Part shown: piece by piece, positions 1 through 64,000 of the stretch
How positions within the stretch are numbered: the stretch's first letter is position 1
How the letters are laid out: every line of letters begins with the position of its first letter
Assembly (NCBI GenBank): GCA_963708605.1
Contig: CAVPTG010000004.1
Coordinates: 250,900-314,899 of the forward strand
Origin: Candidatus Dormiibacterota bacterium
GTDB taxonomy: Bacteria > Chloroflexota > Dormibacteria > Aeolococcales > Aeolococcaceae
Length of the DNA stretch: 64,000 nt
Direction of reading: 5' to 3'
Notes under the pieces: model-generated
What the model was told of the DNA's origin: nothing
Database searches by the model: none
The model's input: only the letters and a program-made list of their open reading frames with translations
Position numbers and translations under genes: made by a program

Positions 1-118
1 CGGGCGGTTCAGCGATTTCGACGGCGCGATGCGGATCGATTCGGGGAACGTGATCACCACCAACGGCCTCCTGCACGACGAGCTGGTGATGCTCATGGGA
101 GATGCGACAGGCAGCTAG
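1..118 (+). CDS. C-terminal fragment of an inositol monophosphatase-family protein (histidinol-phosphatase HisN-like), truncated by window edge
   Basis: The frame starting at base 2 reads GRFSDFDGAMRIDSGNVITTNGLLHDELVMLMGDATGS* (TAG 116-118). GxFxDxxG...NGxLHxE is the typical IMPase/HisN C-terminus. Confidence 0.6.
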   Translation, partial: GRFSDFDGAMRIDSGNVITTNGLLHDELVMLMGDATGS

Positions 119-119
119 A

Positions 120-158
120 CGAGACTGAGTTTCATGTAGACTGCCGTCTCATGAGACT
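120..158. promoter_or_regulatory. Fur/Zur-type 7-1-7 operator array overlapping the -10 element and start codon of the metal ABC importer
   Basis: CGAGACT-G-AGTTTCA (120-134) fits the TGAnAnT-n-AnTnTCA skeleton. AGACT recurs at 122, 138 and 154 (16-nt period). A perfect palindrome GTCTCATGAGAC (146-157) is centred on the ATG. The -10 TAGACT is at 137-142. Confidence 0.55.
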
Positions 159-1098
159 TTCATTTGCTGTTCGCAGTTCGAACGTTGCCCGGACGGCGGT
201 GCTCGGGCTCGGACTGATCGCGATCGCGCTGGTCACCGCCTGCGGGGCGACCCCCAGCCAGGCGGCACCGGGCACGATCGGGGTGGTGGCAGCCGAGAAC
301 GAGTACGGCAACGTCGCCGCCCAGATCGGCGGAAAGGACGTCTCCGTGACGTCGGTTGAAAGCAATCCGAACACCGATCCGCACACGTATGAGGTGAGCC
401 CCAGTGTCGCCCAGGACGTCGCGGCCGCCCAGCTCGTCATCCAGAACGGCGTCGGCTACGACAACTACATGAGCAAGATCCTCTCGGCCTCATCGAGCCA
501 GACGCGCAAGGTCATCAACGTGCAGCATCTCCTCGGGCTTCCGGACAGCACGCCCAACCCGCATCTGTGGTATGACCCGGCGACCATGCCGAAGGTGGCC
601 GACGCGATCGCTGCGGACCTCGCGGCATTGAAGCCGGGCGACGCGTCGTATTTCACCGCCAACGCAACCCGGTTCACCGCGTCGCTCAACCCCTGGCTGC
701 AGGCGCTCGCGAGCTTCAAGTCGCAGTACGCCGGGACGCCGGTGGCCACCACGGAACCGGTCGCGGACTACATGCTCCAGGCCGCCGGTGCCGACAACCT
801 GACGCCCTTCAAGTTTCAGGCGGACATCATGAACGGCGTCGATCCCGCACCCCAGGACGTGTCCCTCGAGACCAGTCTGTTCACGCAGCACCGCGCCAAG
901 GTGCTCGTTTACAACCAGCAGGTCACCGACGCGCTGACGCAGACGTTCATCAGCGCCGCCCAGTCCGCGAAGATCCCGGTCATCGGCGTGTACGAGACGA
1001 TGCCGACACCCGGCTACACCTATCAGTCGTGGATGCTCGCGGAGGTCACTGCGTTGCGCAACGCCGTCGCCAACGGTATCTCCACGCAACACCTGTAA
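151..1098 (+). CDS. znuA: Zn/Mn ABC transporter substrate-binding lipoprotein (ZnuA/TroA family)
   Basis: Lipobox LVTAC, DPHTYE and NPHLW metal-ligand motifs, first gene of an ABC operon. Confidence 0.9.
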   Translation: MRLSFAVRSSNVARTAVLGLGLIAIALVTACGATPSQAAPGTIGVVAAENEYGNVAAQIGGKDVSVTSVESNPNTDPHTYEVSPSVAQDVAAAQLVIQNGVGYDNYMSKILSASSSQTRKVINVQHLLGLPDSTPNPHLWYDPATMPKVADAIAADLAALKPGDASYFTANATRFTASLNPWLQALASFKSQYAGTPVATTEPVADYMLQAAGADNLTPFKFQADIMNGVDPAPQDVSLETSLFTQHRAKVLVYNQQVTDALTQTFISAAQSAKIPVIGVYETMPTPGYTYQSWMLAEVTALRNAVANGISTQHL

Positions 1099-1099
1099 C

Positions 1100-1930
1100 G
1101 TGCAGGGGCGCGCCTCGACCGGCGCGGACGAGATCCTCGCCGTCGACGGCATCAGCGTCACCCTGACCGGGCGCGAGATCCTTCGTGACGTCACCTTCCA
1201 CATCAATGCCGGTGAGTTCACCGGGCTGATCGGCTCGAACGGTGCCGGCAAGACAACGTTGCTCCGCGTCATCCTCGGGCTCATCAGCCCGAGCGCCGGT
1301 ACGGTGCGCGTTGAACGCGGAGTGCGGCGGCAGCCGCTGATCGGATACGTGCCGCAGCGGATCACGCTCGACCCGGACATGCCGTTGCGCGCACGCGATC
1401 TGGTCGGGCTCGGCATCGACGGTCAGCGTTTCGGATTGCCGTTGCCGTCGTCCGCACGACGCAAGCAGGTCGACGAGATGCTCGAGGCCGTCGACGCAAC
1501 GCGCTTCGCGGACTCGCGAGTCGGCAACCTGTCCGGTGGCGAGCAGCAACGGATCCTCATCGCCCATGCGTTGATCAGCCGTCCGCGCCTGCTCCTCCTC
1601 GATGAGCCGCTCGCGAACCTCGACCTCGGCAGCGAGCAGGAGGTGGTCGACCTTCTGGCGCGAATCGCGCGGGAGCAGCGGATCGCGGTGCTCATCTCGA
1701 CGCACGACATGAACCCGCTGCTTCCCGTGATGGACCGTATCGTCTATATCGCGAACGGCCGGATTGCGACCGGGACGACCGCTGAGGTGGTCTCGAGCGA
1801 GTCGCTCACCAAGCTCTACGGAGTGCACGTTGACGTGATCCACGTCCATGACCGGATTCTCGTGGTGGCGGGACGCCGCGAGGAGGCGCTCCAGCACGGC
1901 GACACCGAGTCCATCGTCGAGCTGGTGTAG
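1100..1930 (+). CDS. znuC: Metal ABC transporter ATP-binding subunit
   Basis: Walker A GSNGAGKT, signature LSGGEQQR, Walker B LLLLDEP, H-loop STHD. Confidence 0.9.
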   Translation: MQGRASTGADEILAVDGISVTLTGREILRDVTFHINAGEFTGLIGSNGAGKTTLLRVILGLISPSAGTVRVERGVRRQPLIGYVPQRITLDPDMPLRARDLVGLGIDGQRFGLPLPSSARRKQVDEMLEAVDATRFADSRVGNLSGGEQQRILIAHALISRPRLLLLDEPLANLDLGSEQEVVDLLARIAREQRIAVLISTHDMNPLLPVMDRIVYIANGRIATGTTAEVVSSESLTKLYGVHVDVIHVHDRILVVAGRREEALQHGDTESIVELV

Positions 1931-1932
1931 CC

Positions 1933-2832
1933 GTGGCCGGATTCCTCTCACCGCTCATCGAGCCGGGCTTCTTCTCCAACCTCCCGGTGCAGACCGCGCT
2001 GGTGGTGGGCGGGGTGGTCGCGGTGGTGTCAGGCATCGTCGGCGTGTTCACGGTGATGCGCGGCCAGTCGTTCGCCGGTCACTCGCTGGCCGATATCGGC
2101 ACCGCGGGTGGATCGGCGGCGTTCCTGCTCGGGATCAGCCCACTGTTCGGGTACGTCGCGATGAACCTGATGGCTGCGGGTGTGATGGAGTGGATCGGCA
2201 TCCGGCGCCCCCGAGGGCGCGACCTCGCGACCGGAATCGTACTGGGTGCCGCGCTCGGGCTCGCTGCGCTGTTCCTTTACCTGGACACCACCGGGTCGAG
2301 CACCACCGGGGCGACCGTCAACGTTCTTTTCGGGTCGATCTTCACGCTGTCCCCATCGATGGTCCCGGTGATCGCGATCTTCAGCGTCATCGCCGTCGGC
2401 ATCGTGCTGCTGATGTACCGGCCCCTGATCCTCACGTCGATCAGCACTGATCTGGCGATCGCACGGGGCATCCGCATTCGCCGGGTCGGCATCGGCTACC
2501 TGGTGGCGCTCGCCCTCGCCGTGTCGCTTTCCGCGGTGACCATCGGGGCGATCCTCTCGACGGCGCTGCTGATCGGACCCGCGGCGACGGCACTGCACAT
2601 CACCAACCGGACGGGTCGCGCCGCGGCGATCGCGGCCGGCATCGGGGTCATCGCCACCTGGCTTGGCGTGCTGCTCGCGTACGACAGCTACTACTGGTTT
2701 CCAAGCGGTGGCGGGTGGCCGGTGAGCTTCTTCGTCGTCACCCTGATCTTCCTCGGGTATCTCCTTTCGCAGCTTCGGTTTCGCGGACGCTCGGTGGCGG
2801 TGCGCCGGTCGGCCACCGCACAGGCACGCTGA
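1933..2832 (+). CDS. znuB: Metal ABC transporter permease (ABC-3 family)
   Basis: Multi-TM protein; RGQSFAGHSLADIGTAG and IGAILSTALLIGPAA motifs typical of ZnuB. Confidence 0.85.
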   Translation: MAGFLSPLIEPGFFSNLPVQTALVVGGVVAVVSGIVGVFTVMRGQSFAGHSLADIGTAGGSAAFLLGISPLFGYVAMNLMAAGVMEWIGIRRPRGRDLATGIVLGAALGLAALFLYLDTTGSSTTGATVNVLFGSIFTLSPSMVPVIAIFSVIAVGIVLLMYRPLILTSISTDLAIARGIRIRRVGIGYLVALALAVSLSAVTIGAILSTALLIGPAATALHITNRTGRAAAIAAGIGVIATWLGVLLAYDSYYWFPSGGGWPVSFFVVTLIFLGYLLSQLRFRGRSVAVRRSATAQAR

Positions 2833-3680
2833 TGTTCTCCGACCTGATGCTCAACGCCTGGGGGTCGGCATCGATCGTCGCCGTCGTCGCGGGCGTGGTC
2901 GGATTCTTCATCGTCCTGCGCGGGTCGGCGTTCGCGGCGCACGCCCTGCCCAACGGGGCGTTTGCCGGCGCGGCCGGGGCGAGCCTCATCGGCGTCGACG
3001 CGATCGTCGGGCTCGCGGTGTTCTCGGTGCTCGGGGCGCTGACCATCGCCGGTCTCGGGCGGCGGGCTCGCCACGACGTCGCCACCGCGCTCGTGATCGT
3101 GGTGATGCTCGGCCTGGGATCGCTGTTCCTGTCGATGACCACCGAGTACGCGCCGGAGATCTACTCGCTGCTCTTCGGTGAGGTGCTCGGGGTGAGCAGC
3201 AGTGAACTTGTTCCCATCGCGGTGATCGGCGTCATCTGCATCGCTGCGGTCTTTCTCGTCTATCGGCCGCTCATGTTCTCGTCGGTGATGCCCGACGTCG
3301 CCGAGGCGCGCGGCGTGGGCAGCGGTCGCATGGAAGTCGTCTTCCTGCTCGTCGTCGCGCTCACCACGACCATGGCGGTGCCGGTGGTCGGCGCTCTGCT
3401 CATCTTCAGCCTGCTGATCAGCCCCGCGGCTGCCGCGCGGTCCTTCACTGATCGGCCGTTCACCGCGATGGGCCTGTCGGTGCTGATCGCGCTCGGCACC
3501 GTGTGGGCGGCGATCGCCCTGGCGTATCTGTCCAATCTGCCGATCGGCTTCTTCGTCGGGTCAATCGGCGCCGGGACGTACGCCGCCGGCAGGGGATGGG
3601 CCGCGTGGAAACGCAATCGCGCTGCCGCACCTCGCGTGGGCGCCGCGCGACCGCGGCCCGCACGGGCGCAGCCCTCCTAG
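2832..3680 (+). CDS. Second metal ABC transporter permease (ABC-3 family paralog)
   Basis: ATG at 2832 overlaps the upstream TGA (TGATG). Motifs LRGSAFAAHALPNGAFAG and VGALLIFSLLISPAAA. Confidence 0.85.
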   Translation: MFSDLMLNAWGSASIVAVVAGVVGFFIVLRGSAFAAHALPNGAFAGAAGASLIGVDAIVGLAVFSVLGALTIAGLGRRARHDVATALVIVVMLGLGSLFLSMTTEYAPEIYSLLFGEVLGVSSSELVPIAVIGVICIAAVFLVYRPLMFSSVMPDVAEARGVGSGRMEVVFLLVVALTTTMAVPVVGALLIFSLLISPAAAARSFTDRPFTAMGLSVLIALGTVWAAIALAYLSNLPIGFFVGSIGAGTYAAGRGWAAWKRNRAAAPRVGAARPRPARAQPS

Positions 3681-3682
3681 AC

Positions 3683-3803
3683 GGGCGGAGGGGACCCCGG
3701 CTCCGGCTTCAAAACCGGACTATTCAGCCTCCGCCGGGGTCCCCTCCGCCCTCCGCCGGCGCTTCCGACCGGACCATCCAGCGTGCGCCGGGGTCCCCTC
3801 CGC
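3683..3803. repeat. REP-like palindromic intergenic repeat
   Basis: Perfect 19-bp inverted repeat GGGCGGAGGGGACCCCGGC (3683-3701) / GCCGGGGTCCCCTCCGCCC (3733-3751). A third arm copy is at 3787-3803. The unit ACCGGACYATYCAGC-N4-GCCGGGGTCCCCTCCGC repeats at 3714 and 3768 (54-nt period). Confidence 0.8.
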
Positions 3804-3853
3804 TCACTCCGCCACTGCACCCCTGTGGCGCGTCACGCCGGTAAGATCGCCCG

Positions 3854-5125
3854 ATGTCGCCACGAGCCGAACGTTCCCGTCCCTTCGGACTGGCCGGTGC
3901 GCTCGTCCTCGCTGTGCTGGGGGCGGCCTGCGCGAGCGTCGCGGCGGCCGGCCCGGTGCCCATCCGCATCGGGGCGATCTTCCCCTTGTCGGGCACCACG
4001 GCGCCGGACTCGACCGATGAGTATCTCGGTGCGACGCTGGCTGCGCAGCTGGCGAACGCCGACGGGGGCATCGCCGGCCATCGGATCACGCTCGATGTGC
4101 GTGACGTCGAGGATCAGGCTCAGATCCCCGCAGCCGTGTCGCGCCTCCAGGCTGACGGAGTTCCTGTCGTGATTGGCGCATACTCGTCGCAGCTGTCGAT
4201 CCCTGCCGCGGCGGCGGTGTCGGCCGCCGGCATGGTGTACTGGGAGACCGGCGCGGTCGCGGATCGCGTGACCGGGCAGGGTTCGCCGCTGGTGTTCCGC
4301 GTCGGCGTCAACGGCGCCGAGCTGGGTGCCAACGCCGGGAAGTTCATGCTCGAGCAACTGGTGCCGCGCATGGCGATTCCGGTCGGCGGGATCCGTGTGT
4401 CCTTCGTCACCGCAAACGACGACTACGGTCACAGCGTCGCCGACGCGACCCGCATCGCGCTCGAGGCGGGGGGTGTGCATATCAGCGGCGAGTCCGTCTA
4501 CAACCCGTACACACCCGACTGGGCGCCGGTGATGCGAGCTCTCGCCGCGGAGAAGCCTGACATCCTGGTGCTCTCGTCGCACATCCAGGACGGCATCGCA
4601 TTCCGGCGCGCGTTTCTCGCGGCGGGGCTTGGGGTCAAGGTGTTCATGGGCACCACCATGGCGCAGTGCGACCAGGACTTCGGCAACGTTCTCGGCGCCG
4701 CCGCGGTTGGTGTCTTCGCCTCGGATCGCCCCCAGGGCGACTTCAACCCGGGTGCGCTCGATCCCCAGGCTCGGTCGCTGTATGACCGTTTCGCCGCTCT
4801 CTGGAAGCAGCGCACGGGCGAGGCCGCGCCGGACGAGGAGGGGATTGCCGGTTTCACCGCTGCCTGGGCGCTCTTTGCGGACGTCCTCGATCGCGCCGGG
4901 GATGACAGCGCGCAGAGCATTGCCGCAGCCGCACGATCTCTCGATCTCCCGACCGGCAGCCTCCCGAACGGTGGTGGCGTGCTGTTCTCGTCCGCACGCG
5001 GTCAGCTTGGACAGAACACCCGGGCAGCCGCGGTGGTGTGGCAGTGGCAATCGCCCCGGCACAGCGTGGTCGTGTGGCCGCCCGTCTACGCGACCGGGCA
5101 GGTCAAGCTCGCCGCCGCCTCGTGA
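3854..5125 (+). CDS. Orphan ABC transporter substrate-binding protein (branched-chain amino acid/LivJ-like, Peripla_BP_6)
   Basis: Signal peptide, IRIGAIFPLSG, GGIAGHRITLDVRD, VVIGAYSSQ. The -10 TAAGAT (3842-3847) lies 6 nt before the ATG. Confidence 0.8.
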   Translation: MSPRAERSRPFGLAGALVLAVLGAACASVAAAGPVPIRIGAIFPLSGTTAPDSTDEYLGATLAAQLANADGGIAGHRITLDVRDVEDQAQIPAAVSRLQADGVPVVIGAYSSQLSIPAAAAVSAAGMVYWETGAVADRVTGQGSPLVFRVGVNGAELGANAGKFMLEQLVPRMAIPVGGIRVSFVTANDDYGHSVADATRIALEAGGVHISGESVYNPYTPDWAPVMRALAAEKPDILVLSSHIQDGIAFRRAFLAAGLGVKVFMGTTMAQCDQDFGNVLGAAAVGVFASDRPQGDFNPGALDPQARSLYDRFAALWKQRTGEAAPDEEGIAGFTAAWALFADVLDRAGDDSAQSIAAAARSLDLPTGSLPNGGGVLFSSARGQLGQNTRAAAVVWQWQSPRHSVVVWPPVYATGQVKLAAAS

Positions 5126-5158
5126 TTGGCTGAGGGCTCATCGAGGCATACTCCCACC

Positions 5159-5638
5159 ATGGAAACAGCGACATTCGGCGCAGGGTGCTTCTGGGGCGTG
5201 GAATCGGTATTCGAACAGGTCGACGGGGTCCTTGCGACCAAGGTCGGCTACACCGGCGGCTTCACTCAGGCCCCCTCATACGAGGAGGTTTGCTCGCATC
5301 GCACCGGACACGCCGAGGCGGTCGAGGTCACGTTCGACCCGGCGCGCGTGAGCTATGACACGTTGCTCGACATCTTCTGGATGAACCACGATCCGACGCA
5401 GCTGAACCGCCAGGGCCCGGACGTCGGCGACAACTACCGATCGGTCATCTTCTATCACTCCCCGGAGCAGGAGGCTGCCGCGACCGCGTCGAAGAAGCGC
5501 GTCGAGGAGTCGGGTCGCTACAGGCGCCCGATCGTCACTGAGATCGTTCCAGCCGCGACGTTCTGGGACGCCGAGGAGTACCACCAGAAGTACTTCTCGC
5601 GGCGGGGAATCGCTGCGACCTGCAACATTCCCGCGTAA
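5159..5638 (+). CDS. msrA: Peptide-methionine (S)-S-oxide reductase MsrA
   Basis: GAGCFWG active site, GYTGG, TGHAE, HDPTQLNRQGPDVG, AEEYHQKY. Start taken as ATG 5159, with CATACT 6 nt upstream. Confidence 0.95.
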   Translation: METATFGAGCFWGVESVFEQVDGVLATKVGYTGGFTQAPSYEEVCSHRTGHAEAVEVTFDPARVSYDTLLDIFWMNHDPTQLNRQGPDVGDNYRSVIFYHSPEQEAAATASKKRVEESGRYRRPIVTEIVPAATFWDAEEYHQKYFSRRGIAATCNIPA

Positions 5639-5651
5639 GGTCGTCGTTTGC

Positions 5652-5666
5652 CGCCCTGCAAGGGCG
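5652..5666. terminator. Short hairpin between convergent genes (possible bidirectional terminator)
   Basis: CGCCCT-GCA-AGGGCG between the msrA and methyltransferase stop codons; no clear U-tract. Confidence 0.35.
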
Positions 5667-5679
5667 TTGCGCCACGTGG

Positions 5680-6324
5680 TCAGCGGCGGCGGGCACGCAG
5701 GATGATGTCGGCGATGTGCGGATTGCCCGCCGGCGGATCGATACGCGGCTCCAACAGACGCTCGACCGTGAAGTCGTTGTCGAGCAGCCGGCCGAGGTCG
5801 TCGGCGTCGACGTAGTCCGCGGGGTCAACGCCTCGCGACTTCATGTGCTCGCGGTGCTCGGCGTCAAGGTCGTGGTACACGGCGAGCAGCAACCCCCCGG
5901 GGCGCACTGCGTTCAGGAGTTCCCGCACGGCGGGCTCCCCGGCCGCCTTGGGCAGCGCCGGATACTGCAGCGACACCAGCTCGAACGAACCGGCCGGGAA
6001 GGCCGTCCGTAAAGCATCGGCGCAGATCCACTCGACCGCGACGCCGGCCAGCTCTGCCGCCGCTCGCGCCCGGCTCACAGCGACCGCGGAGATGTCGATC
6101 GCAGCAACCGTCCAGCCGTTGCGCGCAAGCCAGATCGCGTCGGCCCCCTCACCGCAGCCGACGTCGAGCGCCCGCCCCGGCGTGAGGCCCGCGACCTCGG
6201 CGACGAGCCGGCCGTTGGGGCGGCCGCTCCACAACGCGCCGTTTGGCTCGCTGTACCGTGCGTCCCACTCGTCGGCCTGGCCCTGCGCGGTGAACCGCTT
6301 CTGGTCCTGTTCGTCCTCACGCAT
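5680..6324 (-). CDS. Class I SAM-dependent methyltransferase
   Basis: ALDVGCGEGADAIWLA motif I and VAAIDIS motif II. Start at the second ATG (6324), which lies 7 nt after a TACCAT -10. Confidence 0.85.
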   Translation of the reverse strand: MREDEQDQKRFTAQGQADEWDARYSEPNGALWSGRPNGRLVAEVAGLTPGRALDVGCGEGADAIWLARNGWTVAAIDISAVAVSRARAAAELAGVAVEWICADALRTAFPAGSFELVSLQYPALPKAAGEPAVRELLNAVRPGGLLLAVYHDLDAEHREHMKSRGVDPADYVDADDLGRLLDNDFTVERLLEPRIDPPAGNPHIADIILRARRR

Positions 6325-6427
6325 GTTCCGCATGGTAGATCGCGCCGGCCAACCTTCTGCTCGGGGGTCGTGACCCGCTCCGAACGTGCGAGCGGGGTTG
6401 CTCGGCCCGCGATGTGCTCAATTCCGC

Positions 6428-8474
6428 CTACAGGTCGACTCCGGCGCGGAGAACGGCGAGCACGCCGTCGCCGTAGCGCTCGAGTTTGGCGGGGCCGACG
6501 CCCGGGATGTTCGCGAGCGCTCCGGCGCTCGCGGGTCGCCGGTGCGCGATCTCGGCCAGCGTACGGTCGTGGAAGACGACGTACGGCGGCACCTCTGTGC
6601 TGCGTGCGACGCCCAGCCGCCAGCTCCGCAGTGCCTCGAAGCGCGCCGCCACTTCAGGTGTCATCTCGAGTGCGGTCGTCGATCCGCCGGCCGGTTTGCG
6701 GCCCCCGCTCACACGCACCTGTGACGTCGCACGGACGTCGACGTCGATCGCCTCCTCGCCGCGCAGCACCGCGCTGCCCCGTGGCGTGATCCCGAGGGTT
6801 GGCTTCTCACCGTGGCCACGACTGATGCATCCGAGCTCCACCAGGCGTTCCAGCAGCTCGCGAATCCGTTCCAGGTCCCAGCCGCGGAGCGCGCCGAACC
6901 ACTGCAGCTCCGTGACCCAGGACCGCGACGACGTCCACGCATCGGTACCACCGCGAAGGATCGAGGCGATCCGGACGCCACCGAGATGGCCGTCGAACCG
7001 CGCCACGCAGGCGAGCGCCGCATTCACCTGTGCGGTGTCCACGGGCGCGTACGCGGTGCGGTTGCTGTCGAGGCAGTTGTCGCACGCCATGCAAGTGCGA
7101 GCCACGCCGTGCTCGCCGAAGTAATCGGCGATGCGGGCGTGCCGGCAGCCTCGCGTGCCCGCATATTCCATGACCTGATTGACGCGCGCGTACGCGTTGG
7201 CCTTCAACACCGTCTGCTCGTCGAAATCAACCGGCGCCCCGGTGAGTCGCCGGATGCTGCCGTCGGCCTGGATGACCTCGGCTCTGCGGAGCAGGTCGAG
7301 CGCGGCGCGCGCGGCGTTGACCGCGACGCCCCGAGCCTGCCAGTCATCGATGGCGTCGCTGCCTTCGCGAAGCAACTCGCGATAGACAGAGCGGACGACG
7401 TCGCGCTCGGGATACGCCTGCTCGATGAAGAACTCCTGCAGCTGGCGGTCGGCCGGGCTGTAGAGGAGGATGCACTCCGAAGGCTCTCCATCGCGTCCGG
7501 CGCGCCCTGCCTGCTGGTAGTACTCCTCGAGGCTGCTCGGAAAATCGTGGTGGATCACCCGGCGGATGTCCGGGAAGTCCACGCCCATGCCGAATGCCGA
7601 CGTGGCGACGATTGCCTGCAGACGGCCCGCGGCGAACCGCTCGTGCACATCCTGCCGCGCGTCTCCGTCCACGGCACCGTGATAGGCGGCGACGGCGATG
7701 CCGGCGCCGGCGATCAGCTCGGTGACCTCGTCCGTCGTCCGTCTGCTCCCGCAGTACACGAGCGCTCGGCCCGCGTCCGGACGCACGAGGCGCAACAGCG
7801 CGTCGCGCTTGTCGGCCGCGCCGCGGCAGCGGATGACCGACATCGTGAGGTTCTCGCGCACGAATCCGGTGACCCGCTCGACCGGGGCGCTGAGCCCGAG
7901 GCTCGATGCGATGTCGGCGCGAACGCGCGGTGTCGCCGTCGCGGTGAAGGCGCCGACCGGCGGCCTGCCGCAAGCGGCGATGGCATCGCCGAGACGCCGG
8001 TAGTCGGGGCGAAAGTCATGGCCCCAGCTGGAGATGCAGTGCGCCTCGTCGACGATGAATCGATCCACGCTCAGCCTGCTCAGGCTGTCAAGGAAGCCGG
8101 AGGCGCCGAGCCGTTCGGGAGCGAGGTAGAGAAAACGGAGCTCGCCGGCGCCGGCCGCTCGCAGCGACTCGCTGCGGGTTGAGGCCGGCACCTGGCTGTG
8201 CAGGCACGCGGCGGGAACCCCGAGGGCGATGAGTTCGAGCGACCTGGTCGACCATGAGCGCGATCAACGGAGACACGACGATGGTCAAACCCCCGCCGGC
8301 GATCCCGGGGACCCAGTACGCGATGCTCTTCCCGGAGCCAGTCGGGGCCACGAAGAGCACGTCCGCGCGCGCCTCGGCTGCAGCGACGACGTCGGCCTGT
8401 CCCGGCCGGAAGTCCGCAAATCCGAAGGTCTGCTCGAGGACCGCACGAGCCCGAGGCGAGGGCTCGAGCGGCAT
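6428..8474 (-). CDS. recQ: ATP-dependent DNA helicase RecQ with HRDC domain (one apparent +1 frameshift at about 8234)
   Basis: FRPGQ, PTGSGKS, VVSPLIALM, VDEAHCISSWGHDFRPDY, TATAT, ATSAFGMGVD, YYQQAGRAGRDG, Zn site CR..C..CDNC, C-terminal HRDC. The two ORFs rejoin if one base of GAGTTC (8231-8236) is removed. Confidence 0.9.
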
Positions 8475-8885
8475 CAGCTCGCTGACTTTTCCAGCTTGAG
8501 CGCGCAGGAGTTCATGCAGAAGCGCTGGCCGGTCGGCTCGGGTCCGTCCGGGAAGACGTGGCCGAGGTGCCCGCCGCACTTGGCGCACCGGATCTCGGTG
8601 CGCGGGATGAGCATGCTCCAGTCCCGATGCTCCTCGACGACCCCGTTGCGAAGCGGCTCATAAAAGCTCGGCCAGCCGGTGCCGGAGTTCGAACTTGGTG
8701 TCGGAGCTGAACAGCTCGGCGCCGCAGCCGGCGCACGTGTAGACGCCCTTGTCGTTCACGTGGACGTACTGCCCGGTGAAGGGGCGTTCGGTGCTCGACT
8801 TGCGAAGCACGTTGTACTGCTCGGGCGTCAGACGCTGACGCCACTCGTCGTCGGTCAGGGTGACTTTCTCGTCCATGGTCTTCAC
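8474..8885 (-). CDS. msrB: Peptide-methionine (R)-S-oxide reductase MsrB (one apparent +1 frameshift at about 8688)
   Basis: [21 protein letters not shown], then [33 protein letters not shown] after removing one base of GAGTTC (8685-8690). The start overlaps the WYL gene stop (GTGA) and the stop overlaps the recQ start (TGATG). Confidence 0.9.
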
Positions 8886-9880
8886 TTTTTACCCCGTTTG
8901 GCAGGACTCGACGCATACAGTGCCGCGGCCGCCGCGTGGCTCTCCGCGATGTGGCGGCGCAGCGACTCGGGTTCGAGCACCTCGACGTTCGGACCCCATC
9001 GCATCAGCCATGGGCGCATCTCGACCTCGCCGGCCACGTCGAGGCGAACCTCGATGCCGCCCCCGGGAAGATCGGTTCGCCTGGCGTGCGCCGGCCAAGG
9101 GCTCTCGTCGACCCATTGGCGTGCCTCGGGGCTGAACCGCAGCACCACTCGATCCCCGCCGGCTCCCTGCCAGATCGCCCATGAGGCTCCGAGCACGGTG
9201 TCGATGTCGAAGTCGTCGGGCACCGCGAAGCTCGATGGGAGCAGCCGCGCCGCCCGGATCCGATCGAGCCGCAACGACCGCACCTCGTGCGACACCGAAT
9301 CGAGGGCGAAGACATAGATGTGCCGCCCCTCGGCTGTCGGCTGGATGAAGTAGGGGCGGAGATCGCGGCGGGTCTCGTTGCCCTTGGCGTCGACATATCG
9401 CACCTCGATCTCGCGATGGGTCACGAACCCGTCGATGACGGTGCGCTCGATCTTCAGGCGCTCGGCGTCGGCGGGCCGGCGTTCCGCTGCCGCCAACGTC
9501 CGGCGCAGGTACTCGCTCACCACCGGCACACTCAGCGCCCGGGACAGGTGGGCGAGGGCACCGACCAGTGCCGGGTCCTGTTCGGGGCGCACCTGCTGCA
9601 GGAGTTGCACCGCCACCAGGAGCAGCGTCGCCTGGTAATGGTCGAGCTGCAGGGGCGGGAGCAGGCTGCCCTTGCCGATGCGCCAGCGACCACCGGATTC
9701 CTCGACGTCGATACCGGCGTTGTCGCGCAGCGTCGCCACGTATCGCTGGACCGTGCGCGTGTTGACCTCGAGCTCCTCGGCAAGCTGCCGCGTGGTCAGG
9801 CCCACCTCGGTCTCGCAGAGGCGCGCGAACAGCTTGATGACCCGAAGCTCCTTCTCTCCCTTCTCGTAAACGCCTGGCAC
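8882..9880 (-). CDS. HTH-WYL-WCX transcriptional regulator (PafB/PafC/DriD-like)
   Basis: N-terminal HTH (LAEELEVNTRTVQRYVATL), WYL region (RDLRPYFI...IYVFALDSVSHEVRSLRLDRI), WCX tail (MRPWLMRWGPNVEVLEPESLR). The -10 TAGGCT lies 6 nt before the GTG. Confidence 0.9.
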   Translation of the reverse strand: MPGVYEKGEKELRVIKLFARLCETEVGLTTRQLAEELEVNTRTVQRYVATLRDNAGIDVEESGGRWRIGKGSLLPPLQLDHYQATLLLVAVQLLQQVRPEQDPALVGALAHLSRALSVPVVSEYLRRTLAAAERRPADAERLKIERTVIDGFVTHREIEVRYVDAKGNETRRDLRPYFIQPTAEGRHIYVFALDSVSHEVRSLRLDRIRAARLLPSSFAVPDDFDIDTVLGASWAIWQGAGGDRVVLRFSPEARQWVDESPWPAHARRTDLPGGGIEVRLDVAGEVEMRPWLMRWGPNVEVLEPESLRRHIAESHAAAAALYASSPAKRGKK

Positions 9881-9889
9881 GCAAGGAGC

Positions 9890-10417
9890 CTAGCGGGTCG
9901 TCCGGGCTTCCGAGTCGAGGGCAAGCGCATAACCGAGGAGCAGCGGCCCACCTTCTCGCTGCTGCGTCCCGGTCGGCTCGAAGCCAAGCTCCATGTAGAG
10001 CTGCTGCGCGCCGACCATGTTCGCTTCGGTGTCCAGCGTCATCACGCGCTTGCCACGGCGGCGAGCCATGTCGATGCAGGCGAGCATCAGGTGGCGGGCG
10101 ATGCCCCGGCCGCGGTGCTCGGGGCTGACGCCGAGCATGCGGATATGCGCTTCGCCGGCAGCCAGAGGATCGCTCGGGGCGGGACCGATCCGCGAATCGA
10201 GCTCGAGGGTGACCGAGCCGGCGATGACGCCCCGGTCGACGGCCACAAGAACCATCGACCGCTCGGCGCGGCTCCCGACGTCGGCGATCCGCGCCAGGTA
10301 CGGCTCCCAGCCGGGCTTGTCGGGCGTCCAGTACTCGCGGAACGCGCTCGCGGTGGCCGCCCCGACCGCCGTGTGCTCGGACGCCAGGAGCGGGCGGATC
10401 TCGATCTCATCGGACAC
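9890..10417 (-). CDS. GNAT family N-acetyltransferase
   Basis: IRMLGVSPEHRGRGIARHLM acetyl-CoA loop and AQQLYMELGF. GTG start at 10417, 7 nt after a TACGGT -10. Confidence 0.85.
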   Translation of the reverse strand: MSDEIEIRPLLASEHTAVGAATASAFREYWTPDKPGWEPYLARIADVGSRAERSMVLVAVDRGVIAGSVTLELDSRIGPAPSDPLAAGEAHIRMLGVSPEHRGRGIARHLMLACIDMARRRGKRVMTLDTEANMVGAQQLYMELGFEPTGTQQREGGPLLLGYALALDSEARTTR

Positions 10418-10471
10418 ATCCAAAACCGTACGCGACAGCCACCTGTCGCCGCCCCGGCGCATCGTCGTCGC

Positions 10472-10720
10472 ATGGACACACAGACTTCCGGCGCCGGCGA
10501 CCTCGGGATCACAGGTGATGGGCCCTACCTCCGGCGCGCGCAAGCGCTGCTTGCCGCTCGGGCCGAGCTCTTCGTCGCCGGGACGGCGCGTTCGATGCGG
10601 CTCGCCGGCTTGGCCGGCTCGCCGCAGGAGGAGGCTGCCGCGATCATGCGCCGGGGGCGGCAGCTGACCCTGCCGCTGCCGCGCGAACAAAGGCGCCGGC
10701 GAGCAAGGATGGTGCGCTGA
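10472..10720 (+). CDS. Small hypothetical protein (82 aa) with a QLTLPL motif near the C-terminus, translationally coupled to the TM0106 gene
   Basis: MDTQTSGAGD...IMRRGRQLTLPLPREQRRRRARMVR*. CATCGT -10-like element 6 nt upstream. Its TGA overlaps the next ATG (TGATG). It fills an otherwise empty 300-nt gap. Confidence 0.6.
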   Translation: MDTQTSGAGDLGITGDGPYLRRAQALLAARAELFVAGTARSMRLAGLAGSPQEEAAAIMRRGRQLTLPLPREQRRRRARMVR

Positions 10721-13700
10721 TGCGTTTCCTCCATGACGGCCGTCCGGTGTTCACCGCCACGGATCTCTGCGACTACCTGGCCTGCGGGCACCTCGTCGCG
10801 CTCAAGCGACGGGTCGCGGCCGGCGAGTCGATCCCGAGCGACCGTTCGGCGCTCAGCGAGGTGCTCGCGAACCTCGGCGCCGGGCACGAGCAGCGACACC
10901 TCGAGAGGCTCCGGGCTCGCGGCCAGCGCGTCAAGGCCTTCGAGGACGAGCGCGACCGATACGCGAGCACCGCCGCCGAGCTGGGCGCCCTCGAGGCGGA
11001 GACGGTCGCGGCGATGGGTGAGGGGTACGACGTCATCTATCAGCCCACGTTCTTCGACGGACGCTGGATGGGCCGCGCCGATTTTCTGCTTCGGGTGGAC
11101 ATGCCCAGCGCCCGGTGGGGCTGGAGCTACGAGGCGGCAGACGCGAAGCTTGCGCGGCGCGTCCGTTCCGAGGCCATCCTCCAGCTCTGCGAGTACTCGG
11201 CGCACCTCGAGCGGCTCCAGGGAACTGCGCCTCCGCATATGCACGTGGTCCTCGGCGACGGCAGCGAGCATGCGTATCGCCTTGACGAGTTCTCCGCATA
11301 CCACGCGAACGTGAAGCGTGATTTCGAGTTGGCCATGCTCGTCGAGGAGACCGCCACCTACCCCGATCCCGTCGCGCACTGCAACACGTGCGGTTTCGCG
11401 CCGCGCTGCGCCGCGGAGCGAAAGCGCGACGATCACCTTTCGCAGGTAGCCCGCATGCGCTCCGGTCAGGTGGTCGCGTTGACGTCGACCGGAATCAGCA
11501 CCATGACGGCACTCGCGGAGTTGTCCCGGGACGCCGATCCACCCGCACGCATGAGCATCACGAGCTTCCGCGAGCTCCACGCGCAGGCGGCACTGCAGCA
11601 CCGCGGGCCGCATGCCGGCGGTGTCCCGCGACACGAGTTGCTCGATGCATGGGAGGTCGGGCACGGTCTCTGCGCACTGCCGGCCCCATCTCCGGGCGAC
11701 CTCTTCTTCGACATGGAGGGCGACGGCCTCGCTCGCGATGTGCCGCTCGAATATCTCTTCGGCGTGGTCGACACGCGCGGCGAGTACCGCGCCTGGTGGG
11801 GCCACGACGAGGCGGGGGAGCGCCTCGCGTTTGAGGGGTTCGTCGACTTCGCGATCGCACAGCTCGAGCGCTTCCCCGACATGCACGTCTACCACTACGC
11901 GGCGTACGAGAAGACCGCGCTGCGCAGGCTGATGAGCCGGCACGGCACCCGCGAGGAGGAGGTCGATCGCCTGCTTCGCAACGAGGTGCTCGTCGATCTC
12001 TACCGTGTCGTCCGGCAGGGAATCCGGCTGTCAACGGACTCGTACTCGCTCAAGAAGGTCGAGCGCTTGTACATGCCCGCACGCGAGGAGTCGATCGCCG
12101 ACGCCGCGGGGAGCATGGTCATGTACGAGCGCTGGTTGATCAGTCGCGAAGATGGGAGCACGGGCAACGCGACGCTGCTCGACGAGATCGAGATGTACAA
12201 CCAGCGCGACTGCATCTCCACCGCGCAATTGCGCGACTGGCTCGAGGCGCGCCGCGTCGAGGAGGAGGCGCTCCGGGGCGCTCCCATCGAGCGTCCACCG
12301 ATCATCGAACGCGCGGTGAGTGACGCGTTGCAGGCGAAGATCGTCACGACCCAGGAGGTCGCGGTCGCGCTCGTCACCGACCTGCCGGCGGATCCCGAAA
12401 TGCGTACCGGTGCCGAACGAGCGCGATCGTTGCTTGCGCCACTTCTCTCGTACCACCGGCGCGAGAACAAGGTGAATTGGTGGCGTCATTTCGACCAGAT
12501 CGCAATGAGTCCGGAGGAGCTCGAGCGCGACACGTATGCGCTCGGACCGCTCGAGATGATCGGCTCCCGCGAGGATGGCCGCCGGATCATCGAGCGATAC
12601 CGCTTCGAGCCGCAGGAGCACCGGATCGGCATCGGCGACAAACCGCTCGACCCGGAGGCGGACGTGCGCTGGGCACCGGTTGCCGGCGAGGTCCTGGAGC
12701 TCGATGCCGCGCGCGGGGAGATCACGCTGTCGCGCACGCCTGGTCAGGCGGATCGCGGCGCGGTGCGTTTCCTGATCCCGTCCACGCCGCTACCGACGGA
12801 CGCGCAGGAGGAGGCGTTGCTCGACCTCGGGCGATGGGTCGCGGCCAATGGCCCGGATGCCACGGGCGCAAATCGCGCCGGGCGCGACCTGCTGATGCGC
12901 CTGCCGCCGCGTCTGCACGATGGCGCCGACCTCGAGTTTCGCGGGCTCGGTGAAACTGCGTCGGAGGCGGCGATCCGTCTGATCCTTGGCTTGGATCGCG
13001 GGTGCCTGCCGGTGCAGGGCCCGCCTGGCGCCGGCAAGACGCACATGGCTGCGCTTGCCGCACTCGCGCTCATCAAGCACCGGCGAGGCCCGATCGGCGT
13101 GACAGCGGTCACTCACAATGCGATTCGCACGCTCCTGGACAAGATCGAGGAGCTCGCGCCGTCTTTGGGCATGCAGGTCCGCATCCAGCACCGCAAAGGG
13201 GACGGCATCGGCACCGCATCGATCCAGATTGCTCGGAGCAATGACGCTGTCGAGGCTGCGCTCGCTGACGAAGCCGTCGACGTGGTCGGCGGGACCTCGT
13301 GGCTGTTCGCTCGCCGCGAGCTCCAGGGATCCTTCGACACGCTGATCGTCGACGAGGCCGGACAGATGTCACTGGCCGACGCGCTTGCGGTGTCGCGGGC
13401 GGCTCGCAACCTCGTCCTGGTCGGCGACCCGCGACAACTTGCGCAGCCGCTGCAGGGGAGCCATCCGCCCGGCGTCGGCGTTTCGGCGCTCGAGCACCTG
13501 CTCGGCGGCAATGTGACCATTCCTCCTGACCGCGGCGTGCTGCTCGACCTCACCTGGCGCATGCACCCGGCCGTGACCGGTTTCGTGTCGCGTTCGTTCT
13601 ACGAGGGGCGGCTCGGATCGGAAGCGCAGTGTTCGCGTCAGGCGGTGGTCCTCGATGGTGTCGCGGTCACCGGGCTGCGGGCGTCGTTTGTCGAGCATGA

Positions 13701-14184
13701 GGGCGACCGGGTCCGCTCTGATGCCGAGGCCGCGCGCGTGCGCGAGATCAGTGACCAGCTGACCATCGCAACGTGGCGGGACGCCACCGGCCACGAGCGC
13801 CGGATGACGTTCGAAGACATCGTTGTTGTCGCACCGTACAACGCGCAGGTCGCGTGTCTCGTCGAGGCGTTGCCGGTCGGCGCGCGGGTTGGCACCGTCG
13901 ATCGCTTTCAGGGACAGGAGGCCGCGGTGAGCATCTTCTCCATGGCCACGTCCAGCGTCGAAGACCTGCCCCGCAACCTCGAATTCCTCTTCAGCCTCAA
14001 CCGCCTCAACGTGGCCGTGTCCCGGGCGCGCGGACTTTCGATCCTGGTCTGCTCGCCCGAACTACTCCGCGCACGCTGCCACTCGCCGGAGCAGATGCGG
14101 CTCGTCAACGCGCTCTGCCGGTTTGTGGAGATGGCCGAACCTTGGATCGTCACGCCGGTGCCCGCAGCTATGCTGCCGGCGTGA
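10720..14184 (+). CDS. TM0106-family RecB/Cas4-like nuclease fused to an RNase H-like/DEDD domain and a C-terminal SF1 (Upf1/Dna2-like) helicase
   Basis: GRADFLL..DAK..QLCEY nuclease core; N-terminal Cys plus CNTCGFAPRC; FFDMEGD..HYAAYE..VDLY..SYSLKKVE..YNQRDC; helicase motifs QGPPGAGKT, DEAGQ, GDPRQL, RMHP, TVDRFQGQE, RLNVAVSRAR. Confidence 0.85.
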   Translation: MRFLHDGRPVFTATDLCDYLACGHLVALKRRVAAGESIPSDRSALSEVLANLGAGHEQRHLERLRARGQRVKAFEDERDRYASTAAELGALEAETVAAMGEGYDVIYQPTFFDGRWMGRADFLLRVDMPSARWGWSYEAADAKLARRVRSEAILQLCEYSAHLERLQGTAPPHMHVVLGDGSEHAYRLDEFSAYHANVKRDFELAMLVEETATYPDPVAHCNTCGFAPRCAAERKRDDHLSQVARMRSGQVVALTSTGISTMTALAELSRDADPPARMSITSFRELHAQAALQHRGPHAGGVPRHELLDAWEVGHGLCALPAPSPGDLFFDMEGDGLARDVPLEYLFGVVDTRGEYRAWWGHDEAGERLAFEGFVDFAIAQLERFPDMHVYHYAAYEKTALRRLMSRHGTREEEVDRLLRNEVLVDLYRVVRQGIRLSTDSYSLKKVERLYMPAREESIADAAGSMVMYERWLISREDGSTGNATLLDEIEMYNQRDCISTAQLRDWLEARRVEEEALRGAPIERPPIIERAVSDALQAKIVTTQEVAVALVTDLPADPEMRTGAERARSLLAPLLSYHRRENKVNWWRHFDQIAMSPEELERDTYALGPLEMIGSREDGRRIIERYRFEPQEHRIGIGDKPLDPEADVRWAPVAGEVLELDAARGEITLSRTPGQADRGAVRFLIPSTPLPTDAQEEALLDLGRWVAANGPDATGANRAGRDLLMRLPPRLHDGADLEFRGLGETASEAAIRLILGLDRGCLPVQGPPGAGKTHMAALAALALIKHRRGPIGVTAVTHNAIRTLLDKIEELAPSLGMQVRIQHRKGDGIGTASIQIARSNDAVEAALADEAVDVVGGTSWLFARRELQGSFDTLIVDEAGQMSLADALAVSRAARNLVLVGDPRQLAQPLQGSHPPGVGVSALEHLLGGNVTIPPDRGVLLDLTWRMHPAVTGFVSRSFYEGRLGSEAQCSRQAVVLDGVAVTGLRASFVEHEGDRVRSDAEAARVREISDQLTIATWRDATGHERRMTFEDIVVVAPYNAQVACLVEALPVGARVGTVDRFQGQEAAVSIFSMATSSVEDLPRNLEFLFSLNRLNVAVSRARGLSILVCSPELLRARCHSPEQMRLVNALCRFVEMAEPWIVTPVPAAMLPA

Positions 14185-14895
14185 CTGACGATTCCCTCAA
14201 GGACCGGCTCGTGCGGTCGCTCGTTGCCGCGCGCGAGCGGGAGGCTCTGCTCCTCGCTCTGGTGGACGACCCGCCGGCCGCCGAATATGGGCAATGGACC
14301 GCAAAAGACAACATCGCGCATCTCAACGCCTGGCGTCAACATGCCGTGCGCGCGCTCGTTGCTGCGCAGCAGGGGACCGCTTTCGAGGGGCCGGCCAATG
14401 ACACCGACCTCGACGCGCGAAATGCCGAGATCTACGAAGAGCATCGCGACGACAGCGCCGCCACCGTACGCACGACCGCCGTCGAGAGCTACACGGTGCT
14501 CATCGACGCGGTCATTGCGTGCTCCGACGCGGATCTGTTGCGCGAACGCCCTGACAATGGTGGGCCCGTGTGGCGCGTTGTTCCGGGCAACGGCCATGCT
14601 CATGTGGCCCAGCACCTCTCGTACTGGGCAGTCGCACACGCCGATCCCGTCGCGGCGGAGGAGGCCGCGAGGTGGAGTTACGCGATCGAACTCTGAGTTG
14701 TTCCCCGACAACCAGCCCATTGCCGACTACAACTTCGCCTGTTTCTACGCGCGCAACGGCGATGCCGACAGAGCCTTGCCGCTGCTCAGCACCGCGCTGC
14801 GCGCTCGTCCCGAACTTCGCGCTTTCGCGCTCGAAGATGCGGACATCGAGCCGATTCGCGACGACCCACGGGTGGAAAGCCTCATCGGCCCCTGA
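14181..14895 (+). CDS. DinB/ClbS-like four-helix protein with a C-terminal TPR-like repeat (one apparent +1 frameshift at about 14690)
   Basis: WTAKDNIAHLNAW DinB-type motif and GNGHAH. Removing one base of GAACTC (14688-14693) joins it to DYNFACFYARNGDADRAL...ALEDAD. The GTG overlaps the upstream TGA, and TATGCT lies 6 nt upstream. Confidence 0.65.
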
Positions 14896-14909
14896 GGGCG
14901 CAGCCTCAG
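14892..14909. terminator. Hairpin formed across the stop codons of two convergent genes
   Basis: CTGAGG-GCGCAG-CCTCAG includes both TGA codons. Confidence 0.3.
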
Positions 14910-15703
14910 ACGTTCGGCGGTGTCACCCGGTGGCGATCGATGAACAGGCCCTGCAAAGAATGGCCGATCGGTCCGCGCTCGTCGTACAGGCGGCTGTGAG
15001 CGACGCCGACACCGCGCCGGTCCACGTCGGTGCCGGCGTCGAGGCAGATCCACTCACCCTCGGGCTGGCGATGCAGGTACACGGTGAGGTCGGTGTTGAT
15101 GAACAGGAATTCACCCCACGGCAGTGCCGCCGAGACGCCATTCCCAAAATCGGCCGCGGCGAGCGCTCGCTGCAAGGGCGTCGTCGCCTGACCGGCGACG
15201 ACCGGGCCGGTCAGCCGCATCCAGACTGTCGCCGGTCCCAGCTCCGCGAACGAGCCATGTGCGTAGCGCATCTCGACGCCGGTGCGGTGAAAGGCCGGGT
15301 CCTCGCTGTCGGGCGTATGCGCGACGGAGTCGGCCGGCCCGGCGAATGGCACCTCGAGTGGCGGCCGTTCGCCGAGATCCAGGTCGGCGATGCGCATGCG
15401 CCATGCCGTCGCACGGCAGAGCTCGGTGTTGCCGTCGGTGAGCGTTGCGCTGAGCATCTGCACACGCCGCCCCTCGCGCTCGATGCGAGCCGCAACCTCC
15501 ACGGGACGCAACGGAACCGGCCGGAAGATCTCGACGGTGGTTCGAACGATGGCCATCGGCGCCTCGGTCGGGAGCGCCTCCATCACGCCTCCCATGAGGG
15601 CGGCCGGCGGCCCGCCGTGCATCGCGCTGCGATCCCACGGCCCGCGCGCGTGCTCGCTCGGGACGTAGCCGCGCCGGTTGGGCGTGAAAAGCGCTTCGGA
15701 CAT
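14906..15703 (-). CDS. Acyl-CoA thioesterase (double hot-dog, TesB-like)
   Basis: ARGPWDRSAMHGGPPAALM, AAADFGNG, FINTDLTVYLHRQPEGEWI. Start MSEALF lies 6 nt after CACCAT. Confidence 0.8.
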   Translation of the reverse strand: MSEALFTPNRRGYVPSEHARGPWDRSAMHGGPPAALMGGVMEALPTEAPMAIVRTTVEIFRPVPLRPVEVAARIEREGRRVQMLSATLTDGNTELCRATAWRMRIADLDLGERPPLEVPFAGPADSVAHTPDSEDPAFHRTGVEMRYAHGSFAELGPATVWMRLTGPVVAGQATTPLQRALAAADFGNGVSAALPWGEFLFINTDLTVYLHRQPEGEWICLDAGTDVDRRGVGVAHSRLYDERGPIGHSLQGLFIDRHRVTPPNV

Positions 15704-15774
15704 GGCCGCATGGTGCATCAAGCAGCTCGACGAGCGGACTGCGCGCCTCCGGCTCCCTGCTACGCTCCTGTGCC

Positions 15775-16629
15775 GTGGCGGTCAAGGGCACGACCATTGC
15801 GGCACGGGGCATGCGTTTCGACGCGCTCACCAGTGGACCGGCGGACGGCGAACTCGTCCTGCTGCTCCACGGATTCCCGCAGACCGGTACCTGCTGGCAC
15901 AACGCACTCGACGGCCTGGCTCGAGCCGGGTACCGAGCGGTGGCCCCCAGCCAGCGCGGATACTCCGCAGGCGCCCGTCCCGACGGCGTTGCGGCGTACA
16001 GGGTCAGCGAGCTGTGCGCGGACGTCCTCGCCATCGCGGCCGCCCTGGGGAGCGATCGCTTCCACCTGGCAGGCCACGACTGGGGTGGCGTGGTAGCGTG
16101 GGCGCTCGCCGGCGACCGTCCGGAGGCGGTGGCATCGCTCACCGCGGTCTCGACCCCGCACGCGGGAGCGCTGCGACAGGCGCTCCACGGCACGCAGCAG
16201 CGTCTGCGCATGGCATACATACCCGTGCTCCGGCTGCCGATCATCCCGGAATCGCTGATCGAGGCTGCGGGCGGGGTCGTTGCCGAGTCCCTCCTGACCG
16301 CGACCGGTCTCAGCCCCGCCCACGCGCATCGCGACATCACCGCATTGCGTGCCGTCGGTCCCACCGGCGCTCTGAACTGGTATCGGGCCCTGGGCACCGA
16401 GCGCGGCCATTCCGCTCCCGTGAGCGTCCCCGTGCTGCATGTCTGGGGCGACCAGGACCCGGTCTTCACACGTGAGGCAACCGATCTGTCGGCCGCGCAC
16501 TGCACCGGTGATTACCAGCTGCTCGAGCTCGAGGCGGGATCGCACTGGATCCCCGACGAGCATTGGAGTGACGTCGAGGATCTTTTCCTCGATCATCTCG
16601 CGGCCAACCCAGTCAACGCCGGCCGCTGA
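15775..16629 (+). CDS. Alpha/beta hydrolase (epoxide hydrolase/haloalkane dehalogenase-like)
   Basis: LLHGFP, APSQRGY, GHDWGG nucleophile-Asp motif, WGDQD, SHW. Confidence 0.85.
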   Translation: MAVKGTTIAARGMRFDALTSGPADGELVLLLHGFPQTGTCWHNALDGLARAGYRAVAPSQRGYSAGARPDGVAAYRVSELCADVLAIAAALGSDRFHLAGHDWGGVVAWALAGDRPEAVASLTAVSTPHAGALRQALHGTQQRLRMAYIPVLRLPIIPESLIEAAGGVVAESLLTATGLSPAHAHRDITALRAVGPTGALNWYRALGTERGHSAPVSVPVLHVWGDQDPVFTREATDLSAAHCTGDYQLLELEAGSHWIPDEHWSDVEDLFLDHLAANPVNAGR

Positions 16630-16638
16630 GGCCGGCGC

Positions 16639-17706
16639 GTGGGCGGGATCGAGGTCACCGGTACCGCGCAACGACGCTCCTGGGATTCGGTTGGATTGCC
16701 CGAGACGGAACGCGTCCGTCCCGGGCTGTGGTCGATCCCCGTGCCGCTGCCGAACAATCCGCTGCGCTACGTGCTCGTCTACCTGCTCGAACTGGAGACC
16801 GGCATTGCGGTGATCGACACCGGCTGGAGCACGGATGAGGCCTGGACGGCGCTCGTCAGCGGCATCGCGGTCGCCGGGTATGTCCCGTCGGACGTGCGGG
16901 CCATCCTCATCACCCACATCCACCCCGATCACTACGGGCTCGCCGGCCGGCTGCGCGAGGCGTCAGGCGCGTGGGTCGCTCTCCATCCAGCGGACGCCGC
17001 GCTGCTGCCCGCGCGGTACGGCCGCGGCCTGGAGCGCCTGCTCGCGAGCATGGATGCGCTGCTCGTCGATGCCGGCGTGCCCGATGAGACCCGGGCCGAG
17101 CTCACCGGGGCGTCCATGGGCATTCGCGAGTTCGTCGCTGCCGCCGAGCCCGATGTCCTGCTCGAGGATCGCGCGCCGGTGCCGCTGCCGGGCTGGGACC
17201 TCGTCACGCTGCACACCCCGGGCCACTCGCCCGGCCACGTCTGCTTCCTCGACCGCCGCGGCCGCGTGCTGTTCAGCGGCGACCACGTCCTCCCACGGAT
17301 CAGCCCGAGCGTCGCGCTCCATGCACAGCAGCCGGACAACCCGCTGGCCGACTTCCTCGACGCGCTGCGCGGGGTTCGTGATCTGGATGTCGACGAGGTG
17401 CTGCCGGCGCACGAATGGCGGTTCCGCGGGCTCGATGCGCGCGTCGACGAGCTCCTCGACCACCACGCGCGGCGGCTCGACGAGACCCATTCGCTGATCA
17501 CCAGCGCCCCCGGCCTCACCTGCTGGGAGACCACGCTGCGGCTTCGCTGGTCGCGGGATTGGTCGCAGATCGTCGGCTTCATGCGCCGGGCGGCGGTGGG
17601 CGAGACCCTCGCGCACCTGGTGCTCCTCGAAAGCACCGGGCGGGCGCGTCACGACGACGCCCGTCCGATCCATTGGTTTCCGACCACCTTGAGCGGCCGA
17701 AGATAG
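16639..17706 (+). CDS. Metallo-beta-lactamase fold hydrolase
   Basis: THIHPDHYG (HxHxDH), TPGHSPGH, FSGDH, PAHE. Confidence 0.85.
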   Translation: MGGIEVTGTAQRRSWDSVGLPETERVRPGLWSIPVPLPNNPLRYVLVYLLELETGIAVIDTGWSTDEAWTALVSGIAVAGYVPSDVRAILITHIHPDHYGLAGRLREASGAWVALHPADAALLPARYGRGLERLLASMDALLVDAGVPDETRAELTGASMGIREFVAAAEPDVLLEDRAPVPLPGWDLVTLHTPGHSPGHVCFLDRRGRVLFSGDHVLPRISPSVALHAQQPDNPLADFLDALRGVRDLDVDEVLPAHEWRFRGLDARVDELLDHHARRLDETHSLITSAPGLTCWETTLRLRWSRDWSQIVGFMRRAAVGETLAHLVLLESTGRARHDDARPIHWFPTTLSGRR

Positions 17707-17792
17707 TGAGCCAGCAAGGTCAGCGGTTGTGCGAGCCCTGGCGGGCGTGTCAGCATGCCCCCGGGAAAGCAGACCCTTGGGAGGTTGGGAGG

Positions 17793-18350
17793 ATGCGCGC
17801 CACCAGGGTGGAGAGTCGGCCGCCGGGCGGCCGGCTTGGCCGTGCTCACCACGGTTCTCCTGGCAGGCTGCGGCGGCACCCCGAGCACCACCCCCCCGCC
17901 GCCAGGCGGGAGCACCGCAGCACCAAGCATCTCGCCGTCACCGAGCGCAACTCCACGGCGCATGCCGTGGCGCAGCCCACCTGCCCGTTGACGCAGGTGC
18001 AGGTGGATCAAGCCTTCGGCGAGACGCTGCCGGGTCCGCTGGCACCGCTCAACGCGTACGAGGTCTGCGTATTCGGTCAGGCGACGCCAGGCAACTATCA
18101 CGTCGTCACCGTCAGCGTGTACAACGCCGCGACCCTCGCCGGTTTCGGTTCCACGGCCAGCGCTTACCTGCAGAGCAACCGGGGAACAACTGCCGTGAGT
18201 GTGCCCAACGTGGGTGTCGCTGCCTTCATCAAGGGCGGTGACATCTGGGTCCAGACGCCGGATCAGGCGATCCTCGATATCGGCTCCGACTTCGTCGTCA
18301 CGAACGCCGAACTCCAGGCCGCCGCTGTGGCGGCACTGCCCCGCGTCTAG
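17793..18350 (+). CDS. Predicted lipoprotein with Pro/Ser/Thr linker; N-terminal part apparently in a shifted frame (two compensating frameshifts)
   Basis: The lipobox VLLAGC-GGTPSTTPPPPGGST reads in the 17755 frame, while the globular part (QPTCPLTQVQVDQAFG...YEVCVFG...LPRV*) reads in the 17793-18350 frame. GGAGG upstream of ATG 17793. Confidence 0.5.
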   Translation: MRATRVESRPPGGRLGRAHHGSPGRLRRHPEHHPPAARREHRSTKHLAVTERNSTAHAVAQPTCPLTQVQVDQAFGETLPGPLAPLNAYEVCVFGQATPGNYHVVTVSVYNAATLAGFGSTASAYLQSNRGTTAVSVPNVGVAAFIKGGDIWVQTPDQAILDIGSDFVVTNAELQAAAVAALPRV

Positions 18351-18460
18351 GCGATGGCCTCGACCGGGACGTGGTTGCTGACACTATTGGCAATATCATC
18401 GTCACGTTGGACACGGGCGGCCATCTGGACATCGCCGACGAGTGGGACTGCAAAGCGGCA

Positions 18461-19843
18461 CTAAAGTGGTTGCGCGCGGCTCGGCGAACCCGACCAGCTC
18501 ACGCTGATGGCTCCGGTCAGGAGCGCGACCACCAGGAGCAACAGTGCCACAGAGGTGATCCCTCGACCGGACGCGAAGACCAGCGATGGCACTGCAACGC
18601 CGAGTGCCATGCCAAGCCCGCGCGCCATGTTCAGCAGGCCTCCGGCGGACCCCGCGCGCTCCCTGGGTGCCGCAAACATGGCCGCGGCGTTGTTCGCGGC
18701 CACGAACAGCCCCAAACCCGCTCCGATGACGGCCAGCGCACCCACCGTCAGGTGGGTGCGGGTGGCGGAGGCGGCGAGGAGCGCCATGCCCGCGGCGGTG
18801 ACGACCATGCCGAGACCGGTCGGCAGACGAGGCCCAACGCGGTCACGGATCGCGCCACCGAGCGGCGCGAACACCGCCAGTGCGATCGGCAGCGCGCTGA
18901 GCTCGAACCCGACCGCGAGCGGCCCGACGTGGAGCGTTCTCTCGAGGTGGAACGGGACGGAGACCAGGCAGCCGAAGAGGACGACGTACGACAGCATCGC
19001 CGCGACGATGCCGGCATCGAACGCGAGCACCCGGACCAGTGCGGCATCCACGACCGATCCCGGTGCTCGCTGCTGCCGCATCACCGCTCCGACGAGCAGG
19101 ACTCCGGCGAGCACGGCCAGGGCGGGCTCGGTCCACGGCGGCCTCCCGGGTTGCGCGGCGAACGACAGCGCCGCGAGCACGCACGCGGGGATCGCGGCGA
19201 GCAACAGGGTCCCGTAGGGGTCGATCCGGCTCATCGGGTCGTGATGGGTGCTCCGCGGCAGGAAGAGCCAGCCGAGCACGAGCCCGATCACTCCGAGCGG
19301 GATGTTGACCAGAAAGATGAGGCGCCAGCCGCCGAGCGCCGTGAGCGCGCCACCGGCGACCGGCCCGACGCAGAGTCCGACCGCCTGCGCTGCGCCCTGC
19401 ACCCCAAGGCCGGTACCCAGCCGACCAGGTGGCAGGAGGTCGCGGATGAGCGCGTATGAGTTCGCCTGGAGCATCACCGCGCCGACCGCCTGCACGAGCC
19501 GTCCCGCGACCAGGAGCCCGAGGGAGGGCGCCAGCGCACATGCCGCCGAGCCCGCCACGAAGATTCCGAAGCCGTACGTGTAGAGGAGCTTCCTGCCCAC
19601 GCGATCGGCGATCCTGCCCACCGCCGCGACCGTGCCCGCCAGGACGAGCACGTAGATGAGCACGACCCATTCGACACTTGCGATGGATGCGTGTAGGTTG
19701 GTGCGGATGTATGGAAGCGCGGTGGCGACGATGCTCGCGTCGAGCTGGCCCATGAACGCTCCCACGCAGACGGTCGCCACGGCGAGCCACGGAGCGGAGT
19801 GGAGCGCCCGGATGCGCGCGGGCCGTCGGGGCTCGGTCAGCAT
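18461..19843 (-). CDS. MFS transporter, DHA2 (EmrB/QacA) family
   Basis: GAFMGQLDASIVATALP motif D1, GRIADRVGRK motif A, GGWRLIFLVNIPLG motif H, about 14 hydrophobic segments. Start ATG 19843 is uncertain. Confidence 0.85.
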   Translation of the reverse strand: MLTEPRRPARIRALHSAPWLAVATVCVGAFMGQLDASIVATALPYIRTNLHASIASVEWVVLIYVLVLAGTVAAVGRIADRVGRKLLYTYGFGIFVAGSAACALAPSLGLLVAGRLVQAVGAVMLQANSYALIRDLLPPGRLGTGLGVQGAAQAVGLCVGPVAGGALTALGGWRLIFLVNIPLGVIGLVLGWLFLPRSTHHDPMSRIDPYGTLLLAAIPACVLAALSFAAQPGRPPWTEPALAVLAGVLLVGAVMRQQRAPGSVVDAALVRVLAFDAGIVAAMLSYVVLFGCLVSVPFHLERTLHVGPLAVGFELSALPIALAVFAPLGGAIRDRVGPRLPTGLGMVVTAAGMALLAASATRTHLTVGALAVIGAGLGLFVAANNAAAMFAAPRERAGSAGGLLNMARGLGMALGVAVPSLVFASGRGITSVALLLLVVALLTGAISVSWSGSPSRAQPL

Positions 19844-20073
19844 CCGGCTCCGGCGCGGCGCCTCTGGGTCAGACACGACCGTCCAGGCCTCGTTGCGCAC
19901 CGTGGTCAGGGGCGGCCGCCATCGCCACATCATCCAGCACCGCCGCGCCGGAAGCCGGGTTCGGTGCCTGATGTCTCCACCCGGTGACGGAACGATGGTC
20001 AGCGAGATCGAATCGATTCGGCGCTCGATACTGCGATGACGCACCTGTCCACGCGCCCGGGAGGCCGCAACCG

Positions 20074-20463
20074 TTGACCCAGCAGCGCATCCTTCTCGCT
20101 GACGACGAACCGCGCCTGCTGCACGTCGTCGGGCTGTATCTCAGCATGGAAGGATTCGAGGTCAGCGAGGCCTCCGACGGCAGCGAGGCGATCACGATGC
20201 TCGACAACGAGCAGTTCGACCTCGCCATCCTCGACGTGATGATGCCGGGCGTCGACGGGATCGAGGTGTGCCGGTATATCCGCTCGCAGCCTGCGACGCA
20301 ATCGATGCCTGTGCTGGTGTTCACCTCGCTGTCCGCCGACAAGGACGTGGAACGTGCGCGCCTTGCCGGCGCGAACCATCTGATCACCAAGCCCTTCAGC
20401 CTGCCGGGACTTGGGGCGGTGGTCCGCTCCTGCTTCGAGGACGCCCCCGCCCTCGCGGGCTGA
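20074..20463 (+). CDS. Stand-alone response regulator receiver (CheY-like)
   Basis: ILLADDE, LDVMMPG phospho-Asp, ITKPF; no output domain. TTG start after GGGAGG. Confidence 0.85.
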   Translation: MTQQRILLADDEPRLLHVVGLYLSMEGFEVSEASDGSEAITMLDNEQFDLAILDVMMPGVDGIEVCRYIRSQPATQSMPVLVFTSLSADKDVERARLAGANHLITKPFSLPGLGAVVRSCFEDAPALAG

Positions 20464-20478
20464 CCCCGGCGTTCCGGC

Positions 20479-21240
20479 CTACGCGATCGCCCGGGTGAAC
20501 CGGCGTGCACCGATCAGCACGCCGACCACGGCCAGCGCGGCCATGATCACGAGCCCCTCGAGCACGGCCTGGTCGAAGCCCTTCCCGTTGAAGAGATCGC
20601 GTGCCGCGTTCACCGCGTAGGAGAGCGGATTCGCCTTGGCGATGTCCTGCAGCCATCCCGGCGCCAGGTCGAGCGGCAGAAGTACGCCGCTGAGGAGGAG
20701 CAGGGGCAGCGAGAGCGTGAAGATGAGCGGCGCGTAGGAGTCCTCGCTCTTCAACGCGAGCGCTGCGGCATAGGCAAGCGACGACATGCCGAGGCCGATC
20801 AGCGCCACCAGTCCGAGCATGACGATGACGCCGACAACCGTCGGCTGCAAACCGAAGGGAATGGCGAGGAGCAGGAGGATGAGCGACTGCACCACGAGCG
20901 TCAGGATGTCGCGGAGCGCGCGGCCGAGCAGCAACGCAAACCTGCTGACCGGGGTCACGCGGAAGCGCTCGATGACGCCGGCGCGAAGCTCGGCGATGAG
21001 GCCGAATCCCACGCCGCTCGCGCCGAACAAGCCGAGCTGGATGAGCAGTCCCGGCACGAATACGTTATATGCGCCGCCGGCGGGGAACCCCGGTACCTGG
21101 ACGAGCGATTTCAGCAGGGGCGCGAAGAGCACGAGGTAGAGGAGCGGCTGGATGACGCCGATGGCCACCCACGCCGGATTGCGAAGGAAGACGAGCAGAT
21201 ATCGGTGGAACATCAGCCAGGTGTCTTTGAGCAGCTTCAT
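20479..21240 (-). CDS. ABC-2 type exporter permease (DrrB-like)
   Basis: Six TM segments; GVIERFRVTPVSR, LLLSGVLLPL, ANPLSYAVNAAR. Confidence 0.85.
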   Translation of the reverse strand: MKLLKDTWLMFHRYLLVFLRNPAWVAIGVIQPLLYLVLFAPLLKSLVQVPGFPAGGAYNVFVPGLLIQLGLFGASGVGFGLIAELRAGVIERFRVTPVSRFALLLGRALRDILTLVVQSLILLLLAIPFGLQPTVVGVIVMLGLVALIGLGMSSLAYAAALALKSEDSYAPLIFTLSLPLLLLSGVLLPLDLAPGWLQDIAKANPLSYAVNAARDLFNGKGFDQAVLEGLVIMAALAVVGVLIGARRFTRAIA

Positions 21241-21251
21241 GTCGATCCCTC

Positions 21252-22196
21252 CTACGCGGCTTCACGGAGCGAGCGCCCGGTCTGACGCAGGAACACGTCG
21301 TCGAGGCTCGGGCGGTTCAGTGACAGTGATGCGAGCGGGATGCCCGCGGAGTCGAGCACGCGAATGATCTGAGGCATCGCGGTCTCGCCGCGGTCGACGT
21401 AGAGACGCACGAGGCTGTCGGCGGTGGTCGCCTCGCGAACGAACGGCTGACCGCTCAGGAGCTCGAGCACCCTGTCGCTTGCGTGCTCCGTACCCACGAC
21501 GATGACGTCGCCGGCGACCTGACGCTTCAGGTCATCGGGTGTGCCCAGCGCGACGATCTTGCCGTGGTCGATGATCGCGATGCGGTCGGACAGCGCATCC
21601 GCCTCCTCGAGGTAGTGCGTCGTGAGGAACACCGTCGTGCCGGTGTCGCGCAGCCTGCGCACCTCATCCCACATCCGCGCCCTGCTCTGGGGATCGAGGC
21701 CGGTGGTGGGCTCGTCGAGGAAGAGCAGCTGGGGCAGGTGCATGAGCCCGACGCCGATGTCGAGACGGCGCTTCTGCCCCCCGGAGTAGGTCTTGACCGG
21801 CCGGTCCGCGCAGTCTTCGAGCTCGAGCGACTCGATGAGCTCGGCCGCGCGCGCAACCGCACGCTGCTTGCTCATGCCGTAGAGACGTCCCTGGATGATC
21901 AGCTCGGTGCGGCCGGGGATCTCGGGAGCGCTGCTTCCTTCCTGGCTGACATAGCCGATGACATAGCGCACCCTGGCGGGATCGCGCCGGAGGTCGAACC
22001 CCGCGACGGTTGCCTCGCCGCTGGTCGGTGGCAGGAGCGTCGAAAGCATCCGGAGCGTCGTCGTCTTGCCCGCACCGTTGGGCCCGAGGAAGCCGAAGAT
22101 CTCGCCCTTCTTGACGTCGAGATCGACCCCGGCGACGGCTTCGACGGGCCCCCGTCGTGACTTGAACGTCTTTCGAAGATTGTGTGTCTCGATCAC
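21252..22196 (-). CDS. ABC exporter ATP-binding protein (DrrA-like)
   Basis: GPNGAGKTT, YSGGQKRRL, LFLDEPTTGLDP, TTHYLEEAD. GTG at 22196 overlaps the PadR stop; SD GGAGGAGG. Confidence 0.9.
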   Translation of the reverse strand: MIETHNLRKTFKSRRGPVEAVAGVDLDVKKGEIFGFLGPNGAGKTTTLRMLSTLLPPTSGEATVAGFDLRRDPARVRYVIGYVSQEGSSAPEIPGRTELIIQGRLYGMSKQRAVARAAELIESLELEDCADRPVKTYSGGQKRRLDIGVGLMHLPQLLFLDEPTTGLDPQSRARMWDEVRRLRDTGTTVFLTTHYLEEADALSDRIAIIDHGKIVALGTPDDLKRQVAGDVIVVGTEHASDRVLELLSGQPFVREATTADSLVRLYVDRGETAMPQIIRVLDSAGIPLASLSLNRPSLDDVFLRQTGRSLREAA

Positions 22197-22900
22197 GGTG
22201 CCTCCTCCCTGGTGGTCGATGCGGGCCCTCGCTCGCGATGGAGCAACGTCGCGAGGTGGTTGTCCCGGTGGCGGTTGCGACGTTCGGCGTCGGCGGCGTG
22301 CATGGCCGCGAAATGCGCTCTGATCAGCTCTTCGTTCCACACCAGAACACCCCGCTGCATGTCGGCGAGGATTCCACGGATCCAGTCGACCTCCGCCGTG
22401 GCCAGCGCCATCGCATGTTCCAGCTCGAGCAGGACGAGCCTGGGGAGACCGAGATCGTCCTGGGCCATGCTGAGGGTTGCGCCGAGAGCGGAGACCCGTG
22501 CCCGAAGCGAGACGACGCGGCTAGCGAGCGCGGTCTCGGCCCGCTCCTGCGTTATGTAGCCGAGCAGTCCCACGGCGACCCGGAAGACCGGCGTCTCGTC
22601 GATGGGCGTGGAGAGCAGATCGGCAAGCCAATTCTCGAGTTCCTCGCTCCCTTCCGGGGTGATCCGGTAGACCGTTCGCTCCGGCCTCCTGCCCTCACGG
22701 CTCGTCTCGAGCGGCTCGATGTACCCGGCCGCCTCGAGCTCCTCGATTGCCCGGTAGAGGCTGCGCGTCTTGCCGACGGCGTAGGCCTTGTGGCGTTCCT
22801 TCAGGAGTTGCTGGAGCTCATACGGATGGCACGGCTGCTCGCTGAGCAGGCCGAGCGTGGTGAGGGCGACCATGTCCTTCGGCTGCGTGCGGATTTCCAT
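22193..22900 (-). CDS. PadR family transcriptional regulator
   Basis: LGLLSEQPCHPYEL, SLYRAIEELEAAGYI, RPERTVYRITPEG. The -10 TATAGT is at 22918-22913. Confidence 0.85.
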   Translation of the reverse strand: MEIRTQPKDMVALTTLGLLSEQPCHPYELQQLLKERHKAYAVGKTRSLYRAIEELEAAGYIEPLETSREGRRPERTVYRITPEGSEELENWLADLLSTPIDETPVFRVAVGLLGYITQERAETALASRVVSLRARVSALGATLSMAQDDLGLPRLVLLELEHAMALATAEVDWIRGILADMQRGVLVWNEELIRAHFAAMHAADAERRNRHRDNHLATLLHRERGPASTTREEAP

Positions 22901-22944
22901 ATTGCGTTCCGCACTATAGCACGATGCCATCCGAGACGCCGGTC

Positions 22945-24160
22945 TCAGTCCACGCAGTGTCTGGCGACCTCGTGGTGGTCCTGTAGGTACTCCCGGATCG
23001 CCATCAGCGCGGCGATGCCGTCGCCGACCGCAGATCCGAGCTGCTTCGTGGAGCCGCGGCGCACGTCGCCGGCAGCGAACACCCCGGGCATCGAGGTGGT
23101 GAAACCGCCTTTGTCGTCGACGAATCCGCGCCCATCGAGGTCGACGCTGCCGCGGAGGAATGCGGTGTTGGGGTCGAGCCCGATGAACACGAACGCCGCG
23201 CGCGGCGTGATCACCTGTTCCTCACCGGTGGCACGGTCTCGAATGCGTACCGACTCCAGATGTCCCTTGCCGGCGAGCTCGGTGACCTCGGTATTCCGAT
23301 GCACCACAAAGCGCGGGTCGTTGTTGATCTTGTCCTGGAGGAGGCGCGACGCGGTGAGCTCGGGCTCCCGCTGGACGATGCGGACTCGCTCGGCGAATTT
23401 GAGGAGGAAGAGAATTCTCCTCGAGCGCCGAGTTTCCGCCACCGATGACCAGAAGCTCCTCGGCGCCGCGGTAGAAGGGGCCGTCGCAGGTGGCGCAGAA
23501 ATGCACACCGGCGCCGATCAGGTCCTCCTCACCCGGGACGCCGAGACGCCGGTACGACGACCCGGTCGCGATCAGCACCGCATGGCTCTCGATCTCCTGC
23601 CCGCCGGCCAGTCGCAGGCAGATGTCGCCGGCCTCAGCACCCTCGGCGGTGACCTGATCGACGCTCACGGCGCTGAGCAATTCGACCTCGTAACGACGCG
23701 CCTGTGCGATGAATCGCTCGGCGAGGTCCGCACCGCCAACGCCTTCGGGGAAGCCGGGATAGTTGTCGATGCGCTCGGTGACGCCGGCCTGGCCGCCGAG
23801 CCCGCTGCGTTCGATCACCACGGCGTCAATGCCTTCTCGGGCCGCATAGATCGCGGCGGCGAGCCCGGCCGGGCCGCCGCCGATGATCGCGAGGTCGTAG
23901 CAGCTCCGCTTCGCCTCGAGGGTGAGCCCGAGCTTGCGCGCCAGCACCTCGTTGGTGGGATCGATGAGCACCTCGGAACCGTCGAAGACGACGGTCGGAA
24001 TCGTGCGGCCGCCCTGCTGCAGCTCCTCGACGTGCTTGAGCGCGACCGCGTCCTGGTCGATGTCGACCCAGTCGTAGGGCACGCGCTGCTCCGCGAGGAA
24101 TCGCTTCGCGCGCTTGCAGTCCGGGCACCACGGAGCGCCATAGACGGTGATCTGCGACAT
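22945..24160 (-). CDS. trxB: Glutaredoxin-like domain fused N-terminally to thioredoxin reductase (one apparent +1 frameshift at about 23414)
   Basis: N-terminal YGAPWCPDC...TIPTV; then IIGGGPAG, CATCDG, GGGNSALEE, FVFIGLDPNT, FAAGDV. The frames rejoin on removing one base of GAATTC (23412-23417). Confidence 0.85.
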
Positions 24161-24666
24161 CAGGTGAGCTTCGAGAGATCGGCGCTGATGCCGGCCAGGG
24201 TGCCGAGGAAGCGATCGACGATCCGGCCCTTGGCATTGATGACGATCAACGTCGGTGGATCGATCACGTTGTACTCGGAGGTGATCAGCTCGTTGGCATC
24301 ATTCACGCTGGCATACGGCACCTTGTACGTGCGTTCGTAGGCGGCGCCGTTGGCGACGGGGTCCTGCTCGTCGACGCCGAGGAAGATCACGCCTTTCGGC
24401 ATCCACTGCGCCGCCAGCTTGTTGAGGTCGGGCTGCTCCTTGTTGCACGGGCCGCACCACGAACCCCAGAAGTCGAGCACGACGACGTGCCCATGAGTCG
24501 ACGACCACGAGAACTGGGAGCCCGTCAGCGTGGGGGCCGTGATCGGGGTCGCCGGGCCCACCGGACCGTTGCCCGTGATCGGCACGGAGCCCAGGTCCTG
24601 CTGCAGCCCGCACCCGGCCAGCGTCAGCGCCGCCGCGATCCCGGCCGCAAGCATTGCGCCCTTCAC
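24160..24666 (-). CDS. TlpA/ResA-family thiol-disulfide oxidoreductase lipoprotein
   Basis: Lipobox LAGC, VLDFWGSWCGPC, cis-Pro region DPPTLIVI. Confidence 0.85.
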   Translation of the reverse strand: MKGAMLAAGIAAALTLAGCGLQQDLGSVPITGNGPVGPATPITAPTLTGSQFSWSSTHGHVVVLDFWGSWCGPCNKEQPDLNKLAAQWMPKGVIFLGVDEQDPVANGAAYERTYKVPYASVNDANELITSEYNVIDPPTLIVINAKGRIVDRFLGTLAGISADLSKLT

Positions 24667-25490
24667 GGGGTGACCGCCAGGTCCTCGAGCACCAGCCGCG
24701 CCAGGTTCTGGTCACCTTCGACGACAACGCGAGCGCGAGCGCCGGGGTCGTCGGCTCGGCCACAGGAGAGAACCGTCAGCGTGGGCAGGTCGAGCCGGAG
24801 TGTCGCCGCCCGTGAGTCGGGAATCGTGGCCCCCGACCGCCCGCGTTCACCGTCGAACGTGATCGCCCGGACCGCTCCTCCTGGACCGGTGACATCGAAC
24901 ACGATGACCGTCCCTGCCGAGGGCGTCATGCGCTCCTGGAGCTCGTAAGCCGCGCCCATCAACATCCGCTCGCGGCTGTGCGCCGCCGCGACGCTCTCGA
25001 ACCCGCCGGGCTCGCCGAGCGCGCGACGGATGTCCTGTTCGTGGGCCCAGAGATCGAACACTCGGATGGCGAGCAGTGAGCGGACCTTCGACTCGCCGAA
25101 GAAGCCACGGCCCATCTCGTCGAGCTGCGAATCGGTCAGCGCGGCGAGGCGGATCAGCCGCTCCGCGGTCACCGCGCGGTACTCGGCGAGGAGGTCGCGC
25201 AACGGCACATCGCGCCGGGCGTCGACGCCGATCTCCATGAAGGAGCCGGGCTGGTTGCGGATGTAGGGCAGCCCTTCCGGCGGGGCGTGCTCGACCCGCG
25301 GTCGCCCGATGAGGATGCTCTCCAGGTCGGTGATGTGAGCCACATGATCGCGCACGGTCCAGCCCGGACAGCCGGTCGGGAGCAGCGCGCGCTCGTCGTC
25401 GAGCCCTTCCGCGAGCGTGCCGACATCCGAGAAGATCTCGGCGTAGGCGCTGCGGAAGCCATCCGCAGTCGTGATATTCCCGCTCTCCAT
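24663..25490 (-). CDS. Maleylpyruvate isomerase-like (MDMPI/DinB superfamily) thiol-dependent enzyme
   Basis: PTGCPGWTVRDHVAHI, RVFDLWAHEQDIRRALG, SCP2-like C-terminal domain. ATG lies 8 nt after TAGGCT. Confidence 0.8.
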   Translation of the reverse strand: MESGNITTADGFRSAYAEIFSDVGTLAEGLDDERALLPTGCPGWTVRDHVAHITDLESILIGRPRVEHAPPEGLPYIRNQPGSFMEIGVDARRDVPLRDLLAEYRAVTAERLIRLAALTDSQLDEMGRGFFGESKVRSLLAIRVFDLWAHEQDIRRALGEPGGFESVAAAHSRERMLMGAAYELQERMTPSAGTVIVFDVTGPGGAVRAITFDGERGRSGATIPDSRAATLRLDLPTLTVLSCGRADDPGARARVVVEGDQNLARLVLEDLAVTP

Positions 25491-25527
25491 CGACGTGCAG
25501 CCTAGCGCGTCGCCACAATCAATCGCG

Positions 25528-26265
25528 ATGCCACGAGGTGCAGAAGCCGGCAGCGCCGCCGGCATGACCGCGGTCAACTCGTCGGGGTTTCCGGCCCCGG
25601 CGGGGATCTATGCCGTACCCGTGGTGCTCGCGCCCCTGTCCGGGCGGTTGCACGTGCTGCTCGTGCAACGGGCGGAGGCGCCCTTTGCGGGGACGTGGGT
25701 GCTCCCCGGCGGGTTCATGAGCCCGAGCGAGCGGCCCGAGGAGACCGCCCAGCGCAAGCTCACCGAGAAGACGGGTGTGGGCGCTGTCTACCTCGAGCAG
25801 CTCGAGACCTATGGGGACCCGGAGCGCGACCCGCGCGGATGGATTCCCACGGTCGCCTACCTCGCCCTCATCGACGCCGCGGTGCTCCGGGCAGACGAGT
25901 TCAGCGCGCGCTGGGAACCGGTCGACGCGCTCCCGCCTCTCGGCTTCGATCACGCCCGGATCGTCGTCGATGCCGTCGAGCGCCTCCGCGGCAAGCTCTG
26001 GTGGTCGAATATCGCGGTCGGTCTGCTCCCGGAACGATTCACCATGCCGCAGGCGAGGCGGGTGTTCGAGGCGATCAGCGGCGTCACCTACGAGCCGTCG
26101 AATTTCCGTCGCGAGCTCGAGCAGTCAGGCCTGGTGCGGGCCACCGGCACGCTCGCCAAAGGAGGGCCGGGACGCCCTGCCGCGATGTACGAGTTCGTCG
26201 AGCGTCAGCCCGCCTGGAGCCTTCGTCGTTCGCGTCCACCGGCGATGCTGCGCCACCGAACCTGA
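25528..26265 (+). CDS. NUDIX-wHTH protein (NrtR-like regulator/ADP-ribose hydrolase)
   Basis: WVLPGGF, a degenerate Nudix box (ETAQRKLTEKTG), LEQLETYGDPERDPRG, GFDHARI, FTMPQARRVFEAI, NFRR, GRPAAMY. Confidence 0.8.
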   Translation: MPRGAEAGSAAGMTAVNSSGFPAPAGIYAVPVVLAPLSGRLHVLLVQRAEAPFAGTWVLPGGFMSPSERPEETAQRKLTEKTGVGAVYLEQLETYGDPERDPRGWIPTVAYLALIDAAVLRADEFSARWEPVDALPPLGFDHARIVVDAVERLRGKLWWSNIAVGLLPERFTMPQARRVFEAISGVTYEPSNFRRELEQSGLVRATGTLAKGGPGRPAAMYEFVERQPAWSLRRSRPPAMLRHRT

Positions 26266-26362
26266 CCAGGCGGCACGCTCAACTCCCGCAATTCGTTTCC
26301 CATCGTTCACGATACCGCGCAGTTGGGCGCCCACCTCCAGCACCCACGCGAGGAGATCTGAC

Positions 26363-26896
26363 ATGACCGACCAGCCCGTCCCACCGGCACCGAGCCCGGC
26401 ACCCGTATCGGTCCCCAAGGTCGAGGAGCTGTTCCACCGCGTTGAGCATCCGCGCATCGCACAGCGCAGGAACGAGAAGCCGGTCAAGGTTAAGGACGAA
26501 AGCGTCGGAATCAACGGTAAGGTCGCGCTGATCATCACCGCAGTCGTCGGAACGATGTGGTGCGCCTATCTCTTCACGCTCATCGCACTCATCTCGCTGC
26601 CGTCGGCGATCCAGAGTGGCCAGGCGATCGTCATCGTTGCGTGGGTCGCCCAGACGTTCATCCAGTTGGTCCTGCTGCCGATCATCATCGTCGGGCAGAA
26701 CATCCAGGGCAAGGCGTCCGACAAGCGCTCCGAGCAGACCTACAAGGACGCAGAGGCAATCCTCAGCGAATGCCTGCAGTTGCAGGCGCACCTTCAGGCG
26801 CAGGACACCGTGCTCGACGAGGTGATCACCCACGTCAAGCAGCATCATGCGGAGTTGCAGCGGCTCGCCGCGAGGGTCGGCCCCGCTAAGGCGTGA
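26363..26896 (+). CDS. Membrane protein, DUF1003-like
   Basis: Two TM segments followed by QLVLLPIIIVGQN and a coiled-coil tail; SD GAGGAG. Confidence 0.6.
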   Translation: MTDQPVPPAPSPAPVSVPKVEELFHRVEHPRIAQRRNEKPVKVKDESVGINGKVALIITAVVGTMWCAYLFTLIALISLPSAIQSGQAIVIVAWVAQTFIQLVLLPIIIVGQNIQGKASDKRSEQTYKDAEAILSECLQLQAHLQAQDTVLDEVITHVKQHHAELQRLAARVGPAKA

Positions 26897-27006
26897 CGTC
26901 GTCGCGTGGCACCGCGGACGAAGGCTCGATCGTGCGTCGGGTGGGCGTGCGCCGAGGTCTAGCGTGAACGGGTGCCGTGGGATCACGCCAGCGCGTTCGC
27001 GACGCC

Positions 27007-28035
27007 ATGAGCGCGTTGACCTGCGCGCTCGGCCCCGATTCCGCCGGGACTGTGCTGATGCGACTGCTCCGGAGGGCGCGCCGCAGCATTGACGCCGCGG
27101 TCTACGAGGTCGGACCGTCGTATCGATGGGCCCTGGTCCGCGCCGCGGAACGCGGCCTGCGTGTGCGCCTGGTGCTCGACGCACACGTCTCCGACGGGAA
27201 CGCGGCGACGGCACGCGCGCTGATCGATGCCGGTGCCGAGTGTCGGGTCGCAGGCGCGGGAGCCGACGCCGCCCACGGCAAGTTGCTCGTCGTCGACGGG
27301 ACCGTCGCGGTCGGCAGCGGAAACCTCCTGTGGCGTGACGCGCCCAGGAATCCTCATCTGCGCCTGCCTCCTGCCGGGCCGCCGCTGGCCGGGACACGCG
27401 AGTGGTGGGTCACCGCGGCTGGGACCCGCCGGCTGCATCGATTCGCGGGCGAGGCGTTCGAATCCCACTGGACTTCGGCGACAGCGCCGCCGGCCGGTTG
27501 GGCGGTTGCGCCCGGCGTCACAGTGCCCGCCGTCGGCATTCCAATGCCTCAGGTTGCTCCGAAGCGCCTCTGTGCGCGATCGGGCCGGCTGGCCCTGGTC
27601 ATCGGCGGCGCGGCGGTCGGGGAGACGCTGGGGGATCTGGTCTCCGCCGCCCGTCGAAGGGTGCTGGTCACCGTCCCCTACGCGCATGCCCGAGCGCTGC
27701 CGGTTCGAGAGGTGCTCGATCTGATGGCCGCGGCGTCCTCGAGGAGGGTTGCCTGCGGGCTCCTGCTTGGCGCGATTCCAGACTCGAAGGACGTGGACCA
27801 GCTCGCCGCGCTGCCGTTCCAGGTTCGCCGCATGGATCCGGCACGCTCGACCTCAGGGCATGCGAAGGGGGTGGTGGCCGACGGCGCGGTGCTGGTCTCC
27901 TCGGCGAACTGGAGCGCCGCCGGCCTCGGCGGGAACTGGGAGGCCGGCCTGCGGATCGACCACGCCGGGGCCGCCGCCTACTACGCGGCCGTCTGGCGGC
28001 GCGACTGGGAGACGAGCGTCGCAATCGACGTTTGA
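27007..28035 (+). CDS. Phospholipase D superfamily protein with two HKD motifs
   Basis: HGKLLVVD..GSGN and HAKGVVAD..SSANWS..NWE. Start uncertain (26977 or 27007). Confidence 0.8.
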   Translation: MSALTCALGPDSAGTVLMRLLRRARRSIDAAVYEVGPSYRWALVRAAERGLRVRLVLDAHVSDGNAATARALIDAGAECRVAGAGADAAHGKLLVVDGTVAVGSGNLLWRDAPRNPHLRLPPAGPPLAGTREWWVTAAGTRRLHRFAGEAFESHWTSATAPPAGWAVAPGVTVPAVGIPMPQVAPKRLCARSGRLALVIGGAAVGETLGDLVSAARRRVLVTVPYAHARALPVREVLDLMAAASSRRVACGLLLGAIPDSKDVDQLAALPFQVRRMDPARSTSGHAKGVVADGAVLVSSANWSAAGLGGNWEAGLRIDHAGAAAYYAAVWRRDWETSVAIDV

Positions 28036-28064
28036 CCCCGGAAGGCCTCGTCTATTCTCATGGG

Positions 28065-30810
28065 ATGCCCGATGCCGAGCTCTCGGCTCCCGCCGAGCCC
28101 GATCCGGTCTCGTCCGGCTCCGCCACCCTGACCCTCCCGGCGGTGCCGCTTCGGGACAACGTCGTGTTCCCATCGCAGCTGGCGCCTCTGGCGGCCGGCC
28201 GGCCGCGCTCGGTCGCGGCCCTGGAGGCTGCAGTCAACGGCGACGGGCGGGTGGTCCTCGCCATCCAGCGCGACGCCGAGCGTGACGAAGCCTCGATCGA
28301 CGACGTGCATGCCATCGCGGTCATCGCCCACGTCGGCGCGTTCCGCCGGCTTCCGGGCAGCGGCGCGCATGCGCTCGTGGAAGGCAAGGAGCGCGTCCGC
28401 ATCGAGGCCTTCGACGCCTCCGGAGACGCGTGGATCGCCACCGTCACGCCGCTCCCACCCGAACCGGTCGAGGGCACCGAGGTGGACGCGTTGTTCGGAT
28501 CGGTCCGAACCCTGTTCGCCGAGTACGTCAACGCCGGCGCCCAGGTCGGCGCCGACACTGCGGTGGCGATGGCACGCGCGTCGCAGCCGGAGCTCATCGC
28601 TGACATCGCGAGCACCTGTCCGGACTTCGGATTCGACGATCGCGTCGCCCTCCTCCAGGAGACCGACACGCTGGTCCGCCTTCGCAAGCTCGTCCCACTG
28701 CTCGCCCGCGAAGTCGAGGTCGCCCAGCTGCGCAGCAAGATCCACGAAGACGTCCAGAAGACCATCAACAATTCACAGCGCGAGCACATCCTCCGCGAGC
28801 AGCTCCGCGCCATCCGCAAGGAACTCTCCGAGCTCGATGACGCCGGCGAAGACGACGAAGACCTGAGCGCCCGCGTCGAGAAGGCGGGCATGCCCGACAA
28901 CGTCAAGCAAAGGGTCCTGAAGGAAGTCCATCGCCTCGAGCAGATCCCCAGCGCCTCCCCGGAGATGGGCATGGTCAGGACCTGGGTCGACTGGCTCCTC
29001 GACCTCCCATGGATTGACCCACCCGCCGAAACCCTCGACATCGAACGCGCCGCCGCCATCCTCGACGAAGACCACTACGGCCTCACAAAGGTGAAGGACC
29101 GCGTCCTCGAATGGCTGGCGGTCCGGGACCGGATCCGTGTGAAGGCGACAGCAGAGGCCGAATCGGCAGTGGCGCAGGCGACCAAGAACGAAGCTGACGC
29201 GGCCCCCGAAACGGCCAGCCAGGTAGATGGCGCCGCGACAGCGAATGGAACGACCACCCAGGAGGCGGGTGGCGGCACGGGGGGCGGCGCCGACCTGCTG
29301 ACCGGCGCCGCGCAAGACGGTCCCAGAACGCAAGACGACGAGGAGTCAGACCGGGCAGCTGAGCGGCGAGGGGACCCCGTGCCGACAGGACCCGCCGCAC
29401 ACGCGACCGCTAGTCCGAAGCGCAGAACGCTGCAGACCCCGATCCTGTGCTTTGTCGGCCCACCAGGCGTCGGCAAGACATCGCTCGGCCGCTCAATCGC
29501 CAGAGCCCTCGACCGCAAGTTCGTGCGGATGAGCCTCGGCGGCATCCGCGATGAGGCCGAGATCCGTGGTCATCGCCGGACGTATATCGGTGCGTTGCCC
29601 GGACGGATCATCCAGTCGATGCGGACGGCGGGGACGCGGAATGCCGTGATCATGCTCGACGAGATCGACAAGGTCGGTGCTGATTTCCGCGGTGATCCGT
29701 CGGCGGCATTGCTCGAGGTGCTGGATCCTGAGCAGAACTGGGAATTCAGTGACCACTACCTCGAGGTTCCGTATGACCTTTCGCAGGTGCTGTTCATCAC
29801 CACGGCGAACATTGTCGACACGATCAGTCCGCCACTTCGCGATCGCATGGAGATCATCCGCATCACCGGGTACACCGAGCAGGAGAAGGTGCAGATCGCA
29901 GAGCGGCATCTGGTGCCGCGCCAGCTCGATCAACATTCGCTCGACGCGGGTGAGCTGCAGATTCCGCGCGAGACCATCGTCGCGATGCTGCACGGCTACA
30001 CACGCGAAGCCGGCGTCCGCCAGCTCGATCGCACCATCGCCGAGGTCGCGCGCAAGGTGCCGCGGAAGCTCGCGGCTGGGGAGACGCCTCCCGTGGTCAT
30101 CACGCCGGAGGACCTCTCGGATCTGCTCGGTCCGCGACGGCACGACTATGGCGAAGCGCACGAGCAGGACGAGATCGGTGCGGTGACAGGCGTGGTGGTC
30201 AGTGAGGTGGGCGGCGACATCGTGACCGTCGAGGCGCTCGCCATCGAGACAAAGCCCGAGCTCGTGCTGACCGGTCAGCTCGGCAGCGTGATGGAGGAAT
30301 CGGCCCGTGCAGCACTGTCGTGGGCGAAGGTCCACGCAGTCGAGTACGGTGCGCCCCGGGACTTCTTCGATACGTCATGCGATCCACGTGCACGTGCCGG
30401 CAGGCGCCATCCCCAAGGACGGACCCTCCGCGGGCGTGACCATGGCCACTGCGATGGTGTCGGTGGCGTCAGGACGGCGCGTGCGCCGCGATCTCGCGAT
30501 GACCGGTGAGGTGACCCTGCGGGGCAAGGTACTTCCCATCGGTGGCGTGAAGGACAAGCTGCTCGCAGCGCACCGTTCGGGCTTGAAGACCTTCATCCTG
30601 CCGGCGAAAAACATGCGTGACCTGTACGAGATCGAAAAGGAAATCCTCGACGCCATCGAGGTCGTCCCGGTGGACAACGTGGGCGAGGTTCTCGACCGCG
30701 CACTGGTCGAGTCGGACGCGCCACGCCGGCGTGAGCGCCACGGTGCGGGATTCGTGCTGCCGATCACGGCCTCTGACGTCCTGGGCCCGATCAACGCCAA
30801 CCCCGCCTAA
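28065..30810 (+). CDS. lon: Lon protease (LonA) with a ~95-aa insertion before Walker A and one apparent +1 frameshift at about 30375
   Basis: LON N-domain (VPLRDNVVFP), DEDHYGL, GPPGVGKT, LDEIDK, PKDGPSAG catalytic Ser and GGVKDK Lys. Length 2746 = 3n+1. The -10 TATTCT lies 6 nt before the ATG. Confidence 0.9.
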
Positions 30811-30820
30811 CCTGTCGGTC

Positions 30821-31474
30821 GTGACCGATACCCTGCGCGACCTCGTCGAGCTGGCCATCGTCGTCGACCCGACGTTTGATCAGAACTGCTATGTGCTGCG
30901 ACGGCGCGACACGTCCGACGCGCTGGTCGTCGACCCCGGGTTGCAGTATCCGCAGACACTCGACGTGCTGGAGAAGCGCGGACTGCGCTGCGATCGCATT
31001 CTGCTCACCCATGGCCATCCCGACCACGTCAGCGGCGTCCCGGCGGTGAAGGCCGCTTTCGGTTGTGAGGCCGCGATCCATCCCGATGATCGTGAACAGC
31101 TCGAGGCGGTCCGGTACCTTCCAGGTGTTCCGGACGACCTGCCCGATGTGGTATGCGAACAGGACCTCGGCGACCACGAGGTGCTCCGCTGGCAGGGCCT
31201 CGACATCGAAGTCGTGCACACCCCGGGGCACACCCGCGGCTCGGTGTGCTTCAGGATCGGCACCGACCTGCTCTCCGGTGACACGCTGTTCCATCGGGGT
31301 GTCGGTCGCTGCGACCTTCCCGGCGGATCCTGGCCCGCGCTCATGTTTTCGATCGAGAATCGCATCTATACGCTGCCTCCCGATACGGTCGTCTACCCCG
31401 GCCACGGGCAGCGCACCACTGTGGACGAGGAGATGCGCGCGAACCCCTTTGTGGTGCATCCGCGATACCGCTGA
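30821..31474 (+). CDS. MBL-fold metallo-hydrolase (glyoxalase II/YcbL-like)
   Basis: THGHPDH, TPGHTRG, SGDTLF, YPGHG. The Lon stop TAA forms part of the -10 TAACCT, 7 nt before the GTG. Confidence 0.9.
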   Translation: MTDTLRDLVELAIVVDPTFDQNCYVLRRRDTSDALVVDPGLQYPQTLDVLEKRGLRCDRILLTHGHPDHVSGVPAVKAAFGCEAAIHPDDREQLEAVRYLPGVPDDLPDVVCEQDLGDHEVLRWQGLDIEVVHTPGHTRGSVCFRIGTDLLSGDTLFHRGVGRCDLPGGSWPALMFSIENRIYTLPPDTVVYPGHGQRTTVDEEMRANPFVVHPRYR

Positions 31475-31516
31475 GCGGGGAACCCTGTGCTACGGTGACT
31501 GGGAGGGGTGTCGAGA

Positions 31517-32146
31517 ATGAGCTTCGTTATGCGTACAACACTGGTGGCCGGTGCCTGCGCCGTCGTCGCGGTTGCGACTGCCGGCTGCGGCGATCCTGCG
31601 AATATCGCGGCATCGTCAGCCGATCCCACGTCGGGACCGGCGTCGCCCTCCGCTTCCGCGGCCGCGTGCGCGAATCCGCAGCTGAGCGCGTCAACGTCGC
31701 CGGTCACGCAACTGGCACTCACGATCGGTGGGATCCCGCCTGGTGGCCCGGTCCTGCATCAGATCACCGATGGCGAGATGAACAACACGCCGAACAGCGA
31801 CCAGCGCGGATTTGCCAATACCGGCAACACGTATCGGATCGAGGACGACGTCGTCCTGGATCCGTCGGCGCTCATCGCGAGCGCGGATTATCCGCAGCTG
31901 CGCGACGCTGCGAAGAAGCAGTTCGTGTCAGTCACGAGCGTAACGTCGCTGGGCCACCTGGGCTGCCAGGCGGATGAGTTCGTCGGCAAGACGCTGACCG
32001 GATACAGCCAGGTGGGCGTGGCGTTTCAGGACGGCGATGTGATCGCGGTCGTGCTGGTGGTCAACTCCGCAGCTAAGGTGGATCCGGCATTCGCCGCGGC
32101 GGTCGCGCTCGCTCAGGATCAGAAGATCGCCGGCGCGTCCGCCTGA
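31517..32146 (+). CDS. Hypothetical lipoprotein
   Basis: Lipobox ATAGC, Ser/Pro/Ala linker, then a globular domain; GGGAGG upstream. Confidence 0.65.
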   Translation: MSFVMRTTLVAGACAVVAVATAGCGDPANIAASSADPTSGPASPSASAAACANPQLSASTSPVTQLALTIGGIPPGGPVLHQITDGEMNNTPNSDQRGFANTGNTYRIEDDVVLDPSALIASADYPQLRDAAKKQFVSVTSVTSLGHLGCQADEFVGKTLTGYSQVGVAFQDGDVIAVVLVVNSAAKVDPAFAAAVALAQDQKIAGASA

Positions 32147-32148
32147 GG

Positions 32149-32748
32149 TCAGTCGGTCCGGCCGAGGCGGCCGAGCAGCTCGTGCACGATCGCCCCGGTG
32201 ACTCCCCAGATGGTGCGCCCGGACACCTCGTAGTAGTGAACCTGACCACGCAGGCCGTTGCGCTCCATCTCGCGAACCGCATGCGGCGCCACCATGAGAT
32301 CGGCGACGTCGACATGAAACCACTCGGCGATCTCGAAATCATCGGACCTGAAGTTGATGGGTCCGCGCTGCAGACCGACGACCGGCGTCAGCCACCGTGC
32401 CGAGACCACCGTCGAGAAGGGCGTCAACACGCCGAGAACCTCGACGCTGTCCGCCCCGATCCCCAACTCCTCGCCCGCTTCGCGGAGTGCCGTTGCCACC
32501 ACGTCGGCGTCATCTGTCTCGGCCCCGCCGCCGGGAAACGCGATCTGGCCCGGGTGTTGGCGAAGCTCCTCCGAGCGGAGCACGAAGAGCAGCGGGACGC
32601 CCGGTGCCGCAGGGTCGCAGAGCAGCAGCACCGATGCGGGTCGCAGGCCGTCCGGTGCCGGCGGTACGCCCGCAGGATCGCGGACCGCCCGCCGCAGCCG
32701 ATCGACGATGTCCGTGTTCGTGTCCGGTGCGTGGGCGGCGAAGCTCAT
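32149..32748 (-). CDS. CoA pyrophosphatase (NUDIX, NudL/PCD1 family)
   Basis: LRQHPGQIAFPGG, ALREAGEELG, IWGVTG. Confidence 0.9.
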   Translation of the reverse strand: MSFAAHAPDTNTDIVDRLRRAVRDPAGVPPAPDGLRPASVLLLCDPAAPGVPLLFVLRSEELRQHPGQIAFPGGGAETDDADVVATALREAGEELGIGADSVEVLGVLTPFSTVVSARWLTPVVGLQRGPINFRSDDFEIAEWFHVDVADLMVAPHAVREMERNGLRGQVHYYEVSGRTIWGVTGAIVHELLGRLGRTD

Positions 32749-32777
32749 CGTGCTGTCCAGGCCGTAGGCTTGAATCG

Positions 32778-33068
32778 ATGAGCGTCGACGTCCCCCGCGA
32801 GAGCAAGCCCCGCCGGCGTTGCGCGAAGTGCGGCGGCGACCTGCGCTTCTCGCATCGAGAGTACGCCGGCAAGGGAATGTCGGCCGCGGTGCTTCGCTGT
32901 GCCGGGTGCGGTGACGTGATTCGTGATACCGCGCGCGAAAGCACGCAGGTGGCGCAACGCCACACCTCGAAACGTCATCGCGACCTCGATGCGGGCCCCC
33001 CGGCGAATCCCGTCCTCGACCCTGAAATCGCTGCGCGGCTGCTGAACTCCACGCGCAACTCCGGCTAA
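32778..33068 (+). CDS. Small hypothetical Zn-ribbon protein (96 aa)
   Basis: CAKC-x22-CAGC pair; the -10 TAGGCT lies 7 nt before the ATG. Confidence 0.6.
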   Translation: MSVDVPRESKPRRRCAKCGGDLRFSHREYAGKGMSAAVLRCAGCGDVIRDTARESTQVAQRHTSKRHRDLDAGPPANPVLDPEIAARLLNSTRNSG

Positions 33069-33069
33069 G

Positions 33070-33876
33070 TCATCGCCCCGCGGCGGCGGTCGCCCGCGTC
33101 GCCGGGACGAACTGCTCGAACCACTGAACGATGTCATGGCTGACGCGGTCACGATCGACGTCGACGGAAATCGCATGGCCGCTGCGTGGCAGCATCTCCA
33201 ACTGCACCGCCTCGCTGCCGACGAGACGTCGTGCAATTTCGCGAGCACAGCGGGGGTCGATGGATCGATCGCGCTCGCCGTGTACAACCAGCACCGGGGC
33301 GCGGACCTCGGCCAGCTCATTTCGCACCACAGCGCAGACGCGGCGAAGCTCATCGATGCTTCGGGTTGGACGGATGCCGTAGCTGTGCAGCTCATCGACG
33401 GCCTCGGGATTCCACAGGTCGACGTCGTCGCCGGCGCGATGCCAGCGCACCACATGCTTGAGCAGCGGCAGCAACGGTGGCAGCGGCCCGCTCAGCCAGA
33501 TCGGCGCGGCAAGCGTCGCAACCGCGCGGACGCGCAGGTCAGTCGCCGCGAGGTGCAGCGCGAGCGTGCCACCCATCGATTGACCGGCAACCACGACGTC
33601 ATCGCACTGCGAGGCCAGCTCATCGAAGGCTTCCGCAACGCAGGCCGCCCAGTCCTGCCACCTGGTCCGCTCCAGCTCCTGGGGTGTGGTGCCATGGCCG
33701 GGAAGCATCGGCGCGGAGCAGCGAAAGCCGGTGCGCGCCAGGACCTCGCCAAGGCGGCGCAGCTCGGGCGGCGTGCCGGCGAAGCCGTGGATGAGGAGCG
33801 CTCCCCGCGTTCCGTCGCCAAGCTGCCAGGGGCGGATGACCTCGGGGTCGAACGGGGCCAGGGTGCGCGCGGTCAC
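33070..33876 (-). CDS. Carboxylesterase (alpha/beta hydrolase, Est30/YvaK-like)
   Basis: LLIHGFAGT, LPGHGT, GQSMGG, HGERD, SGH. A perfect TATACT lies 7 nt before GTG 33876. Confidence 0.85.
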   Translation of the reverse strand: MTARTLAPFDPEVIRPWQLGDGTRGALLIHGFAGTPPELRRLGEVLARTGFRCSAPMLPGHGTTPQELERTRWQDWAACVAEAFDELASQCDDVVVAGQSMGGTLALHLAATDLRVRAVATLAAPIWLSGPLPPLLPLLKHVVRWHRAGDDVDLWNPEAVDELHSYGIRPTRSIDELRRVCAVVRNELAEVRAPVLVVHGERDRSIDPRCAREIARRLVGSEAVQLEMLPRSGHAISVDVDRDRVSHDIVQWFEQFVPATRATAAAGR

Positions 33877-33929
33877 GCCTCCGAGTATATGGACCGCGCT
33901 GCTCACGCTCGGTGCTACCGTCGCCCGCC

Positions 33930-34958
33930 ATGGGTGCGGAGGTGCTGCGGCAGGCACTCGAGACGGTGGTGTCGGACCGCTCTCTCGATGTCCCGACGGC
34001 GCGCGCGGTGATGGACACGATGATGCAGGGGGAGGCGTCGCCGGTCCTCGTGGGTGCGCTGGTCGCCGCGCTGCGCACCAAGGGCGAGTCGGCTGATGAG
34101 CTCACCGGGATGGTGGAATCGATGCGGGCGCACGCCACGCCGGTGACCCTTCCGGTCGACGCTGTCGACACCTGTGGCACCGGAGGCGACGGCGCTGGAA
34201 CGTTCAACATCTCGACCGCCGCCGCGCTGGTGGCCGCCGGCGCCGGATGCCCGGTCGCGAAGCACGGCAACCGCGCGGCGTCGTCGCGGTGCGGCAGCGC
34301 CGACGTGTTGGAGGCGCTCGGGGTCGTGATCTCCCTGCCCGCAGATGGCGTTCGGCGCTGCGTGGAGGAGGCGGGCGTCGGCTTCCTCCTCGCGCCAGCA
34401 TTTCATCCCGCGCTGCGTCACGTCGCCGCGGTCCGCAGCGAGCTCGGCATTCGAACCGTGTTCAACGTGCTCGGTCCGCTGGCAAACCCGGCTCGCGTCC
34501 GTCATCAGTTGCTGGGGGTTTCGAATGCGAGGCTCACACCCATGATGGCAGAGGTGCTGCATCGACTCGGACACGTCCACGCCCTCGTCTTCACCGGGCC
34601 GGACGGCGTCGACGAGCTCGGCGTCGCCGGACCCGCGCGCTGTTACGAGGTCACCGTCGAGGGCGTCCGCGATTTCGTCATCGACCCGCGCGACGTCGGC
34701 CTCGAGCCCGCGCCGCTCGATGCGGTTCGCGGCGGCGATGCGGCTACCAACGCCGCAACCATCCGATCTGTTCTCGGCGGCGAGCACGGACCGCGGCGCG
34801 ATGTCGTCCTGCTCAACGCCGCTGCGGTGCTGGTCGCTGCCGACCACGTCACCACGTTGCTCGACGGTGTCGCGGTGGCTGCCGCGTCGATCGACAGCGG
34901 GGGCGCCCGGCGCTCACTGGAGCTTCTGGCACGTGTGTCCCATGAGGCCGCAGCGTGA
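33930..34958 (+). CDS. trpD: Anthranilate phosphoribosyltransferase
   Basis: DTCGTGGDG, TFNIST, KHGNR, GSADVLEALG, RTVFNVLGPLANP, DE, LNAA. Confidence 0.92.
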   Translation: MGAEVLRQALETVVSDRSLDVPTARAVMDTMMQGEASPVLVGALVAALRTKGESADELTGMVESMRAHATPVTLPVDAVDTCGTGGDGAGTFNISTAAALVAAGAGCPVAKHGNRAASSRCGSADVLEALGVVISLPADGVRRCVEEAGVGFLLAPAFHPALRHVAAVRSELGIRTVFNVLGPLANPARVRHQLLGVSNARLTPMMAEVLHRLGHVHALVFTGPDGVDELGVAGPARCYEVTVEGVRDFVIDPRDVGLEPAPLDAVRGGDAATNAATIRSVLGGEHGPRRDVVLLNAAAVLVAADHVTTLLDGVAVAAASIDSGGARRSLELLARVSHEAAA

Positions 34959-35650
34959 GCCGGGCGTCCGCGCTGCTCAGCCTTCAGCAGCTCGACGACC
35001 GCATCGCGGCGGTCACCTCGGAGATCACCACCGTCGAGGCTTCACTCCGGGGCGATCCCGAGCTCGAGCGTCTGCGCAAGGCTGAAGCCGCGGCACAGGA
35101 GGAGCATCGTTCCCTCGGCACGACCGCGCGTGTAGCGGAGCTCGAGGCGGCGTCGCTGCAAAGTCGCATTCGCGAGCTCGACCGGCGTCTCTACGGAGGC
35201 ACGGTACGCAACCCCGCCGAGCTCATCGAGATGCAGCGCGAGCTCGAGGTGATGCGCGCCAAGCTCTCCACCGCGGAGGACGACGCACTCGAGCGCATGG
35301 AGCAGGTGGATCAGTCGCAGTCGAGCCTGCAAGGCGCTTCTGCCCTTGTGGCAGCACGTGAATCGCAGCGCGCCGGCTCGCTCGAGCCGATGCGCGCGCG
35401 CCTCGTAACCCTGACAGCGGAGCGCGACGTCCTCAACGCGGAACGCGATGCGGTGCGGACCGACACCGACCCGGGCGATCTCTCGCTGTACGCGCGCATC
35501 GCCGCGCATCGCCGTCCCGCGGTGACCGGCCTGGCGGGCGAATTCTGCGCCGGGTGCCACATGCCCGTCTCCAACGAGGAACGTCGCGCGGTGCGCACCG
35601 GAACAGGCCTCACCCAATGTGCGAACTGCGATCGGATCCTTGCACCATGA
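34955..35650 (+). CDS. Coiled-coil protein with C-terminal C4 zinc ribbon (DUF164/CT398 family)
   Basis: LQQLDDRI start, long heptad region, CAGC...CANCDRIL. Confidence 0.85.
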   Translation: MSRASALLSLQQLDDRIAAVTSEITTVEASLRGDPELERLRKAEAAAQEEHRSLGTTARVAELEAASLQSRIRELDRRLYGGTVRNPAELIEMQRELEVMRAKLSTAEDDALERMEQVDQSQSSLQGASALVAARESQRAGSLEPMRARLVTLTAERDVLNAERDAVRTDTDPGDLSLYARIAAHRRPAVTGLAGEFCAGCHMPVSNEERRAVRTGTGLTQCANCDRILAP

Positions 35651-36096
35651 CGTCCACGGTGGTCGCGTACACCGACGGCGCCTGCTCGGGAAACCCCGGT
35701 GCCGGCGCGTGGGCGTACAGGATCGAATGGCCGGACGGCAGCGTTGACGAGGCTGCCGGCGGTGAGCGTCAGACAACCAACAATCGCGAGGAGTTGAAGG
35801 CGGTGCGCGAAGCGCTTCGGCGCATTCGCGCGCGCATCGGCGACGACCCCGCGTGGCGGATCGTGGTGCGCACCGACAGCCTGGGAGTCATCAACTGGCT
35901 CACCGGGTCGTGGAAACGCAGGAAGAATCTCGACCTGTTTCCCACCATCGATCCGCTCATCGACACGCGCGTGCGATTCGAGCACGTGCGTGGCCACAGC
36001 GGCAATCCCGGGAACGAACGCGTCGACAGCCTGGCGGTGGAGGAGACGCAGCGCATCCTGGCGGGCGCCGCGGGTGGAGGCACCGCGCGATCGTGA
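35647..36096 (+). CDS. rnhA: Ribonuclease HI
   Basis: YTDGACSGNPG, TNNREEL, TDS, HVRGHSGNPGNERVD. ATGA overlap with the upstream gene. Confidence 0.92.
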   Translation: MTSTVVAYTDGACSGNPGAGAWAYRIEWPDGSVDEAAGGERQTTNNREELKAVREALRRIRARIGDDPAWRIVVRTDSLGVINWLTGSWKRRKNLDLFPTIDPLIDTRVRFEHVRGHSGNPGNERVDSLAVEETQRILAGAAGGGTARS

Positions 36097-36103
36097 AGGG
36101 AGT

Positions 36104-36477
36104 GCAAGCCGGCCGATAAGCCGGGTTCTGTCCTTGCCCGCACGGCAGACAAGGGACGGTCATCCATCTGGGACGCCGGTTACCCGGCGCCTCGAGCGGC
36201 CCACCTGAGACACGGGGAGCGAGCAGCTCCTGAGCGCCGAGGCGCTCGGCCTCTGTTTGGCCTTGCTCCGGGCGGGGTTTACCTGGCCGGCCGGTCACCC
36301 GGCCGCCGGTGGGCTCTTACCCCACCATTTCACCGTTGCCCCGGACGGGTCCGGGGCTGTGTTATTTCTGTGGCACTCTCCTTCGGGTCACCCCGACTGG
36401 GCGTTACCCAGCGCCCTGCTCTGCGGAGCCCGGACTTTCCTCGGACGCGTATGTCCGCGACCGTCTGGCCGGCTTGC
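36104..36477 (-). ncRNA. rnpB: RNase P RNA, bacterial type A
   Basis: The minus strand carries GAGGAAAGUCCGGGC, AGUGCCACAGAAA, GGUAAACCCC..GAGCAA and ACAGAACCCGGCUUA. P1 is formed by GCAAGCCGGCC...GGCCGGCUUGC. The -10 TAGACT is at 36489-36484. Confidence 0.97.
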
Positions 36478-36541
36478 CCGTCGAGTCTATCCTCTGGGGC
36501 TGCTGACGATCGAGATTCGAAGCGAGGAGATCGCGCCACTG

Positions 36542-37249
36542 ATAAGTCGACGTTTGTTCCTGCACGCCGGTGGTGATGCCACGTCCGCCCGGACGGCGGT
36601 GATCGAGCATCTTCGCGGTGCCCGTCGCGCGGTGATGATCCCGTACGCCCAGGCGGATCACGACCGCGCCACCCTCCGATTCCAGGAGTGGCTTGCGCCC
36701 CACGGCGTCGAGATCACCGGTGTGCACACGGCGGGCGATCCGCGGGCCGCGATCGGCGAAGCCGAGGCCATCTTTGTCACCGGGGGCAACAGCTTCCGCC
36801 TGGTGAGCGCGCTCCACCGCCTCTCATTGATCGATGCGGTGCGATCTGCGATCGACCTCGGCGTGCCGTACTTCGGGGCCAGCGCCGGGGCGAACGTCGC
36901 CTGCCCGACGATCCGGACCACCAACGACATGCCGATCGTGCAACCACCCAGCTTCGCTGCGTTCAACCTGGTGCCGTTCCAGGTCAACCCGCACTACATC
37001 GATCCGCCGCCACCGGAGGCGCGCATCGGCGAGACCCGCGAAGAGCGGCTCATGGAGTTCCTGGAGGAGAACGCCGTGACCGTCGTCGCGCTCCGCGAGC
37101 AGAGCTGGCTGGAGGTCGACGGCGCCTCGATGCACCTGTGGGGGACGGGTGGGGCAGTCCTGTTCCGGCGCGGCGCCGACCCTGCGCAGGTCAGCGGCGG
37201 CGCCGATCTCTCCACGCTTCTGCTCGAAACTCCCCGCTTCGACGCCTGA
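36542..37249 (+). CDS. pepE: Dipeptidase PepE (peptidase S51); start codon reads ATA, probably a miscalled ATG
   Basis: IPYA, FVTGGNSF, GASAG nucleophile, TTNDMPIV, QVNPHY, ETREERL. ATAAGTC at 36542 would be ATG-AGT-C (a GAGTC site) downstream of GAGGAG. Confidence 0.85.
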   Translation: MSRRLFLHAGGDATSARTAVIEHLRGARRAVMIPYAQADHDRATLRFQEWLAPHGVEITGVHTAGDPRAAIGEAEAIFVTGGNSFRLVSALHRLSLIDAVRSAIDLGVPYFGASAGANVACPTIRTTNDMPIVQPPSFAAFNLVPFQVNPHYIDPPPPEARIGETREERLMEFLEENAVTVVALREQSWLEVDGASMHLWGTGGAVLFRRGADPAQVSGGADLSTLLLETPRFDA

Positions 37250-37289
37250 CGCCCTTCCAGCGCACAGGTGAAGCGTACATTTGTTTGCG

Positions 37290-37318
37290 TTGACGCCTCA
37301 CCACACAGGTGTTAGGGT
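37290..37318 (+). promoter_or_regulatory. Sigma70-type promoter of the dcw cluster
   Basis: -35 TTGACG (37290-37295), 17-nt spacer, extended -10 TG-T-TAGGGT (37310-37318). Confidence 0.75.
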
Positions 37319-37329
37319 TCGGCGCGCCG

Positions 37330-37354
37330 GTGGAGAAAAGTGGTGAGTAGTGGG
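37330..37354 (+). promoter_or_regulatory. MraZ-binding direct repeats
   Basis: GTGGA-N5-GTGGT-N5-GTGGG, three GTGG boxes with 10-nt period just downstream of the promoter. This matches the known MraZ operator architecture. Confidence 0.8.
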
Positions 37355-37399
37355 GATACCGACGTGACGACGGAGAGGCTCGAGCAGGTCCGGGTCGAG

Positions 37400-37870
37400 A
37401 TGCGTGCTCCGGTGACGTTCTTCGGAACGTACCGCCACCATATCGACGAGAAGGGTCGCGTGGCGATCCCGGCTCAGCTCCGCCGCTTCCTGCCCGAGGG
37501 CAGCGTCGTCGCCCCCGGCCCCGAGACCCGCCTGATGATCTGGCCCCCGGAAGAATGGGCGGCGAAGCGAGACCTCTTCCTGCGTACAGCCGAAACGCCG
37601 GCCCAGGAGCGGCGCTTCATGCGCCTGCTCACCGGGAACAGCTCGCTGTTCGAAGTCGACGCTCAGGGACGGCTCCTGCTGTCGGCGCAGCAGCGCACGT
37701 TCGCCCAGATCGTCGACCAGGTCGTCTTCATCGGCATCGGCACCGGTGTCGAGATCGTCGCCGACGAGCTCTGGCAGTCCGACCAGGCGGAGCTCAGCCC
37801 CGCCGAGTTCACCCAGGTCTGGGACCTGGTCCACCAGCGCGGCACGTCCGCTTCCCCGTCCCCGGCGTGA
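37400..37870 (+). CDS. mraZ: Division/cell-wall cluster repressor MraZ
   Basis: FFGTYRHHIDEKGRVAIP and EVDAQGRLLL duplicated AbrB-like motifs; start uncertain. Confidence 0.92.
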   Translation: MRAPVTFFGTYRHHIDEKGRVAIPAQLRRFLPEGSVVAPGPETRLMIWPPEEWAAKRDLFLRTAETPAQERRFMRLLTGNSSLFEVDAQGRLLLSAQQRTFAQIVDQVVFIGIGTGVEIVADELWQSDQAELSPAEFTQVWDLVHQRGTSASPSPA

Positions 37871-37897
37871 GCGCCCCGGACGGATCCGCCTCGATCA

Positions 37898-38914
37898 ATG
37901 ACCATCCCCCTGTCGTTCGTGGCCGGCATGGGGACCCTCGACGGTGCCACGCCCGGCGCCCCGTCGCCTGACGGCGCGGGCCACCGGCCGGTCCTTCTCA
38001 CACCCCTCATAGAGAGCCTGCAGCCCCGGCCCGGGCAGATCGCCGTCGACGCCACATTCGGCGCCGGCGGGGTCACGGCCGCGCTCCTCGAGCGCGTCTC
38101 CCCGGGCGGCCGGGTGATCGCGATCGATCGCGATCAAAGCGCTGTCGACGCGGGTCGCATCCGATTCGGCGCAGACAGCGCGGTGAAGATAGCCCAGGGT
38201 GACTTCGCCGACCTCGAGGCCATCGTTCACGCCGCCGGCGTGACCGCGGCGGACGTCGTCGTCTTCGACCTCGGCATCTCATCGGTCCAGCTGGACGACC
38301 CGGCACGCGGCTTCAGCTTCCGCTTCGACGGACCGCTCGACATGCGCATGGACCCGACAACGGGAACGACCGCCGCGCATCTCGTCGATTCGCTGACAGC
38401 GGACGAGCTGACGTCGTTGATCCGTGACTACGGCGACGAGCGCTTCGCGCGGTCGATCGCGAGCCGGATCGTCAGAGCACGAGAGCGGGCGCCGATCACC
38501 ACCACCACGCAGCTTCGAGAGCTCGTGGAGCAGGTGGTGCCCCGGCGGTTCTGGCCAAAGCGGATCCACCCGGCGACACGCACCTTCCAGGCGCTTCGCA
38601 TCGCGGTGAATCACGAGCTGGAAAGCCTCGAACGAGGTCTGCAGGCAGCAATCAGCATCCTCCGGCCCGGTGGGCGTCTTGGGGTCATCTCCTTTCACTC
38701 TCTCGAGGACACCCTTGTCAAGAACGCACTCCACGTCGCAGCTCAGAATTGTGTCTGTCCGCCCCAACAGCCCCACTGCACCTGCGTCCACCGGGCCACA
38801 CTCTTTCTCCTCACCCGCAAGGTGATCCGGCCGGACTCGGCCGAGCTGGCCACGAATCCGAGATCTCGCTCGGCGCGGCTGCGGGTTGCGGAGAAGCTCG
38901 CCACCGAGGGGTGA
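37898..38914 (+). CDS. rsmH: 16S rRNA m4C1402 methyltransferase RsmH
   Basis: HRPVLL, DATFGAGG, DLGISSVQLD..RGFSF..DGPLDMRM, HPATRTFQALRIAVN, ISFHSLED, NPRSRSARLR. Confidence 0.95.
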   Translation: MTIPLSFVAGMGTLDGATPGAPSPDGAGHRPVLLTPLIESLQPRPGQIAVDATFGAGGVTAALLERVSPGGRVIAIDRDQSAVDAGRIRFGADSAVKIAQGDFADLEAIVHAAGVTAADVVVFDLGISSVQLDDPARGFSFRFDGPLDMRMDPTTGTTAAHLVDSLTADELTSLIRDYGDERFARSIASRIVRARERAPITTTTQLRELVEQVVPRRFWPKRIHPATRTFQALRIAVNHELESLERGLQAAISILRPGGRLGVISFHSLEDTLVKNALHVAAQNCVCPPQQPHCTCVHRATLFLLTRKVIRPDSAELATNPRSRSARLRVAEKLATEG

Positions 38915-38952
38915 CGGGCGGCCGAACTCGCAACCCCTTCTTTCGCGACCCA

Positions 38953-38983
38953 GGGGGGCGCCGCGCATCGCGCGGCTCCCCCC
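38953..38983. other. Strong intergenic hairpin between rsmH and ftsL
   Basis: GGGGGG-C-GCCGCGC-ATC-GCGCGGC-T-CCCCCC; no U-tract. Confidence 0.5.
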
Positions 38984-39067
38984 GCCATCACTCACGCTTC
39001 GCCGGCCCGGCACCGTCGGTGCCCCTCCATCGTCCCTCTCAACGCTTCACCACTGGAGACCAGGGCA

Positions 39068-39563
39068 TTGCTTCATCTGCGTTTCGCACCTGGCGTCGAC
39101 CGCGGGTCGACACCGACGGCAGGCAGCGTCGACGACGTCCCATTCGAACCACTGGTTCGGCGTCTGCGCATCCGCCGCGGCGGACCCCGGACACCGCTGC
39201 CGCTGCTGCCGGTGATCGCGGTCGCCGCGGGCATCGGTATCGCATACGTCAACCAGACCGCGCACGTCACCACAGACACGTACCAGGCGACGCGTCTCGC
39301 CGCGCAGCAACAGCAGCTCGTCGCACAGGACTCGCAGCTCAACGCTGAGCTTTCGCGAACTCGAGGCGTCTGAGCGGATCATCGCCGCCGCGCAGCACAT
39401 GGGGATGCGCCCCGCGACGAGATGGGCGCAGGTCGTGGCTGCGCCGCACGGCGTGATCACGTCACCCCCGGAGCAGCTCACCGGGAGCGTCACCAGGAGC
39501 GCGTTGCAGCAGCTGGTCGGAGCGCTCGACGGCGCCTTCGCCGGGAGCGGCACGGGTCGATGA
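39068..39563 (+). CDS. ftsL: FtsL-like bitopic coiled-coil protein (one apparent +1 frameshift at about 39359)
   Basis: Position between rsmH and ftsI, a single TM (LLPVIAVAAGIGIAYV), a heptad region, and LEASERIIAAAQHMGMRP after removing one base of GAACTC (39357-39362). The stop overlaps the ftsI ATG. Confidence 0.7.
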
Positions 39564-41332
39564 ACCCGCGCCGCCGCTCACCGGAGTCGGCGCGCTCAGC
39601 GCACGCGCGTGCCATCGCCGACGCACCGGATCTGCGCCGGCGGGGACTCTGGCTCGTGCTCGCATTCCTGGCGATGAGCACCGCCGTCTTCGGCCGGCTC
39701 GTGCAGATCCAGATCATCCAGGGCAAATCGCTCGCCGCAGCCGCCGCCGAATCGCACACCTCGTCGGTCACACTGCACGCCACCCGGGGTGTGATCCTCG
39801 ATCGGAACGGACGCGTCCTGGTGAGCAACGTCCAGGTGTTCGACGTGTTCGTCGATCCGGCCCTGGTGGCAGCGGCCGACCGGAGCCAGGTCGCGGGCAT
39901 GCTGGCGCCCATCCTGCAGATCAGCTCGGCTCAGGTACTCCGCGCGCTCAACCAGCCGAATCAGTTCGATTACCTCGCCAAGGGCGTCTCGCAGGACGTG
40001 AACGACAAGCTCCAGGCGCTCCGGCTCAGCGGCATCGGCACCGTACCCTCCGAGGAGACCATCTACGAGCCCTCACCGGTGCCCGGCCTCTCCTTCGCGG
40101 CGAACCTCCTCGGATTCGTCAACGGGAGCGGCGCCGGTCAGTACGGTCTCGAGGGCTACTACAACTCGATCCTTGCAGGGATCAACGGCCGCGAGTCGAC
40201 GTTGACCGATGTCAACGGCAACGCCATCGTCCTCGGCCAGCAGCAGAAGGTTGCTGCCGAAAATGGCGATAACCTGGAGCTGGGCCTCGACTCGCAGATC
40301 CAGTACTGGGCGGAGCTGGCACTCGCCAACGGCGTGAACAGCTCGAAGTCGTCGTCGGGGACGCTGATGATCATGGACACCAAGACGGGCGCGATCGACG
40401 CCTGGGCGCAGTACCCGTCGTACAACGCCAACAGCTACGCAACGGCGCCCTACGCCGGCTTCCGGGACCTCGCGGTGACGCAGCCCTACGAACCAGGATC
40501 GGTCATGAAGGTGATCACCTTTGCCGGCGGCCTCAACCACAACGCCTTCACGCCGGCGACGGTCATCGATGAGAAGCAGCAGCGCATCGACGGGTTTCTC
40601 ATCCACGACTGGGACCGGCGTTCCCACGGCAACGTCACCATGCAATGGGTGCTCGACGACTCGCTCAACAACGGCGCCATCGACGCCATGAAGATGGAGG
40701 GCGAGAACGCTTACTACAACAACCTGCTCGCCTTCGGGATCGGCGCACCGACCGGTATCGACCTGGCGTGGGAGGCCAACGTCCCGCTGCTCCCGCAAGC
40801 GTCGTGGAACCCCCTCAGGTACGCGGAAGCCACCTTCGGGCAGGGCCTCGTGACCACGCCGGTGGAGATGCTCGCCGCGGTGAACGCGGTCGCCAACGGC
40901 GGCATCTGGGTGCAGCCGCATGTCGTCAACGCGATCATCAACCCCAACACCGGCACCACCACGCCGTTCGTCCCGGTGACGCGGCGCGTCATCTCGACCA
41001 CCGCTGCGAATACCCTCGCGCACATGATGGTGGGTGTGGTGAACGATCCGGGCTCCGAGGGAAAGCGGGCCAAGATCCCCGGCTACAGCATGGAGATCGC
41101 CGGCAAGACCGGAACCGCGCAGGTGGCGCTCCCCAACGGTGGCGGCTACGGCCCCAACGTGGTCGCGTCATTCGTCGGGTTCATGCCCGCCACCAACCCG
41201 CGGTTCACGATGATGGTGATCCTCAACAACCCGCAGGTGAGCGCGGGCAACCGTTTCGGCTCGATCCTCGCCGCGCCGATCTGGAAGCAGATGGCCGAGA
41301 TGATGATCGACGACTGGCGGATCGAGCCGTGA
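39560..41332 (+). CDS. ftsI: Class B penicillin-binding protein (FtsI/PBP2B)
   Basis: N-terminal TM, RGVILDRNG, GQYGLEGYYN, EPGSVMK (SxxK), SLN (SxN), GKTGTAQ. Confidence 0.9.
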   Translation: MNPRRRSPESARSAHARAIADAPDLRRRGLWLVLAFLAMSTAVFGRLVQIQIIQGKSLAAAAAESHTSSVTLHATRGVILDRNGRVLVSNVQVFDVFVDPALVAAADRSQVAGMLAPILQISSAQVLRALNQPNQFDYLAKGVSQDVNDKLQALRLSGIGTVPSEETIYEPSPVPGLSFAANLLGFVNGSGAGQYGLEGYYNSILAGINGRESTLTDVNGNAIVLGQQQKVAAENGDNLELGLDSQIQYWAELALANGVNSSKSSSGTLMIMDTKTGAIDAWAQYPSYNANSYATAPYAGFRDLAVTQPYEPGSVMKVITFAGGLNHNAFTPATVIDEKQQRIDGFLIHDWDRRSHGNVTMQWVLDDSLNNGAIDAMKMEGENAYYNNLLAFGIGAPTGIDLAWEANVPLLPQASWNPLRYAEATFGQGLVTTPVEMLAAVNAVANGGIWVQPHVVNAIINPNTGTTTPFVPVTRRVISTTAANTLAHMMVGVVNDPGSEGKRAKIPGYSMEIAGKTGTAQVALPNGGGYGPNVVASFVGFMPATNPRFTMMVILNNPQVSAGNRFGSILAAPIWKQMAEMMIDDWRIEP

Positions 41333-42288
41333 AGGAGACCATCATCGTGGGGGTGCTCGCGTTCGTCGCCGGCGTTGTGCTCTACCCGGTGTTCATCGGC
41401 CTCCTGGTGCGATTCGGCGCACGCCAGCATGTCGCCTCGTACAGCCCGGCGAGCCATCGCGCCAAGGAGGGCACCCCGACGCTCGGGGGCGTGCTGTTCT
41501 GCCTGGTGGTCCTCATCGCCTGGCTCGCGGTCGATCGCTCGCGCCAGGGATTCGTCGTGATCTTCGCCTTGCTCGCCGGTGCGATCGCCGGTGGTCTCGA
41601 CGACATCGTCAACATCAATGACGCCTCCAGGCTCGGGCTCTCCGTCTATCAGAAGCTCGGGCTCCAGGGCATCGCCGGTGTGCTCGTCGGGGTCGGGCTG
41701 ACCATCGCCGGGTTCACGAACCAGTTCTTTCCCGGGCTCGGCGCGCCCAACCTCGGCTGGGGTCTTGCGGTCGTCGCGGCCATTGCGGTCGTCGCCACCA
41801 GCAACGCGGTCAACCTGACCGATGGCGTCGACGGGCTCGCAGCGTCGTGCACGTCGCTCGTGCTCATCGGCCTCGCCATCATCGGGGTGACGCGCGGCGA
41901 CCTGTCGGTCGCGGTCATCGCCGCGGCGCTCGCAGGTGCCCTCGCGGCCTTCCTGATCTTCAACTGGTTCCCGGCGCGCGTCTTCATGGGCGACGCCGGC
42001 TCGCTGGCGCTCGGCTGCGTCATCGTCGCCCTCACCGCCGAGTTGCACCTCATCTGGCTGCTGCCGGTCCTCGGCATCGTATTCGTGGTCGAGGCGGCCA
42101 GCGTGGTGGTCAACGTCACCGCGATCCGCAGGTTCGGCACTCGCGTGCTGCGCGCGAGCCCGATCCACCATCACTTCGAGGAGCTCGGGCTCCGCGAGCG
42201 CCGGCTCGTCGCGGCGTTCGCGGCCGCAGCCGCGGCCGGCACCGCGATCACCGTGCTCTTCGCCCACGTTGCCGGCCCGGTCTCGTGA
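41329..42288 (+). CDS. mraY: Phospho-N-acetylmuramoyl-pentapeptide transferase
   Basis: KEGTPTLGG, GGLDD, SNAVNLTDGVDGL, NWFPARVFMGDAGS, ASPIHHHFE. Confidence 0.95.
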   Translation: MKETIIVGVLAFVAGVVLYPVFIGLLVRFGARQHVASYSPASHRAKEGTPTLGGVLFCLVVLIAWLAVDRSRQGFVVIFALLAGAIAGGLDDIVNINDASRLGLSVYQKLGLQGIAGVLVGVGLTIAGFTNQFFPGLGAPNLGWGLAVVAAIAVVATSNAVNLTDGVDGLAASCTSLVLIGLAIIGVTRGDLSVAVIAAALAGALAAFLIFNWFPARVFMGDAGSLALGCVIVALTAELHLIWLLPVLGIVFVVEAASVVVNVTAIRRFGTRVLRASPIHHHFEELGLRERRLVAAFAAAAAAGTAITVLFAHVAGPVS

Positions 42289-43649
42289 ACGACAGGGCGG
42301 TGGTGGTGATCGGCGCCGGGCGCAGCGGCCTCGCCTGCGCGCGGACGCTCGCCCGAGAGGGTCATCGAGTCGTGCTCGTCGATCGCTCGGACACACTGGC
42401 GATCCGCGAGCGGACTGCGCTCCTGCCGGAGACCATCGAGGTGCGTCTCGGTGGCTATCCCGACGACGTGGCAGCGGACGCGCTCATGGTCTGCCCGAGC
42501 CCTGGAGTGCCGTGGAACGCGCCCGAGCTGCAGATCGCGCGTGACCATGGGGTGCCGGTGCGAAGCGAGATGGATCTGGTCTTCGAGCGGTGCCGGGCTC
42601 GCATCTGCGGGATCACCGGGACGAACGGGAAGACCACCACGACCGCGCTCGTCGCCGCGATCCTCGAACGAGCCGGGGAGCGGGTGCATCTCGGCGGGAA
42701 CATCGGGGTCACCATGCTCGACCGCCTCGACCTGGTGAGCGATACCGATTGGGTCGTGCTCGAGCTGTCGTCGTTCCAGATCGAGTCGGTGCGCGAGCCG
42801 CGCTGCGCCATCGCATGCGTCCTCAACGTCACCCCGGATCATCTCGATCGCCACGGCGACTTCGCGACGTACACCGAGACCAAACGACGCCTGGTGCGGT
42901 TCGCGCTTGACGACGCCGTGCTCGGCTCCGATGACCCGGTCACGCGCGAGATGGCGTCGGTGGCCACGTCGCGGGTGCGCTACTTCGGTCTGAACCCGGG
43001 CATCGCCGACGGCGCCACGCTCTCCGGCGATCAGGTGGTCAGCGTCGACGCCGGCACGGTGACCGCGGTGCTGCCGGTGCGTGACATCCCGCTCTTCGGG
43101 GTGCACAACCTGCAGAACGTGCTCGCGGCCGTCGCCGTCGCCCGCGCGGCCGGGGTCGCCCCATCCCCGATCGCCGGCGCCGTGCGCGACTTCCACGCGG
43201 TGCCGCACCGTCTCGAGACGGTGCGCGACCGCGACGGCGTGCTCTGGGTGAATGACAGCAAGGCGACCAACGTCGAGTCGGCCATCGCTGCGTTGCGCGC
43301 CTTCCCGGACCGGACGATCGTGTGGATCGGTGGCGGCAAGGGCGCGGGCACCTCCATCGAGGCGCTCGCCGACGAGGTGACGGCCCGGGCGCGCCATGCC
43401 GTCCTCAACGGAGCCAGCGCGGGGGAGCTCGACGACGCGCTCGCCCGCCGCGGCTTTGCCACTCGCACGGTGGTCACGTCGCTCGACGACGCGGTGGGCG
43501 CCGCTGCGGAACTCGCCCGGCCAGGCGACGTCGTCCTGCTCGCCCCCGGGTACAAGAGCTTCGACCAGTTCAGCGATTTCGAGGACCGCGGCCGCGCCTT
43601 CGGCGAGGCCGTCCATCACCTCGCGGTACGCTCGGCGGGAAAGGGCTGA
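42285..43649 (+). CDS. murD: UDP-MurNAc-L-Ala:D-Glu ligase
   Basis: GAGRSG, SPGVP, ITGTNGKTTT, GGNIG, ELSSFQ, PDHLDRH, NDSKATN, LLAPG..SFDQFSDFEDRG. Confidence 0.93.
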   Translation: MNDRAVVVIGAGRSGLACARTLAREGHRVVLVDRSDTLAIRERTALLPETIEVRLGGYPDDVAADALMVCPSPGVPWNAPELQIARDHGVPVRSEMDLVFERCRARICGITGTNGKTTTTALVAAILERAGERVHLGGNIGVTMLDRLDLVSDTDWVVLELSSFQIESVREPRCAIACVLNVTPDHLDRHGDFATYTETKRRLVRFALDDAVLGSDDPVTREMASVATSRVRYFGLNPGIADGATLSGDQVVSVDAGTVTAVLPVRDIPLFGVHNLQNVLAAVAVARAAGVAPSPIAGAVRDFHAVPHRLETVRDRDGVLWVNDSKATNVESAIAALRAFPDRTIVWIGGGKGAGTSIEALADEVTARARHAVLNGASAGELDDALARRGFATRTVVTSLDDAVGAAAELARPGDVVLLAPGYKSFDQFSDFEDRGRAFGEAVHHLAVRSAGKG

Positions 43650-44944
43650 TGGCTGCTCGCGCGGGCAAGCTCACCGAAGGCCTCGCCGGGAAGTGGCGCT
43701 GGCGTGGCGGCGCTCGCGTGGCCGGTGCCTTCGCGTCAGCGGATCGCGCGGCCGCGGCTGCAGGGGTCGACGGCTGGCTGATGATCATCGTCGTCGGCCT
43801 GGTCGGCTTCGGCCTGGTGATGGTTTACAGCGCCTCCGAGGCGCTCGGCTTCCTCTGGTACAACGACCCCAACTACTTCTTCGCCCACCAGCTGATCGGC
43901 GCGGTCCTGGGGGGCGCCGGTCTCGTGATCGCCGCTCGATTCGATTACCACAACCTCTCCAGGCTGGCCCGGCCCGCGATGTTCGTGATGCTCGTGCTGC
44001 TCGTGGTGGTGCTGATCCCCCACGTCGGATCGCGGCACTTCGGGGCGCAACGCTGGTTCCAGGTGGGTCCGCTCTCGGTGCAGCCGTCGGCGATCGCGGT
44101 CGGCGTGGCGATCGTGTTCTTCTCGCGCTGGCTGACCGATCGCGAAGGGACGGTCCGTACGCTTCGCGGCGTTCGCGACTACATCATCGTGCTGGGGGCG
44201 CTCCTCGGCCTGGTGCTCATGGAGCGCGACTTCGGCAGTTCGATCGTCATCGCCGCCACGGCGCTGATCCTGCTCGCCCTGGCCGGGGCGCGGAAGCGCC
44301 ACCTGCTGCTGATCATCGTCGGCTTCGGAGCCTCCGGTGTGGCGTTGGTCGGCCTGGTCGCGTACCGCGCCGACCGCCTCGCCCACTTCCTCAACCCATG
44401 CGCCGCCGCGCTCGGCTCCGGATTCCAGAACTGCCAGGCCCTCTACGCGTTCGGCTCCGGTGGCATCTTCGGCGTCGGCCTCGGCAACTCGGTGCAGAAG
44501 TACGAATGGCTGCCCGAGGCGCATACCGACTTCATCTTCGCGATCATCGGTGAGGAGATGGGCCTGATCGGAACTGTCGCGGTGCTCGGGGCGTTCCTCT
44601 TCCTGGCGTGGCGCGGCGTGCGCGCGTCGCTTCGGGCGCCCGACCGATTCGGCGCCCTGCTCGCGGGAGGCATCACCTCGTGGATCTGCATGCAGGCGTT
44701 CATCAACGTGATGGCGGTGACCGGGGTCATCCCCACCACGGGCATCCCGCTGCCCTTCATCAGCTACGGTGGGACCTCGCTGGCGACCACCCTCGTGGGC
44801 ATGGGCATCCTGCTCAACATCTCCGCCCAGGGTCGACGGCAAGGGACGACGAATCGTGCGCACGTTGATCGCTGGGGGGGGAACTGGGGGTCACTTGACG
44901 CCGGCACTGGCGGTCGCGCTCGCGCTTCGAAGCGATCGACCTGA
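43649..44944 (+). CDS. ftsW: SEDS peptidoglycan glycosyltransferase FtsW
   Basis: GLVMVYSAS, GAQRWF, QPS, ERDFG, LPEAHTDFIF..IGEE, TGIPLPFISYGG. The C-terminal tail overlaps murG by 89 nt. Confidence 0.92.
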   Translation: MAARAGKLTEGLAGKWRWRGGARVAGAFASADRAAAAAGVDGWLMIIVVGLVGFGLVMVYSASEALGFLWYNDPNYFFAHQLIGAVLGGAGLVIAARFDYHNLSRLARPAMFVMLVLLVVVLIPHVGSRHFGAQRWFQVGPLSVQPSAIAVGVAIVFFSRWLTDREGTVRTLRGVRDYIIVLGALLGLVLMERDFGSSIVIAATALILLALAGARKRHLLLIIVGFGASGVALVGLVAYRADRLAHFLNPCAAALGSGFQNCQALYAFGSGGIFGVGLGNSVQKYEWLPEAHTDFIFAIIGEEMGLIGTVAVLGAFLFLAWRGVRASLRAPDRFGALLAGGITSWICMQAFINVMAVTGVIPTTGIPLPFISYGGTSLATTLVGMGILLNISAQGRRQGTTNRAHVDRWGGNWGSLDAGTGGRARASKRST

Positions 44945-45959
44945 CGACGAGGTGGTCGTCGTCGGCCGCCGGGACGGCGTCGCCGAGCGGCTCGTGGAGG
45001 CGGCTGGGATCCACCTCGAGACACTCGACATCAGCGGCGTCGACATCGGCAGCGCCGGGGGTGTCGCGCGCGCCACGACCCAGGTGACCCGGGCGACCAT
45101 CGCCGCCCGGGGTCTGCTTCGGAGGATGCGGCCGGACGTCGTGGTGGGTGCCGGCGGCTACGTCTCGGTCCCGGTCGTGGTCGCGGCCCTCGCACAGCGC
45201 ATCCCGGTGGTGCTGCTCGAGCAGAACGCCGTCCCGGGGCGGGCCACCCGGATGCTCGCTCGCCGGGCGCGGATCGTCGCCGCGTCGTTTGCCGAGACCG
45301 CGAGGCATCTTCCCCACGCCCGGGTGGTGCACACCGGCAACCCCATCCGTGCCGAGATCCGTGCCGTGACCAGCCGTCCGGCAGGCGACCGTCTCCGCTC
45401 CGTCCTGGTCACCGGCGGATCCCAGGGAGCGAGGCGGCTGAATCGGGCCATCGCCGGTTGCATGGTCGAGCTGCTCAGCAAGGATCCCGAGCTGCGCATC
45501 GTTCACCAGTCCGGCCTGCTGGACTACGAGGCGGTCGAACGCACCGCGGCGGCGCTGCCGCCGCCCCTTGCGTCGCGATATACGGTCTCAGCCTTCTTCG
45601 ACGACATGGCGATGCGGATCGGTCAGAGCGACCTCGTCGTGATGCGGGCGGGCGGATCATCGCTCGCCGAGTGCTCGGCGCTCGGCCGTCCCATGATCGT
45701 CGTCCCGTATCCGCACGCCGGCGGCCATCAGCGTCACAACGCCGCGCCCTATGCCGCGGCCGGGGCGGCGCGGCTCATCGACGATGCCGACTGCACCCCG
45801 GAGCGCATCGGCAGGGAGATCTCGGCACTGGTCGCCGACCCCGCTCGCTGGCAGGCCATGTCGGCCGCGAGCGCGGCGCTCGGCCTCCCCGATGCCACCG
45901 ATGCGGTGGTCCGTCTCATCGTCGAGGCAGCGGGGCCGCCCCGGAGCAAAGCTGCATGA
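44856..45959 (+). CDS. murG: Lipid II GlcNAc transferase MurG
   Basis: GGGTGGH, GGYVS, EQN, TGNPIR, GGSQGA, RAGGS, HQRHNA. Confidence 0.95.
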   Translation: MRTLIAGGGTGGHLTPALAVALALRSDRPDDEVVVVGRRDGVAERLVEAAGIHLETLDISGVDIGSAGGVARATTQVTRATIAARGLLRRMRPDVVVGAGGYVSVPVVVAALAQRIPVVLLEQNAVPGRATRMLARRARIVAASFAETARHLPHARVVHTGNPIRAEIRAVTSRPAGDRLRSVLVTGGSQGARRLNRAIAGCMVELLSKDPELRIVHQSGLLDYEAVERTAAALPPPLASRYTVSAFFDDMAMRIGQSDLVVMRAGGSSLAECSALGRPMIVVPYPHAGGHQRHNAAPYAAAGAARLIDDADCTPERIGREISALVADPARWQAMSAASAALGLPDATDAVVRLIVEAAGPPRSKAA

Positions 45960-47359
45960 CCATGCATGTGCACGTGCTCGGCATCTGCGGCTATGCGACA
46001 TTCGGGGCGGCACACCTCGCGCTCGAGCGCGGGGACCGGGTCACCGGGTCTGACGATCACGCCTATCCACCGATGAGCGAGGCGGTGACAGCGGCGGGCA
46101 TCGAGTGGGAGAACAACAGCGACCCTGCCAACCTCGACCGCTGGGGGGTGCCCGATCTCGTGGTGGTCGGCAACCAGACGCGCCCCGCCAACCTGGAGCT
46201 CGAGGCCGTGCGCCGGCGCGGCATCCCATGCGTCAGCGAGATCGAGTTCTACGTCTCGCTCGCAGGTGACCGTCTGCGCCTCACGGTGTGCGGCACCCAC
46301 GGCAAGACCACGACCTCGGCGCTCCTGGTTCACATCCTCGAGCGCGCCGGTATGGACCCCGGGTTCCGCCTCGGCTCCACGTCGCTGGACCTCGGCGGGA
46401 CCTCGAGGCTGGGCACCGGGCCGTTCGTCTTCGAGGGCGACGAATACACCTCGGCGCCGTGGGACGCGCGCCCCAAGTTTCTCCACACTCGACCGCACGC
46501 GGCGTGCGTCACCCGCCTCGAGCTCGATCACCCAGACGTCTATTCGAGCCTCGAGGCGTATCGCGAGCCGTTCGTCGAGCTGGCTGCGACCATGCCGGCC
46601 GACGGCGTTCTCGCCCTCTGCGCCGACGACCCCGAGTGCCTGGCGCTGCGCGACGCAGCCACGAGTGTTGTCGTCACCTATGGCACGAAGTCGGGGAGCG
46701 ACTGGTGGATCCGTGGCGCGCACGAGCAGGAGGGCATGCAGCGGTTCCAGGTGGAGCGGCGGGGTGAGGGCCCGCTCGATGTGGTGCTCACGTTTCCCGG
46801 GCTCCACAACGCGCAGAACGCCTGCGCGGCGCTCATCCTCGCCTCTGCGGCGGGCGTCGACCCGGCGGTCTCGGTAGCGGCATGCGCGGATTTCCTCGGA
46901 CCGGCGCGTCGTTTCCAGATCCTCGGCGAGTTTGGCGGGGTCGCCGTCGTCGATGACTACGCGCACCATCCCACCGAGGTCGGCGCCGCGATCGACGCCG
47001 CGCGCCAGCGCTATGGGGGACGCCGCCTGATCGCGATTCACACGCCGCACACCTACTCTCGCGTGAGCCGGCTGCTCGAGGACTACCGTCGGAGCTTTAC
47101 CGGCGCAGATGTGGTGATCATCGGCCCGATCGAGGAGGCGCGCGAGCGCGGGATGCCCAAGACCGTCTCCAGCCGGGATGTCGCCGACCGCGCCGGAGCC
47201 AAGTCCGTGCACGTGGTGGCGTCGAGCGATGAGGCGATCGAGCTGGTGACGCGAATCGCCAGGCCGGGCGATGTCCTTCTGGTGCTCTCCCTCGGTGGAT
47301 TCGACAGACTGTCGCCGCGCCTGCGCGATGCCCTGGAGGCGCAGGGTGCCCGCCGGTGA
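45956..47359 (+). CDS. mpl: Mur ligase at the murC position with Mpl-type signatures (murein tripeptide ligase-like)
   Basis: HVLGICG, VTGSD..YPPMS, PDLVVVGN, GTHGKTTT, EGDEYTSAPWDARPKFLH.RP, LELDH, DDYAHHPT. These match E. coli Mpl better than MurC; functional assignment is uncertain. Confidence 0.7.
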   Translation: MTMHVHVLGICGYATFGAAHLALERGDRVTGSDDHAYPPMSEAVTAAGIEWENNSDPANLDRWGVPDLVVVGNQTRPANLELEAVRRRGIPCVSEIEFYVSLAGDRLRLTVCGTHGKTTTSALLVHILERAGMDPGFRLGSTSLDLGGTSRLGTGPFVFEGDEYTSAPWDARPKFLHTRPHAACVTRLELDHPDVYSSLEAYREPFVELAATMPADGVLALCADDPECLALRDAATSVVVTYGTKSGSDWWIRGAHEQEGMQRFQVERRGEGPLDVVLTFPGLHNAQNACAALILASAAGVDPAVSVAACADFLGPARRFQILGEFGGVAVVDDYAHHPTEVGAAIDAARQRYGGRRLIAIHTPHTYSRVSRLLEDYRRSFTGADVVIIGPIEEARERGMPKTVSSRDVADRAGAKSVHVVASSDEAIELVTRIARPGDVLLVLSLGGFDRLSPRLRDALEAQGARR

Positions 47360-48266
47360 CTGGCTGGACACGTTTCCCGGGGTGCTCATGGACGAGCCGC
47401 TTGCCCGTCACAGCCAGTTCGGAGTCGGTGGCCCGGCGCGATGGTTCATCACCACGCGAGAGACCGGCGTGCTCGCCGAGCTGCTGCGGCGCTGCGACGA
47501 CTCGGGTGTGCCGGTGACCATGCTCGGAGCCGGCAGCAACACGCTGATCAGCGACGAGGGGATCGGCGGGCTGGTGATTCGCCACAACGATCGCCGCCTT
47601 CGCGTGGTCGACGAGCAGACCGTCGAGCTCGGTGCGGGCTGCATGATGCCGCGTGTGGCGCTGGACTGCGCGTCGCGCGGCCTCGCGGGAGTTGAGTTCG
47701 GCATCGGTGTTCCGGGGACACTGGGCGCGAGCGTGTACGGCAATGCGGGAGCATTCGGGACCGACATGGCCGAGGTCCTTGTCGACTGCACGTCGCTCGA
47801 CCCGCGTGGAGCGCCGGTGACGCTCACCGCCGCCGAGTGCGATTTCGGCTACCGGCGCTCCCGTTTCAAGGAGGACCTGCGCGGCAGCGTGGTCGTCAGC
47901 GCACGGCTGCGCGTTCATGCCGACGACCCGGGGCGGGTTCGCGAGCGCACCGACGCGATTCAGGCGGAACGCAAGGCGTCGCAACCGTATGGGATACGCA
48001 GCCTCGGCAGTGTCTTCAAGAATCCGCCGGATGACAAGGCCGGGCGCCTGATCGAGGCGGCCGGGTTGAAGGGACGGCGCTCCGGTGGCGCGCAGATCTC
48101 GCCCAAGCACGCGAACTTCATCGTCAACGTCGATCACGCGACCGCGGCGGACGTGCTGACCTTGGTGCGCGTCGCCCACGACAGCGTGAAGGAGCGGTTC
48201 GGCGTCGAGCTGGAGCGGGAGATCATCGTGCTCGGCGTCGATGCATCCGGTGAACGGTATGACTGA
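47346..48266 (+). CDS. murB: UDP-N-acetylenolpyruvoylglucosamine reductase
   Basis: FGVGGPA, GAGSN, GVPGTLG..GNAGAFG, FGYRRS, GSVFKNP, ISPKHANFIVN, LEREI. Confidence 0.95.
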   Translation: MPAGDWLDTFPGVLMDEPLARHSQFGVGGPARWFITTRETGVLAELLRRCDDSGVPVTMLGAGSNTLISDEGIGGLVIRHNDRRLRVVDEQTVELGAGCMMPRVALDCASRGLAGVEFGIGVPGTLGASVYGNAGAFGTDMAEVLVDCTSLDPRGAPVTLTAAECDFGYRRSRFKEDLRGSVVVSARLRVHADDPGRVRERTDAIQAERKASQPYGIRSLGSVFKNPPDDKAGRLIEAAGLKGRRSGGAQISPKHANFIVNVDHATAADVLTLVRVAHDSVKERFGVELEREIIVLGVDASGERYD

Positions 48267-49452
48267 TGCGCTGCGGGTCGGGGTCTTCTTCGGCAGCCGA
48301 TCGGTCGAGCACGAGGTGTCGGTGATCACCGCGCAGCAGGCGATGGCCGCGCTGCCCGCGGATCGTTTCGTCCCGGTGCCGGTGTACATCGCCAAGTCCG
48401 GCGCCTGGTACACAGGCGGCCAGCTCCTCCAACTCGACCGCTACAGGGACATCGATCGACTGATCGCCGCGTCCACGCGGGTCACCATGCGCCCCGACCC
48501 TGGCAGCCGCGGCGAGCTCATCGAGGTCGACGGGCGTCGCGGGCTGCTCGGCGGATCGGCGCGCGCGGCGGATCGATTCGACGTCGCGATGCCTCTCGTG
48601 CACGGGTCCAACGGGGAGGACGGAACGCTCCAGGGACTCTTCGAGCTGGCAGGGCTGCCGTACTGCGGATGCGACGTCGCGTCCGCCGCTGTGAGCATGG
48701 ACAAGCGGCTCTCTCGCACGACCCTGCGCGGGGCGGGGCTTCCCGTGCTCGACGACGTGATGGTGTCGCGCGCTCGGTGGCAGCTCGAGCCGGATGCGGT
48801 GTGCGCGGACCTCGCGCGCCGGCCGGGTTTCCCGATGTACGTCAAGCCACGCCGGCTCGGGTCGAGCATCGGGGTGGCGCGAGTCGACAGCGAGGAGACC
48901 TTGAGGGCCGGCCTCGACGTCGCGTTCGGCTACGACACGTCGATCCTCGCCGAGGCCGCCCAGGACGGCGGCATCGAGATCAACTGCTCGGTGCTCGGAT
49001 GGGGAGATGACGTGCGGGCATCGGTGTGCGAGCAGCCGGTGAGCACCGGCACGCTCAGCTATGCGGACAAATATCTCAGTGGTGGCAAGGGAAAGGGGGG
49101 CGCCAAAGCTCCCGCGGCCGGGATGAAGAGCTCGCAGCGAATCATCCCGGCACCCATCTCGGACGCGCTGACGAAGCGCATCCAGGAGGCGGCGTTGACG
49201 TCCTTTCGCGCCATCGGTGCCGCCGGTGTGGCCCGGGTCGACTTCCTGGTTGCGCCCGACAGCGAGTCGTTCGTCGTCAACGAGCTGAACACGTTGCCCG
49301 GGTCGCTGTCGTTCTACCTCTGGGAAGCATCCGGCATGCACTTTGACGCCCTGCTCACGCGACTCATCGATATGGGGCTTGCCCGGCACCGCGAGCAGCA
49401 GGCAACCACGTCGTCGATCGACACGTGGCTGCTCACGGGACGGCCGGGCTGA
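48259..49452 (+). CDS. ddl: D-alanine--D-alanine ligase (long form)
   Basis: FGSRSVEHEVS, HGSNGEDG..QG, MDK, VKP..LGSSIG, YADKY, RVDF, NELNTLPG. Confidence 0.92.
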   Translation: MTDALRVGVFFGSRSVEHEVSVITAQQAMAALPADRFVPVPVYIAKSGAWYTGGQLLQLDRYRDIDRLIAASTRVTMRPDPGSRGELIEVDGRRGLLGGSARAADRFDVAMPLVHGSNGEDGTLQGLFELAGLPYCGCDVASAAVSMDKRLSRTTLRGAGLPVLDDVMVSRARWQLEPDAVCADLARRPGFPMYVKPRRLGSSIGVARVDSEETLRAGLDVAFGYDTSILAEAAQDGGIEINCSVLGWGDDVRASVCEQPVSTGTLSYADKYLSGGKGKGGAKAPAAGMKSSQRIIPAPISDALTKRIQEAALTSFRAIGAAGVARVDFLVAPDSESFVVNELNTLPGSLSFYLWEASGMHFDALLTRLIDMGLARHREQQATTSSIDTWLLTGRPG

Positions 49453-49475
49453 ACGGCGAGAAAGGCGGCACGACC

Positions 49476-50261
49476 GTGGTCGGAGCAACGGGAGAGGTTC
49501 CCCGCGCTGCACTGGAGGACCGTGGCAGCGGCCGCCCTCTGCTGCTCCTGCACGGCTGGGGAGTCTCGTCCGAGCTGTTCGCGCCGATCCTCGACGCCCT
49601 GCAGGCGGGACGGCGTCTGATCGTTCCCGACCTGCCCGGTTTCGGCGCCACACCGGAGCCGGGCTCGGCGTGGTCGGTGCACGACTACGCGGCCTGGTGC
49701 ATCGCACTGCTCGACCGGCTCGGGATCTCCACCGTTGACCTCATCGGGCACTCCAACGGCGGACGCGTCGGCATCGTCATGGCCGCAACCAATCCAGGAC
49801 GCATCAGCCGGATGGTGCTCGTGGGCAGCGCCGGAATCCGCCAGCGGCAGACGTGGCGCAGCGCCGCGCGGGTCCGCTCGTACAAGCTGCTTCGAGCGGT
49901 TGAGCGGTCGGGGGCTGTGCCGCCGGCACTGCGGCGGGCGGCCGCCCGGCGGGCCGATCAGCGCGGGTCCGCCGACTACCGTGCGGTGTCCGGAGTCATG
50001 CGCGGCACGCTGGTCCGGTTGGTCAACGAGGATCTTCGAAGCCTGCTGCCGCATCTGCGCCTGCCGGTGCTGCTCATCTGGGGGGAACATGACACCGAGA
50101 CGCCCCTCGACGACGGGCGGCTGATGGAGCAACTGATCCCGGACGCGGGGCTGGTCGTCTTCGAGAGCGCCGGCCATTACGCCTATCTCGAGCAACCAGC
50201 GCGTTTCTGCAGGATCGTCGAGGTGTTTCTCCGCGACGAGCCGGGCGAGGTCTCGGCATGA
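49476..50261 (+). CDS. Alpha/beta hydrolase (serine esterase) between ddl and murF
   Basis: LHGWG, DLPGFG, GHSNGG (GxSxG), WGEHDTETP, AGHYAYLEQP. Start uncertain (49425 or 49476). Confidence 0.85.
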   Translation: MVGATGEVPRAALEDRGSGRPLLLLHGWGVSSELFAPILDALQAGRRLIVPDLPGFGATPEPGSAWSVHDYAAWCIALLDRLGISTVDLIGHSNGGRVGIVMAATNPGRISRMVLVGSAGIRQRQTWRSAARVRSYKLLRAVERSGAVPPALRRAAARRADQRGSADYRAVSGVMRGTLVRLVNEDLRSLLPHLRLPVLLIWGEHDTETPLDDGRLMEQLIPDAGLVVFESAGHYAYLEQPARFCRIVEVFLRDEPGEVSA

Positions 50262-51922
50262 GCCCGCTCGTCGGTCCGCTGGTCGCGCTCGCGGCCGTGG
50301 TCTGGGTGATCCTCGTCTTCCGGATCGTGCTGGTCGCCGCGCGGATGTTCCAGATCGAGGAGTACGAGTCGGTCCGCTTCCTCCGCTGGGGGCTGACTCG
50401 CGAGTGGCTCGCCCATCGCGCGGTGTGGCTCGGCCTGCTGCTGGGAGCGGTGGCGCTCAGCGTCGCCGCGGTGCTCCCCGCGGCGCGCCCGATCGGCATC
50501 GCCATCGCGTGGCTGGTGTCGGCGGCCGCGGCGCAGTTCACGTGGCGCTGGACATCACCGAAGCGCCCGCTGGTGATGACCGCGAGGATGCGCAGGCTGC
50601 TCATCGCGGGTGGCTTCCTCGCGGTGGTGCTGGCCGCAGGGCTGGCGCTCGGCATCGTCACCCTGCACCCGGTCGTGTCGACAATCCTCGTGCTCATCGC
50701 CGCGGGCCTGGTCACCAGCCTGAGCGAGATCCTCCTGGTTGCTGCCAATGTCGTCACCAAGCCTGCGGAGTTGCGGATCCGGCATCACTATCTCGCGCTC
50801 GCCGCTGCGCGCATCGCGATGGTCGATCCGCTGGTGGTGGCGGTGGTGGGCAGCTTCGGCAAGACCAGCACCAAGCACATCCTCGCCCAGCTGCTCGAGC
50901 CGCACGTCAACACGCTGCCGACCCGGAAGAGCTTCAACACCCTGATGGGCGTGACCCGCGTGATCAACGAGGACTTGGCTCCCGAGCACCGCGTCTTCAT
51001 CGTCGAGATGGATGCATACGCGCCCGGGGAGATCGCGGCGATCAGCGACCTCGTGCATCCGAAGGTGGCGATCATCACCGCGATCGGCCCCCAGCACATG
51101 GAGCGTTTCGGCACCATCGACCGCATCGCCGGCGCGCTATACGAGGTCGCAGGCGCGCTGCCCGCCGACGGCACGCTCATCCTCTACACAGGCGACGAGT
51201 CCGGCGCAGCCCTGGCGCGGCAGGCGCGCAACGAGCACCGGCACCTGATCCGCTACGCGCTGGCCGAGGACGGAGAAACCGTCGACGCCGAGGTCATCGC
51301 ATCGTCCATCCGCGTCGACGCCCACGGTTCGACCTTTCGCTGGCGCTGGGATGTGCTGGGCCTCGACCGGCAGGTGTCCGTCCCATTGCTCGGGCGCCAC
51401 CAGGTGGCCAACGTCACCGCGGCACTCGCGGCGGTGCACACCCTTGGCTACTCCGTCGACGATGCGATCACGACGGCGGCGGGGCTGGAGCAGGTCGAGC
51501 ATCGCCTGCAGCTGATGGAGAGTGCCGGGCCGCTGACGGTGATCGACGACTCATACAACGCCAACCCGGTCGGCGTGCACAACGGCCTCGAGGTGCTCGC
51601 CGCGATGCCCGGAACCCGCAAGTTCCTGATCACGCCGGGGCTCGTCGAGCTCGGCAGCGTCGAGGATGAGGAGAACCGTCGTTACGGTGCCCACGCCGCG
51701 ATCGTGTGCGACCACGTGATCGTGATGTCGGCGAAGACGAGCACGGCATTGTGTGCCGGGCTCCGCGGTGGCGGCATGAGCGATGACCGCATCCACGTCG
51801 TCGAGACGCTCGATGACGCGACGCGGCTCCTGCAGGCCCTGTCGCGTCCCGGCGACGTGGTGCTGTTCGCCAACGACCTCCCGGATACGTATCTCCCGGT
51901 CGCGCACGCCGCTCGCACCTAG
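50258..51922 (+). CDS. murF: MurF-type ligase with an N-terminal multi-TM anchor
   Basis: About 4 N-terminal hydrophobic segments, GSFGKTSTK, KSFNT, VEM, IGPQHMERF, DDSYNANP, TPGLVELG, VLFANDLPD. Confidence 0.8.
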   Translation: MSPLVGPLVALAAVVWVILVFRIVLVAARMFQIEEYESVRFLRWGLTREWLAHRAVWLGLLLGAVALSVAAVLPAARPIGIAIAWLVSAAAAQFTWRWTSPKRPLVMTARMRRLLIAGGFLAVVLAAGLALGIVTLHPVVSTILVLIAAGLVTSLSEILLVAANVVTKPAELRIRHHYLALAAARIAMVDPLVVAVVGSFGKTSTKHILAQLLEPHVNTLPTRKSFNTLMGVTRVINEDLAPEHRVFIVEMDAYAPGEIAAISDLVHPKVAIITAIGPQHMERFGTIDRIAGALYEVAGALPADGTLILYTGDESGAALARQARNEHRHLIRYALAEDGETVDAEVIASSIRVDAHGSTFRWRWDVLGLDRQVSVPLLGRHQVANVTAALAAVHTLGYSVDDAITTAAGLEQVEHRLQLMESAGPLTVIDDSYNANPVGVHNGLEVLAAMPGTRKFLITPGLVELGSVEDEENRRYGAHAAIVCDHVIVMSAKTSTALCAGLRGGGMSDDRIHVVETLDDATRLLQALSRPGDVVLFANDLPDTYLPVAHAART

Positions 51923-52040
51923 AGCGGTCACGCCGGCGTCCCCTGGGAGATAATCGGCGCGGCCCCGTGCGGCCGCCACGTCTCACCACACGTCTCAGCC
52001 TGCGTCATATGCAACGTCTTCACCGCACCGAGCACGTCCC

Positions 52041-53162
52041 GTGAGCACCGAGCTGCTTGACGAGCGCGCGCGCCACGTTGCCCTCGTGCGCGCCCAGGCG
52101 GCCCTCATCGCCGATTCGTCGCGATCGGTTCGCCGTCTGGTCCTCAGCCCGGGGGCGAAGCTCACCTCGTCGCCTCGCAAGCGCCGCCATGGGAGGCACG
52201 GGACCCCGCCGCCACCGCCCGCAGCCAGGCGGCACACGTCCTGGAGGCGGCGCGCCATCGCGGCCGCCGCGCTCACCCTGCAGGTTGGCCTCCTCGTGGT
52301 GGCGCTGACGCTTCCGGGGTTCCAGGTGCACAAGGTGACCGTCGTGGGCACTCACCTGCTCACCACCGGCGCCGTCGTCGCCGCGGCGGAGGTGCCCGAA
52401 CAGAGCATCTGGACCATCAACGGCGCGGCGATCCAGGGCCGGGTGCAGGCGCTCCCCTGGGTGGCGAGCGCGGTGGTGACCACCGAGCTGCCGGCGACGG
52501 TGGAGATCTCGGTGGTGGAACGGGCGCCGATGCTCCGGATCCGTCGCGACGGCACCGACACGCTCGTCGCCTCGGACGGGGCGACCCTGCCCGGGGTCGA
52601 CGCGACGCCCGCTGCGCGGAGCGGTATCCCGGTACTGATCGACGATCGCGCCGGATCGCCCCAGGGCATCAACCCGGTGCTGGTCCAGCTGCTCAGCTCG
52701 ATCGCGCAGCGATTCCACGCCGTGTTCGGGTGCTCGGTCGCCGCCTACCTGTGGGGCGCGGACGATGTGGTCAGCCTCTGGACGACCACCGGCTGGCGCG
52801 CCGTTCTCGGTCACCTCGACACCCAGGATGCGATCGCTGCGCTCCCGGCACAGATCGAGACCCTCGCCGCCCTCAAGGGGCGGCTCAACTTCGCGAAACC
52901 GGCCTTCGGCTACGTCGATCTCGAGGCCGCGCCGTTCCCGGTGAGCGGCGGGCATCCCGGGCTCCCCGCGGAGGTGAGCGCGGCACTCCTGCCCACCGCC
53001 CCGGCCGTCCAGCCGCCGCAGGCGGCGTCCTCGGTCCCTCCACCCACGGCGGCGCCGACCCCCCGTCCGACGCCGACGCCCACGCCGGCGACCAGCGCCA
53101 GCCCGACCTCGGGCATCGTTCTCAACACCGCTCCCGCATCCACGCCGACCGCGTCCCCCTGA
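52041..53162 (+). CDS. ftsQ: Cell division protein FtsQ/DivIB with Pro/Thr-rich C-terminal tail
   Basis: Basic cytoplasmic N-terminus, TM, POTRA (VTVVGTHLL...LPWVASAVV...LPATVEISVVER), YVDL near the end, PTPRPTPTPTP tail. Confidence 0.8.
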   Translation: MSTELLDERARHVALVRAQAALIADSSRSVRRLVLSPGAKLTSSPRKRRHGRHGTPPPPPAARRHTSWRRRAIAAAALTLQVGLLVVALTLPGFQVHKVTVVGTHLLTTGAVVAAAEVPEQSIWTINGAAIQGRVQALPWVASAVVTTELPATVEISVVERAPMLRIRRDGTDTLVASDGATLPGVDATPAARSGIPVLIDDRAGSPQGINPVLVQLLSSIAQRFHAVFGCSVAAYLWGADDVVSLWTTTGWRAVLGHLDTQDAIAALPAQIETLAALKGRLNFAKPAFGYVDLEAAPFPVSGGHPGLPAEVSAALLPTAPAVQPPQAASSVPPPTAAPTPRPTPTPTPATSASPTSGIVLNTAPASTPTASP

Positions 53163-53175
53163 CCGAGCGGCACTC

Positions 53176-54066
53176 CTAGCGGGCGCGGTCCCAGGGCCGC
53201 GCAGCGCGCAGCGCGGAGAGGATCGCTCGGGTCGCCGGTGAGCGGTTCATCGTGTAGAAGTGCACGCCGGGCGCGCCCCCGGCGAGCAGCTCGGCGCACT
53301 GGAGCGTGGACCACGCCACCCCCAGCTGGAGCACCGCCTCGGGGTCATCCTCGCGTGAGCGGAGGGCATCGAGGAGCGCATCGGGGATCGTCGCGCCGAT
53401 CTTGGACGTGAACCGGCGGATCTGCCCGACGTTGGTGACCGGCATGATGCCCGGGATGATCGGCACCCCCACGCCGGCGGCGCGTGCCCGCGTGACGAAG
53501 TCGAAGTACATGCGATAGTCGAAGAAGAGGTTCGTGATCAGGTAGCTGGCGCCGGCGTCCTCCTTGCGCTTGGCGAAACGGACATCCTCGTCGGCGTCCA
53601 GCGACTCGGGATGCTTTTCCGGGTAGCAGGCGCCACCGACGCAGAAGTCGTACCGGTCGATGATCAACTCCATCAGCTCGCTGCCGTGGGCGAGCCCGCC
53701 CGGGGTTGGCACGAACGGCCCGCTGCCGTCGGGCGGATCACCGCGCAGCGCGAGCACGTTGTCGATCCCTGCCCCACGGAGGCCCTCCAGGATCTCGTGC
53801 AGATCGTCGACGGTCGCGTCGATGCAGGTCAGGTGGGCGACCGGCTCGATATCGAGCTCGCGCCGGATCCGGGCGACCAGCTCGACCGTGCGCGCGCGCA
53901 CGGACCCTCCGGCACCGTAGGTCACCGACACGAAGGTCGGCTCGAGCTCGCGCAGATGCGAGATCGTGTCGAAGAGCTGACGCACCCCCTCGTCGGTCTT
54001 CGGCGGGGAGAACTCGAACGAGAAGATGGGTTCGCGGCGTCCTTCCAGGACGGTGTCGAGGCGCAT
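53176..54066 (-). CDS. metF: 5,10-methylenetetrahydrofolate reductase
   Basis: FSFEFSPPKT, FVSVTYGAGG, AHLTC, LALRGDPP, YPEKHP, ITNLFFD, IPGIMP, HFYTMNR. Confidence 0.95.
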   Translation of the reverse strand: MRLDTVLEGRREPIFSFEFSPPKTDEGVRQLFDTISHLRELEPTFVSVTYGAGGSVRARTVELVARIRRELDIEPVAHLTCIDATVDDLHEILEGLRGAGIDNVLALRGDPPDGSGPFVPTPGGLAHGSELMELIIDRYDFCVGGACYPEKHPESLDADEDVRFAKRKEDAGASYLITNLFFDYRMYFDFVTRARAAGVGVPIIPGIMPVTNVGQIRRFTSKIGATIPDALLDALRSREDDPEAVLQLGVAWSTLQCAELLAGGAPGVHFYTMNRSPATRAILSALRAARPWDRAR

Positions 54067-54086
54067 GGTGAGCACCATGCTACGGT
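54063..54086. promoter_or_regulatory. Overlapping divergent promoters with an 18-bp palindrome
   Basis: GCATGGTG-AG-CACCATGC (54063-54080). Minus-strand -10 TAGCAT (54082-54077) and plus-strand extended -10 TG-C-TACGGT (54078-54086). Confidence 0.55.
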
Positions 54087-54093
54087 CCGAGAA

Positions 54094-55138
54094 ATGCTCG
54101 CGGCGTATGCGTCGGCGGTTGGCGGCGACGACCCACTCGCCAACCTGACGGTCGGCGACCTGCCGGCACCCGACCCGCAGCCCGGCTGGGCGCGCGTCAG
54201 GATGCGCGCCGCGTCGCTCAACCACCACGACATCTGGACGCTGCGCGGGGTGTCGTCGGCACCCGTGACCCCGCCGCAGATCCTCGGCTGCGACGCCGCC
54301 GGCGAGGTCAACTCCTACGGAGGCGAGCCACCCCCCGGTGCTCCGCCGGTGGGCGCCCGGGTCGTCGTCTATCCGATCATCACGTGCGGCCGCTGTCCGG
54401 CCTGCCTCACCGACGAGCCACTCGGATGCCGGTACTTCCGCATGCTCAGCGAGGCGCCGCTCGCCGGGGCGCTCGCCGAGTACGTCGAGATCCCGGCCGC
54501 GAACCTCGTGCCGCTGCCGGCCCAGGTGGCCTTCGCCGACGCTGCATGCCTGCCCACCGCCTACCTGACCGCATATCGCGCCCTCTTCATCCGGGCCGGG
54601 CTCCGGCCCGGGATGAACGTCCTCGTGCAGGGTGCGACGGGGGGTGTGGCGACGGCGTGCATCCTGCTCGGCCGCCTCGCCGGCCTCACCGTGTATGCGA
54701 CCTCGCGCGACGAGGCGAAGCGCGCGTTCGCAGTCGACCTCGGCGCCGAAGCCGCCTTCCCGGTCGAGCGCGACACCACGCGCGCGGTCATCGGCGCGAC
54801 TGGCGGCCTGGGCGTGGACGCCGTGATCGACACCGTCGGCGAGCCGACCTGGGACCTGAGCCTCCGGTCGGTGCGACCGGGCGGTGTCGTGGTCGTCCCG
54901 GGCGCGACCGGTGGACCCGAATCCCCCGGCGCAGCTCAACCGGATCTTCTTCCGCAGCGTCACCGTTGCCGGTACCACCATGGGAACGCGAGGGGAGTTG
55001 CGCCGGCTCGTGGATCTCACGGCGACGGGGGCGCTGCGGCCGCTCATCGGCTCGACGCACCCGCTCCACGACGCGGCGATCGCGTTCGCCGAGATGGTCG
55101 ATGGCGACCTGCGAGGCAAGATCGTCCTCGAGGCGTGA
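54094..55138 (+). CDS. Zn-binding alcohol dehydrogenase/quinone oxidoreductase (MDR family; one apparent +1 frameshift at about 54917)
   Basis: ASLNHHD, ILGCDAAG, CGRCPAC, GATGGV, VIDTVG. PNPPAQLNRIFFRS...GTTMGT...GKIVL follows after removing one C next to GAATC (54919-54923). Confidence 0.85.
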
Positions 55139-55190
55139 GCCGTCGGCGGCACCAGGTGGCCTGGTGAGCACGTCGATTTTGAGGATTGCG

Positions 55191-55219
55191 TAGACGCGAT
55201 CGACAAGCGGTGTTACGGT
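55191..55219 (+). promoter_or_regulatory. Sigma70-type promoter upstream of the structured element
   Basis: -35 TAGACG (55191-55196), 17-nt spacer, extended -10 TG-T-TACGGT (55211-55219). Confidence 0.6.
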
Positions 55220-55224
55220 TGCGC

Positions 55225-55440
55225 AGCTTCGGCGGTCCATGCAGACCGCGGCGCACAGGGCCTCGTCCAGAAGGTGCAGTGGCGAGGCCCTGTCCGTGTC
55301 TTCAGGAATTGGTGGAGACGCGTGATCCCGCCGTCCGGGATTGGAGCCGCAACTGCCTCCGAAAGGGCGCCAGACCTCTCAATGACAACCAACATGTTGT
55401 GGCATACTGGGCCGGCGAACCCAGCATCTTGCGGTTTTGC
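55225..55440 (+). ncRNA. Unassigned structured RNA candidate (independent ncRNA or ftsA leader)
   Basis: At least 7 stems, several with G-U pairs that work only on the plus strand; a promoter directly upstream; no convincing ORF; no family recognised. Confidence 0.5.
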
Positions 55441-55495
55441 GCCTGAAAACCCTTGAACGGCGCACCCGCGACGGCTACACTCGGAGACCTAGACA

Positions 55496-56733
55496 GTAAC
55501 TCGTCCTCGCCGCGTCTTCGCACTCGATCTCGGAACGACCAAAGTCTGCTGCGCTGTCGCAGATCTTGAGAGCACCGGTCTCCGAAGTCTTGGGCGTCGG
55601 CATGGTCGCGTCGCGGGGGGTGCGCAAAGGAGCGGTCGTCGAGATCGACCGGGCCGCGGAGGCCGTCGCCGAGGCCGTGGACATGGCCGAGCAGATGTCG
55701 GGCGTTCCCATCGACTCCGCCGTGGTTGGGATCGCGGGGGGTCACATCACCTCCCAGAACAGCCGGGGCGTCGTCGCCGTGGAAGCCGGTCATCGCGAGG
55801 TCCGCGACCAGGACGTGCACCGGGCCATCGACGCGGCGCGCGCGGTGAGCGTGCCGTCCGAGCGGCGCATCGTGCACGTCCTGCCCCAGCAGTTCACGAT
55901 CGACGGGCAGGAGGGCGTGCGTGACGCCATCGGCATGGCGGGCAATCGAACTCGAGGTCGATGCGCACATCATCACCGGCGCCAACACCGCGATCCAGAA
56001 CGTCGTCAAGGTGGTGCACAAGGCCGGGCTCAGCGTCGACGACATGGTGCTGCAGGTGCTCGCGTCCGCTGAAGCGGTGGTCACCGAGGACGAGATCGAG
56101 CGCGGCGTCGTGGTCGTCGATGTCGGCGGTGGGACCAGCGATATCGCGGTGTTTGCGCGCGGCAGCATCGTGCACACGAGCGTCATCCCGGTCGGTGGCA
56201 ATCACGTGACCGCGGACCTCGCGGTCGGGCTGCGCTGCGACCTCGAGACCGCTGAAACCGTCAAGCGAAACTTCGGTCACTGCCTCCAGTTGACGCTCCC
56301 CGCCGACGCGGAGGTGACCCTGACGCCGATGGGCTATGACGAGCCGGTCGGTGTGCCACAACGCTATCTCGCCGAGATCATCGGTCCGCGCGCTCGGGAG
56401 ATGGCTTCGTTGATCGCCGCGGAGGTCGAGCGCGCCGGCCCGCTCGGGATGTTCCCGGGTGGCATCGTGATCACCGGTGGCGGCGCGCTGCTTCGCGGAT
56501 TTGCCGAGGTGGTGCAGCAGCAGACCAACCTTCCCGCGCGGGTCGCTGCACCGCAGGGATTGCACGGCATGAACGACGAGATCCGCGGCCCGAGCCACGC
56601 CACGGTGGTCGGGCTGCTGCGCTGGGGAGCCCGGAGCAACCTCGGCCGCAAGCCGTCCCGCTCCAACGGAAAGAGCTCGGACGGCCCCGCCGCCGGGATC
56701 AAACTCTCGAGGTGGTTTCGTGACCTCTTTTGA
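55496..56733 (+). CDS. ftsA: Cell division protein FtsA (start reads GTA, probably GTG; two apparent +1 frameshifts at about 55586 and 55950)
   Basis: [60 protein letters not shown]. Length 1238 = 3n+2. Confidence 0.9.
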
Positions 56734-56845
56734 TCATCTGCGCACCCATGGACTCGACCAGCCGGGAGACGCACTGGCACGACGGCGGTCGTCGCCCCAC
56801 TCGCCCCCAAACCGAGAAATGACAACCCAACGCGAGGAGAAAGGC

Positions 56846-57952
56846 ATGGCAGACCTCGACCGGACACTTGACGGCAACGCCCGCATCCGCGTCGTGGGGG
56901 TCGGCGGCGGCGGCAGCAATGCCGTGAACCGCATGATCCGGAGCAACCTCAAAGGCGTTGAGTTCATCGCCATCAACACCGACCACCAGGCGCTCAGCTC
57001 ATCGTCCGCGCATCTCAAGATCCGCATCGGCGGCAAGCTGACGCGCGGACTGGGCGCGGGTGGTGATCCGCAGAAGGGTCAGGACGCGGCCGAGGAGTCC
57101 CGTGACGAGTTGACCAAGGCCCTCGCCGACAGCGACATGGTGTTCATCACGGCGGGGATGGGCGGCGGGACGGGCACCGGCGCTGCACCGATCATCGCGG
57201 AGATCGCGCGTGAGTCGGGTGCGCTGACGATCGGTGTGGTCACCAAGCCGTTCCGCTTTGAGGGTCTGCGCCGCCAGAAGTCGGCCGAGGAGGGAATAGC
57301 GAACCTCCAGGGCAGGGTCGACACGCTGATCACCATCCCGAACGAGCGGCTCATGCAGGTGGTCGACAAGAAGACGCCGATCGGCGACGCATTCAAGGTT
57401 GCCGACGACGTGCTGCGCCAGGGCGTGCAGGGCATCAGCGACCTGATCGTCTTTCCGGGGCTGATCAACCTCGACTTCGCGGACGTCAAGACGATCATGC
57501 AGGGCCAGGGGCAGGCCCTCATGGGCATCGGCTTCGGAAGCGGCGACACGCGCGCCGCGGACGCCGCCAAGGATGCGGTCGCCAGCCCGCTGCTCGAGAC
57601 CACGATCGCCGGAGCCAAGGGGATCCTTCTCAACGTCACCGGCGGCCCGGACCTCACCCTCTACGAGGTGAACGAGGCCGCGCAGCTGGTCAGCGAGTCG
57701 GCCGATGCCGATGCGCAGATCATCTTCGGGACGGTCATTGACGAGCACATGAAGGGCGAGGTGAAGATCACCGTCATCGCCACCGGGTTCACCGGTCAGA
57801 TCGATGTCATCGGCACGCTCAGCTACGAGCCGTCAGCCCGGCCGATGGTCTCCGACCAGCGGCAGCCGGCGTTCAACGTCGGGGGGAAGCCCAGCGGCCC
57901 GTACAGCGTCGACGACCTGGACATCCCGGCGTTTCTGAGGGACCGTCGGTAG
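56846..57952 (+). CDS. ftsZ: Cell division protein FtsZ
   Basis: [29 protein letters not shown]-terminal LDIPAFLR. Confidence 0.98.
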
Positions 57953-57967
57953 GTTTGGGTCCGGTGG

Positions 57968-57998
57968 AGCTCCGGCCGCGATCGCGCCGGCCGGAGCT
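57968..57998 (+). terminator. GC-rich hairpin after ftsZ (terminator or stability element)
   Basis: AGCTCCGGCC / GGCCGGAGCT 10-bp stem with an internal GCGATCGC; no U-tract. Confidence 0.45.
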
Positions 57999-58025
57999 GC
58001 ATCCCAAGCCACCAGGGGGCAGCAG

Positions 58026-58566
58026 GTGAAGTGCCCGTTCTGCGGCGAGACGGACATCAAAGTCGTCGAACTCGCGCGATTCCGAGACCGGTGAGGCGAT
58101 TCGCCGCCGTCGAGAATGCCTCGGCTGCAGCAAGCGTTTCACCACCTACGAGCGCGTCGAGGTGCCACCGCTCTACGTCCTCAAGAAGGACGGACGGCGC
58201 GAGGAATTCAGCCGCCCCAAGCTGCTGTCTGGCCTGGTGATGGCGTCCAAGAAGACGCGCCTCGCTCCCGCGAACCTGGAGATGATGGTTGCGGAGATCG
58301 AGAACGCCCTCCGCAGTCAGAACATCTCCGAGATCCCGAGCCGTGAGGTCGGCGCCATGGTGATGGCGCGGCTCCGCGACATCGACGAGATCGCGTACAT
58401 TCGATTTGCTTCGGTCTATCGATCGTTCAAGGACGCCCAGGAGATGCGCGCAACCATCGAGGATGTTCTGGCACATCCTCCGGGCACCCGGCCCGATACC
58501 GCCCGCCGCCCGCGGAAGCGGCGCGCCCCGGAAGGCCGCGAGTTGCCACTCGATCTCGGCAAGTAG
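58026..58566 (+). CDS. nrdR: Transcriptional repressor NrdR (one apparent +1 frameshift at about 58070)
   Basis: MKCPFC, V(D)SR, IRRRREC..C..RFTTYER, ATP-cone KKDGRREEF, AYIRFASVYRSF. The frames rejoin on removing one base of GAACTC (58068-58073). Confidence 0.93.
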
Positions 58567-58567
58567 G

Positions 58568-59269
58568 ATGCCGATCGTGGAGGAGGTGCCGGTCGCGGAC
58601 CGGCTGGGAGCGATCCGCGCTCGGATCGACGCAGCCGTTCGGCGCGCCGAGCGGGATCCGGAAGAGGTGCGCCTGATTGCCGTGACCAAGGGCGTGGCCG
58701 CCGCTCGCGTCGACGAGGCGATCGCCGCCGGGGCCGAGGATGTCGGCGAGAACCGCATCCAGGAGGCCGCAGAGAAATACCCTGAGGTGCGCAACGCCGC
58801 GCGCTGGCATCTGATCGGCCACCTCCAGACCAACAAAGCGGGACGCGCGGCGGCGCTCTTCGATTTCGTCCACTCGGTCGACAGCAAGCGCATTGCCAGT
58901 GCGCTCTCGGCACATCGGCCCGCGGGACGTGATCCGATCGGCGTGCTCGTCGAAGTCGAGCTGACCGGCCTGCCGGCGCGTTCCGGCGTCGCGGAGTCCG
59001 ACGTCGAGGCGCTCGTCCAGGAACTCGTCAATGTCCCGTCCATTCACGTGATGGGACTCATGACGATTGCACCCTTCTCGCAGGATCCCGAGGACGCGCG
59101 GGCGACCTTCACCCGCCTCCGGCATGTTCGTGATCATATGGAGCACGTGACCGGGTGGGCGCTTCCGGAGTTGAGCATGGGGATGAGCAACGATTTCGAA
59201 GTCGCCATCGAGGAGGGCGCCACCATGGTGCGCATCGGCCGGGCGATTTTCGGCGAACGCACGGAATAG
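58568..59269 (+). CDS. yggS: PLP homeostasis protein YggS/PLPBP
   Basis: LIAVTK, GENRIQE, WHLIGHLQTNK, HSVD, GLMTI, LSMGMSNDFEVAIEEGATMVRIG. Confidence 0.95.
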   Translation: MPIVEEVPVADRLGAIRARIDAAVRRAERDPEEVRLIAVTKGVAAARVDEAIAAGAEDVGENRIQEAAEKYPEVRNAARWHLIGHLQTNKAGRAAALFDFVHSVDSKRIASALSAHRPAGRDPIGVLVEVELTGLPARSGVAESDVEALVQELVNVPSIHVMGLMTIAPFSQDPEDARATFTRLRHVRDHMEHVTGWALPELSMGMSNDFEVAIEEGATMVRIGRAIFGERTE

Positions 59270-59318
59270 CGGCTCCCGGCAGTTCGGGAGCGAACGATCT
59301 GCCGGTATCCTTGAAGCG

Positions 59319-62217
59319 ATGCCCAGGTATTCGGCCGTCAGCGCGCGCGCGGGTTTCCCCGAGGCGGAGCTCGAGATTCTCCAGCTCTGGCAGCGCACCC
59401 ATGTCTTCGAACGCAGCCTCGAGATGCGTCGCAACGCGCCCCCCTACGTCTTTTACGAGGGGCCACCCACCGCCAACGGCCTCCCCGGTCTGCACCACGT
59501 GCTCGCGCGCTCCTACAAGGACGTCTTCGCACGCTACAAGCAGATGACCGGCTTCTCGGTTGCTCGAAAGGCTGGTTGGGACACTCACGGACTCCCCGTC
59601 GAGCTCGAGGTCGAGCGTGCGCTGAAAATCAGCGGCAAGAAGCAGATCGAGGAGTTCGGCATCGCGGAGTTCAACGCGCGCTGCCGGGCATCGGTGAACG
59701 AGTACATCGACCAGTGGCGGGAGATGAGCGAGCGTCTCGGTTTCTGGCTCGACTTCGACCACCCATATCGAACCTATGACGGCACCTACATGGAGTCGGT
59801 GTGGTGGAGCCTGAAGGAGCTCTGGGACGACGACATGCTCTACCAGGGGTACAAGGTCACTCCGTACTGCCCTCGATGCCAGACAACCCTGTCGTCGCAC
59901 GAGCTGAGCCAGGGATATCGCGAGGACACGCCGGATCCATCCATCTACGTCAAGTTCCGGCTCAACAACTCCGACGGGAAGACGTTCTTCCTCGCCTGGA
60001 CGACCACGCCGTGGACGCTGCCCGGCAACGTGGCGCTGGCAGTGCACTCGCGCAAGCCATACGTCCGGGTTGCGCAGGGCGACGAGTCGTACATCCTCGC
60101 CCGAGAGCGCCTTTCCATCCTTGACGGCGACTACGAGATCGTCGAGGAGATGGATGGATCTGATCTCGTCGACCTGACCTACGAGCCGCTCTTCACCGAC
60201 ATGCTTCCCGAGGGCCTCGCGTTCGTGGTGCTCGACGCCCCCGAGCTGGTGAACATGGACGAGGGCACCGGCATCGTCCACACCGCTGCGGCGTACGGTG
60301 TCGCCGACCTCGAGCTGTGCCAGCGCATGGGGGTCGCGATCCGCCACGTCGTCGGGCTCGACGGCCGTTTCCTCGACGAACAGACGCGATACCGCGGCAT
60401 GTTCGTCAAGGACGCCGATCCGAAGATCATCGAGGACCTGCGCGAGCAGGGGAGCCTCTATCGCGCCGAGACCATCCTGCACACCTATCCGTTCTGCTGG
60501 CGGTGCGAGACGCCGCTGCTGTACTACGCGGTCACGTCCTGGTTCATCCGGACCACCGCGGTGAAAGGCCGTCTGCTCGCGCACAACCGAAGCGTTCGCT
60601 GGCAACCTGCGCACATCCGCGACGGGCGGATGGGCAACTGGCTCGAGAGCCTCATCGACTGGAACCTGTCGCGCAGCCGCTACTGGGGGACGCCACTGCC
60701 GATCTGGGTCTGCGATGCATGTGACGAGAAGTTCTGCGCCGGAAGTGCCGCCGATGTCGGCCTGACGGTGGACGACGACCTGCACCGTCCGTTCATCGAC
60801 GAGGTCACGGTGCCCTGCAAGGCGTGCGCCGGCGTCATGCGGCGCGTCCCCGACGTCATCGACGCCTGGTACGACTCCGGCGCGATGCCCTACGCGCAGA
60901 AGCACTATCCCTTCGAGAACAAGGAGCTGTTCGAGCACACGCACCCCGCCGACTTCATCTGCGAGGGGGTCGATCAGACGCGCGGCTGGTTCTTCTCGCT
61001 GCTCGCCGAGTCGACGCTGCTCTTCGATCTGCCGGCGTACCGGAACTGCGTCGTCGTGGGCACCCTGCAGGACAAGCAGGGCAAGAAGATGTCGAAGTCG
61101 CGGCGCAACACCATCGAGCCGAGCACGATCTTCGACCAGTTCGGCGCCGACGCGGCGCGCTGGTACTTCTACGCACAGGGAGTCGAGAACGCCGAGCTGC
61201 GTGTCAGCCCCACGTCGTTCCAGGACGTCGTGCGCCTGTTCATGCTGACGCTCTGGAACGTCTACTCGTTCTTCGTGACCTACGCGCTCACCGAGGGATA
61301 CGATCCCGCGTCAGCCGCTCCGGCCGTGCTCGAGCGGCCGGTGCTCGATCGCTGGGCTCTCTCCCGGCTCGACGAGACCGTCGTGGCGGTGCGCGAGGCG
61401 ATGGAGCGGTACGACGCCTCGGACGCCGTCCATGCCGTCGAGGGATTCGTTGAGGATCTCTCGAAGTGGTACGTGCGGCGCTCGCGCCGCCGCTTCTGGA
61501 AGAGCGCCGGCACCAGCGATGATGCGCAGGCGGCGTTCGCCACCCTGCAGACGGTACTCCTGACGCTTGCGGGCCTGATCGCGCCGTTCATGCCATTCAT
61601 GGCCGAGCGCATGTACCGCAACCTGACCGGGTTCAACGGCGATCCGCCCGCGGCAGCGGGCGTTCCCGAACTCGGTCCACCTCACCGACTACCCGAAGGT
61701 GGTCGGTGCGTGGCGTGATCCCGACGTGCTGGTGGAGATGAGTCGCCTGCGCAGGCTGGTGGAGGATGGGCTCGCCGCGCGCACCGTCGCCGGCGTGCGG
61801 GTCCGTCAGCCGCTCGCGAGCGCGACCATTGCGAGCGATCCGCTCGCCCCCGAGCTCGAGGCGATCTTCATGGAGGAGCTCAACGTCAAGGGTGTGCGCT
61901 ATGTCGACCCGGCCGGTGAACATGCGTCGGTGGTCTTCGACACCACGATCACCGACGAGCTCCGCCTCGAGTGGCTCGCGCGCGAGGTCAGCCGCAAGGT
62001 GAACGAGCTGCGCAAGCAGGCGGGACTCCGCGTGGAGGATCGCATCACGATCCTCGTGGATGCCGATGGCGATGTGCGGCGCGCGGTCGACGCGCACCGC
62101 GAATGGCTGCAGGCGGAGACTCTCGCGGTCGCGATCGAAGATCGGCGCGACCAGGCACTCGCGGAGTGGCAAGGCGAGCTGGGAGGTGCTCTGTGCTGGC
62201 TGGGAGTACAGCGGTAG
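59319..62217 (+). CDS. ileS: Isoleucyl-tRNA synthetase, type 2, with GxHH motif (one apparent +1 frameshift at about 61670)
   Basis: EGPPTANG, GLHH, GWDTHGLP, WTTTPWTLP, GTGIVH, WNLSRSRYWG, EGVDQTRGWF, KMSKS. The frames rejoin on removing one base of GAACTC (61668-61673). Confidence 0.95.
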
Positions 62218-62258
62218 CGGCCCGCCTGCGCGCTTCGCGGCGACGGATCTACGCCGTG

Positions 62259-62717
62259 ATGCTCGGTACCGCCGCGGTGGTTGCGCTGGTCGACCACGTC
62301 ACCAAGTGGCTGGTCGCCTCGCATCTCTCCGTGGGACAGCAGATATGGACGGGCTCGTTCGTCTCCATCGACCACGTCGAGAACCGCGGCGCCGCCTTCA
62401 GCGTGCTGCCGCAGCTGCATTGGCTCTACCTCGCCGTGGCGCTGATCGTGAGCCTGTACATCGTGCTCTCCGGGTATCGATACGGGACCACGTGGTACCG
62501 GCAGGTGTTGATCGGCATGATTCTGGGCGGCGCCCTGTCCAACGGCGTCGACCGCCTGGTCCAGGGCTCGGTGGTGGATTTCATCGACTTTCACTTCTGG
62601 CCGGTCTTCAACGTCGCGGACAGCTGCATCGTCGTCGCGATCATCCTGCTGCTGGTGCTCAGCTTCGTCCCCTCGTCGCACGCGCCGACCTCGTCGGCGT
62701 CATCGGCGCCGTCGTGA
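62259..62717 (+). CDS. lspA: Lipoprotein signal peptidase II
   Basis: DHVTK, NRGAAF, GGALSNGVDR, VVDFI, FNVAD; start uncertain. Confidence 0.92.
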   Translation: MLGTAAVVALVDHVTKWLVASHLSVGQQIWTGSFVSIDHVENRGAAFSVLPQLHWLYLAVALIVSLYIVLSGYRYGTTWYRQVLIGMILGGALSNGVDRLVQGSVVDFIDFHFWPVFNVADSCIVVAIILLLVLSFVPSSHAPTSSASSAPS

Positions 62718-63628
62718 GCGCGGGCGCCGCGGCGATCGCGTCGCCTCGTCTCGACATGTGGCTCGCAGACTCGCGGCACATCACGCGGCACGCGGCGCGG
62801 ACCCTCATCGACGCCGGCCTGGTGACCGTCGACGGGCGCCCGGGACGGCCCGGGCAGCGGGTTCGCGACACCGCCGACGTCGTGGTCGCGCCGGCAGCGC
62901 CGAGCCCCACCCCGGCGGCGCCGGCCGGCGGCGGGGCGCAAGCGGCGACGCCGCTCTGCATCGTCGATGAGGACGACTGGCTGGCGATCGTCGACAAGCC
63001 ACCGGGCATGGTCGTGCACCCGGCGCCCGGGCATCCGAGCGGAACCCTCGCCGATGCGCTCAAGGATCGAGGCACGACCTGGTCGCTCCTCGGGGGAAGT
63101 GAGCGGGCGGGCATCGTGCACCGCCTCGACCGCGACACCAGCGGGCTCCTGGTGGTGGCCAAGACCGAGGCCGCGCATCGCAGCCTGGCCAAACAGCTCA
63201 GCGATCGCTCGCTCGGGCGGACCTACTGGGCGCTCGTGCACGGTGGCTTTCGCGAGGACACCGGGACCGTCGATGCGCCGATCGCGCGCCATCCGCGCGA
63301 CCGCAGGCGCATGGCGATCGTCGAGGGAGGCCGTGAGGCGATCACCGACTTTCGTGTCGTTGAGCGCCTCAGCGGCGCGTCCGTTCTCGAGGTCTCGCTG
63401 CGGACGGGACGGACCCACCAGATACGTGTCCACCTCGCGTCGATCGGTCATCCGATCGTCGGCGACGGCGTGTATGGACGCCCCGACCCCGATCTTCGGC
63501 GCCCCGCCCTGCACGCGATGCGGCTCCGTCTGCGCCACCCGGGCGACGGGAGGGAGCGGTCCTACGAGTCGCCTGTCCCCGAGGAGCTGATCGCCGCGAC
63601 CGACAGGCTCCGACCGCTGCTCCCGTGA
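62714..63628 (+). CDS. RluA/RluD family pseudouridine synthase with S4-like N-terminus
   Basis: VDKPPGMVVHP, HRLDRDTSG, TGRTHQIRVHLASIGHPIVGD, LHA. Confidence 0.92.
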   Translation: MSAGAAAIASPRLDMWLADSRHITRHAARTLIDAGLVTVDGRPGRPGQRVRDTADVVVAPAAPSPTPAAPAGGGAQAATPLCIVDEDDWLAIVDKPPGMVVHPAPGHPSGTLADALKDRGTTWSLLGGSERAGIVHRLDRDTSGLLVVAKTEAAHRSLAKQLSDRSLGRTYWALVHGGFREDTGTVDAPIARHPRDRRRMAIVEGGREAITDFRVVERLSGASVLEVSLRTGRTHQIRVHLASIGHPIVGDGVYGRPDPDLRRPALHAMRLRLRHPGDGRERSYESPVPEELIAATDRLRPLLP

Positions 63629-64000
63629 CCACGCACGGGAGGCTGATCGTGCTGACCGGGCCGAGCGGCGTCGGCAAGGACACCGTGCTGCGCGAGCTGT
63701 TCGACATCGACCCGCTGCTCGACTACTGCGTCTCGTACACGACCCGCCCACCGCGTCCGGGCGAGATCGAGGGGGTCTCGTATTACTTCATCGATGAGCC
63801 GGAGTTCCGGGCGATGATCGATCGCGGGGAGTTCTTCGAGTGGTCGACCGTGTATGGCGAGCTCAAGGGCCGGACGTTCGAGACCGTGAACAGGTCGATC
63901 GCCTCGGGGAAGGACACGGTCATCAAGATCGACGTCCAGGGCGCCGAGAAGGTGCGCGCCCGCATCGGCGGCGAGGGGATCTACATCTTCTTGCTTCCCC
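63625..64000 (+). CDS. gmk: Guanylate kinase, truncated by window edge
   Basis: LIVLTGPSGVGK, SYTTRPPRPGEIEGVSYYF, EWSTVYG..KG, IDVQGA. Confidence 0.92.
   Translation, partial: MTTHGRLIVLTGPSGVGKDTVLRELFDIDPLLDYCVSYTTRPPRPGEIEGVSYYFIDEPEFRAMIDRGEFFEWSTVYGELKGRTFETVNRSIASGKDTVIKIDVQGAEKVRARIGGEGIYIFLLP

Follow-up and report, generated by a model that had tools for sequence, protein, structure and literature searches.

The window analysed here is a stretch of 64,000 nucleotides from a public soil metagenome-assembled genome (MAG) assigned to Candidatus Dormibacteria (in GTDB a class within Chloroflexota), and it holds, among others, recQ, msrB, lon, ftsA, nrdR, ileS and a gene in the ftsL position of a dcw cluster. 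We scanned the whole window in two independent ways, with tblastn using the ORFs of relatives and by counting net indels in tiled blastn. Within coding DNA, both recovered the same eleven window-specific one-base insertions that break a reading frame, and no further indel of this kind, in agreement with the count of the original prediction (Table 1). To check each site, we aligned the window with syntenic DNA from five same-genus genomes (G007, G010, G011, G015 and G018), and at all eleven it is one base longer than relatives. The nine hexamers in which an extra base had been predicted were all found at their places, and at most of the eleven sites at least one relative has an exact GACTC or GAGTC. 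The insertion words in the window are GA[A]CTC (seven times), GA[A]GTC (once) and GAATTC (once), and two insertions lie outside any GANTC.

Table 1. One-base insertions in the window and the corresponding DNA of same-genus relatives (square brackets, extra base; hyphen, base absent from the relative).
Gene	Positions	Strand	Window	Relatives
recQ	8231..8236	-	GAGTTC (other strand GA[A]CTC)	one base fewer in G015, G011, G018
msrB	8685..8690	-	GAGTTC	one base fewer in three relatives
DinB_2/DUF1706-family gene	14688..14693	+	GAACTC	GA-CTC in G015, G018
glutaredoxin-thioredoxin-reductase-like gene (trxB)	23412..23417	-	GAATTC	one base fewer in three relatives
lon	30373..30377	+	extra T in ACG[T]CATG, about 30375	one base fewer in five of five
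gene in ftsL position of dcw cluster	39357..39362	+	GAACTC	G-ACTC in G015; one base fewer in G007, G010, G018
zinc-ADH-family oxidoreductase	54913..54923	+	extra A about 54915 (GG[A]CCC)	one base fewer in five relatives
ftsA, first break	55584..55589	+	GAAGTC (GA[A]GTC)	one base fewer in all five; G-AGTC in G007, G010, G018; G-AGTG in G015, G011
ftsA, second break	55948..55953	+	GAACTC	one base fewer in all five; GA-CTC in G011
nrdR	58068..58073	+	GAACTC	GA-CTC in G007, G010, G015, G018
ileS	61668..61673	+	GAACTC	one base fewer in all five; GA-CTC in G015, G007, G018

Pfam domains are interrupted at the insertion sites. The RecQ DEAD domain is found in two pieces (profile 1-64 and 83-162), both pieces of the gene being matched by a single ORF of G011, and Pyr_redox_2 of trxB is also in two pieces (1-156 and 161-291). 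The SelR match in msrB covers profile positions 1-48 of 116, the ADH_zinc_N match of the oxidoreductase 1-89 of 129, and the zinc ribbon match of NrdR 15-42 of 42, its first 14 profile positions being missing. In the DinB_2/DUF1706-family gene, the Pfam match lies on the upstream piece and the frame switches at 14692/14693. The gene in the ftsL position, which switches frame at 39341/39342, had no match in the Pfam search, and its name rests on its place in the dcw cluster; no alignment was obtained for G011 here. Single ORFs of relatives run across further breaks: the Lon ORF of G011 follows frame 3 as far as 30374 and picks up in frame 1 at 30376, the IleS ORF of G011 matches frame 3 and then frame 1 (the aligner put the gap in G011 about 7 nt upstream of the site), and the FtsA ORF of G015 matches frame 2 and then frame 3 at the first ftsA break, while at the second the FtsA match moves from frame 3 to frame 1. 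Without its extra base, msrB has GACTC on the gene strand, according to our own reading of the aligned DNA. The motifs LEVDAH, VDSR and PDSVHL, quoted in the original prediction, are present in the intact orthologues of the relatives.

The GAACTC and GAGTTC hexamers make up 0.34% of the window, which contains 171 GANTC sites in total, and since seven of the eleven indels lie inside these hexamers (P for at least seven = 1.6e-15), chance is excluded. The lon insertion has no GANTC close by, as had been noted. The oxidoreductase insertion had been said to abut a GAATC; this word is indeed nearby, at 54919-54923, with the extra A 4 nt upstream of it. The trxB GAATTC is the sole GAWTC-type site among the eleven.

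The insertions could in principle be real, the genes being either genuine pseudogenes or subject to programmed +1/-1 recoding, a reading for which nothing speaks beyond the deposited sequence. Against it, about 150 genes would be broken in the genome, including ileS, ftsA, lon and nrdR, always through the insertion of a single base in one and the same hexamer, on either strand relative to the gene, although the orthologues are intact in other species. Furthermore, the nrdR site has the same GAACTC in G011, meaning that a sister assembly repeats the error and that, were it a mutation, it would have arisen at the identical site in another species. We therefore regard real insertions as hardly credible.

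We then examined the whole genome for the same footprint. Among the GAACTC/GAGTTC hexamers, 179 of 1925 (9.3%) are at +1 frame switches, compared to a background of 1.4% (p = 6e-85), which provides the enrichment that the original prediction had expected genome-wide. Conversely, one of these hexamers lies within 20 nt of 111 of the 296 strict +1 frame switches, where 6.5 would be expected. Once these switches are removed, the top hexamer is GAAGTC (17 against 3.2 expected), with a weaker excess than GAACTC; the +1-switch rate is 9.3% for the GACTC strand versus 2.4% for the other. No excess over background was found genome-wide at GAATTC (4/344) or GAAATC (10/693), and hence the footprint is that of GASTC, a subset of GANTC: the predicted motif holds for GACTC/GAGTC and fails for the two other words, and the GAATTC of trxB is at most a rare event. 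Deletion-type frame switches had no associated motif anywhere in the genome. The base doubled is nearly always the A of GACTC, which yields GAACTC; the A of GAGTC is doubled less often, yielding GAAGTC. An extra base is present at roughly 4% of the GASTC sites over all of the genome's contigs. The favoured context is TC-GACTC-G, and the rate rises to 10.8% in CGACTCG and 16.6% in TCGACTCG. A per-site "delete one base" likelihood test put the excess at a comparable level, about 146 sites, over a high background of about 8%, which is due to gene junctions. There was no bias for the gene strand (96 to 83) or the contig strand (97 to 82), and insertion events were found on 18 of the 19 contigs; the absence of events from contig C16 (P = 0.03, uncorrected among 19 contigs) is not significant.

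Substitution errors at GASTC were also considered and rejected. GASTC is less dense in the window's genome (G000, 1.17 per kb) than in its relatives (about 1.6 per kb), and more GASTC words of the relatives are missing from the window than the other way round, with what looks like a surplus of A-to-C changes at the A that could be methylated. These differences are, however, ordinary divergence, many being shared with other relatives, and 33 of the 49 inspected were synonymous and 13 were conservative Ser-to-Ala changes; a stricter test restricted to sites conserved in all relatives retained 8 sites, too few to have any power. There was no clear signal of GASTC avoidance, the observed/expected ratio being 0.76 in G000 and 0.91-0.94 in G015 and the fragmented same-genus assemblies.

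The footprint depends on assembly and lineage, and follows the assembly rather than the biology. Judging the sequencing platform of each assembly from its contiguity alone, we found GAACTC sites at +1 switches in some highly contiguous assemblies of the same genus (18/168 in G041, 7/118 in G003 and 4/38 in G011), whereas pooling the fragmented ones gives background level (4/211; Fisher p = 4e-5 versus G000). As the footprint is present in some contiguous assemblies and absent from fragmented ones, it points to assembly errors. Together with the lack of the extra bases in relatives, this upholds the view that the genes are not pseudogenes and that the errors are tied to a motif. G015 has none (0/139), and two contiguous MAGs of unrelated soil bacteria (one also with a GC content of 67%) gave 0/110 and 2/112.

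These comparisons bear on whether any DNA modification is involved. The basecaller or polisher might simply mishandle the GACTC k-mer in a GC-rich context, which would account for the few percent of GASTC sites affected, the variation of the rate with the flanking bases, the sparing of GAWTC, and the clean record of G015, a genome that has both methyltransferases described below. Such a bias would nevertheless be expected in the two unrelated soil MAGs, if they were sequenced with the same chemistry, and these have no footprint; in addition, the published motif-bound errors are linked to methylation (PMC12710330). A pure k-mer artefact thus appears improbable.

A search of the genome, which is 80% complete, for DNA methyltransferases found two genes, both on contig C12 and both encoding beta-class N6/N4 enzymes (PF01555), and no matches to PF02384, PF02086 or PF00145. 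M1 (301 aa) has the catalytic motif DPPFNTG followed by AGSGTTG, and M2 (259 aa) has DPAYSG followed by CGSGSSG; both thus have the beta-class order, with the catalytic motif before the SAM-binding FxGxG, and an N6-adenine-type catalytic motif. All aligned orthologues keep the catalytic motifs unchanged, and the SAM-binding motif varies little (GSAS in M2 of G011 and G009). Their neighbours are housekeeping genes (MMPL, Methyltransf_11, acyl-CoA dehydrogenase and MaoC hydratase), with no nuclease gene in the neighbourhood of either. The search proposed in the original prediction, for a beta-class N6-adenine methyltransferase with or without a cognate endonuclease, thus yields two candidates. 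Both genes are kept in 40 of the 41 genomes of the genus, and because they are nearly universal, an attempt to assign the enzyme by presence and absence across the genus failed. G015 carries both at about 90% identity, yet has no footprint, which would fit with a different platform or polishing.

Judging by their sequences, neither M1 nor M2 is a CcrM orthologue. They score 73.2 and 78.1 bits, respectively, against the NCBIfam CcrM equivalog NF050803, for which the cut-off is 830, and both lack the 83-aa C-terminal domain of CcrM, their alignments ending near residues 261-265 of 6PBD. A residue-by-residue comparison with CcrM, which covered M2, looked at the recognition residues of loop-2B and loop-45 (R44, N124, F125 and R129) and at W109, whose roles have been described (PMC13092597): in M2 these positions hold V (R44), D (W109), a gap (N124), G (F125) and Y (R129). 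M1 is closer to M.RsrI and the YhdJ-type model.

The modification could also be real and written by another enzyme, encoded in the 20% of the genome that the assembly lacks, belonging to a family outside those searched, or forming part of a type IIS GAGTC restriction-modification system like PleI, MlyI or N.BstNBI. The incomplete genome leaves room for such a gene, the footprint is an asymmetric GAGTC/GACTC word with a stronger GACTC strand, and the ratio of 0.76 in G000 points the same way. On the other hand, assemblies of several congeneric species share the footprint, which fits the core M1/M2 genes better than a mobile restriction-modification system, there is little GASTC avoidance in the clean genomes of the genus, and the families searched yielded no further methyltransferase; for a type IIS system in particular, no restriction endonuclease gene lies next to M1 or M2. 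Another writer is therefore rather unlikely, if less so than a basecalling artefact.

In summary, the frameshifts are consensus errors of a single-molecule assembly, most likely nanopore to judge from its contiguity, rather than mutations, and probably arise from a base modification at GASTC that would be written by M1 and/or M2. The modification would most simply be N6-methyladenine, in GASTC or in a motif of the GANTC type; the modified base would distort the signal, such that a basecaller or polisher untrained on it calls an extra A, and the putative writer would be one or both of the orphan-looking enzymes M1 (motif DPPF) and M2 (motif DPAY). The footprint would fit GANTC methylation and GASTC-only methylation alike, but with methylation at every GANTC the lack of a footprint at GAWTC would require a strongly context-dependent error.

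About 150 genes are thus falsely split in this public MAG, including ileS, ftsA, lon, nrdR and recQ, with further false splits in G041, G003 and G011, among other sister assemblies. In an uncultured lineage accessible through MAGs only, this leads to lower completeness estimates, false pseudogenes and false "missing" functions, and flagging any +1 frame switch at GAACTC/GAGTTC catches most of these false splits. The footprint also hints at a conserved adenine-methylation motif with two candidate orphan methyltransferases, as a lead and not a finding.

In nanopore assemblies of bacteria, errors are known to gather at methylated motifs, GANTC among them, and become fewer with methylation-aware models (PMC12710330); errors at GANTC and restriction-modification motifs occur in agrobacteria (PMC12710330) and at GANTC/CcrM sites in Brucella (PMC12392509). 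Like these, the errors described here fall on one short motif overlapping a known methylation target, survive polishing, affect a fraction of the sites and are absent from presumed short-read assemblies. Unlike the errors in the cited papers, which are mostly substitutions, they are frame-breaking one-base insertions in the GASTC half of GANTC. Similarly to CcrM and M.HinfI (6PBD), M1 and M2 belong to the beta class (PF01555) and have the catalytic motif D-P-x-aromatic; like CcrM in Alphaproteobacteria, they have no adjoining nuclease gene and are conserved across their lineage, and M2 retains the LQLG stretch of loop-2B. They depart from CcrM in their low NF050803 scores and in the lack of its C-terminal domain.

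GANTC methylation outside the Alphaproteobacteria would be no first, having already been described in lake Chloroflexi (PMC6329791), and GAWTC/GADTC methylation in SAR11 and Rhizobiales shows that enzymes can discriminate the middle base (PMC8919816). Those motifs came from SMRT kinetics and cloned enzymes, whereas the GASTC seen here is an error footprint and may reflect the basecaller; what the cases would share is GANTC-type N6-methyladenine beyond the cultured Alphaproteobacteria. It is tentatively conceivable that GASTC or GANTC adenine methylation by the conserved, orphan, non-CcrM enzymes M1/M2 extends across the genus as an independently evolved, lineage-wide mark, possibly with a GASTC sub-specificity complementing the GAWTC of SAR11. 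If so, a methylome would have been read out by accident through assembly errors.

We compared the window (G000:C4:250900-314899, in an assembly of 3.02 Mb, 19 contigs and 67% G+C with an estimated completeness of 80%) with the syntenic DNA, 40-66 kb long, of five congeneric genomes (G007, G010, G011, G015 and G018); the comparison set comprised more than 40 species-level genomes of this genus. All nine hexamers named in the original prediction were found where it had placed them, and the eleven one-base insertions said to split ten genes were borne out by alignment to same-genus DNA, in which the window has one extra base relative to its relatives at 11/11 sites. For the GAAGTC site and six of the seven GAACTC/GAGTTC sites, GACTC or GAGTC is found at the exact position in one or more relatives. 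For msrB (8685), the relatives have GAGTTGAAC, and a reading of the aligned DNA showed that the window, minus one base, encodes the usual MsrB motif over GACTC. Two independent whole-window scans, one by tblastn with the relatives' ORFs and the other for net indels in tiled blastn, each recovered exactly eleven window-specific frame-breaking coding indels, while all further flags from both scans fell outside coding sequence, at gene junctions or at errors of G011's own. Single Pfam domains are interrupted at the insertion sites, and the conserved motifs LEVDAH, VDSR and PDSVHL are present in the intact orthologues. Several small indels relative to all relatives were also seen in the conserved non-coding DNA that separates the oxidoreductase gene from ftsA (see table), and were left out of the frameshift count as lying outside coding DNA.

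Seven of the 11 indels in the window fall within GAACTC/GAGTTC hexamers (P = 1.6e-15). The trxB event at GAATTC, one of three indels outside GASTC (GACTC/GAGTC), is unlikely to be due to chance (P = 0.006), and the error rate at GAWTC, the other half of GANTC, may be lower by at least about 40-fold. In summary, the broken genes are not pseudogenes, in agreement with the original proposal; the errors are motif-bound, and the window frameshifts are no real genomic feature.

Frame switches across G000 were located by a seven-state Viterbi frame path, using a codon model trained on G000 itself; the strict set (n = 296) consisted of same-strand +1 (insertion-type) switches with an upstream frame open for at least 12 nt. 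GAACTC/GAGTTC lies within 20 nt of 111/296 of these switches, against 6.5 expected, and deletion-type switches showed no motif genome-wide. Counted by site, 179 of 1925 GAACTC occurrences (9.3%) have a nearby +1 switch, compared to 1.4% overall (p = 6e-85), and no other stop-codon-free hexamer among the 2080 strand-merged ones has a high +1-switch rate. GAAGTC is mildly raised (37/1563 at +1 switches, p = 0.004) and becomes the top hexamer once the GAACTC events are taken out (17 vs 3.2 expected). The proposal of GANTC-bound errors thus holds in that indels are enriched at the motif genome-wide, but it was too broad: because GAACTC and GAAGTC are enriched, while GAATTC (4/344) and GAAATC (10/693) have background-level +1-switch rates genome-wide, the footprint is that of GASTC and not of the whole of GANTC. 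Errors occur at about 150 of roughly 3700 GASTC sites and on 18 of the 19 contigs, with a rate that depends on context (10.8% for CGACTCG and 16.6% for TCGACTCG) and with neither a gene-strand nor a contig-strand bias found genome-wide.

The density of GASTC is 1.17 per kb in G000 and about 1.6 per kb in sampled same-genus DNA, the density of GAWTC being the same in both (about 1.5 per kb). Insertion errors account for only about a tenth of this GASTC gap, and avoidance of the motif is absent in clean same-genus genomes. Substitution-type errors at GASTC were considered and rejected, the apparent asymmetries in the window being ordinary synonymous divergence.

We then expressed the footprint in other assemblies as GAACTC sites at a +1 switch over all GAACTC sites; we infer the sequencing platforms from contiguity only. 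Within the genus, the ratio was 18/168 in G041 (one contig), 7/118 in G003 (three contigs), 4/38 in G011 (20 contigs), 5/164 in G018 (one contig) and 0/139 in G015 (20 contigs), and six fragmented assemblies (50-190 contigs) gave a pooled 4/211 (Fisher p = 4e-5 against G000). Since the footprint varies by assembly, an artefact is indicated. At the nrdR site, an identical GAACTC is also present in G011. Two unrelated soil MAGs with long contigs gave 0/110 (G055, a Microflora-Danica-style delta-proteobacterium) and 2/112 (G053, Chloroflexia, 67% GC). A generic k-mer bias fits this lineage dependence less well than does a lineage-specific DNA modification.

The syntenic locus of G011 has many frameshifts of its own away from GAACTC (about 17 junctions with G011 queries only); this assembly is more error-rich, with errors partly of another type. 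In G008, a sister species in five contigs, FtsZ is split between two open frames, probably another long-read frameshift error. The G053 segment listed in the table has no GAACTC footprint; near +1 switches were GAATTC 3/28 and GAAATC/GATTTC 5/57, against a background of roughly 2.4%, and GAWTC observed/expected is 0.76, so that G053 may carry a GAWTC-type footprint.

Nanopore assembly errors gather at methylated motifs, GANTC among them (PMC12710330; see also PMC12392509), and shrink with methylation-aware basecalling (PMC12710330). The phenomenon is an already known artefact. GANTC m6A is known outside Alphaproteobacteria, including in lake Chloroflexi (PMC6329791), and GAWTC or GADTC sub-specificity exists among CcrM relatives (PMC8919816). 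Methylation is a plausible cause of the GASTC-bound errors, with both the modification and the platform being ones that we infer.

A beta-class methyltransferase had been expected elsewhere in the genome, and a PF01555 (N6_N4_Mtase) profile search of G000 gave two genes for beta-class DNA methyltransferases, M1 and M2, both on contig C12; searches with PF02384, PF02086 and PF00145 gave zero matches in G000.

Coordinates of the two methyltransferase genes and of other loci discussed
Feature	Coordinates	Strand	Length	Description
M1	G000:C12:109667-110569	minus	301 aa	DPPFNTG ... AGSGTTG
M2	G000:C12:106902-107678	minus	259 aa	DPAYSG ... CGSGSSG
M1-M2 interval	G000:C12:106902-110569			Methyltransf_11 gene and acyl-CoA dehydrogenase between M1 and M2, 2.8 kb apart
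Non-coding stretch	window 55144-55500			several small indels
G008 FtsZ	G008:C1:116645-117875			open frames for residues 1-327 and 325-410
G053 segment	G053:C1:100001-300000			GAWTC-type counts

Both genes are present in 40/41 same-genus genomes (76-92% identity, constant spacing of about 2.8 kb), with catalytic motifs conserved across the orthologues. The DPAY motif of M2 is unusual and is invariant across all aligned orthologues. M1-like genes (55-70% identity) occur in 38/121 genomes of the wider phylum, and M2 was not found at any of the four loci checked beyond the genus. The neighbouring genes encode MMPL, Methyltransf_11, acyl-CoA dehydrogenase and MaoC hydratase proteins; none of them is a nuclease gene. 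M1 and M2 look like candidate orphan, core methyltransferases.

M1 is closest to M.RsrI and a YhdJ-type model, and M2 to the methyltransferase chain 8URK (specificity unstated) and CcrM. Judged by sequence, M1 and M2 are not orthologues of CcrM: they score 73-78 bits with the NCBIfam CcrM model, whose cut-off is 830, and the CcrM C-terminal domain is missing from both. M2 lacks all five of the CcrM residues R44, W109, N124, F125 and R129, whose roles have been described (PMC13092597), but retains the LQLG of CcrM loop-2B.

Follow-up and report, generated by a model that had tools for sequence, protein, structure and literature searches.

ORF82, a conserved miniprotein gene with a clamp-binding-type motif, precedes a TM0106 nuclease-helicase gene in Dormibacteria

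A short open frame directly upstream of a gene for a TM0106-family nuclease fused to a helicase, here designated ORF82, is a true gene by the evidence of its conservation and codon-level selection, and the best reading of its sequence is that it specifies a damage-induced clamp-binding miniprotein, composed of a helix element common to its family, YLRRAQALLAARAELF, and a disordered tail with a motif of the form RQLxLP[L/I]. ORF82 may link the nuclease-helicase, or replication control, to the sliding clamp. The window, by which we mean the whole stretch of 64,000 nucleotides that was analysed, is a 68.6% GC piece (G000:C4) of an approximately 80%-complete MAG with a genome of 3.0 Mb, the relatives of which carry the labels Candidatus Dormibacteria or Dormibacterota. 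Features of the locus are collected in Table 1.

Table 1. Features of the ORF82 locus, in window coordinates
Feature	Position	Strand	Remarks
HTH_11-WYL-WCX transcription factor (PafB/PafC/SiwR/DriD architecture)	8882..9880	-	Pfam WCX, WYL, HTH_11
GNAT acetyltransferase, divergent	9890..10417	-	Pfam Acetyltransf_1
Perfect palindrome GCGACAG-N4-CTGTCGC, putative operator for the adjacent WYL regulator	10432..10449		Sole match in the window, 0.07 expected
TGTCGC, '-26 element' of a PafBC/SiwR-type promoter	10444..10449	+	Right half of the palindrome; spacing kept in relatives
CATCGT, -10-like hexamer (cAnnnT)	10460..10465	+	6 nt before ATG
ORF82, 82-aa miniprotein gene	10472..10720	+	ATG 10472, TGA 10718-10720, open 82-codon frame
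Amphipathic helix block DGPYLRRAQALLAARAELF, residues 16-34	10517..10573	+	Y19, R22, L26, L33, F34 invariant; pN/pS 0.30
RQLTLPL, clamp-binding-type hexapeptide, residues 63-69	10658..10678	+	Q64, L65, L67, P68 invariant; pN/pS 0.27
AAGGA, Shine-Dalgarno-like site for the TM0106 gene, within ORF82 tail codons (..RARM..)	10705..10709	+	AGGATG kept in genus
TM0106-family nuclease (Cas4-like + RNase_H_2) fused to SF1 helicase (AAA_11/AAA_12), 1154 aa	10720..14184	+	TIGR03491, Pfam
DinB-like (DUF1706) + TPR-like gene, third of operon	14181..14895	+	Broken in this assembly by a 1-nt frameshift near 14690

The gene and the selection on its product

ORF82 had been picked out by a sequence-only reading of the window as the tail, not called separately, of a longer ORF at 9287..10720, and it is indeed only the last 82 codons of that call that constitute a gene. 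The called ORF of 477 aa lies antisense to the GNAT gene and the HTH_11-WYL-WCX gene, both of which give good Pfam matches; it has no Pfam match of its own, and its GC content by codon position (0.85/0.50/0.75) is non-coding-like, on which grounds we rejected it as an antisense artefact. Its last 82 codons look coding (0.76/0.61/0.82) and occupy the interval that separates the divergent GNAT gene from the nuclease-helicase gene, and the wrong gene call is corrected here to an 82-aa gene.

When relatives were examined by a six-frame search, as the same reading had proposed, the frame was recovered without interruption from 22 of 24 further genomes in the genus, with identities of 46-76%. A collection of 5.8 billion proteins holds 64 homologues of 70-83 aa, all annotated as “hypothetical”, and a profile search of 1.8 billion representatives returned 19 clusters at 50% identity, every one belonging to the ORF82 family and none lying outside Dormibacteria-type contexts. 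Altogether the family numbers about 80 homologues, all from Dormibacteria (uncultured, soil). A phylum-level genome profile scan, of limited sensitivity, yielded no further homologues among the 27 candidates scored per genome, profile searches of Pfam, NCBIfam, PADLOC and the PDB connected ORF82 with no known family, and the region has no match in Rfam.

Stops interrupt the ORF82 frame in none of 21 orthologues; they occur in four of the five other frames in 11-16 of them, and in one antisense frame in three. The codon alignment gives pN<pS in each of the 210 pairs, with a mean pN/pS of 0.56 that is unevenly distributed along the protein: the N-terminus (0.74) and the linker (0.77) evolve almost neutrally, the tail takes a middle value (0.48), and the helix (0.30) and motif (0.27) are under clear constraint. 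Each invariant residue is encoded by 2-4 different codons, in the motif block by this measure R, Q, L and P, and such synonymous turnover rules out purely DNA- or RNA-element conservation. Conservation imposed by an antisense gene was likewise ruled out, as the antisense frame with a similar pN/pS contains stops in 11 of the 21 orthologues. An additional constraint acts on the final codons of the tail alone (..A-R-M..), which also contain the AAGGA/AGGATG ribosome-binding site for the downstream gene; AGGATG is conserved in the genus, and this accounts for part of the invariance of A78 and M80. Regulatory leader peptides and uORFs work through being translated, their peptide sequence not itself being conserved; here two blocks are under amino-acid purifying selection.

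These data bear directly on the view that ORF82 is merely a frame that happens to be open in GC-rich intergenic DNA. This genome, with its 68.6% GC, harbors many long shadow ORFs, and the frame was not called separately by the track, but it stays open in all orthologues, carries a codon-level signature of selection and belongs to a family of about 80 members with conserved length, and we regard a spurious origin as effectively refuted.

Operon layout and promoter

The end of ORF82 overlaps the start of the TM0106 gene (ATG at 10720-10722) in the pentanucleotide TGATG, an arrangement already seen in the sequence-only reading, and a stop-start overlap between ORF82 and the next gene is kept in all loci; through this conserved overlap, the earlier suggestion that miniprotein and nuclease-helicase are co-translated is borne out as translational coupling. 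The downstream protein matches TIGR03491 (TM0106 RecB-like nuclease) over residues 12-508 with 248.8 bits against a cut-off of 97.45, and our literature search gave no mention of the TM0106 protein family, the text matches to “TM0106” being concerned with pipeline corrosion. Deeper lineages have no Shine-Dalgarno site before the TM0106 gene and retain the TGATG overlap alone, so that translation of TM0106 should there depend on the ribosomes of the miniprotein. The DinB-like/TPR orthologue is intact, with 239 aa, in L109 and L031.

On the opposite strand, GTG 10417 is the most likely start of the GNAT gene and would leave an intergenic region of 54 nt: alignments to orthologues begin at residues 14-18 of the longer ORF, and the called orthologue in L109 begins MPDDLEI. 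The WYL factor is 77-97% identical across the genus and is adjacent in every case. The entire cassette, with WYL and GNAT genes on the minus strand and ORF82, TM0106-helicase and DUF1706/TPR genes on the plus strand, recurs in all assessable Dormibacteria loci, down to 50% identity of TM0106. In L109, the WYL gene is followed on the minus strand by msrB (SelR) and recQ.

The palindrome in the intergenic region has conserved arms and a variable spacer in all Dormibacteria loci, and its 12-base core, CGACAG-N4-CTGTCG, occurs in four perfect copies in the 3.0-Mb genome, where about 0.35 would be expected by our own estimate. At the three other genomic sites the core again precedes a cAnnnT-N6-ATG arrangement, and one of these sites heads a gene for a 960-aa UvrD-PD-(D/E)XK (AddA/AdnB-like) helicase-nuclease. 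The repetition of these palindrome-promoter sites, together with the nature of this target, points to a small WYL-controlled and probably damage-induced repair regulon.

The -10-like element that had been noted 6 nt upstream of the ORF82 start codon is the hexamer CATCGT, and it forms part of a promoter geometry, TGTCGC-N10-CATCGT-N6-ATG, that fits the PafBC consensus tGTCgg(N10)tA(N3)T, which contains a “-26 element” and no -35 (PMC8635444). All orthologous loci keep the N10 spacing and a [C/G]AnnnT hexamer followed after 6-7 nt by ATG or GTG, with variable bases in between, and this conserved pattern supports both the ORF82 start codon and a leaderless transcript; the position of the hexamer 6 nt from the start implies that the ORF82 mRNA would lack a leader. 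A generic scan found no sigma-70 -35/-10 pair, as expected for a promoter type that has no -35. By inspection, the other half of the palindrome does not appear to provide GNAT with a minus-strand promoter of the PafBC type, there being no acceptable -10 at the right spacing. Metatranscriptome (Logan) contigs of relatives at 90-95% identity cover the region, although they are unstranded, lack the 5′ end and may derive from DNA, and we gave them no weight for the leaderless start.

SiwR, PafBC and DriD are activators with a WYL domain that act in damage responses independent of SOS (PMC10693628, PMC8635444, PMC11804915), and the SiwR system of M. smegmatis, which has been studied experimentally, is induced by genotoxic stress (PMC10693628). 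By analogy with them, the neighbouring WYL factor probably switches the ORF82 mRNA on under genotoxic stress.

The leaderless geometry and the stop-start overlap kept in all loci could be taken to mean that ORF82 serves only to bring ribosomes from the leaderless 5′ end to TM0106 by termination-reinitiation, its peptide being functionless. The missing Shine-Dalgarno site in the deeper lineages and the near-neutral N-terminus and linker agree with such a role. It is nevertheless very improbable as the sole function, given that the two constrained blocks combine amino-acid purifying selection with synonymous turnover, that length and architecture are preserved down to 26-32% identity, and that ORF82 is retained where the downstream gene is a different one.

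Clamp-type motif, helix and possible partners

The C-terminal end of the ORF82 peptide reads ...RRGRQLTLPLPREQRRRRARMVR*, and it contains, as the sequence-only reading had remarked, RQLTLPL followed by a basic tail, with the motif lying 13 residues from the C-terminus (5-18 residues across homologues). Conservation of the motif among relatives, proposed there as a check, proved to be nearly complete: of 80 distinct homologues, 79 carry QL.LP[LI] (QLTLPL in 49, QLSLPL in 17, QLALPL in five, QLRLPL in four, QLSLPI in three and QLRLPI in one), the exception being a frameshifted read-through product, and Arg stands directly before it in 77 of those that carry it. At the level of species-representative loci, QLxLP[L/I/M] was found in 37 of 39 assessable cases, 36 with the strict pattern and one, L068, with QLTLPM.

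The assignment of this segment to the clamp-binding forms likewise stands: RQLTLPL is the most conserved element of ORF82 and fits the hexameric QLxLxL class. The clamp-binding consensus is given as QL[S/D]LF (Dalrymple 2001, as cited in PMC11139829), and the clamp-binding motif of E. coli Hda is QLSLPL, the reference peptide PAQLSLPLYL binding tightly with a Kd of 0.38 uM (PMC11139829, PMC12309361, PMC3664792). A clamp is available in the same genome, where a canonical DnaN (C12:120392-121564, with a PF02768 match of 96 bits at C12:120398-120757) matches solved beta clamps over its full length with E = 2e-55, and in the Pol IV of this genome the IMS_C (little-finger) domain is immediately followed by QLDLF, in the usual position of that motif. 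As a string, QL.LP[LI] is near chance level, with six occurrences among all six-frame ORFs (60 aa or longer) of the 3.0-Mb genome, and the case is therefore carried by the invariance of the motif, its position in a disordered tail and its context, and not by the match alone.

AlphaFold2, run with the family alignment, predicts one confident helix at residues 18-47 (pLDDT 88 for residues 21-30; mean pLDDT 63) and a short second helix at 51-57, and leaves the motif region without secondary structure (pLDDT about 65); outside the main helix its confidence is low, and such a model is indirect evidence that the motif sits in a disordered, accessible tail. Judged from their i, i+3/4 and i+7 spacing, the five invariant helix residues share one helical face, and the amphipathic helix is presumed to be a second interaction surface. 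Homologues with only 26-32% overall identity retain exactly the helix and motif modules, as do the upstream ORFs at Dormibacteria loci with helicases 50-55% identical, and retention of just these two modules is the pattern, in sequence terms, of a protein that is disordered and bears one helix and one short linear motif. Two separate conserved modules are also what an adaptor requires.

We compared the distribution of ORF82 with that of TM0106, a linkage that the sequence-only reading had suggested examining, and found it to be frequent, with an intact miniprotein carrying QLxLP[L/I/M] at 37 of 39 assessable Dormibacteria TM0106 loci, and yet not obligatory. In G002-type genomes, which represent two diverged species, TM0106 has been lost, and the miniprotein, with helix and QLxLPL intact, lies directly before the DinB-like gene; conversely, G004 retains TM0106 with a miniprotein reduced to 25 aa by an in-frame deletion, and the miniprotein copy of L048 is disrupted. 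The motif also persists where DUF1706 is absent (L112, L059 and L062). The only invariable neighbours of ORF82 are its promoter and the WYL-GNAT pair. No equivalent small ORF or motif was seen upstream of TM0106-helicases at 32 loci from other phyla. [quoted passage not shown] The presence of this type of motif on both co-transcribed proteins points to a common docking site; at the same time, a helicase bearing a motif of its own would not need an adaptor there.

The earlier proposal that ORF82 acts as an adaptor recruiting the nuclease-helicase thus survives in part: a true gene, coupled to TM0106 and carrying a conserved motif, is what we find, but a dedicated TM0106 adaptor, as first proposed, is not supported, since each gene occurs without the other and the helicase of deeper lineages has a motif of its own. 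The loss of TM0106 in G002-type genomes, the lack of an intact miniprotein in G004 and L048, and the lack of a partner ORF in other phyla were all counted against the adaptor explanation.

Alternatively, the resemblance to clamp ligands may be coincidental, with motif and helix contacting a different partner, be it the nuclease-helicase (ORF82 as its regulatory subunit or inhibitor), the TPR-like module, or the WYL or GNAT protein in a feedback arrangement. ORF82 is accompanied in every case by WYL-GNAT and in nearly every case by TM0106 and DUF1706, QL.LP[LI] strings arise by chance at about the rate seen genome-wide, and short peptides are common ligands of TPR-like modules. [quoted passage not shown] The similar QLxL[L/V] motif on the helicase tail of sister lineages and the persistence of the ORF82 motif in the absence of either TM0106 or DUF1706 speak against it as well.

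It is also conceivable that ORF82 does bind DnaN and recruits nothing, competing instead with Pol III and other clients and thereby slowing replication or clearing clamps, as a blocker or checkpoint factor similar in function to clamp-targeting toxins, phage peptides and the UmuD2C checkpoint. The motif belongs to the tightest known class, ORF82 keeps both modules in genomes lacking TM0106 and stands first on a transcript that is putatively damage-induced, and some helicase orthologues bear a weaker-looking motif of their own, with which competition or hand-over can be envisaged. Such a role would leave unexplained the conserved helix, with its five invariant residues, and the strictness with which the ORF82 stop is coupled to the start of the following gene, and we give it a small, though real, chance.

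Proposed mechanism and known systems

The explanation that we prefer, which we hold tentatively and at somewhat under an even chance, is that WYL-induced ORF82 docks on DnaN by RQLxLP[L/I] while its helix holds an operon partner at clamp-marked DNA. Genotoxic stress would activate the WYL factor, RNA polymerase would start at the ORF82 ATG to give a leaderless mRNA, and miniprotein and nuclease-helicase would be made in coupled fashion, at 1:1, through the TGATG overlap. The motif would most likely enter the hydrophobic cleft of the sliding clamp, DnaN, like those of Hda and Pol IV; the helix would bind the TM0106 nuclease-SF1 helicase and/or the DinB-like/TPR protein, these being its most likely partners, and as an outcome repair enzymes would be concentrated on clamp-marked DNA, for example at stalled forks and gaps. 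That damage is the inducer (by analogy of the promoter), that ORF82 binds the clamp, and which protein its helix contacts are all inferred here. Counted in favor of this explanation were the match to a known clamp motif in 17 homologues, the disordered tail, the presence of DnaN and the repair operon, and, for its damage-regulation part, the UvrD-PD-(D/E)XK gene behind the same palindrome and promoter geometry.

An 82-aa mini-adaptor in the full sense, induced by damage, placing an Hda-type motif on clamps at stalled forks or gaps and holding a Dna2-like nuclease-helicase and/or the DinB-TPR protein by its helix, is unlikely on balance, with a chance substantial enough to be taken seriously. 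If true, it would be a minimal, non-polymerase analogue of ImuB, and would imply clamp-guided end- or flap-processing under WYL (SOS-independent) control. Clamp-binding motifs normally reside within enzymes, and a free-standing miniprotein consisting of a helix and a motif of top-affinity type would differ in this respect; it would mean that a tiny accessory gene can connect new repair machinery to the replisome hub or throttle that hub. The uncharacterised TM0106 nuclease-helicase family gains a testable cellular context.

Comparison of ORF82 with known clamp clients (Hda, Pol IV, ImuB and RecB) places it, by its sequence, in none of their protein families. With Hda, which has its QLSLPL at the N-terminus, it shares the Q-L-x-L-x-L class of motif in a disordered terminal segment, 17 of its homologues being identical in the motif, and with Pol IV it shares the hexapeptide class and the flanking Arg. 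It has, however, no sequence relation to Hda or to Y-family polymerases and no enzymatic or AAA+ domain, and its motif is C-terminal; in particular, no domain match indicates the AAA+ domain that follows the N-terminal motif in Hda- or DnaA-related proteins. ImuB is a non-catalytic clamp-motif protein that bridges the clamp to DnaE2, the catalytic partner in its cassette, and ORF82 is similar in that it, too, belongs to a cassette that is probably damage-inducible, its own bridging role being a proposal. ImuB is nevertheless an inactive Y-family polymerase of about 500 aa, and ORF82 is a one-helix miniprotein of 82 aa, without Pfam, NCBIfam or PDB similarity that would indicate such a fold, the partner of which would be a nuclease-helicase. 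Together with DnaE2, ImuB belongs to the mutasome (ImuA'-ImuB-DnaE2), which is inducible by damage (PMC10421592). RecB of E. coli RecBCD binds the beta clamp (bioRxiv 10.1101/2025.08.20.671105), and there, as proposed here, a DNA-end-processing helicase-nuclease is tied to the clamp by a clamp-binding motif; the RecB motif, QVEMEF, lies inside the nuclease domain of the enzyme, whereas the motif described here is carried by a second, co-translated protein, the miniprotein, and in deeper lineages the tail of the helicase bears one too.

The regulatory layout is, by analogy, a new member of the PafBC/SiwR/DriD kind. It has in common with these systems an HTH-WYL-WCX regulator encoded divergently, and a palindrome and -26 element combined with a -10 hexamer in the absence of a -35; the target operon has a DinB-like gene in common with that of SiwR, and repair enzymes in common with the targets of PafBC. 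The PafBC heterodimer has a non-palindromic site, while the lone WYL gene and the perfect palindrome found here are nearer to the homodimeric SiwR or DriD. Those systems come from Actinobacteria or Caulobacter; in Dormibacteria, where such regulation is predicted from sequence, the first gene of the operon is ORF82, and the layout would extend WYL/-26-type SOS-independent damage regulation, together with operons of leaderless design, to a phylum-level lineage that is uncultured.

Gene calls around the miniprotein

The 477-aa ORF called in the track over the 82-aa miniprotein was rejected as a gene: it lies antisense to GNAT and WYL, its GC content is higher at the first than at the third codon position, and no family match was found for it. 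Only its final 82 codons are a real gene. On the opposite strand, GNAT probably starts at GTG 10417 rather than at ATG 10462; positions 10460-10462 (CAT) belong to the -10 hexamer of the opposite promoter and are conserved in that role. In L043 and L044 (the G019 locus L022), an insert of ~1.5 kb separates GNAT from the miniprotein gene, with which palindrome and promoter remain. Further downstream, a 1-nt insertion at ~14680-14700 splits the DinB-like (DUF1706)/TPR gene, which reads WSYAIEL* in the window, as opposed to WSYAIDSELFPDNQ... in the orthologue. If the split is not an error of the assembly, the gene is a pseudogene.

Features of the window and of its genome, G000
Feature	Location	Strand	Remark
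477-aa ORF, track call	window 9287-10720	+	antisense shadow across GNAT and WYL genes
GNAT gene as ATG-start ORF	window 9890-10462	-	
960-aa UvrD-PD-(D/E)XK (AddA/AdnB-like) helicase-nuclease	G000:C8:27578-30460	-	behind palindrome/promoter
ORF of about 118 aa, unknown	G000:C6:3979-4335	+	behind palindrome/promoter
ORF of about 118 aa, unknown	G000:C7:191150-191503	+	behind palindrome/promoter
DUF72 protein	G000:C12:96742-97782	+	Pfam 182 bits

Miniprotein and TM0106 apart

The TM0106 nuclease-helicase is absent from the genomes of L109/L110 (G002:C8) and L108, in which the miniprotein gene lies immediately 5′ of the DinB-like gene and codes for 76-82 aa, with the helix and QLxLPL intact and the basic tail lost. 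At L115/L053 (G004:C9), an in-frame deletion of ~57 codons has cut the miniprotein to 25 aa (MDRETSAPDGTVPEDHGQHFARMLG), and TM0106, the stop-start overlap and the promoter are retained. The database entry P0074 (129 aa) joins the N-terminal half of the miniprotein to the TM0106 N-terminus via a frame change; this is probably not a genuine fusion but an error in sequencing.

Palindrome sites elsewhere in the genome

At three further sites in G000 the palindrome core recurs without mismatch (CGACAG-N4-CTGTCG), with N10, cAnnnT, N6 and ATG behind it, and the genes at these sites may form a WYL regulon made up of leaderless repair genes.

Clamp-motif-like tails on other proteins

In the window's genus, the TM0106 helicase carries no clamp-motif-like tail and its C-terminus reads ..AMLPA. 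Among helicase orthologues from deeper Dormibacteria lineages (L055, L061, L062, L063, L073 and L112), the C-terminal tails contain QLPLLM, QLSLLA, QLSLLP, QLLLPA or QLALVP, all clamp-motif-like. The DUF72 protein ends in ...GGNQLTLSL, placing a QLxLxL hexamer at the very C-terminus, and may be an unrecognised clamp client.

Follow-up and report, generated by a model that had tools for sequence, protein, structure and literature searches.

A putative MurC subfamily, sister to Mpl, in the dcw cluster of Dormibacteria

Introduction

In the dcw cluster of a soil bacterium of Candidatus Dormiibacterota, the gene located between murG and murB encodes a Mur ligase carrying motifs of the recycling ligase Mpl, which raises the question of whether its product performs the reaction of MurC, that of Mpl, or both. 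The whole stretch of DNA analyzed (hereafter, the window) comprised 64,000 nucleotides (contig CAVPTG010000004.1, positions 250,900–314,899, assembly GCA_963708605.1). According to the original prediction, made from the sequence alone, either an Mpl-clade enzyme had taken over the role of MurC, or stem-peptide recycling with bypass of MurC, MurD, and MurE had been built into the division operon, possibly with an unusual stem peptide. The substrate of MurD is UDP-MurNAc-L-Ala, the product of MurC.

Results

Gene Neighborhood and Motifs

The genes neighboring the target were named using NCBIfam models (Table 1). The start codon of the target gene is overlapped by the TGA of murG (ATGA at 45956–45959), and a second ATG at 45962 is a possible true start; murD is located three genes upstream. 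As follows from the NCBIfam-named gene order, ftsI directly abuts mraY with neither murE nor murF between them, which agrees with the original prediction. The absence of murE from the window was likewise confirmed, as TIGR01085 matches on contig C4 were limited to murD, the target gene, and the murF-like gene. A murF-type gene is, however, present at 50258–51922; it is divergent, lies 3′ of ddl, is followed by an ftsQ-like gene, and is the sole MurF candidate in the genome. An ordinary murE was found on another contig (C12:182857–184266; TIGR01085 score of 471 bits vs. a cut-off of 257). The Mur ligase pathway is complete in this genome, with murD, murE, and a murF-like gene all present.

Table 1. 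Coordinates of the target gene, its motifs, and its neighbors in the window (HYB, the clade named in this work)
Feature	Position	Strand	Comment
ftsI/SpoVD-like PBP, then mraY	39422–41332, ~41374–42288	+	murE/murF absent between them
murD	42291–43649	+	TIGR01087, 371 bits vs. cut-off of 212
ftsW	ends at 44944		NCBIfam
murG	44769–45959	+	upstream of the HYB gene, translationally coupled; TIGR01133, 264 bits, over cut-off
HYB-type MurC gene, 467 aa	45956–47359	+	the only MurC/Mpl-type ligase of the genome
UDP-binding glycine loop GICGYATFG, residues 9–17	45980–46006	+	Mpl-like GICG, MurC has GIGGxGM; Das 2011 (PMC3060825)
YPPMS, residues 37–41	46064–46078	+	common to Mpl; not in canonical MurC
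ATP P-loop GTHGKTT, residues 113–119	46292–46312	+	invariant in alignment A2
EGDEY (Mg/ATP Glu and Mpl-type Tyr164), then 7-residue insertion loop TSAPWDARPKF, residues 165–175	46433–46480	+	loop not in canonical MurC
DDYAHHP, residues 333–339	46952–46972	+	Tyr335/His337 = HiMurC Tyr346/His348; first position Phe in Mpl
TPHTYSR, residues 363–369	47042–47062	+	His365/Thr366/Arg369 = HiMurC His376/Arg377/Arg380; MurC type, not Mpl EPRSNT
murB	47382–48266	+	downstream of the HYB gene; start GTG 47382 or ATG 47388
ddl (403 aa), alpha/beta hydrolase, membrane-anchored murF-like ligase (554 aa)	48241–51922	+

The lack of murE from the dcw cluster is not particular to the target locus: all Dormibacteria loci examined have it in common, whether they carry HYB or canonical MurC. 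Peptidase_S66 (LdcA) and AmpG were searched for in the target genome, and neither was found. Since this genome is only 80% complete, the absence of a second murC, ldcA, and ampG from it carries little weight, which for murC is offset by a single-copy pattern holding across 145 genomes. With murD adjacent, murE on contig C12, and LdcA and AmpG not found, the idea of recycling built into the operon, with bypass of MurC, MurD, and MurE or an unusual stem peptide, found no support.

All of the Mpl-like motifs quoted in the original prediction (HVLGICG, YPPMS, PDLVVVGN, EGDEYTSAPWDARPKFLHTRP, and LELDH) were found, exactly as given, in the 467-aa translation of 45956–47359 (+), and the E. coli Mpl and MurC strings cited with them agree with K-12 genes b4233 and b0091, respectively. 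The insertion loop after DEY has been described as Mpl-specific (PMC3060825). The target keeps the ATP/Mg residues of Mur ligases that vary little or not at all in alignment A2 (GTHGKTT, E160/E163, H192, N285/N288, R318/R319, and D333/D334), and has a C-domain motif of its own, ARE (residues 395–397), where MurC has AGE. The AlphaFold model of the protein (pLDDT of 91.5) matched ligand-bound HiMurC with a TM of 0.89.

Phylogenetic Position and Similarity Scores

Judged by its sequence, the target is a member of a distinct clade, named HYB here, with Mpl-like N-terminal and middle domains and a MurC-like C-domain. HYB and true Mpl formed one clade (support 100/100) from which all sampled canonical MurC sequences were excluded, and the true Mpl clade (99/97) excluded the target. 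The Dormibacteria HYB clade was sister (84/95) to a clade containing a Saccharibacteria sequence. The origin of the target as a fast-evolving vertical descendant of canonical Dormibacteria MurC was rejected by the AU test (ΔlnL of 159.6, p = 2.4 × 10−8) and is also contradicted by the insertion and motifs that HYB shares with Mpl. A domain chimera uniting the N-terminal and middle domains of Mpl with the C-domain of MurC was rejected as well, since HYB formed a separate block between Mpl and MurC in the tree constructed from the C-domain only (starred branches, 95 and 96).

BLASTP comparison of the target gave 34% identity with EcMpl (219 bits, 4% gaps) and 30% identity with EcMurC (166 bits, 8% gaps). 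The score against the MurC model TIGR01082 was 306 bits, which is 29 under the curated equivalog cut-off of 335.1, and that against the Mpl model TIGR01081 was 259 bits, which is 130 under the corresponding cut-off of 388.7. In all HYB proteins tested, the MurC model (306–405 bits) outscored the Mpl model (241–288 bits); the MurC cut-off was passed by three of the six, and clade-mates of the target scored 327–405 bits. In true Mpl controls, the order was reversed (413–470 bits with the Mpl model and 308–328 bits with the MurC model). Because the TIGR01082 scores of true Mpl from the co-occurrence control (292–334 bits) overlap the 306 bits of the target, profile scores were rejected as a classifier. 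A PDB sequence search, in which MurC (196–216 bits) and Mpl (208 bits) were equal, was also rejected for this use, as was a fold search, the Foldseek ranks being driven mostly by the open or closed pose of the domains; with targets restricted to the N-terminal and middle domains, TM was 0.90 for 6cau and 0.89 for 3eag.

Since the target lies outside the Mpl clade, falls 130 bits short of the Mpl cut-off, and has a MurC-type amino-acid site, HYB is more aptly termed a MurC subfamily with Mpl as its sister. The expectation of an Mpl-clade enzyme in the role of MurC comes close to the data: the target shares a 100/100 branch with Mpl and occupies the slot held by canonical MurC in sister families, but it is outside the true Mpl clade and its site is of the MurC type. 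An ordinary murE elsewhere in the genome, together with branching within MurC, had been named as speaking against the original prediction; the former was found, whereas the target does not branch within canonical MurC. Full-text searches returned no description of the HYB clade in the literature that they covered, and the subfamily is apparently undescribed so far.

Amino-Acid Site of the C-Domain

The C-domain site was compared at the L-Ala positions of HiMurC in 23 HYB, 41 MurC, and 21 Mpl rows of the alignment. The HYB rows had Tyr (22), His (23), His (23), Thr (23), and Arg (23), and the MurC rows had Tyr (40), His (40), His (37), Thr (23) or Arg (8), and Arg (41). In the Mpl rows, the same positions were occupied by Phe (19), His (21), Arg (19), and Ser or Thr, with a one-residue insertion. 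The target keeps the L-Ala-binding residues Y335, H337, H365, and R369 (HiMurC Tyr346, His348, His376, and Arg380, respectively). It has T366 where HiMurC has Arg377; Thr was also the most common state in canonical MurC (23 of 41 rows).

Distribution and Synteny of HYB Genes

Among the 151 Dormibacteria genomes surveyed, 145 had a match. HYB was found in 89 of these (43–100% identity; families f1, f40, and f2) and canonical MurC in 56 (32–39% identity; families f3 and f4). The MurC/Mpl-type gene was single-copy in all 145 genomes, the two types were never found together, and at all loci examined one or the other was flanked by murG and murB. Comparison of HYB-type with canonical-type loci revealed an identity of 39–47% for the flanking murG and murB and only 32–35% for the ligase. 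In Dormibacteria, a single operon slot is filled interchangeably by canonical MurC or HYB, and in-place replacement therefore occurred at least once.

Five more genomes had HYB as their only gene of the MurC type, namely, four small ones (0.6–1.2 Mb) and a 4.3-Mb Dormibacterota MAG, and the order murG-HYB-murB was found in Saccharibacteria, Patescibacteria, and Dormibacterota loci. The metagenomic protein P0129 is a fusion of HYB with MurB. Sorting of 38 sampled Patescibacteria genes by group HMMs assigned approximately six to HYB and 28 to canonical MurC, by which HYB was rejected as the general MurC of Patescibacteria; three genes had the loop and were otherwise canonical MurC. In the co-occurrence control, 9 of the 10 genomes with true Mpl also had a canonical MurC as a separate gene.

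Discussion

The target is probably a MurC of the HYB subfamily that performs ordinary L-Ala ligation. The ordinary MurC function is the most likely one because the alanine-binding site of MurC is kept despite the Mpl-like first two domains, and we infer that L-Ala is the substrate. The points counted against this assignment are the missed MurC cut-off, the closer BLASTP match to EcMpl, the common branch with Mpl, Thr366, and the ARE motif. As in every Mur ligase, ATP would convert the carboxylate of UDP-MurNAc to an acyl-phosphate, with the P-loop (residues 113–119), Glu160/Glu163, His192, Asn285/Asn288, Arg318/Arg319, and Asp333/Asp334 serving this step. L-Ala, held in the MurC-type C-domain site (Tyr335, His337, His365, and Arg369), would then be added, and the product would be the substrate of the adjacent MurD, with MurE (encoded on the other contig) and the MurF-like ligase acting next. 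The GICG loop, YPP, VVGN, Tyr164, and loop 165–175 would reflect ancestry shared with Mpl in the UDP-MurNAc-binding half; these Mpl-like features should not be read as evidence for tripeptide use.

A true Mpl, that is, a ligase that recycles tripeptide and bypasses MurC, MurD, and MurE, would account for the Mpl-like motifs, the BLASTP preference for EcMpl, and the Mpl label given by JGI to most homologs. It is nevertheless highly improbable, given a score of 259 bits against an Mpl cut-off of 389, a position outside the 99/97 Mpl clade, and C-domain motifs that are not of the Mpl type. Moreover, intact murD and murE would lack a substrate without a MurC, and 89 HYB genomes have no other MurC, whereas true Mpl co-occurs with MurC. 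Position 1 of the stem peptide is Gly or L-Ser in some bacteria (PMC8844914), and a MurC-type ligase adding one of these residues instead of L-Ala would yield an unusual stem peptide. The subfamily's own ARE motif and Thr366 could be cited for such a specificity; it appears improbable, however, since the residues contacting L-Ala in HiMurC have been retained, ordinary MurC most often has Thr where HiMurC has Arg377, and nothing points specifically to Gly or Ser.

The target could also stand functionally between MurC and Mpl, with dual specificity for de novo addition of L-Ala and for ligation of preformed tri-, tetra-, or pentapeptides to UDP-MurNAc. In agreement with this, it shares a branch with Mpl and has features of the N-terminal and middle domains that Das et al. 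(PMC3060825) tied to the different positioning of UDP-MurNAc in Mpl. Nor is specificity strict in this family: Psychrobacter Mpl accepts L-Ala (0.7 per min vs. 260 per min for tripeptide), and murC(ts) is rescued by over-expressed E. coli mpl. However, the C-domain site is of the MurC type, lacking the EPRSNT and Phe of Mpl, LdcA and AmpG as suppliers of peptides were not found in the genome, and the operon bears no sign of salvage, which makes dual specificity unlikely, though less so than the two preceding readings. We consider equally doubtful the broader proposal that HYB proteins are living MurC-to-Mpl intermediates of dual specificity. On that view, wall peptides would be recycled or scavenged by way of the core division operon in Dormibacteria and in some Patescibacteria of ultra-small size, no dedicated Mpl being involved.

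The predicted function of HYB as a MurC is an ordinary one. The clade is coherent and well supported, lies between MurC and Mpl, and combines the nucleotide-sugar half of Mpl with the amino-acid site of MurC. It thus provides a concrete starting point for studying how the recycling ligase Mpl arose from MurC, and it separates the Mpl-specific features tied to the peptide substrate (C-domain) from the others (loop, YPP, and GICG). The distribution of the two types (89 vs. 56 genomes) shows that, within a single class, an essential dcw gene has been exchanged in place. It should be noted that the annotation of HYB proteins is conflicting, with Mpl given by JGI and "Mur ligase family protein" or MurC by NCBI; the Mpl label, if followed in pathway reconstruction, would wrongly make Dormibacteria murC-less.

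In comparison with known systems, the target shares with MurC the three Mur-ligase domains, all ATP/Mg residues, the amino-acid site in the C-domain (DDY.HHP and PH.YSR), and the single-copy state in the dcw operon between murG and murB. It differs from MurC in having GICGYAT instead of GIGGxGM, in YPP, VVGN, the Tyr after DE, and the seven-residue insertion after DEY, in ARE and S.GGF instead of AGE and GAGD, and in its place in the tree, on the Mpl branch and apart from the canonical MurC sequences that sister families have. With Mpl, it has in common GICG, YPPMS, VVGN, the GGF-type C-terminal motif, and Tyr164, which corresponds to PaMpl Tyr182; the loop SAPWDARPK is equal in place and length to (S/T)AFFDKRSK of Mpl and matches it at five of nine positions, and GICGYAT is a partial match to the GI(C/G)GTFM mark. 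Unlike Mpl, the target has SEI in place of SGP (PaMpl 90–92) and YAHH, TPHTYS, and SLG in place of FAHH, EPRSNT, and SNG, lacks the one-residue insertion, has no separate MurC beside it, and is located within the dcw operon. The HYB-type ligases of Patescibacteria, e.g., those of Saccharibacteria L047 and Patescibacteria L049, carry MurC annotations and are only 33–38% identical to the target, and several of them pass the MurC cut-off, which the target does not; they carry the same hybrid signature and, like the target, are encoded by the sole MurC-type gene in the order murG-X-murB.

Sequence and predicted structure of the ligase

The target frame (45956–47359) is open, and its product of 467 aa carries three Mur-ligase Pfam domains. 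All motif strings quoted in the original prediction, which assigned the gene to the Mpl type, were present in its translation, and the E. coli strings were verified against K-12 murC (b0091) and mpl (b4233). The identity to E. coli Mpl was 34% (219 bits, 4% gaps) versus 30% to E. coli MurC (166 bits, 8% gaps; BLASTP). Under the NCBIfam models, the target scored below both cut-offs (murC TIGR01082, 306 bits, cut-off 335; mpl TIGR01081, 259 bits, cut-off 389). Proteins of its subfamily (HYB: Mpl-like N-terminal and middle domains, MurC-like C-domain) scored 306–405 bits for murC and 241–288 for mpl, and true Mpl proteins 308–328 and 413–470, respectively. Scores against PDB sequences were tied (MurC entries, 196–216 bits; Psychrobacter Mpl 3HN7, 208 bits). 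The AlphaFold model (30-row alignment input, pLDDT 91.5, pTM 0.92) aligned most closely with the ligand-bound MurC of H. influenzae (TM 0.89, rmsd 2.3–2.5 Å) versus TM 0.72 for Psychrobacter Mpl, and a Neisseria Mpl two-domain fragment and MurC two-domain fragments fitted it equally well. The predicted structure confirms a Mur-ligase fold but does not tell MurC from Mpl.

Motifs and the L-Ala site

According to Das et al. 2011 (PMC3060825), Mpl-specific features are GI(C/G)GTFM, Tyr182, the (S/T)AFFDKRSK loop and SGP, with FAHH, EPRSNT and SNG in the C-domain, and the L-Ala site of H. influenzae MurC comprises Tyr346, His348, His376, Arg377 and Arg380. By spacing, these site residues map to Y352, H354, H382, R383 and R386 in E. 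coli MurC and to Y335, H337, H365, T366 and R369 in the target. The target was compared with 31 relatives of the same GTDB phylum. In this set, members of the Dormibacteria families f1 (that of the studied genome) and f2 had GICG, YPP, VVGN, a 7-residue insertion after DEY, and S.GGF, and all remaining genomes, including those of f3 and f4, which belong to the same class, had the ordinary (canonical) MurC form. DDY(A/G)HHP (DDFAHHP in Mpl) was found in every protein of both groups, and PH.Y/F(S/T)R (EPRSNT in Mpl) in most proteins, including all six HYB rows.

Residues at the L-Ala site (H. influenzae MurC numbering) in the 86-row alignment
Group	Tyr346	His348	His376	Arg377	Arg380
HYB (n = 23)	Y 22	H 23	H 23	T 23	R 23
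Canonical MurC (n = 41)	Y 40	H 40	H 37	T 23 / R 8	R 41
Mpl (n = 21)	F 19	H 21	R 19	S 16 / T 5	R 17, after one-residue insertion

Taken together, the site residues and the motif comparison indicate that the target's putative UDP-MurNAc-binding half bears Mpl marks and its putative amino-acid-binding domain those of MurC. In the MurC of three Patescibacteria loci (L135, L142 and L144), an insertion of 7–8 residues follows DEY, and the marks are otherwise canonical (GIGG or GITG, GAGD, no YPP); therefore, the loop is separable from the other Mpl-like marks. Another Patescibacteria ligase (L152, genome G281) bears the loop, FPP and GICG and has an altered C-domain (DDLGHSP, EPNTGNR) without His at the MurC His376 position.

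Phylogeny

Close relatives of the target were few: in the full-library phmmer search, identity dropped to about 40% beyond Dormibacteria proteins, which were followed by other hybrid, then Mpl-type and then MurC-type proteins. In the main tree (IQ-TREE, LG+C20 PMSF, 86 rows, MurD outgroup), all 23 HYB and all 21 Mpl sequences formed one clade (100/100), with true Mpl, including that of E. coli, as a subclade (99/97). The proposed affinity to Mpl was thus upheld for the whole clade but not for the true Mpl subclade, outside which the target lies; HYB may be a sister clade to Mpl or a grade below it. The Dormibacteria HYB proteins formed a clade (100/99), sister (84/95) to a group containing a Saccharibacteria sequence, and the canonical MurC of f3 and f4 fell among ordinary MurC. 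A single Dormibacteria group of HYB and canonical proteins, named after the tree was built yet corresponding to the a priori expectation under vertical descent, was rejected (AU test, delta lnL 159.6, p = 2.4e-8). The C-domain-only tree gave three blocks, Mpl, HYB and MurC, set apart by branches with starred values of 95 and 96, and the separate HYB block argues against a recent domain chimera. Full-text searches of a literature library found no published account of the HYB clade.

Gene cluster and genome context

Genes of the cluster in the window
Gene	Position	Strand
mraZ	37340–37870	
rsmH	37898–38914	
ftsI/SpoVD-like PBP	39422–41332	
mraY	about 41374–42288	
murD	ends 43649	
ftsW	ends 44944	
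murG	ends 45959	
target ligase	45956–47359	+
murB	ends 48266	
ddl	48241–49452	
alpha/beta hydrolase	49425–50261	
murF-like ligase	50258–51922	
ftsQ-like gene	52041–53162	

The target ATG overlaps the murG stop (ATGA), and about 25 nt lie between its stop and the murB start. Shortly before mraZ, and in the same orientation, comes a PepE-type dipeptidase gene with weak cyanophycinase similarity (36257–37249; NF003642, 243 bits). As had been noticed, ftsI directly adjoins mraY, and murE is missing from the cluster and the window; it is not missing from the genome (a 3.0-Mb MAG, 80% complete), where an ordinary murE lies on contig C12 (G000:C12:182857-184266; L006:1483-3009, minus strand; 471 bits, cut-off 257). 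In every Dormibacteria locus examined, murE was outside the cluster; therefore, its absence is not tied to ligase type. The genome also contains folC, and Candidatus Dormibacterota is the label on the target's close homologues. The MurE of this genome reads DEDPR at residue 420, the position of DNPR in E. coli MurE. The DNPR motif is linked to meso-DAP selection, and MurE of the DDPR type, for example in Thermotoga, adds lysine; hence, the third stem-peptide residue may be other than meso-DAP.

In this genome, G004 and G119, murF is absent between ftsI and mraY, and murB is followed by a long ddl (403 aa), an alpha/beta hydrolase gene and a 554-aa murF-like ligase (48241–51922 in the window) with about four N-terminal hydrophobic segments (TIGR01143, 196 bits, below the cut-off of 289). 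In G083 (f1), G017 (f2) and locus L048, murF occupies its usual slot, and ddl is 27–37% identical to that of the window. The ddl-hydrolase-murF cassette looks like a joint replacement.

Distribution and synteny

Matches were obtained in 145 of 151 sampled Dormibacteria genomes, each with a single MurC-type gene (split into two pieces in three). Identity to the target was bimodal: 43–100% in 89 HYB genomes (f1, f40 and f2) and 32–39% in 56 genomes (f3 and f4), with no co-occurrence of both ligase types (0/145). In the loci examined, both occupied the same slot in the order ftsI-(murF)-mraY-murD-ftsW-murG-[ligase]-murB-ddl-ftsQ; f4 loci (L032, L033 and L037; genomes G041, G053 and G110) had ftsW directly after mraY, murD having moved out of the cluster in this family. 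Between the studied genome and f3/f4, the flanking murG and murB were 39–47% identical and the ligase just 32–35%, versus 45–46% for all three relative to f2.

HYB was also the sole MurC-type gene in four genomes of 0.6–1.2 Mb (one Saccharibacteria and one Patescibacteria MAG, plus two differently labelled CPR-sized MAGs) and in a further 4.3-Mb Dormibacterota MAG; the order murG-HYB-murB recurred in the Saccharibacteria, Patescibacteria and Dormibacterota loci. By profile, 6 of 38 genes in a wider Patescibacteria sample were HYB, 28 canonical, three loop-bearing but otherwise canonical, and one altered in the C-domain. The metagenomic protein P0129 (730 aa) is a fusion in which a HYB-type ligase is followed, on its C-terminal side, by a complete MurB (FAD_binding_4 + MurB_C). 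As a control, a separate canonical MurC (442–547 bits) was found in 9 of 10 genomes bearing true Mpl. The other, G310 (Limisphaera sp., L064), had no such match at E <= 1e-45, which could mean that its MurC is divergent or falls in a gap of the assembly.

Probable function

The target is probably the organism's MurC, of a subfamily sharing its nucleotide-sugar half with Mpl, and L-Ala is its predicted substrate; its product, UDP-MurNAc-L-Ala, would pass to the adjacent MurD. The MAG contained no second MurC/Mpl-type gene. It also had no matches to the Peptidase_S66 (LdcA) and AmpG models, both of which detect E. coli proteins in control searches; at 80% completeness, the lack of such matches serves as supporting evidence. 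A pure Mpl bypass, in which the target would only ligate recycled peptide, is very unlikely. Dual L-Ala/peptide specificity is improbable, though less so than the bypass, and is entertained because specificity in the Mur-ligase family is leaky: Psychrobacter Mpl uses tripeptide at 260 per min versus L-Ala at 0.7 per min, and E. coli mpl, when over-expressed, rescues a murC(ts) mutant.

Follow-up and report, generated by a model that had tools for sequence, protein, structure and literature searches.

Several described bacterial systems resemble the locus studied here in part. The 6C RNA of the Actinobacteria (RF01066) is short, is transcribed from its own promoter, and consists of two adjacent GC-rich hairpins, both of which carry C-rich loops; its function resides in the conserved loop sequence and not in the stems, and reports connect it to phenotypes in cell division or morphology. 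Other small RNAs are tied directly to division genes in Escherichia coli, including the prophage-encoded DicF, which pairs with the ribosome-binding site of ftsZ, and StfZ, which is antisense to the ftsA-ftsZ junction. At the DNA level, multi-promoter regions precede ftsZ or ftsAZ in E. coli, Bacillus subtilis, Streptomyces, and Mycobacterium. In Listeria, terminated riboswitch transcripts that are released from 5′ leaders act in trans. Peat, permafrost, and desert soils harbor abundant Dormibacteria (candidate phylum AD3), no member of which has, to our knowledge, been cultured. Full-text literature searches found no RNA or division-gene regulator from Dormibacteria, and nothing on the two-module element described below.

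Two conserved blocks upstream of ftsA

The source genome is a MAG of 3.0 Mb in 19 contigs, about 80% complete, in which we analyzed a stretch of 64,000 nucleotides, referred to as the window (C4:250900-314899; G+C content of 68.6%, or ~69%). Positions given without a contig are window positions. Near the end of the dcw cluster, a gap extends from the end of the upstream gene at 55138 to ftsA. A sequence-only reading had proposed that this gap holds a promoter followed by a single multi-stem RNA of ~215 nt. The stems and promoter elements that it listed were all recovered at their positions in a sequence check. The conserved RNA is limited to the first ~80 nt, corresponding to stems 1 and 2. 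For a 221-nt stretch, the plus strand folds at -101.4 kcal/mol (z = -2.8) and the minus strand at -101.2 kcal/mol (z = -3.3); fold energy alone does not discriminate between the strands at the ftsA gap.

When queried with BLAST against 40 relatives, the stretch was present in 24/24 genomes of the same genus, at 75 to 89% identity, and absent from 16 genomes of the sister family. All genomes compared are MAGs, several of which contain frameshifts, the source genome included. The genus alignment divides into three zones: a 5′ block with identities of 0.76 to 0.95, an indel-rich middle (0.41 to 0.56), and a 3′ block (0.88 to 1.0). For scale, codon positions 1, 2, and 3 of ftsA in the same genomes have identities of 0.98, 0.99, and 0.70. 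Because comparison with about 100 related genomes separates the 5′ and 3′ blocks, the interval before ftsA is, on comparative grounds, described as two independent conserved modules and not as one large multi-stem RNA. The layout is as follows.

55191 to ~55306, plus strand: module 1, a promoter and a two-hairpin RNA
55298 to 55342, plus strand: stems 3 and 4, GTCTTCA/TGGAGAC at 55298-55319 and GATCCCG/CGGGATT at 55324-55342
55343 to 55383: unconserved spacer with indels, including a 12-nt deletion in four genus members
55384 to 55495: module 2, near-invariant, of fixed length, and attached to ftsA

Two open reading frames (ORFs) in the interval were rejected as proteins. The 20-codon ORF that starts at the ATG at 55394 is interrupted by a TGA in one relative (L014) and by a 1-nt deletion in another (L021), and the 60-codon ORF at 55274-55456 runs across the indel-rich spacer.

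Promoter, structure, and distribution of the module 1 RNA

The elements of module 1 are listed below.

55191 to 55219, plus strand: module 1 promoter, with the -35 element TAGACG at 55191-55196, a 17-nt spacer, and the extended -10 element TGtTACGGT at 55211-55219
55223 to 55306, plus strand: core of the module 1 RNA (match of covariance model R1), in which a short 5′ tail leads into hairpin 1, a linker joins hairpins 1 and 2, and a tail rich in U and G closes the core
55232 to 55249, plus strand: hairpin 1, GCGGTC/GACCGC, with a variable loop (tetra- to hexaloop)
55255 to 55293, plus strand: hairpin 2, in which 55255-55267 pairs with 55281-55293 (13 bp) around a 13-nt loop at 55268-55280
55273 to 55279, plus strand: loop heptamer GGTGCAG, present in 59/59 family sequences

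In 24/24 genus relatives, alignment shows that conservation begins exactly at the -35 element TAGACG. The sequence upstream is unrelated, and the genes upstream of module 1 vary from genome to genome. The extended -10 element consists of TACGGT (55214-55219) preceded by TG (55211-55212). Across the family, the layout comprises TTTACA, TTGCGC, or TGGACA, followed after about 17 nt by GGTGCTACGGT. A strict consensus promoter scan did not call the module 1 promoter. The promoter that had been claimed before the stems is nonetheless borne out by the conservation of its -35 and extended -10 elements across the family, and the module 1 transcript is predicted to start near 55225.

To describe the RNA, model R1 was built with 84 positions and 23 pairs. 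In 59 family sequences aligned to R1, 94.4% of the cells pair, and 11 pairs changed on both sides, in 51 cells. None of 500 shuffles reached the observed value on any of five covariation measures, and slid-register controls were only 38 to 53% paired. The 59-sequence alignment was fitted to a covariance model and thereby favors structure; an alignment of the genus made independently with MAFFT leads to the same result. Hairpin 1 is 96.9% paired over the 59 sequences, with one pair that is C-G in 36 and U-A in 20 of them. In hairpin 2, the claimed 11-bp stem ACAGGGCCTCG/CGAGGCCCTGT (55255-55293) is present and extends to 13 bp. Within the genus, 100% of its cells are paired; five pairs vary with pairing kept, passing through U-G or G-U intermediates and including two double changes. 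Across the family, the stem is 98.6% paired (59 sequences), with changes on both sides at 7 of the 13 pairs. Run on module 1, the covariation analysis thus finds stems 1 and 2 conserved family-wide with covariation.

Reverse-strand matches of the model reach 30 bits versus 107 bits on the plus strand, the latter being the R1 score at the source locus. The proposal that the G-U pairs work only on the plus strand holds for hairpin 2, whose intermediates are valid on that strand only; the energy of the whole stretch does not tell the strands apart. By these comparative measures, module 1 holds a plus-strand structured RNA.

The loop of hairpin 2 measures 13 nt in 54/59 sequences and has the form N4-5 followed by AGGUGCAGU, with four to five freely varying bases preceding GGUGCAG. 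All invariant unpaired bases of module 1 sit in this one apical loop, and the GGUGCAG sequence is presumed to be a recognition surface. An SRP-like apical fold was also considered for hairpin 2 and is ruled out by the free variation in the 5′ half of the loop.

The tail after hairpin 2 is enriched in U for such GC-rich genomes. It holds 4.3 U in 9 nt outside the genus, with at least four U in 31/40 sequences, and is weakly U-rich within the genus (3.2 U in 9 nt). A terminator scan of the window called no canonical terminator after hairpin 2. Hairpin 2 and its U-enriched tail are compatible with a weak intrinsic terminator, for which the stem and loop are long. Farther downstream, stems 3 and 4 show double changes at 5/7 and 6/7 pairs within the genus, where 80% and 67% of their cells are paired, respectively. 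The alignment reveals no counterpart in other genera of the family, so the two claimed hairpins stand as features of this genus alone. In this genus, they may extend the RNA in the 3′ direction or form its end. The stretch from hairpin 2 to module 2, with stems 3 and 4 included, has a lower identity (0.41 to 0.56) than the third codon positions of ftsA (0.70), and the length of the spacer ranges from about 20 to over 250 nt.

R1 yielded one full-length match per genome in 99 of the 161 genomes of the order, namely in all 42 genomes of the genus and in 57 others of the same family, and none in the sister family. R2, a model rebuilt from the family diversity, matched 102/161 genomes of the order with one copy each, in one family only. 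The E-values of both models are rough, with a shortened calibration. In a 401-genome sample of the phylum, matches occurred in 14/18 family members and in 0/383 genomes outside the family. Module 1 is carried by 18 genera; genera g6, g19, and g20 and the sister family are without it. Two genomes with no module 1 match also have no ftsA and are probably incomplete there. Public contigs with the same element belong to Candidatus Dormibacterota/Dormibacteria MAGs from peat, permafrost, and soil; the Stordalen Mire and SPRUCE sites are sources of related genomes.

The sole Rfam 15 match at the gathering threshold in the whole window is RNase P (36101-36476). At E≤10, the region 55000-55700 gave two chance-level 15-bit matches, with no riboswitch among them. 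The claimed absence of a known-family match is therefore confirmed at either threshold. SRP RNA (RF00169) was rejected: the SRP RNA of this genome lies at C7:102555-102654 (78 bits), and none was found in the region. For 6S RNA (RF00013), no match was found in the region or the genome with a model that is itself insensitive, firing in 5/14 control genomes. The 6S form, a rod of ~180 nt with a closing stem, a central bubble, and a terminal stem, is also absent, as module 1 consists of 84 nt with two side-by-side hairpins.

Among the systems known to us, 6C RNA is the nearest architectural analogue, without homology. Both are short RNAs of high-GC hosts with their own promoter, two adjacent GC-rich hairpins, and a conserved loop sequence. 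However, the C-rich loop that 6C RNA carries in each hairpin is not found in module 1, where the conserved loop is confined to hairpin 2 and reads GGUGCAG. In addition, the host belongs to the Dormibacteria, Rfam gives no match even at E≤10, and for module 1 a connection with division is drawn only from the gene neighborhood.

The ftsA-proximal block

Module 2 has a different character. In addition to its high identity, 20/20 columns are invariant within the genus over CGAACCCAGCATCTTGCGGT, and the length from Box A to the ftsA start is nearly constant among 46 family sequences. Its elements are the following.

55389 to 55402: Box A, CCAACATGTTGTGG, invariant in the genus; family consensus CCAACATCTTGTGG
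55421 to 55434: Box B, CCAGCATCTTGCGG, a 14-bp direct repeat of Box A located exactly 32 bp downstream
55453 to 55481, plus strand: putative proximal ftsA promoter, with the -35 element TTGAAC at 55453-55458, a 17-nt spacer, and the -10 element TACACT at 55476-55481
55483 to 55486 and 55496 to 55498, plus strand: GGAG and the ftsA start codon, which is GTA here and GTG in all relatives

The boxes are spaced by 32 bp, equal to three helical turns, in nearly all genera, and their distance to the ftsA start is constant across genera. They are followed by a T-tract, an A-tract, and then the promoter. The -10 sequence TA(T/C)ACT hardly varies within the family and is always found 11 to 14 nt before the GTG, and the -35 element keeps TTnnnn at 17 to 18 nt. 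In several genera the Shine-Dalgarno sequence lacks conservation, in keeping with a very short leader arising from the proximal promoter. The sequence-only reading had assigned ftsA a -10 element and a Shine-Dalgarno sequence of its own. The former, TACACT, is upheld by its conservation throughout the family, but the latter, GGAG, is not conserved outside some genera.

That reading had also placed a 95-nt multibranch RNA domain over the spacer and module 2, closed by GGAGCCGCAA/TTGCGGTTTT. Within the genus, the proposed closing stem is 76% paired, largely by G-U pairs, and shows no double change; four genus members carry a deletion of its 5′ strand, and the stem is absent outside the genus. 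Inside the domain, ACAAC/GTTGT never varies and is thus uninformative, CTGGG/CCCAG changes on its 5′ side without compensation, and the GAAA-capped hairpin is placed in the unconserved middle. RNAalifold finds no family consensus structure for the 3′ block (consensus of -0.29 kcal/mol, no shared structure), and averaged pair probabilities over 46 module 2 sequences reach at most 0.43. The domain was consequently dropped. Two further stems in module 2 were tried and rejected: GCAAACC/GGUUUYGC is 91% paired and has several G-U-compatible changes, with covariation that is not significant, and GGUUUU/AAAACC pairs no better than a slid register.

Hexamers separated by 17 to 18 bp at a fixed distance from the start, together with repeats in helical register, are what a sigma-70 promoter with operator sites would present, and both are found here. 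Module 2 is most likely the proximal promoter/operator DNA of ftsA, and the paired boxes point to two sites for a putative ftsA regulator. A minor RNA-level role might exist beside the promoter function. DnaA-box, LexA-box, NrdR-box, and sigma-54 readings of the boxes were considered, and none fits; we know of no regulator site that matches the 14-bp motif CCARCATCTTGYGG. The Box A/B pair is unique in the genome, with only two other exact matches of the motif, both inside coding sequence. As the motif is not enriched elsewhere in the genome, no regulon can be deduced from it. Similar to the multi-promoter regions that precede ftsZ in model bacteria, several promoter-like elements lie within a few hundred bases, represented in module 2 by the -35/-10 pair, a second -10-like element, and repeats at helical-turn spacing.

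The second -10-like element, TGgCATACT (55400-55408), follows Box A, has an extended -10 form, and is conserved in genera g1 and g5 and not in g11. It may provide a third start point, with a 5′ end near 55415 at the foot of a GCGAACC/GGTTTTGC inverted repeat.

Upstream of ftsA in the sister family f2 (L210 to L213), the palindrome CCACAACATGATGTGG is followed by TTGTG-18-TACACT, about 150 to 210 nt from the gene, with a ~170-nt leader that has no similarity to module 1. Judged by its sequence, this palindrome with its promoter is a related operator-plus-promoter arrangement at the level of the order.

Position relative to ftsA and possible roles of module 1

Throughout the genus and in 31/40 sampled family loci, ftsA lies on the same strand as module 1, 190 to 400 nt past the start of the R1 match. 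Across all loci, the distance between the two ranges from about 100 nt to 1.8 kb, and several loci depart from the common arrangement. In genera g9 and g17 (four loci: L056, L057, L058, and L062), an ORF of ~200 aa on the opposite strand fills the gap. In G091, module 1 and ftsA are 1.8 kb apart, separated by an opposite-strand gene whose 555-aa product is a glycine-rich protein with GGxGGxG repeats, and in G092, ftsA is 1.0 kb from module 1. A repeat-like insert of ~700 nt stands between the two in genus g10 (L073 and L086). In one species, represented by G042, the whole of module 1 is inverted ~200 nt upstream of ftsA and would be transcribed away from it. This copy keeps a -35 element TGGACA and the extended -10 element GGTGGGATCAT; it scores only 18.6 bits with R1, yet it aligns over its full length with the genus relatives, promoter included. 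Finally, genus g6 has kept module 2 and has no detectable module 1, either at a distance of up to 700 nt from ftsA or in the rest of the genome.

Since module 1 stays intact after separation or inversion, it probably need not belong to the ftsA transcript. This favors an autonomous small RNA gene over an obligate leader of ftsA. The fixed, contiguous, same-strand 5′ UTR position of a cis leader is not found in G042, g9, g17, G091, or G092. The suggestion that the element could be a free-standing RNA gains support from these separated and inverted copies. The broader suggestion of a novel noncoding RNA or an ftsA-ftsZ leader is retained as a structured plus-strand RNA without an Rfam match, with its extent reduced to stems 1 and 2 and its role as an obligate leader disfavored.

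Three side observations concern the separating sequences. The ORF in g9 and g17 (MAADYHFVTRWR...WWPSVYLDV...) stops directly at the base of hairpin 2, which could serve as a two-way terminator there, and judged by its sequence alone, the product of the ORF looks like an SRPBCC-type protein. The gene inserted in G091 is located at about 565390-567050 of G091:C16 (L076 and L205). The g10 insert gives similar translated strings on both strands and may be a small mobile or repetitive element.

The explanation that fits these observations best, and that we hold to be somewhat probable, is that module 1 is a small noncoding RNA gene and module 2 separate promoter DNA of ftsA. The sigma-70-type promoter at 55191-55219 would then start a transcript near 55225 that folds into two adjacent GC-rich hairpins, 55232-55249 and 55255-55293. 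The transcript would end at or shortly after hairpin 2 or, in this genus, perhaps after the two extra hairpins, near 55345, which would give an RNA of about 80 to 120 nt. We infer that the GGUGCAG in the 13-nt loop would be the contact surface for an RNA-binding protein or a complementary RNA. The pathway served would probably be cell division, because module 1 stayed beside ftsA in almost all genomes. Module 2 would act as DNA, offering two 14-bp sites to a putative regulator, followed by the -35 element, the -10 element, and the start codon at fixed distances.

Two features expected of a trans-acting small RNA are present, namely a promoter that is conserved with the RNA and moves along with the inverted copy, and a secondary structure supported by covariation. 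Another such feature, conserved complementarity to a target, was not found in the start regions of ftsA and ftsZ, the only targets covered: predicted loop pairing ranges from -6.5 to -14.7 kcal/mol versus a background mean of -12.7 kcal/mol, no better than random genomic windows. In the alignments, the GGUGCAG loop likewise shows no pairing that is maintained across genera, be it with either box, with the 5′ tail, or with codons 7 to 10 of ftsA. DicF and StfZ resemble module 1 as small RNAs tied to the ftsA-ftsZ division genes, a functional analogy only; module 1 differs in being sense-oriented and upstream of ftsA, with no above-background pairing to the ftsA or ftsZ start. A more specific version of the small RNA explanation is put forward as tentative: the ~85-nt RNA might act in trans through the Shine-Dalgarno-like AGGUGCAG loop of a terminator hairpin, pairing with an mRNA or capturing a protein, and might thereby set FtsA/FtsZ levels. 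If true, this would be the first regulatory RNA described for the Dormibacteria, a new RNA family, and a dedicated cell-division riboregulator of an uncultured lineage.

The strongest competing explanation combines a distal promoter with a long, structured 5′ leader. Transcription would proceed from 55225 into ftsA-ftsZ, and the two hairpins at the 5′ end would shield the mRNA or bind a regulator that adjusts division-gene expression in cis; a separate, second input would come from the proximal promoter, comparable to the multi-promoter regions preceding ftsZ in model bacteria. This is a possible account that we nevertheless doubt, as it fits the majority arrangement and not the separated or inverted ones. 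Same-strand placement at 190 to 400 nt in most loci speaks for a leader, as do the compensatory changes in stems 3 and 4, an RNA-level constraint past hairpin 2 in this genus, and the lack of a canonical terminator after hairpin 2 in the window. However, module 1 remains intact despite an intervening opposite-strand gene, a distance of 1 to 1.8 kb, or inversion, the spacer is unconstrained (about 20 to over 250 nt), and ftsA keeps its own conserved -10 element 11 to 14 nt from the start codon. An RNA born in a leader that also acts alone would reconcile the usual position upstream of ftsA with the retention of module 1 after separation. The Listeria leader-derived RNAs offer an analogy only; module 1 differs in showing no recognizable aptamer and only a possible terminator.

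Alternatively, hairpins 1 and 2 could act as a riboswitch or attenuator that senses a ligand or protein, with hairpin 2 and its U-rich tail as a conditional terminator gating read-through into ftsA. The GC-rich hairpin followed by a U-enriched tail, the invariant unpaired nucleotides, and the position upstream of an essential operon would suit such a device. In contrast, there is no multi-helix junction or conserved internal loop, the invariant unpaired bases being confined to one apical loop, and no alternative antiterminator pairing was noticed in a non-systematic reading of the alignments. Inversion and intervening genes are incompatible with cis control, and no Rfam riboswitch matches even at E≤10, which makes this alternative improbable. 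Least probable of all, and very unlikely in our view, is that the whole interval is a complex promoter/operator whose inverted repeats are protein-binding sites. In favor of this reading, such repeats are common operators and module 2 fits it well. Against it, the arms of hairpin 2 change and stay complementary through G-T intermediates that are noncomplementary in duplex DNA and on the other strand, and its invariant part is the loop and not the arms.

As a single-copy element with strong covariation and an invariant loop beside an essential division gene, module 1 provides a tangible entry point into the gene regulation of this lineage, and the near-invariant module 2 with its two helically phased repeats points to a putative ftsA regulator. 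General principles are unchanged, given that lineage-specific small RNAs and multi-promoter division-gene regions are already familiar.

In this assembly, ftsA itself is disrupted (55496 to ~56735), with the GTA start and a single extra A near 55585 and near 55949 that cause two frameshifts. The FtsA of relatives is intact, 411 aa long, and at least 96% identical over the first 300 residues. Because an A is involved in each of these three differences, errors in base calling or assembly seem a likelier cause than a pseudogene. At least three other MAGs of the genus also have in-frame stops in ftsA.
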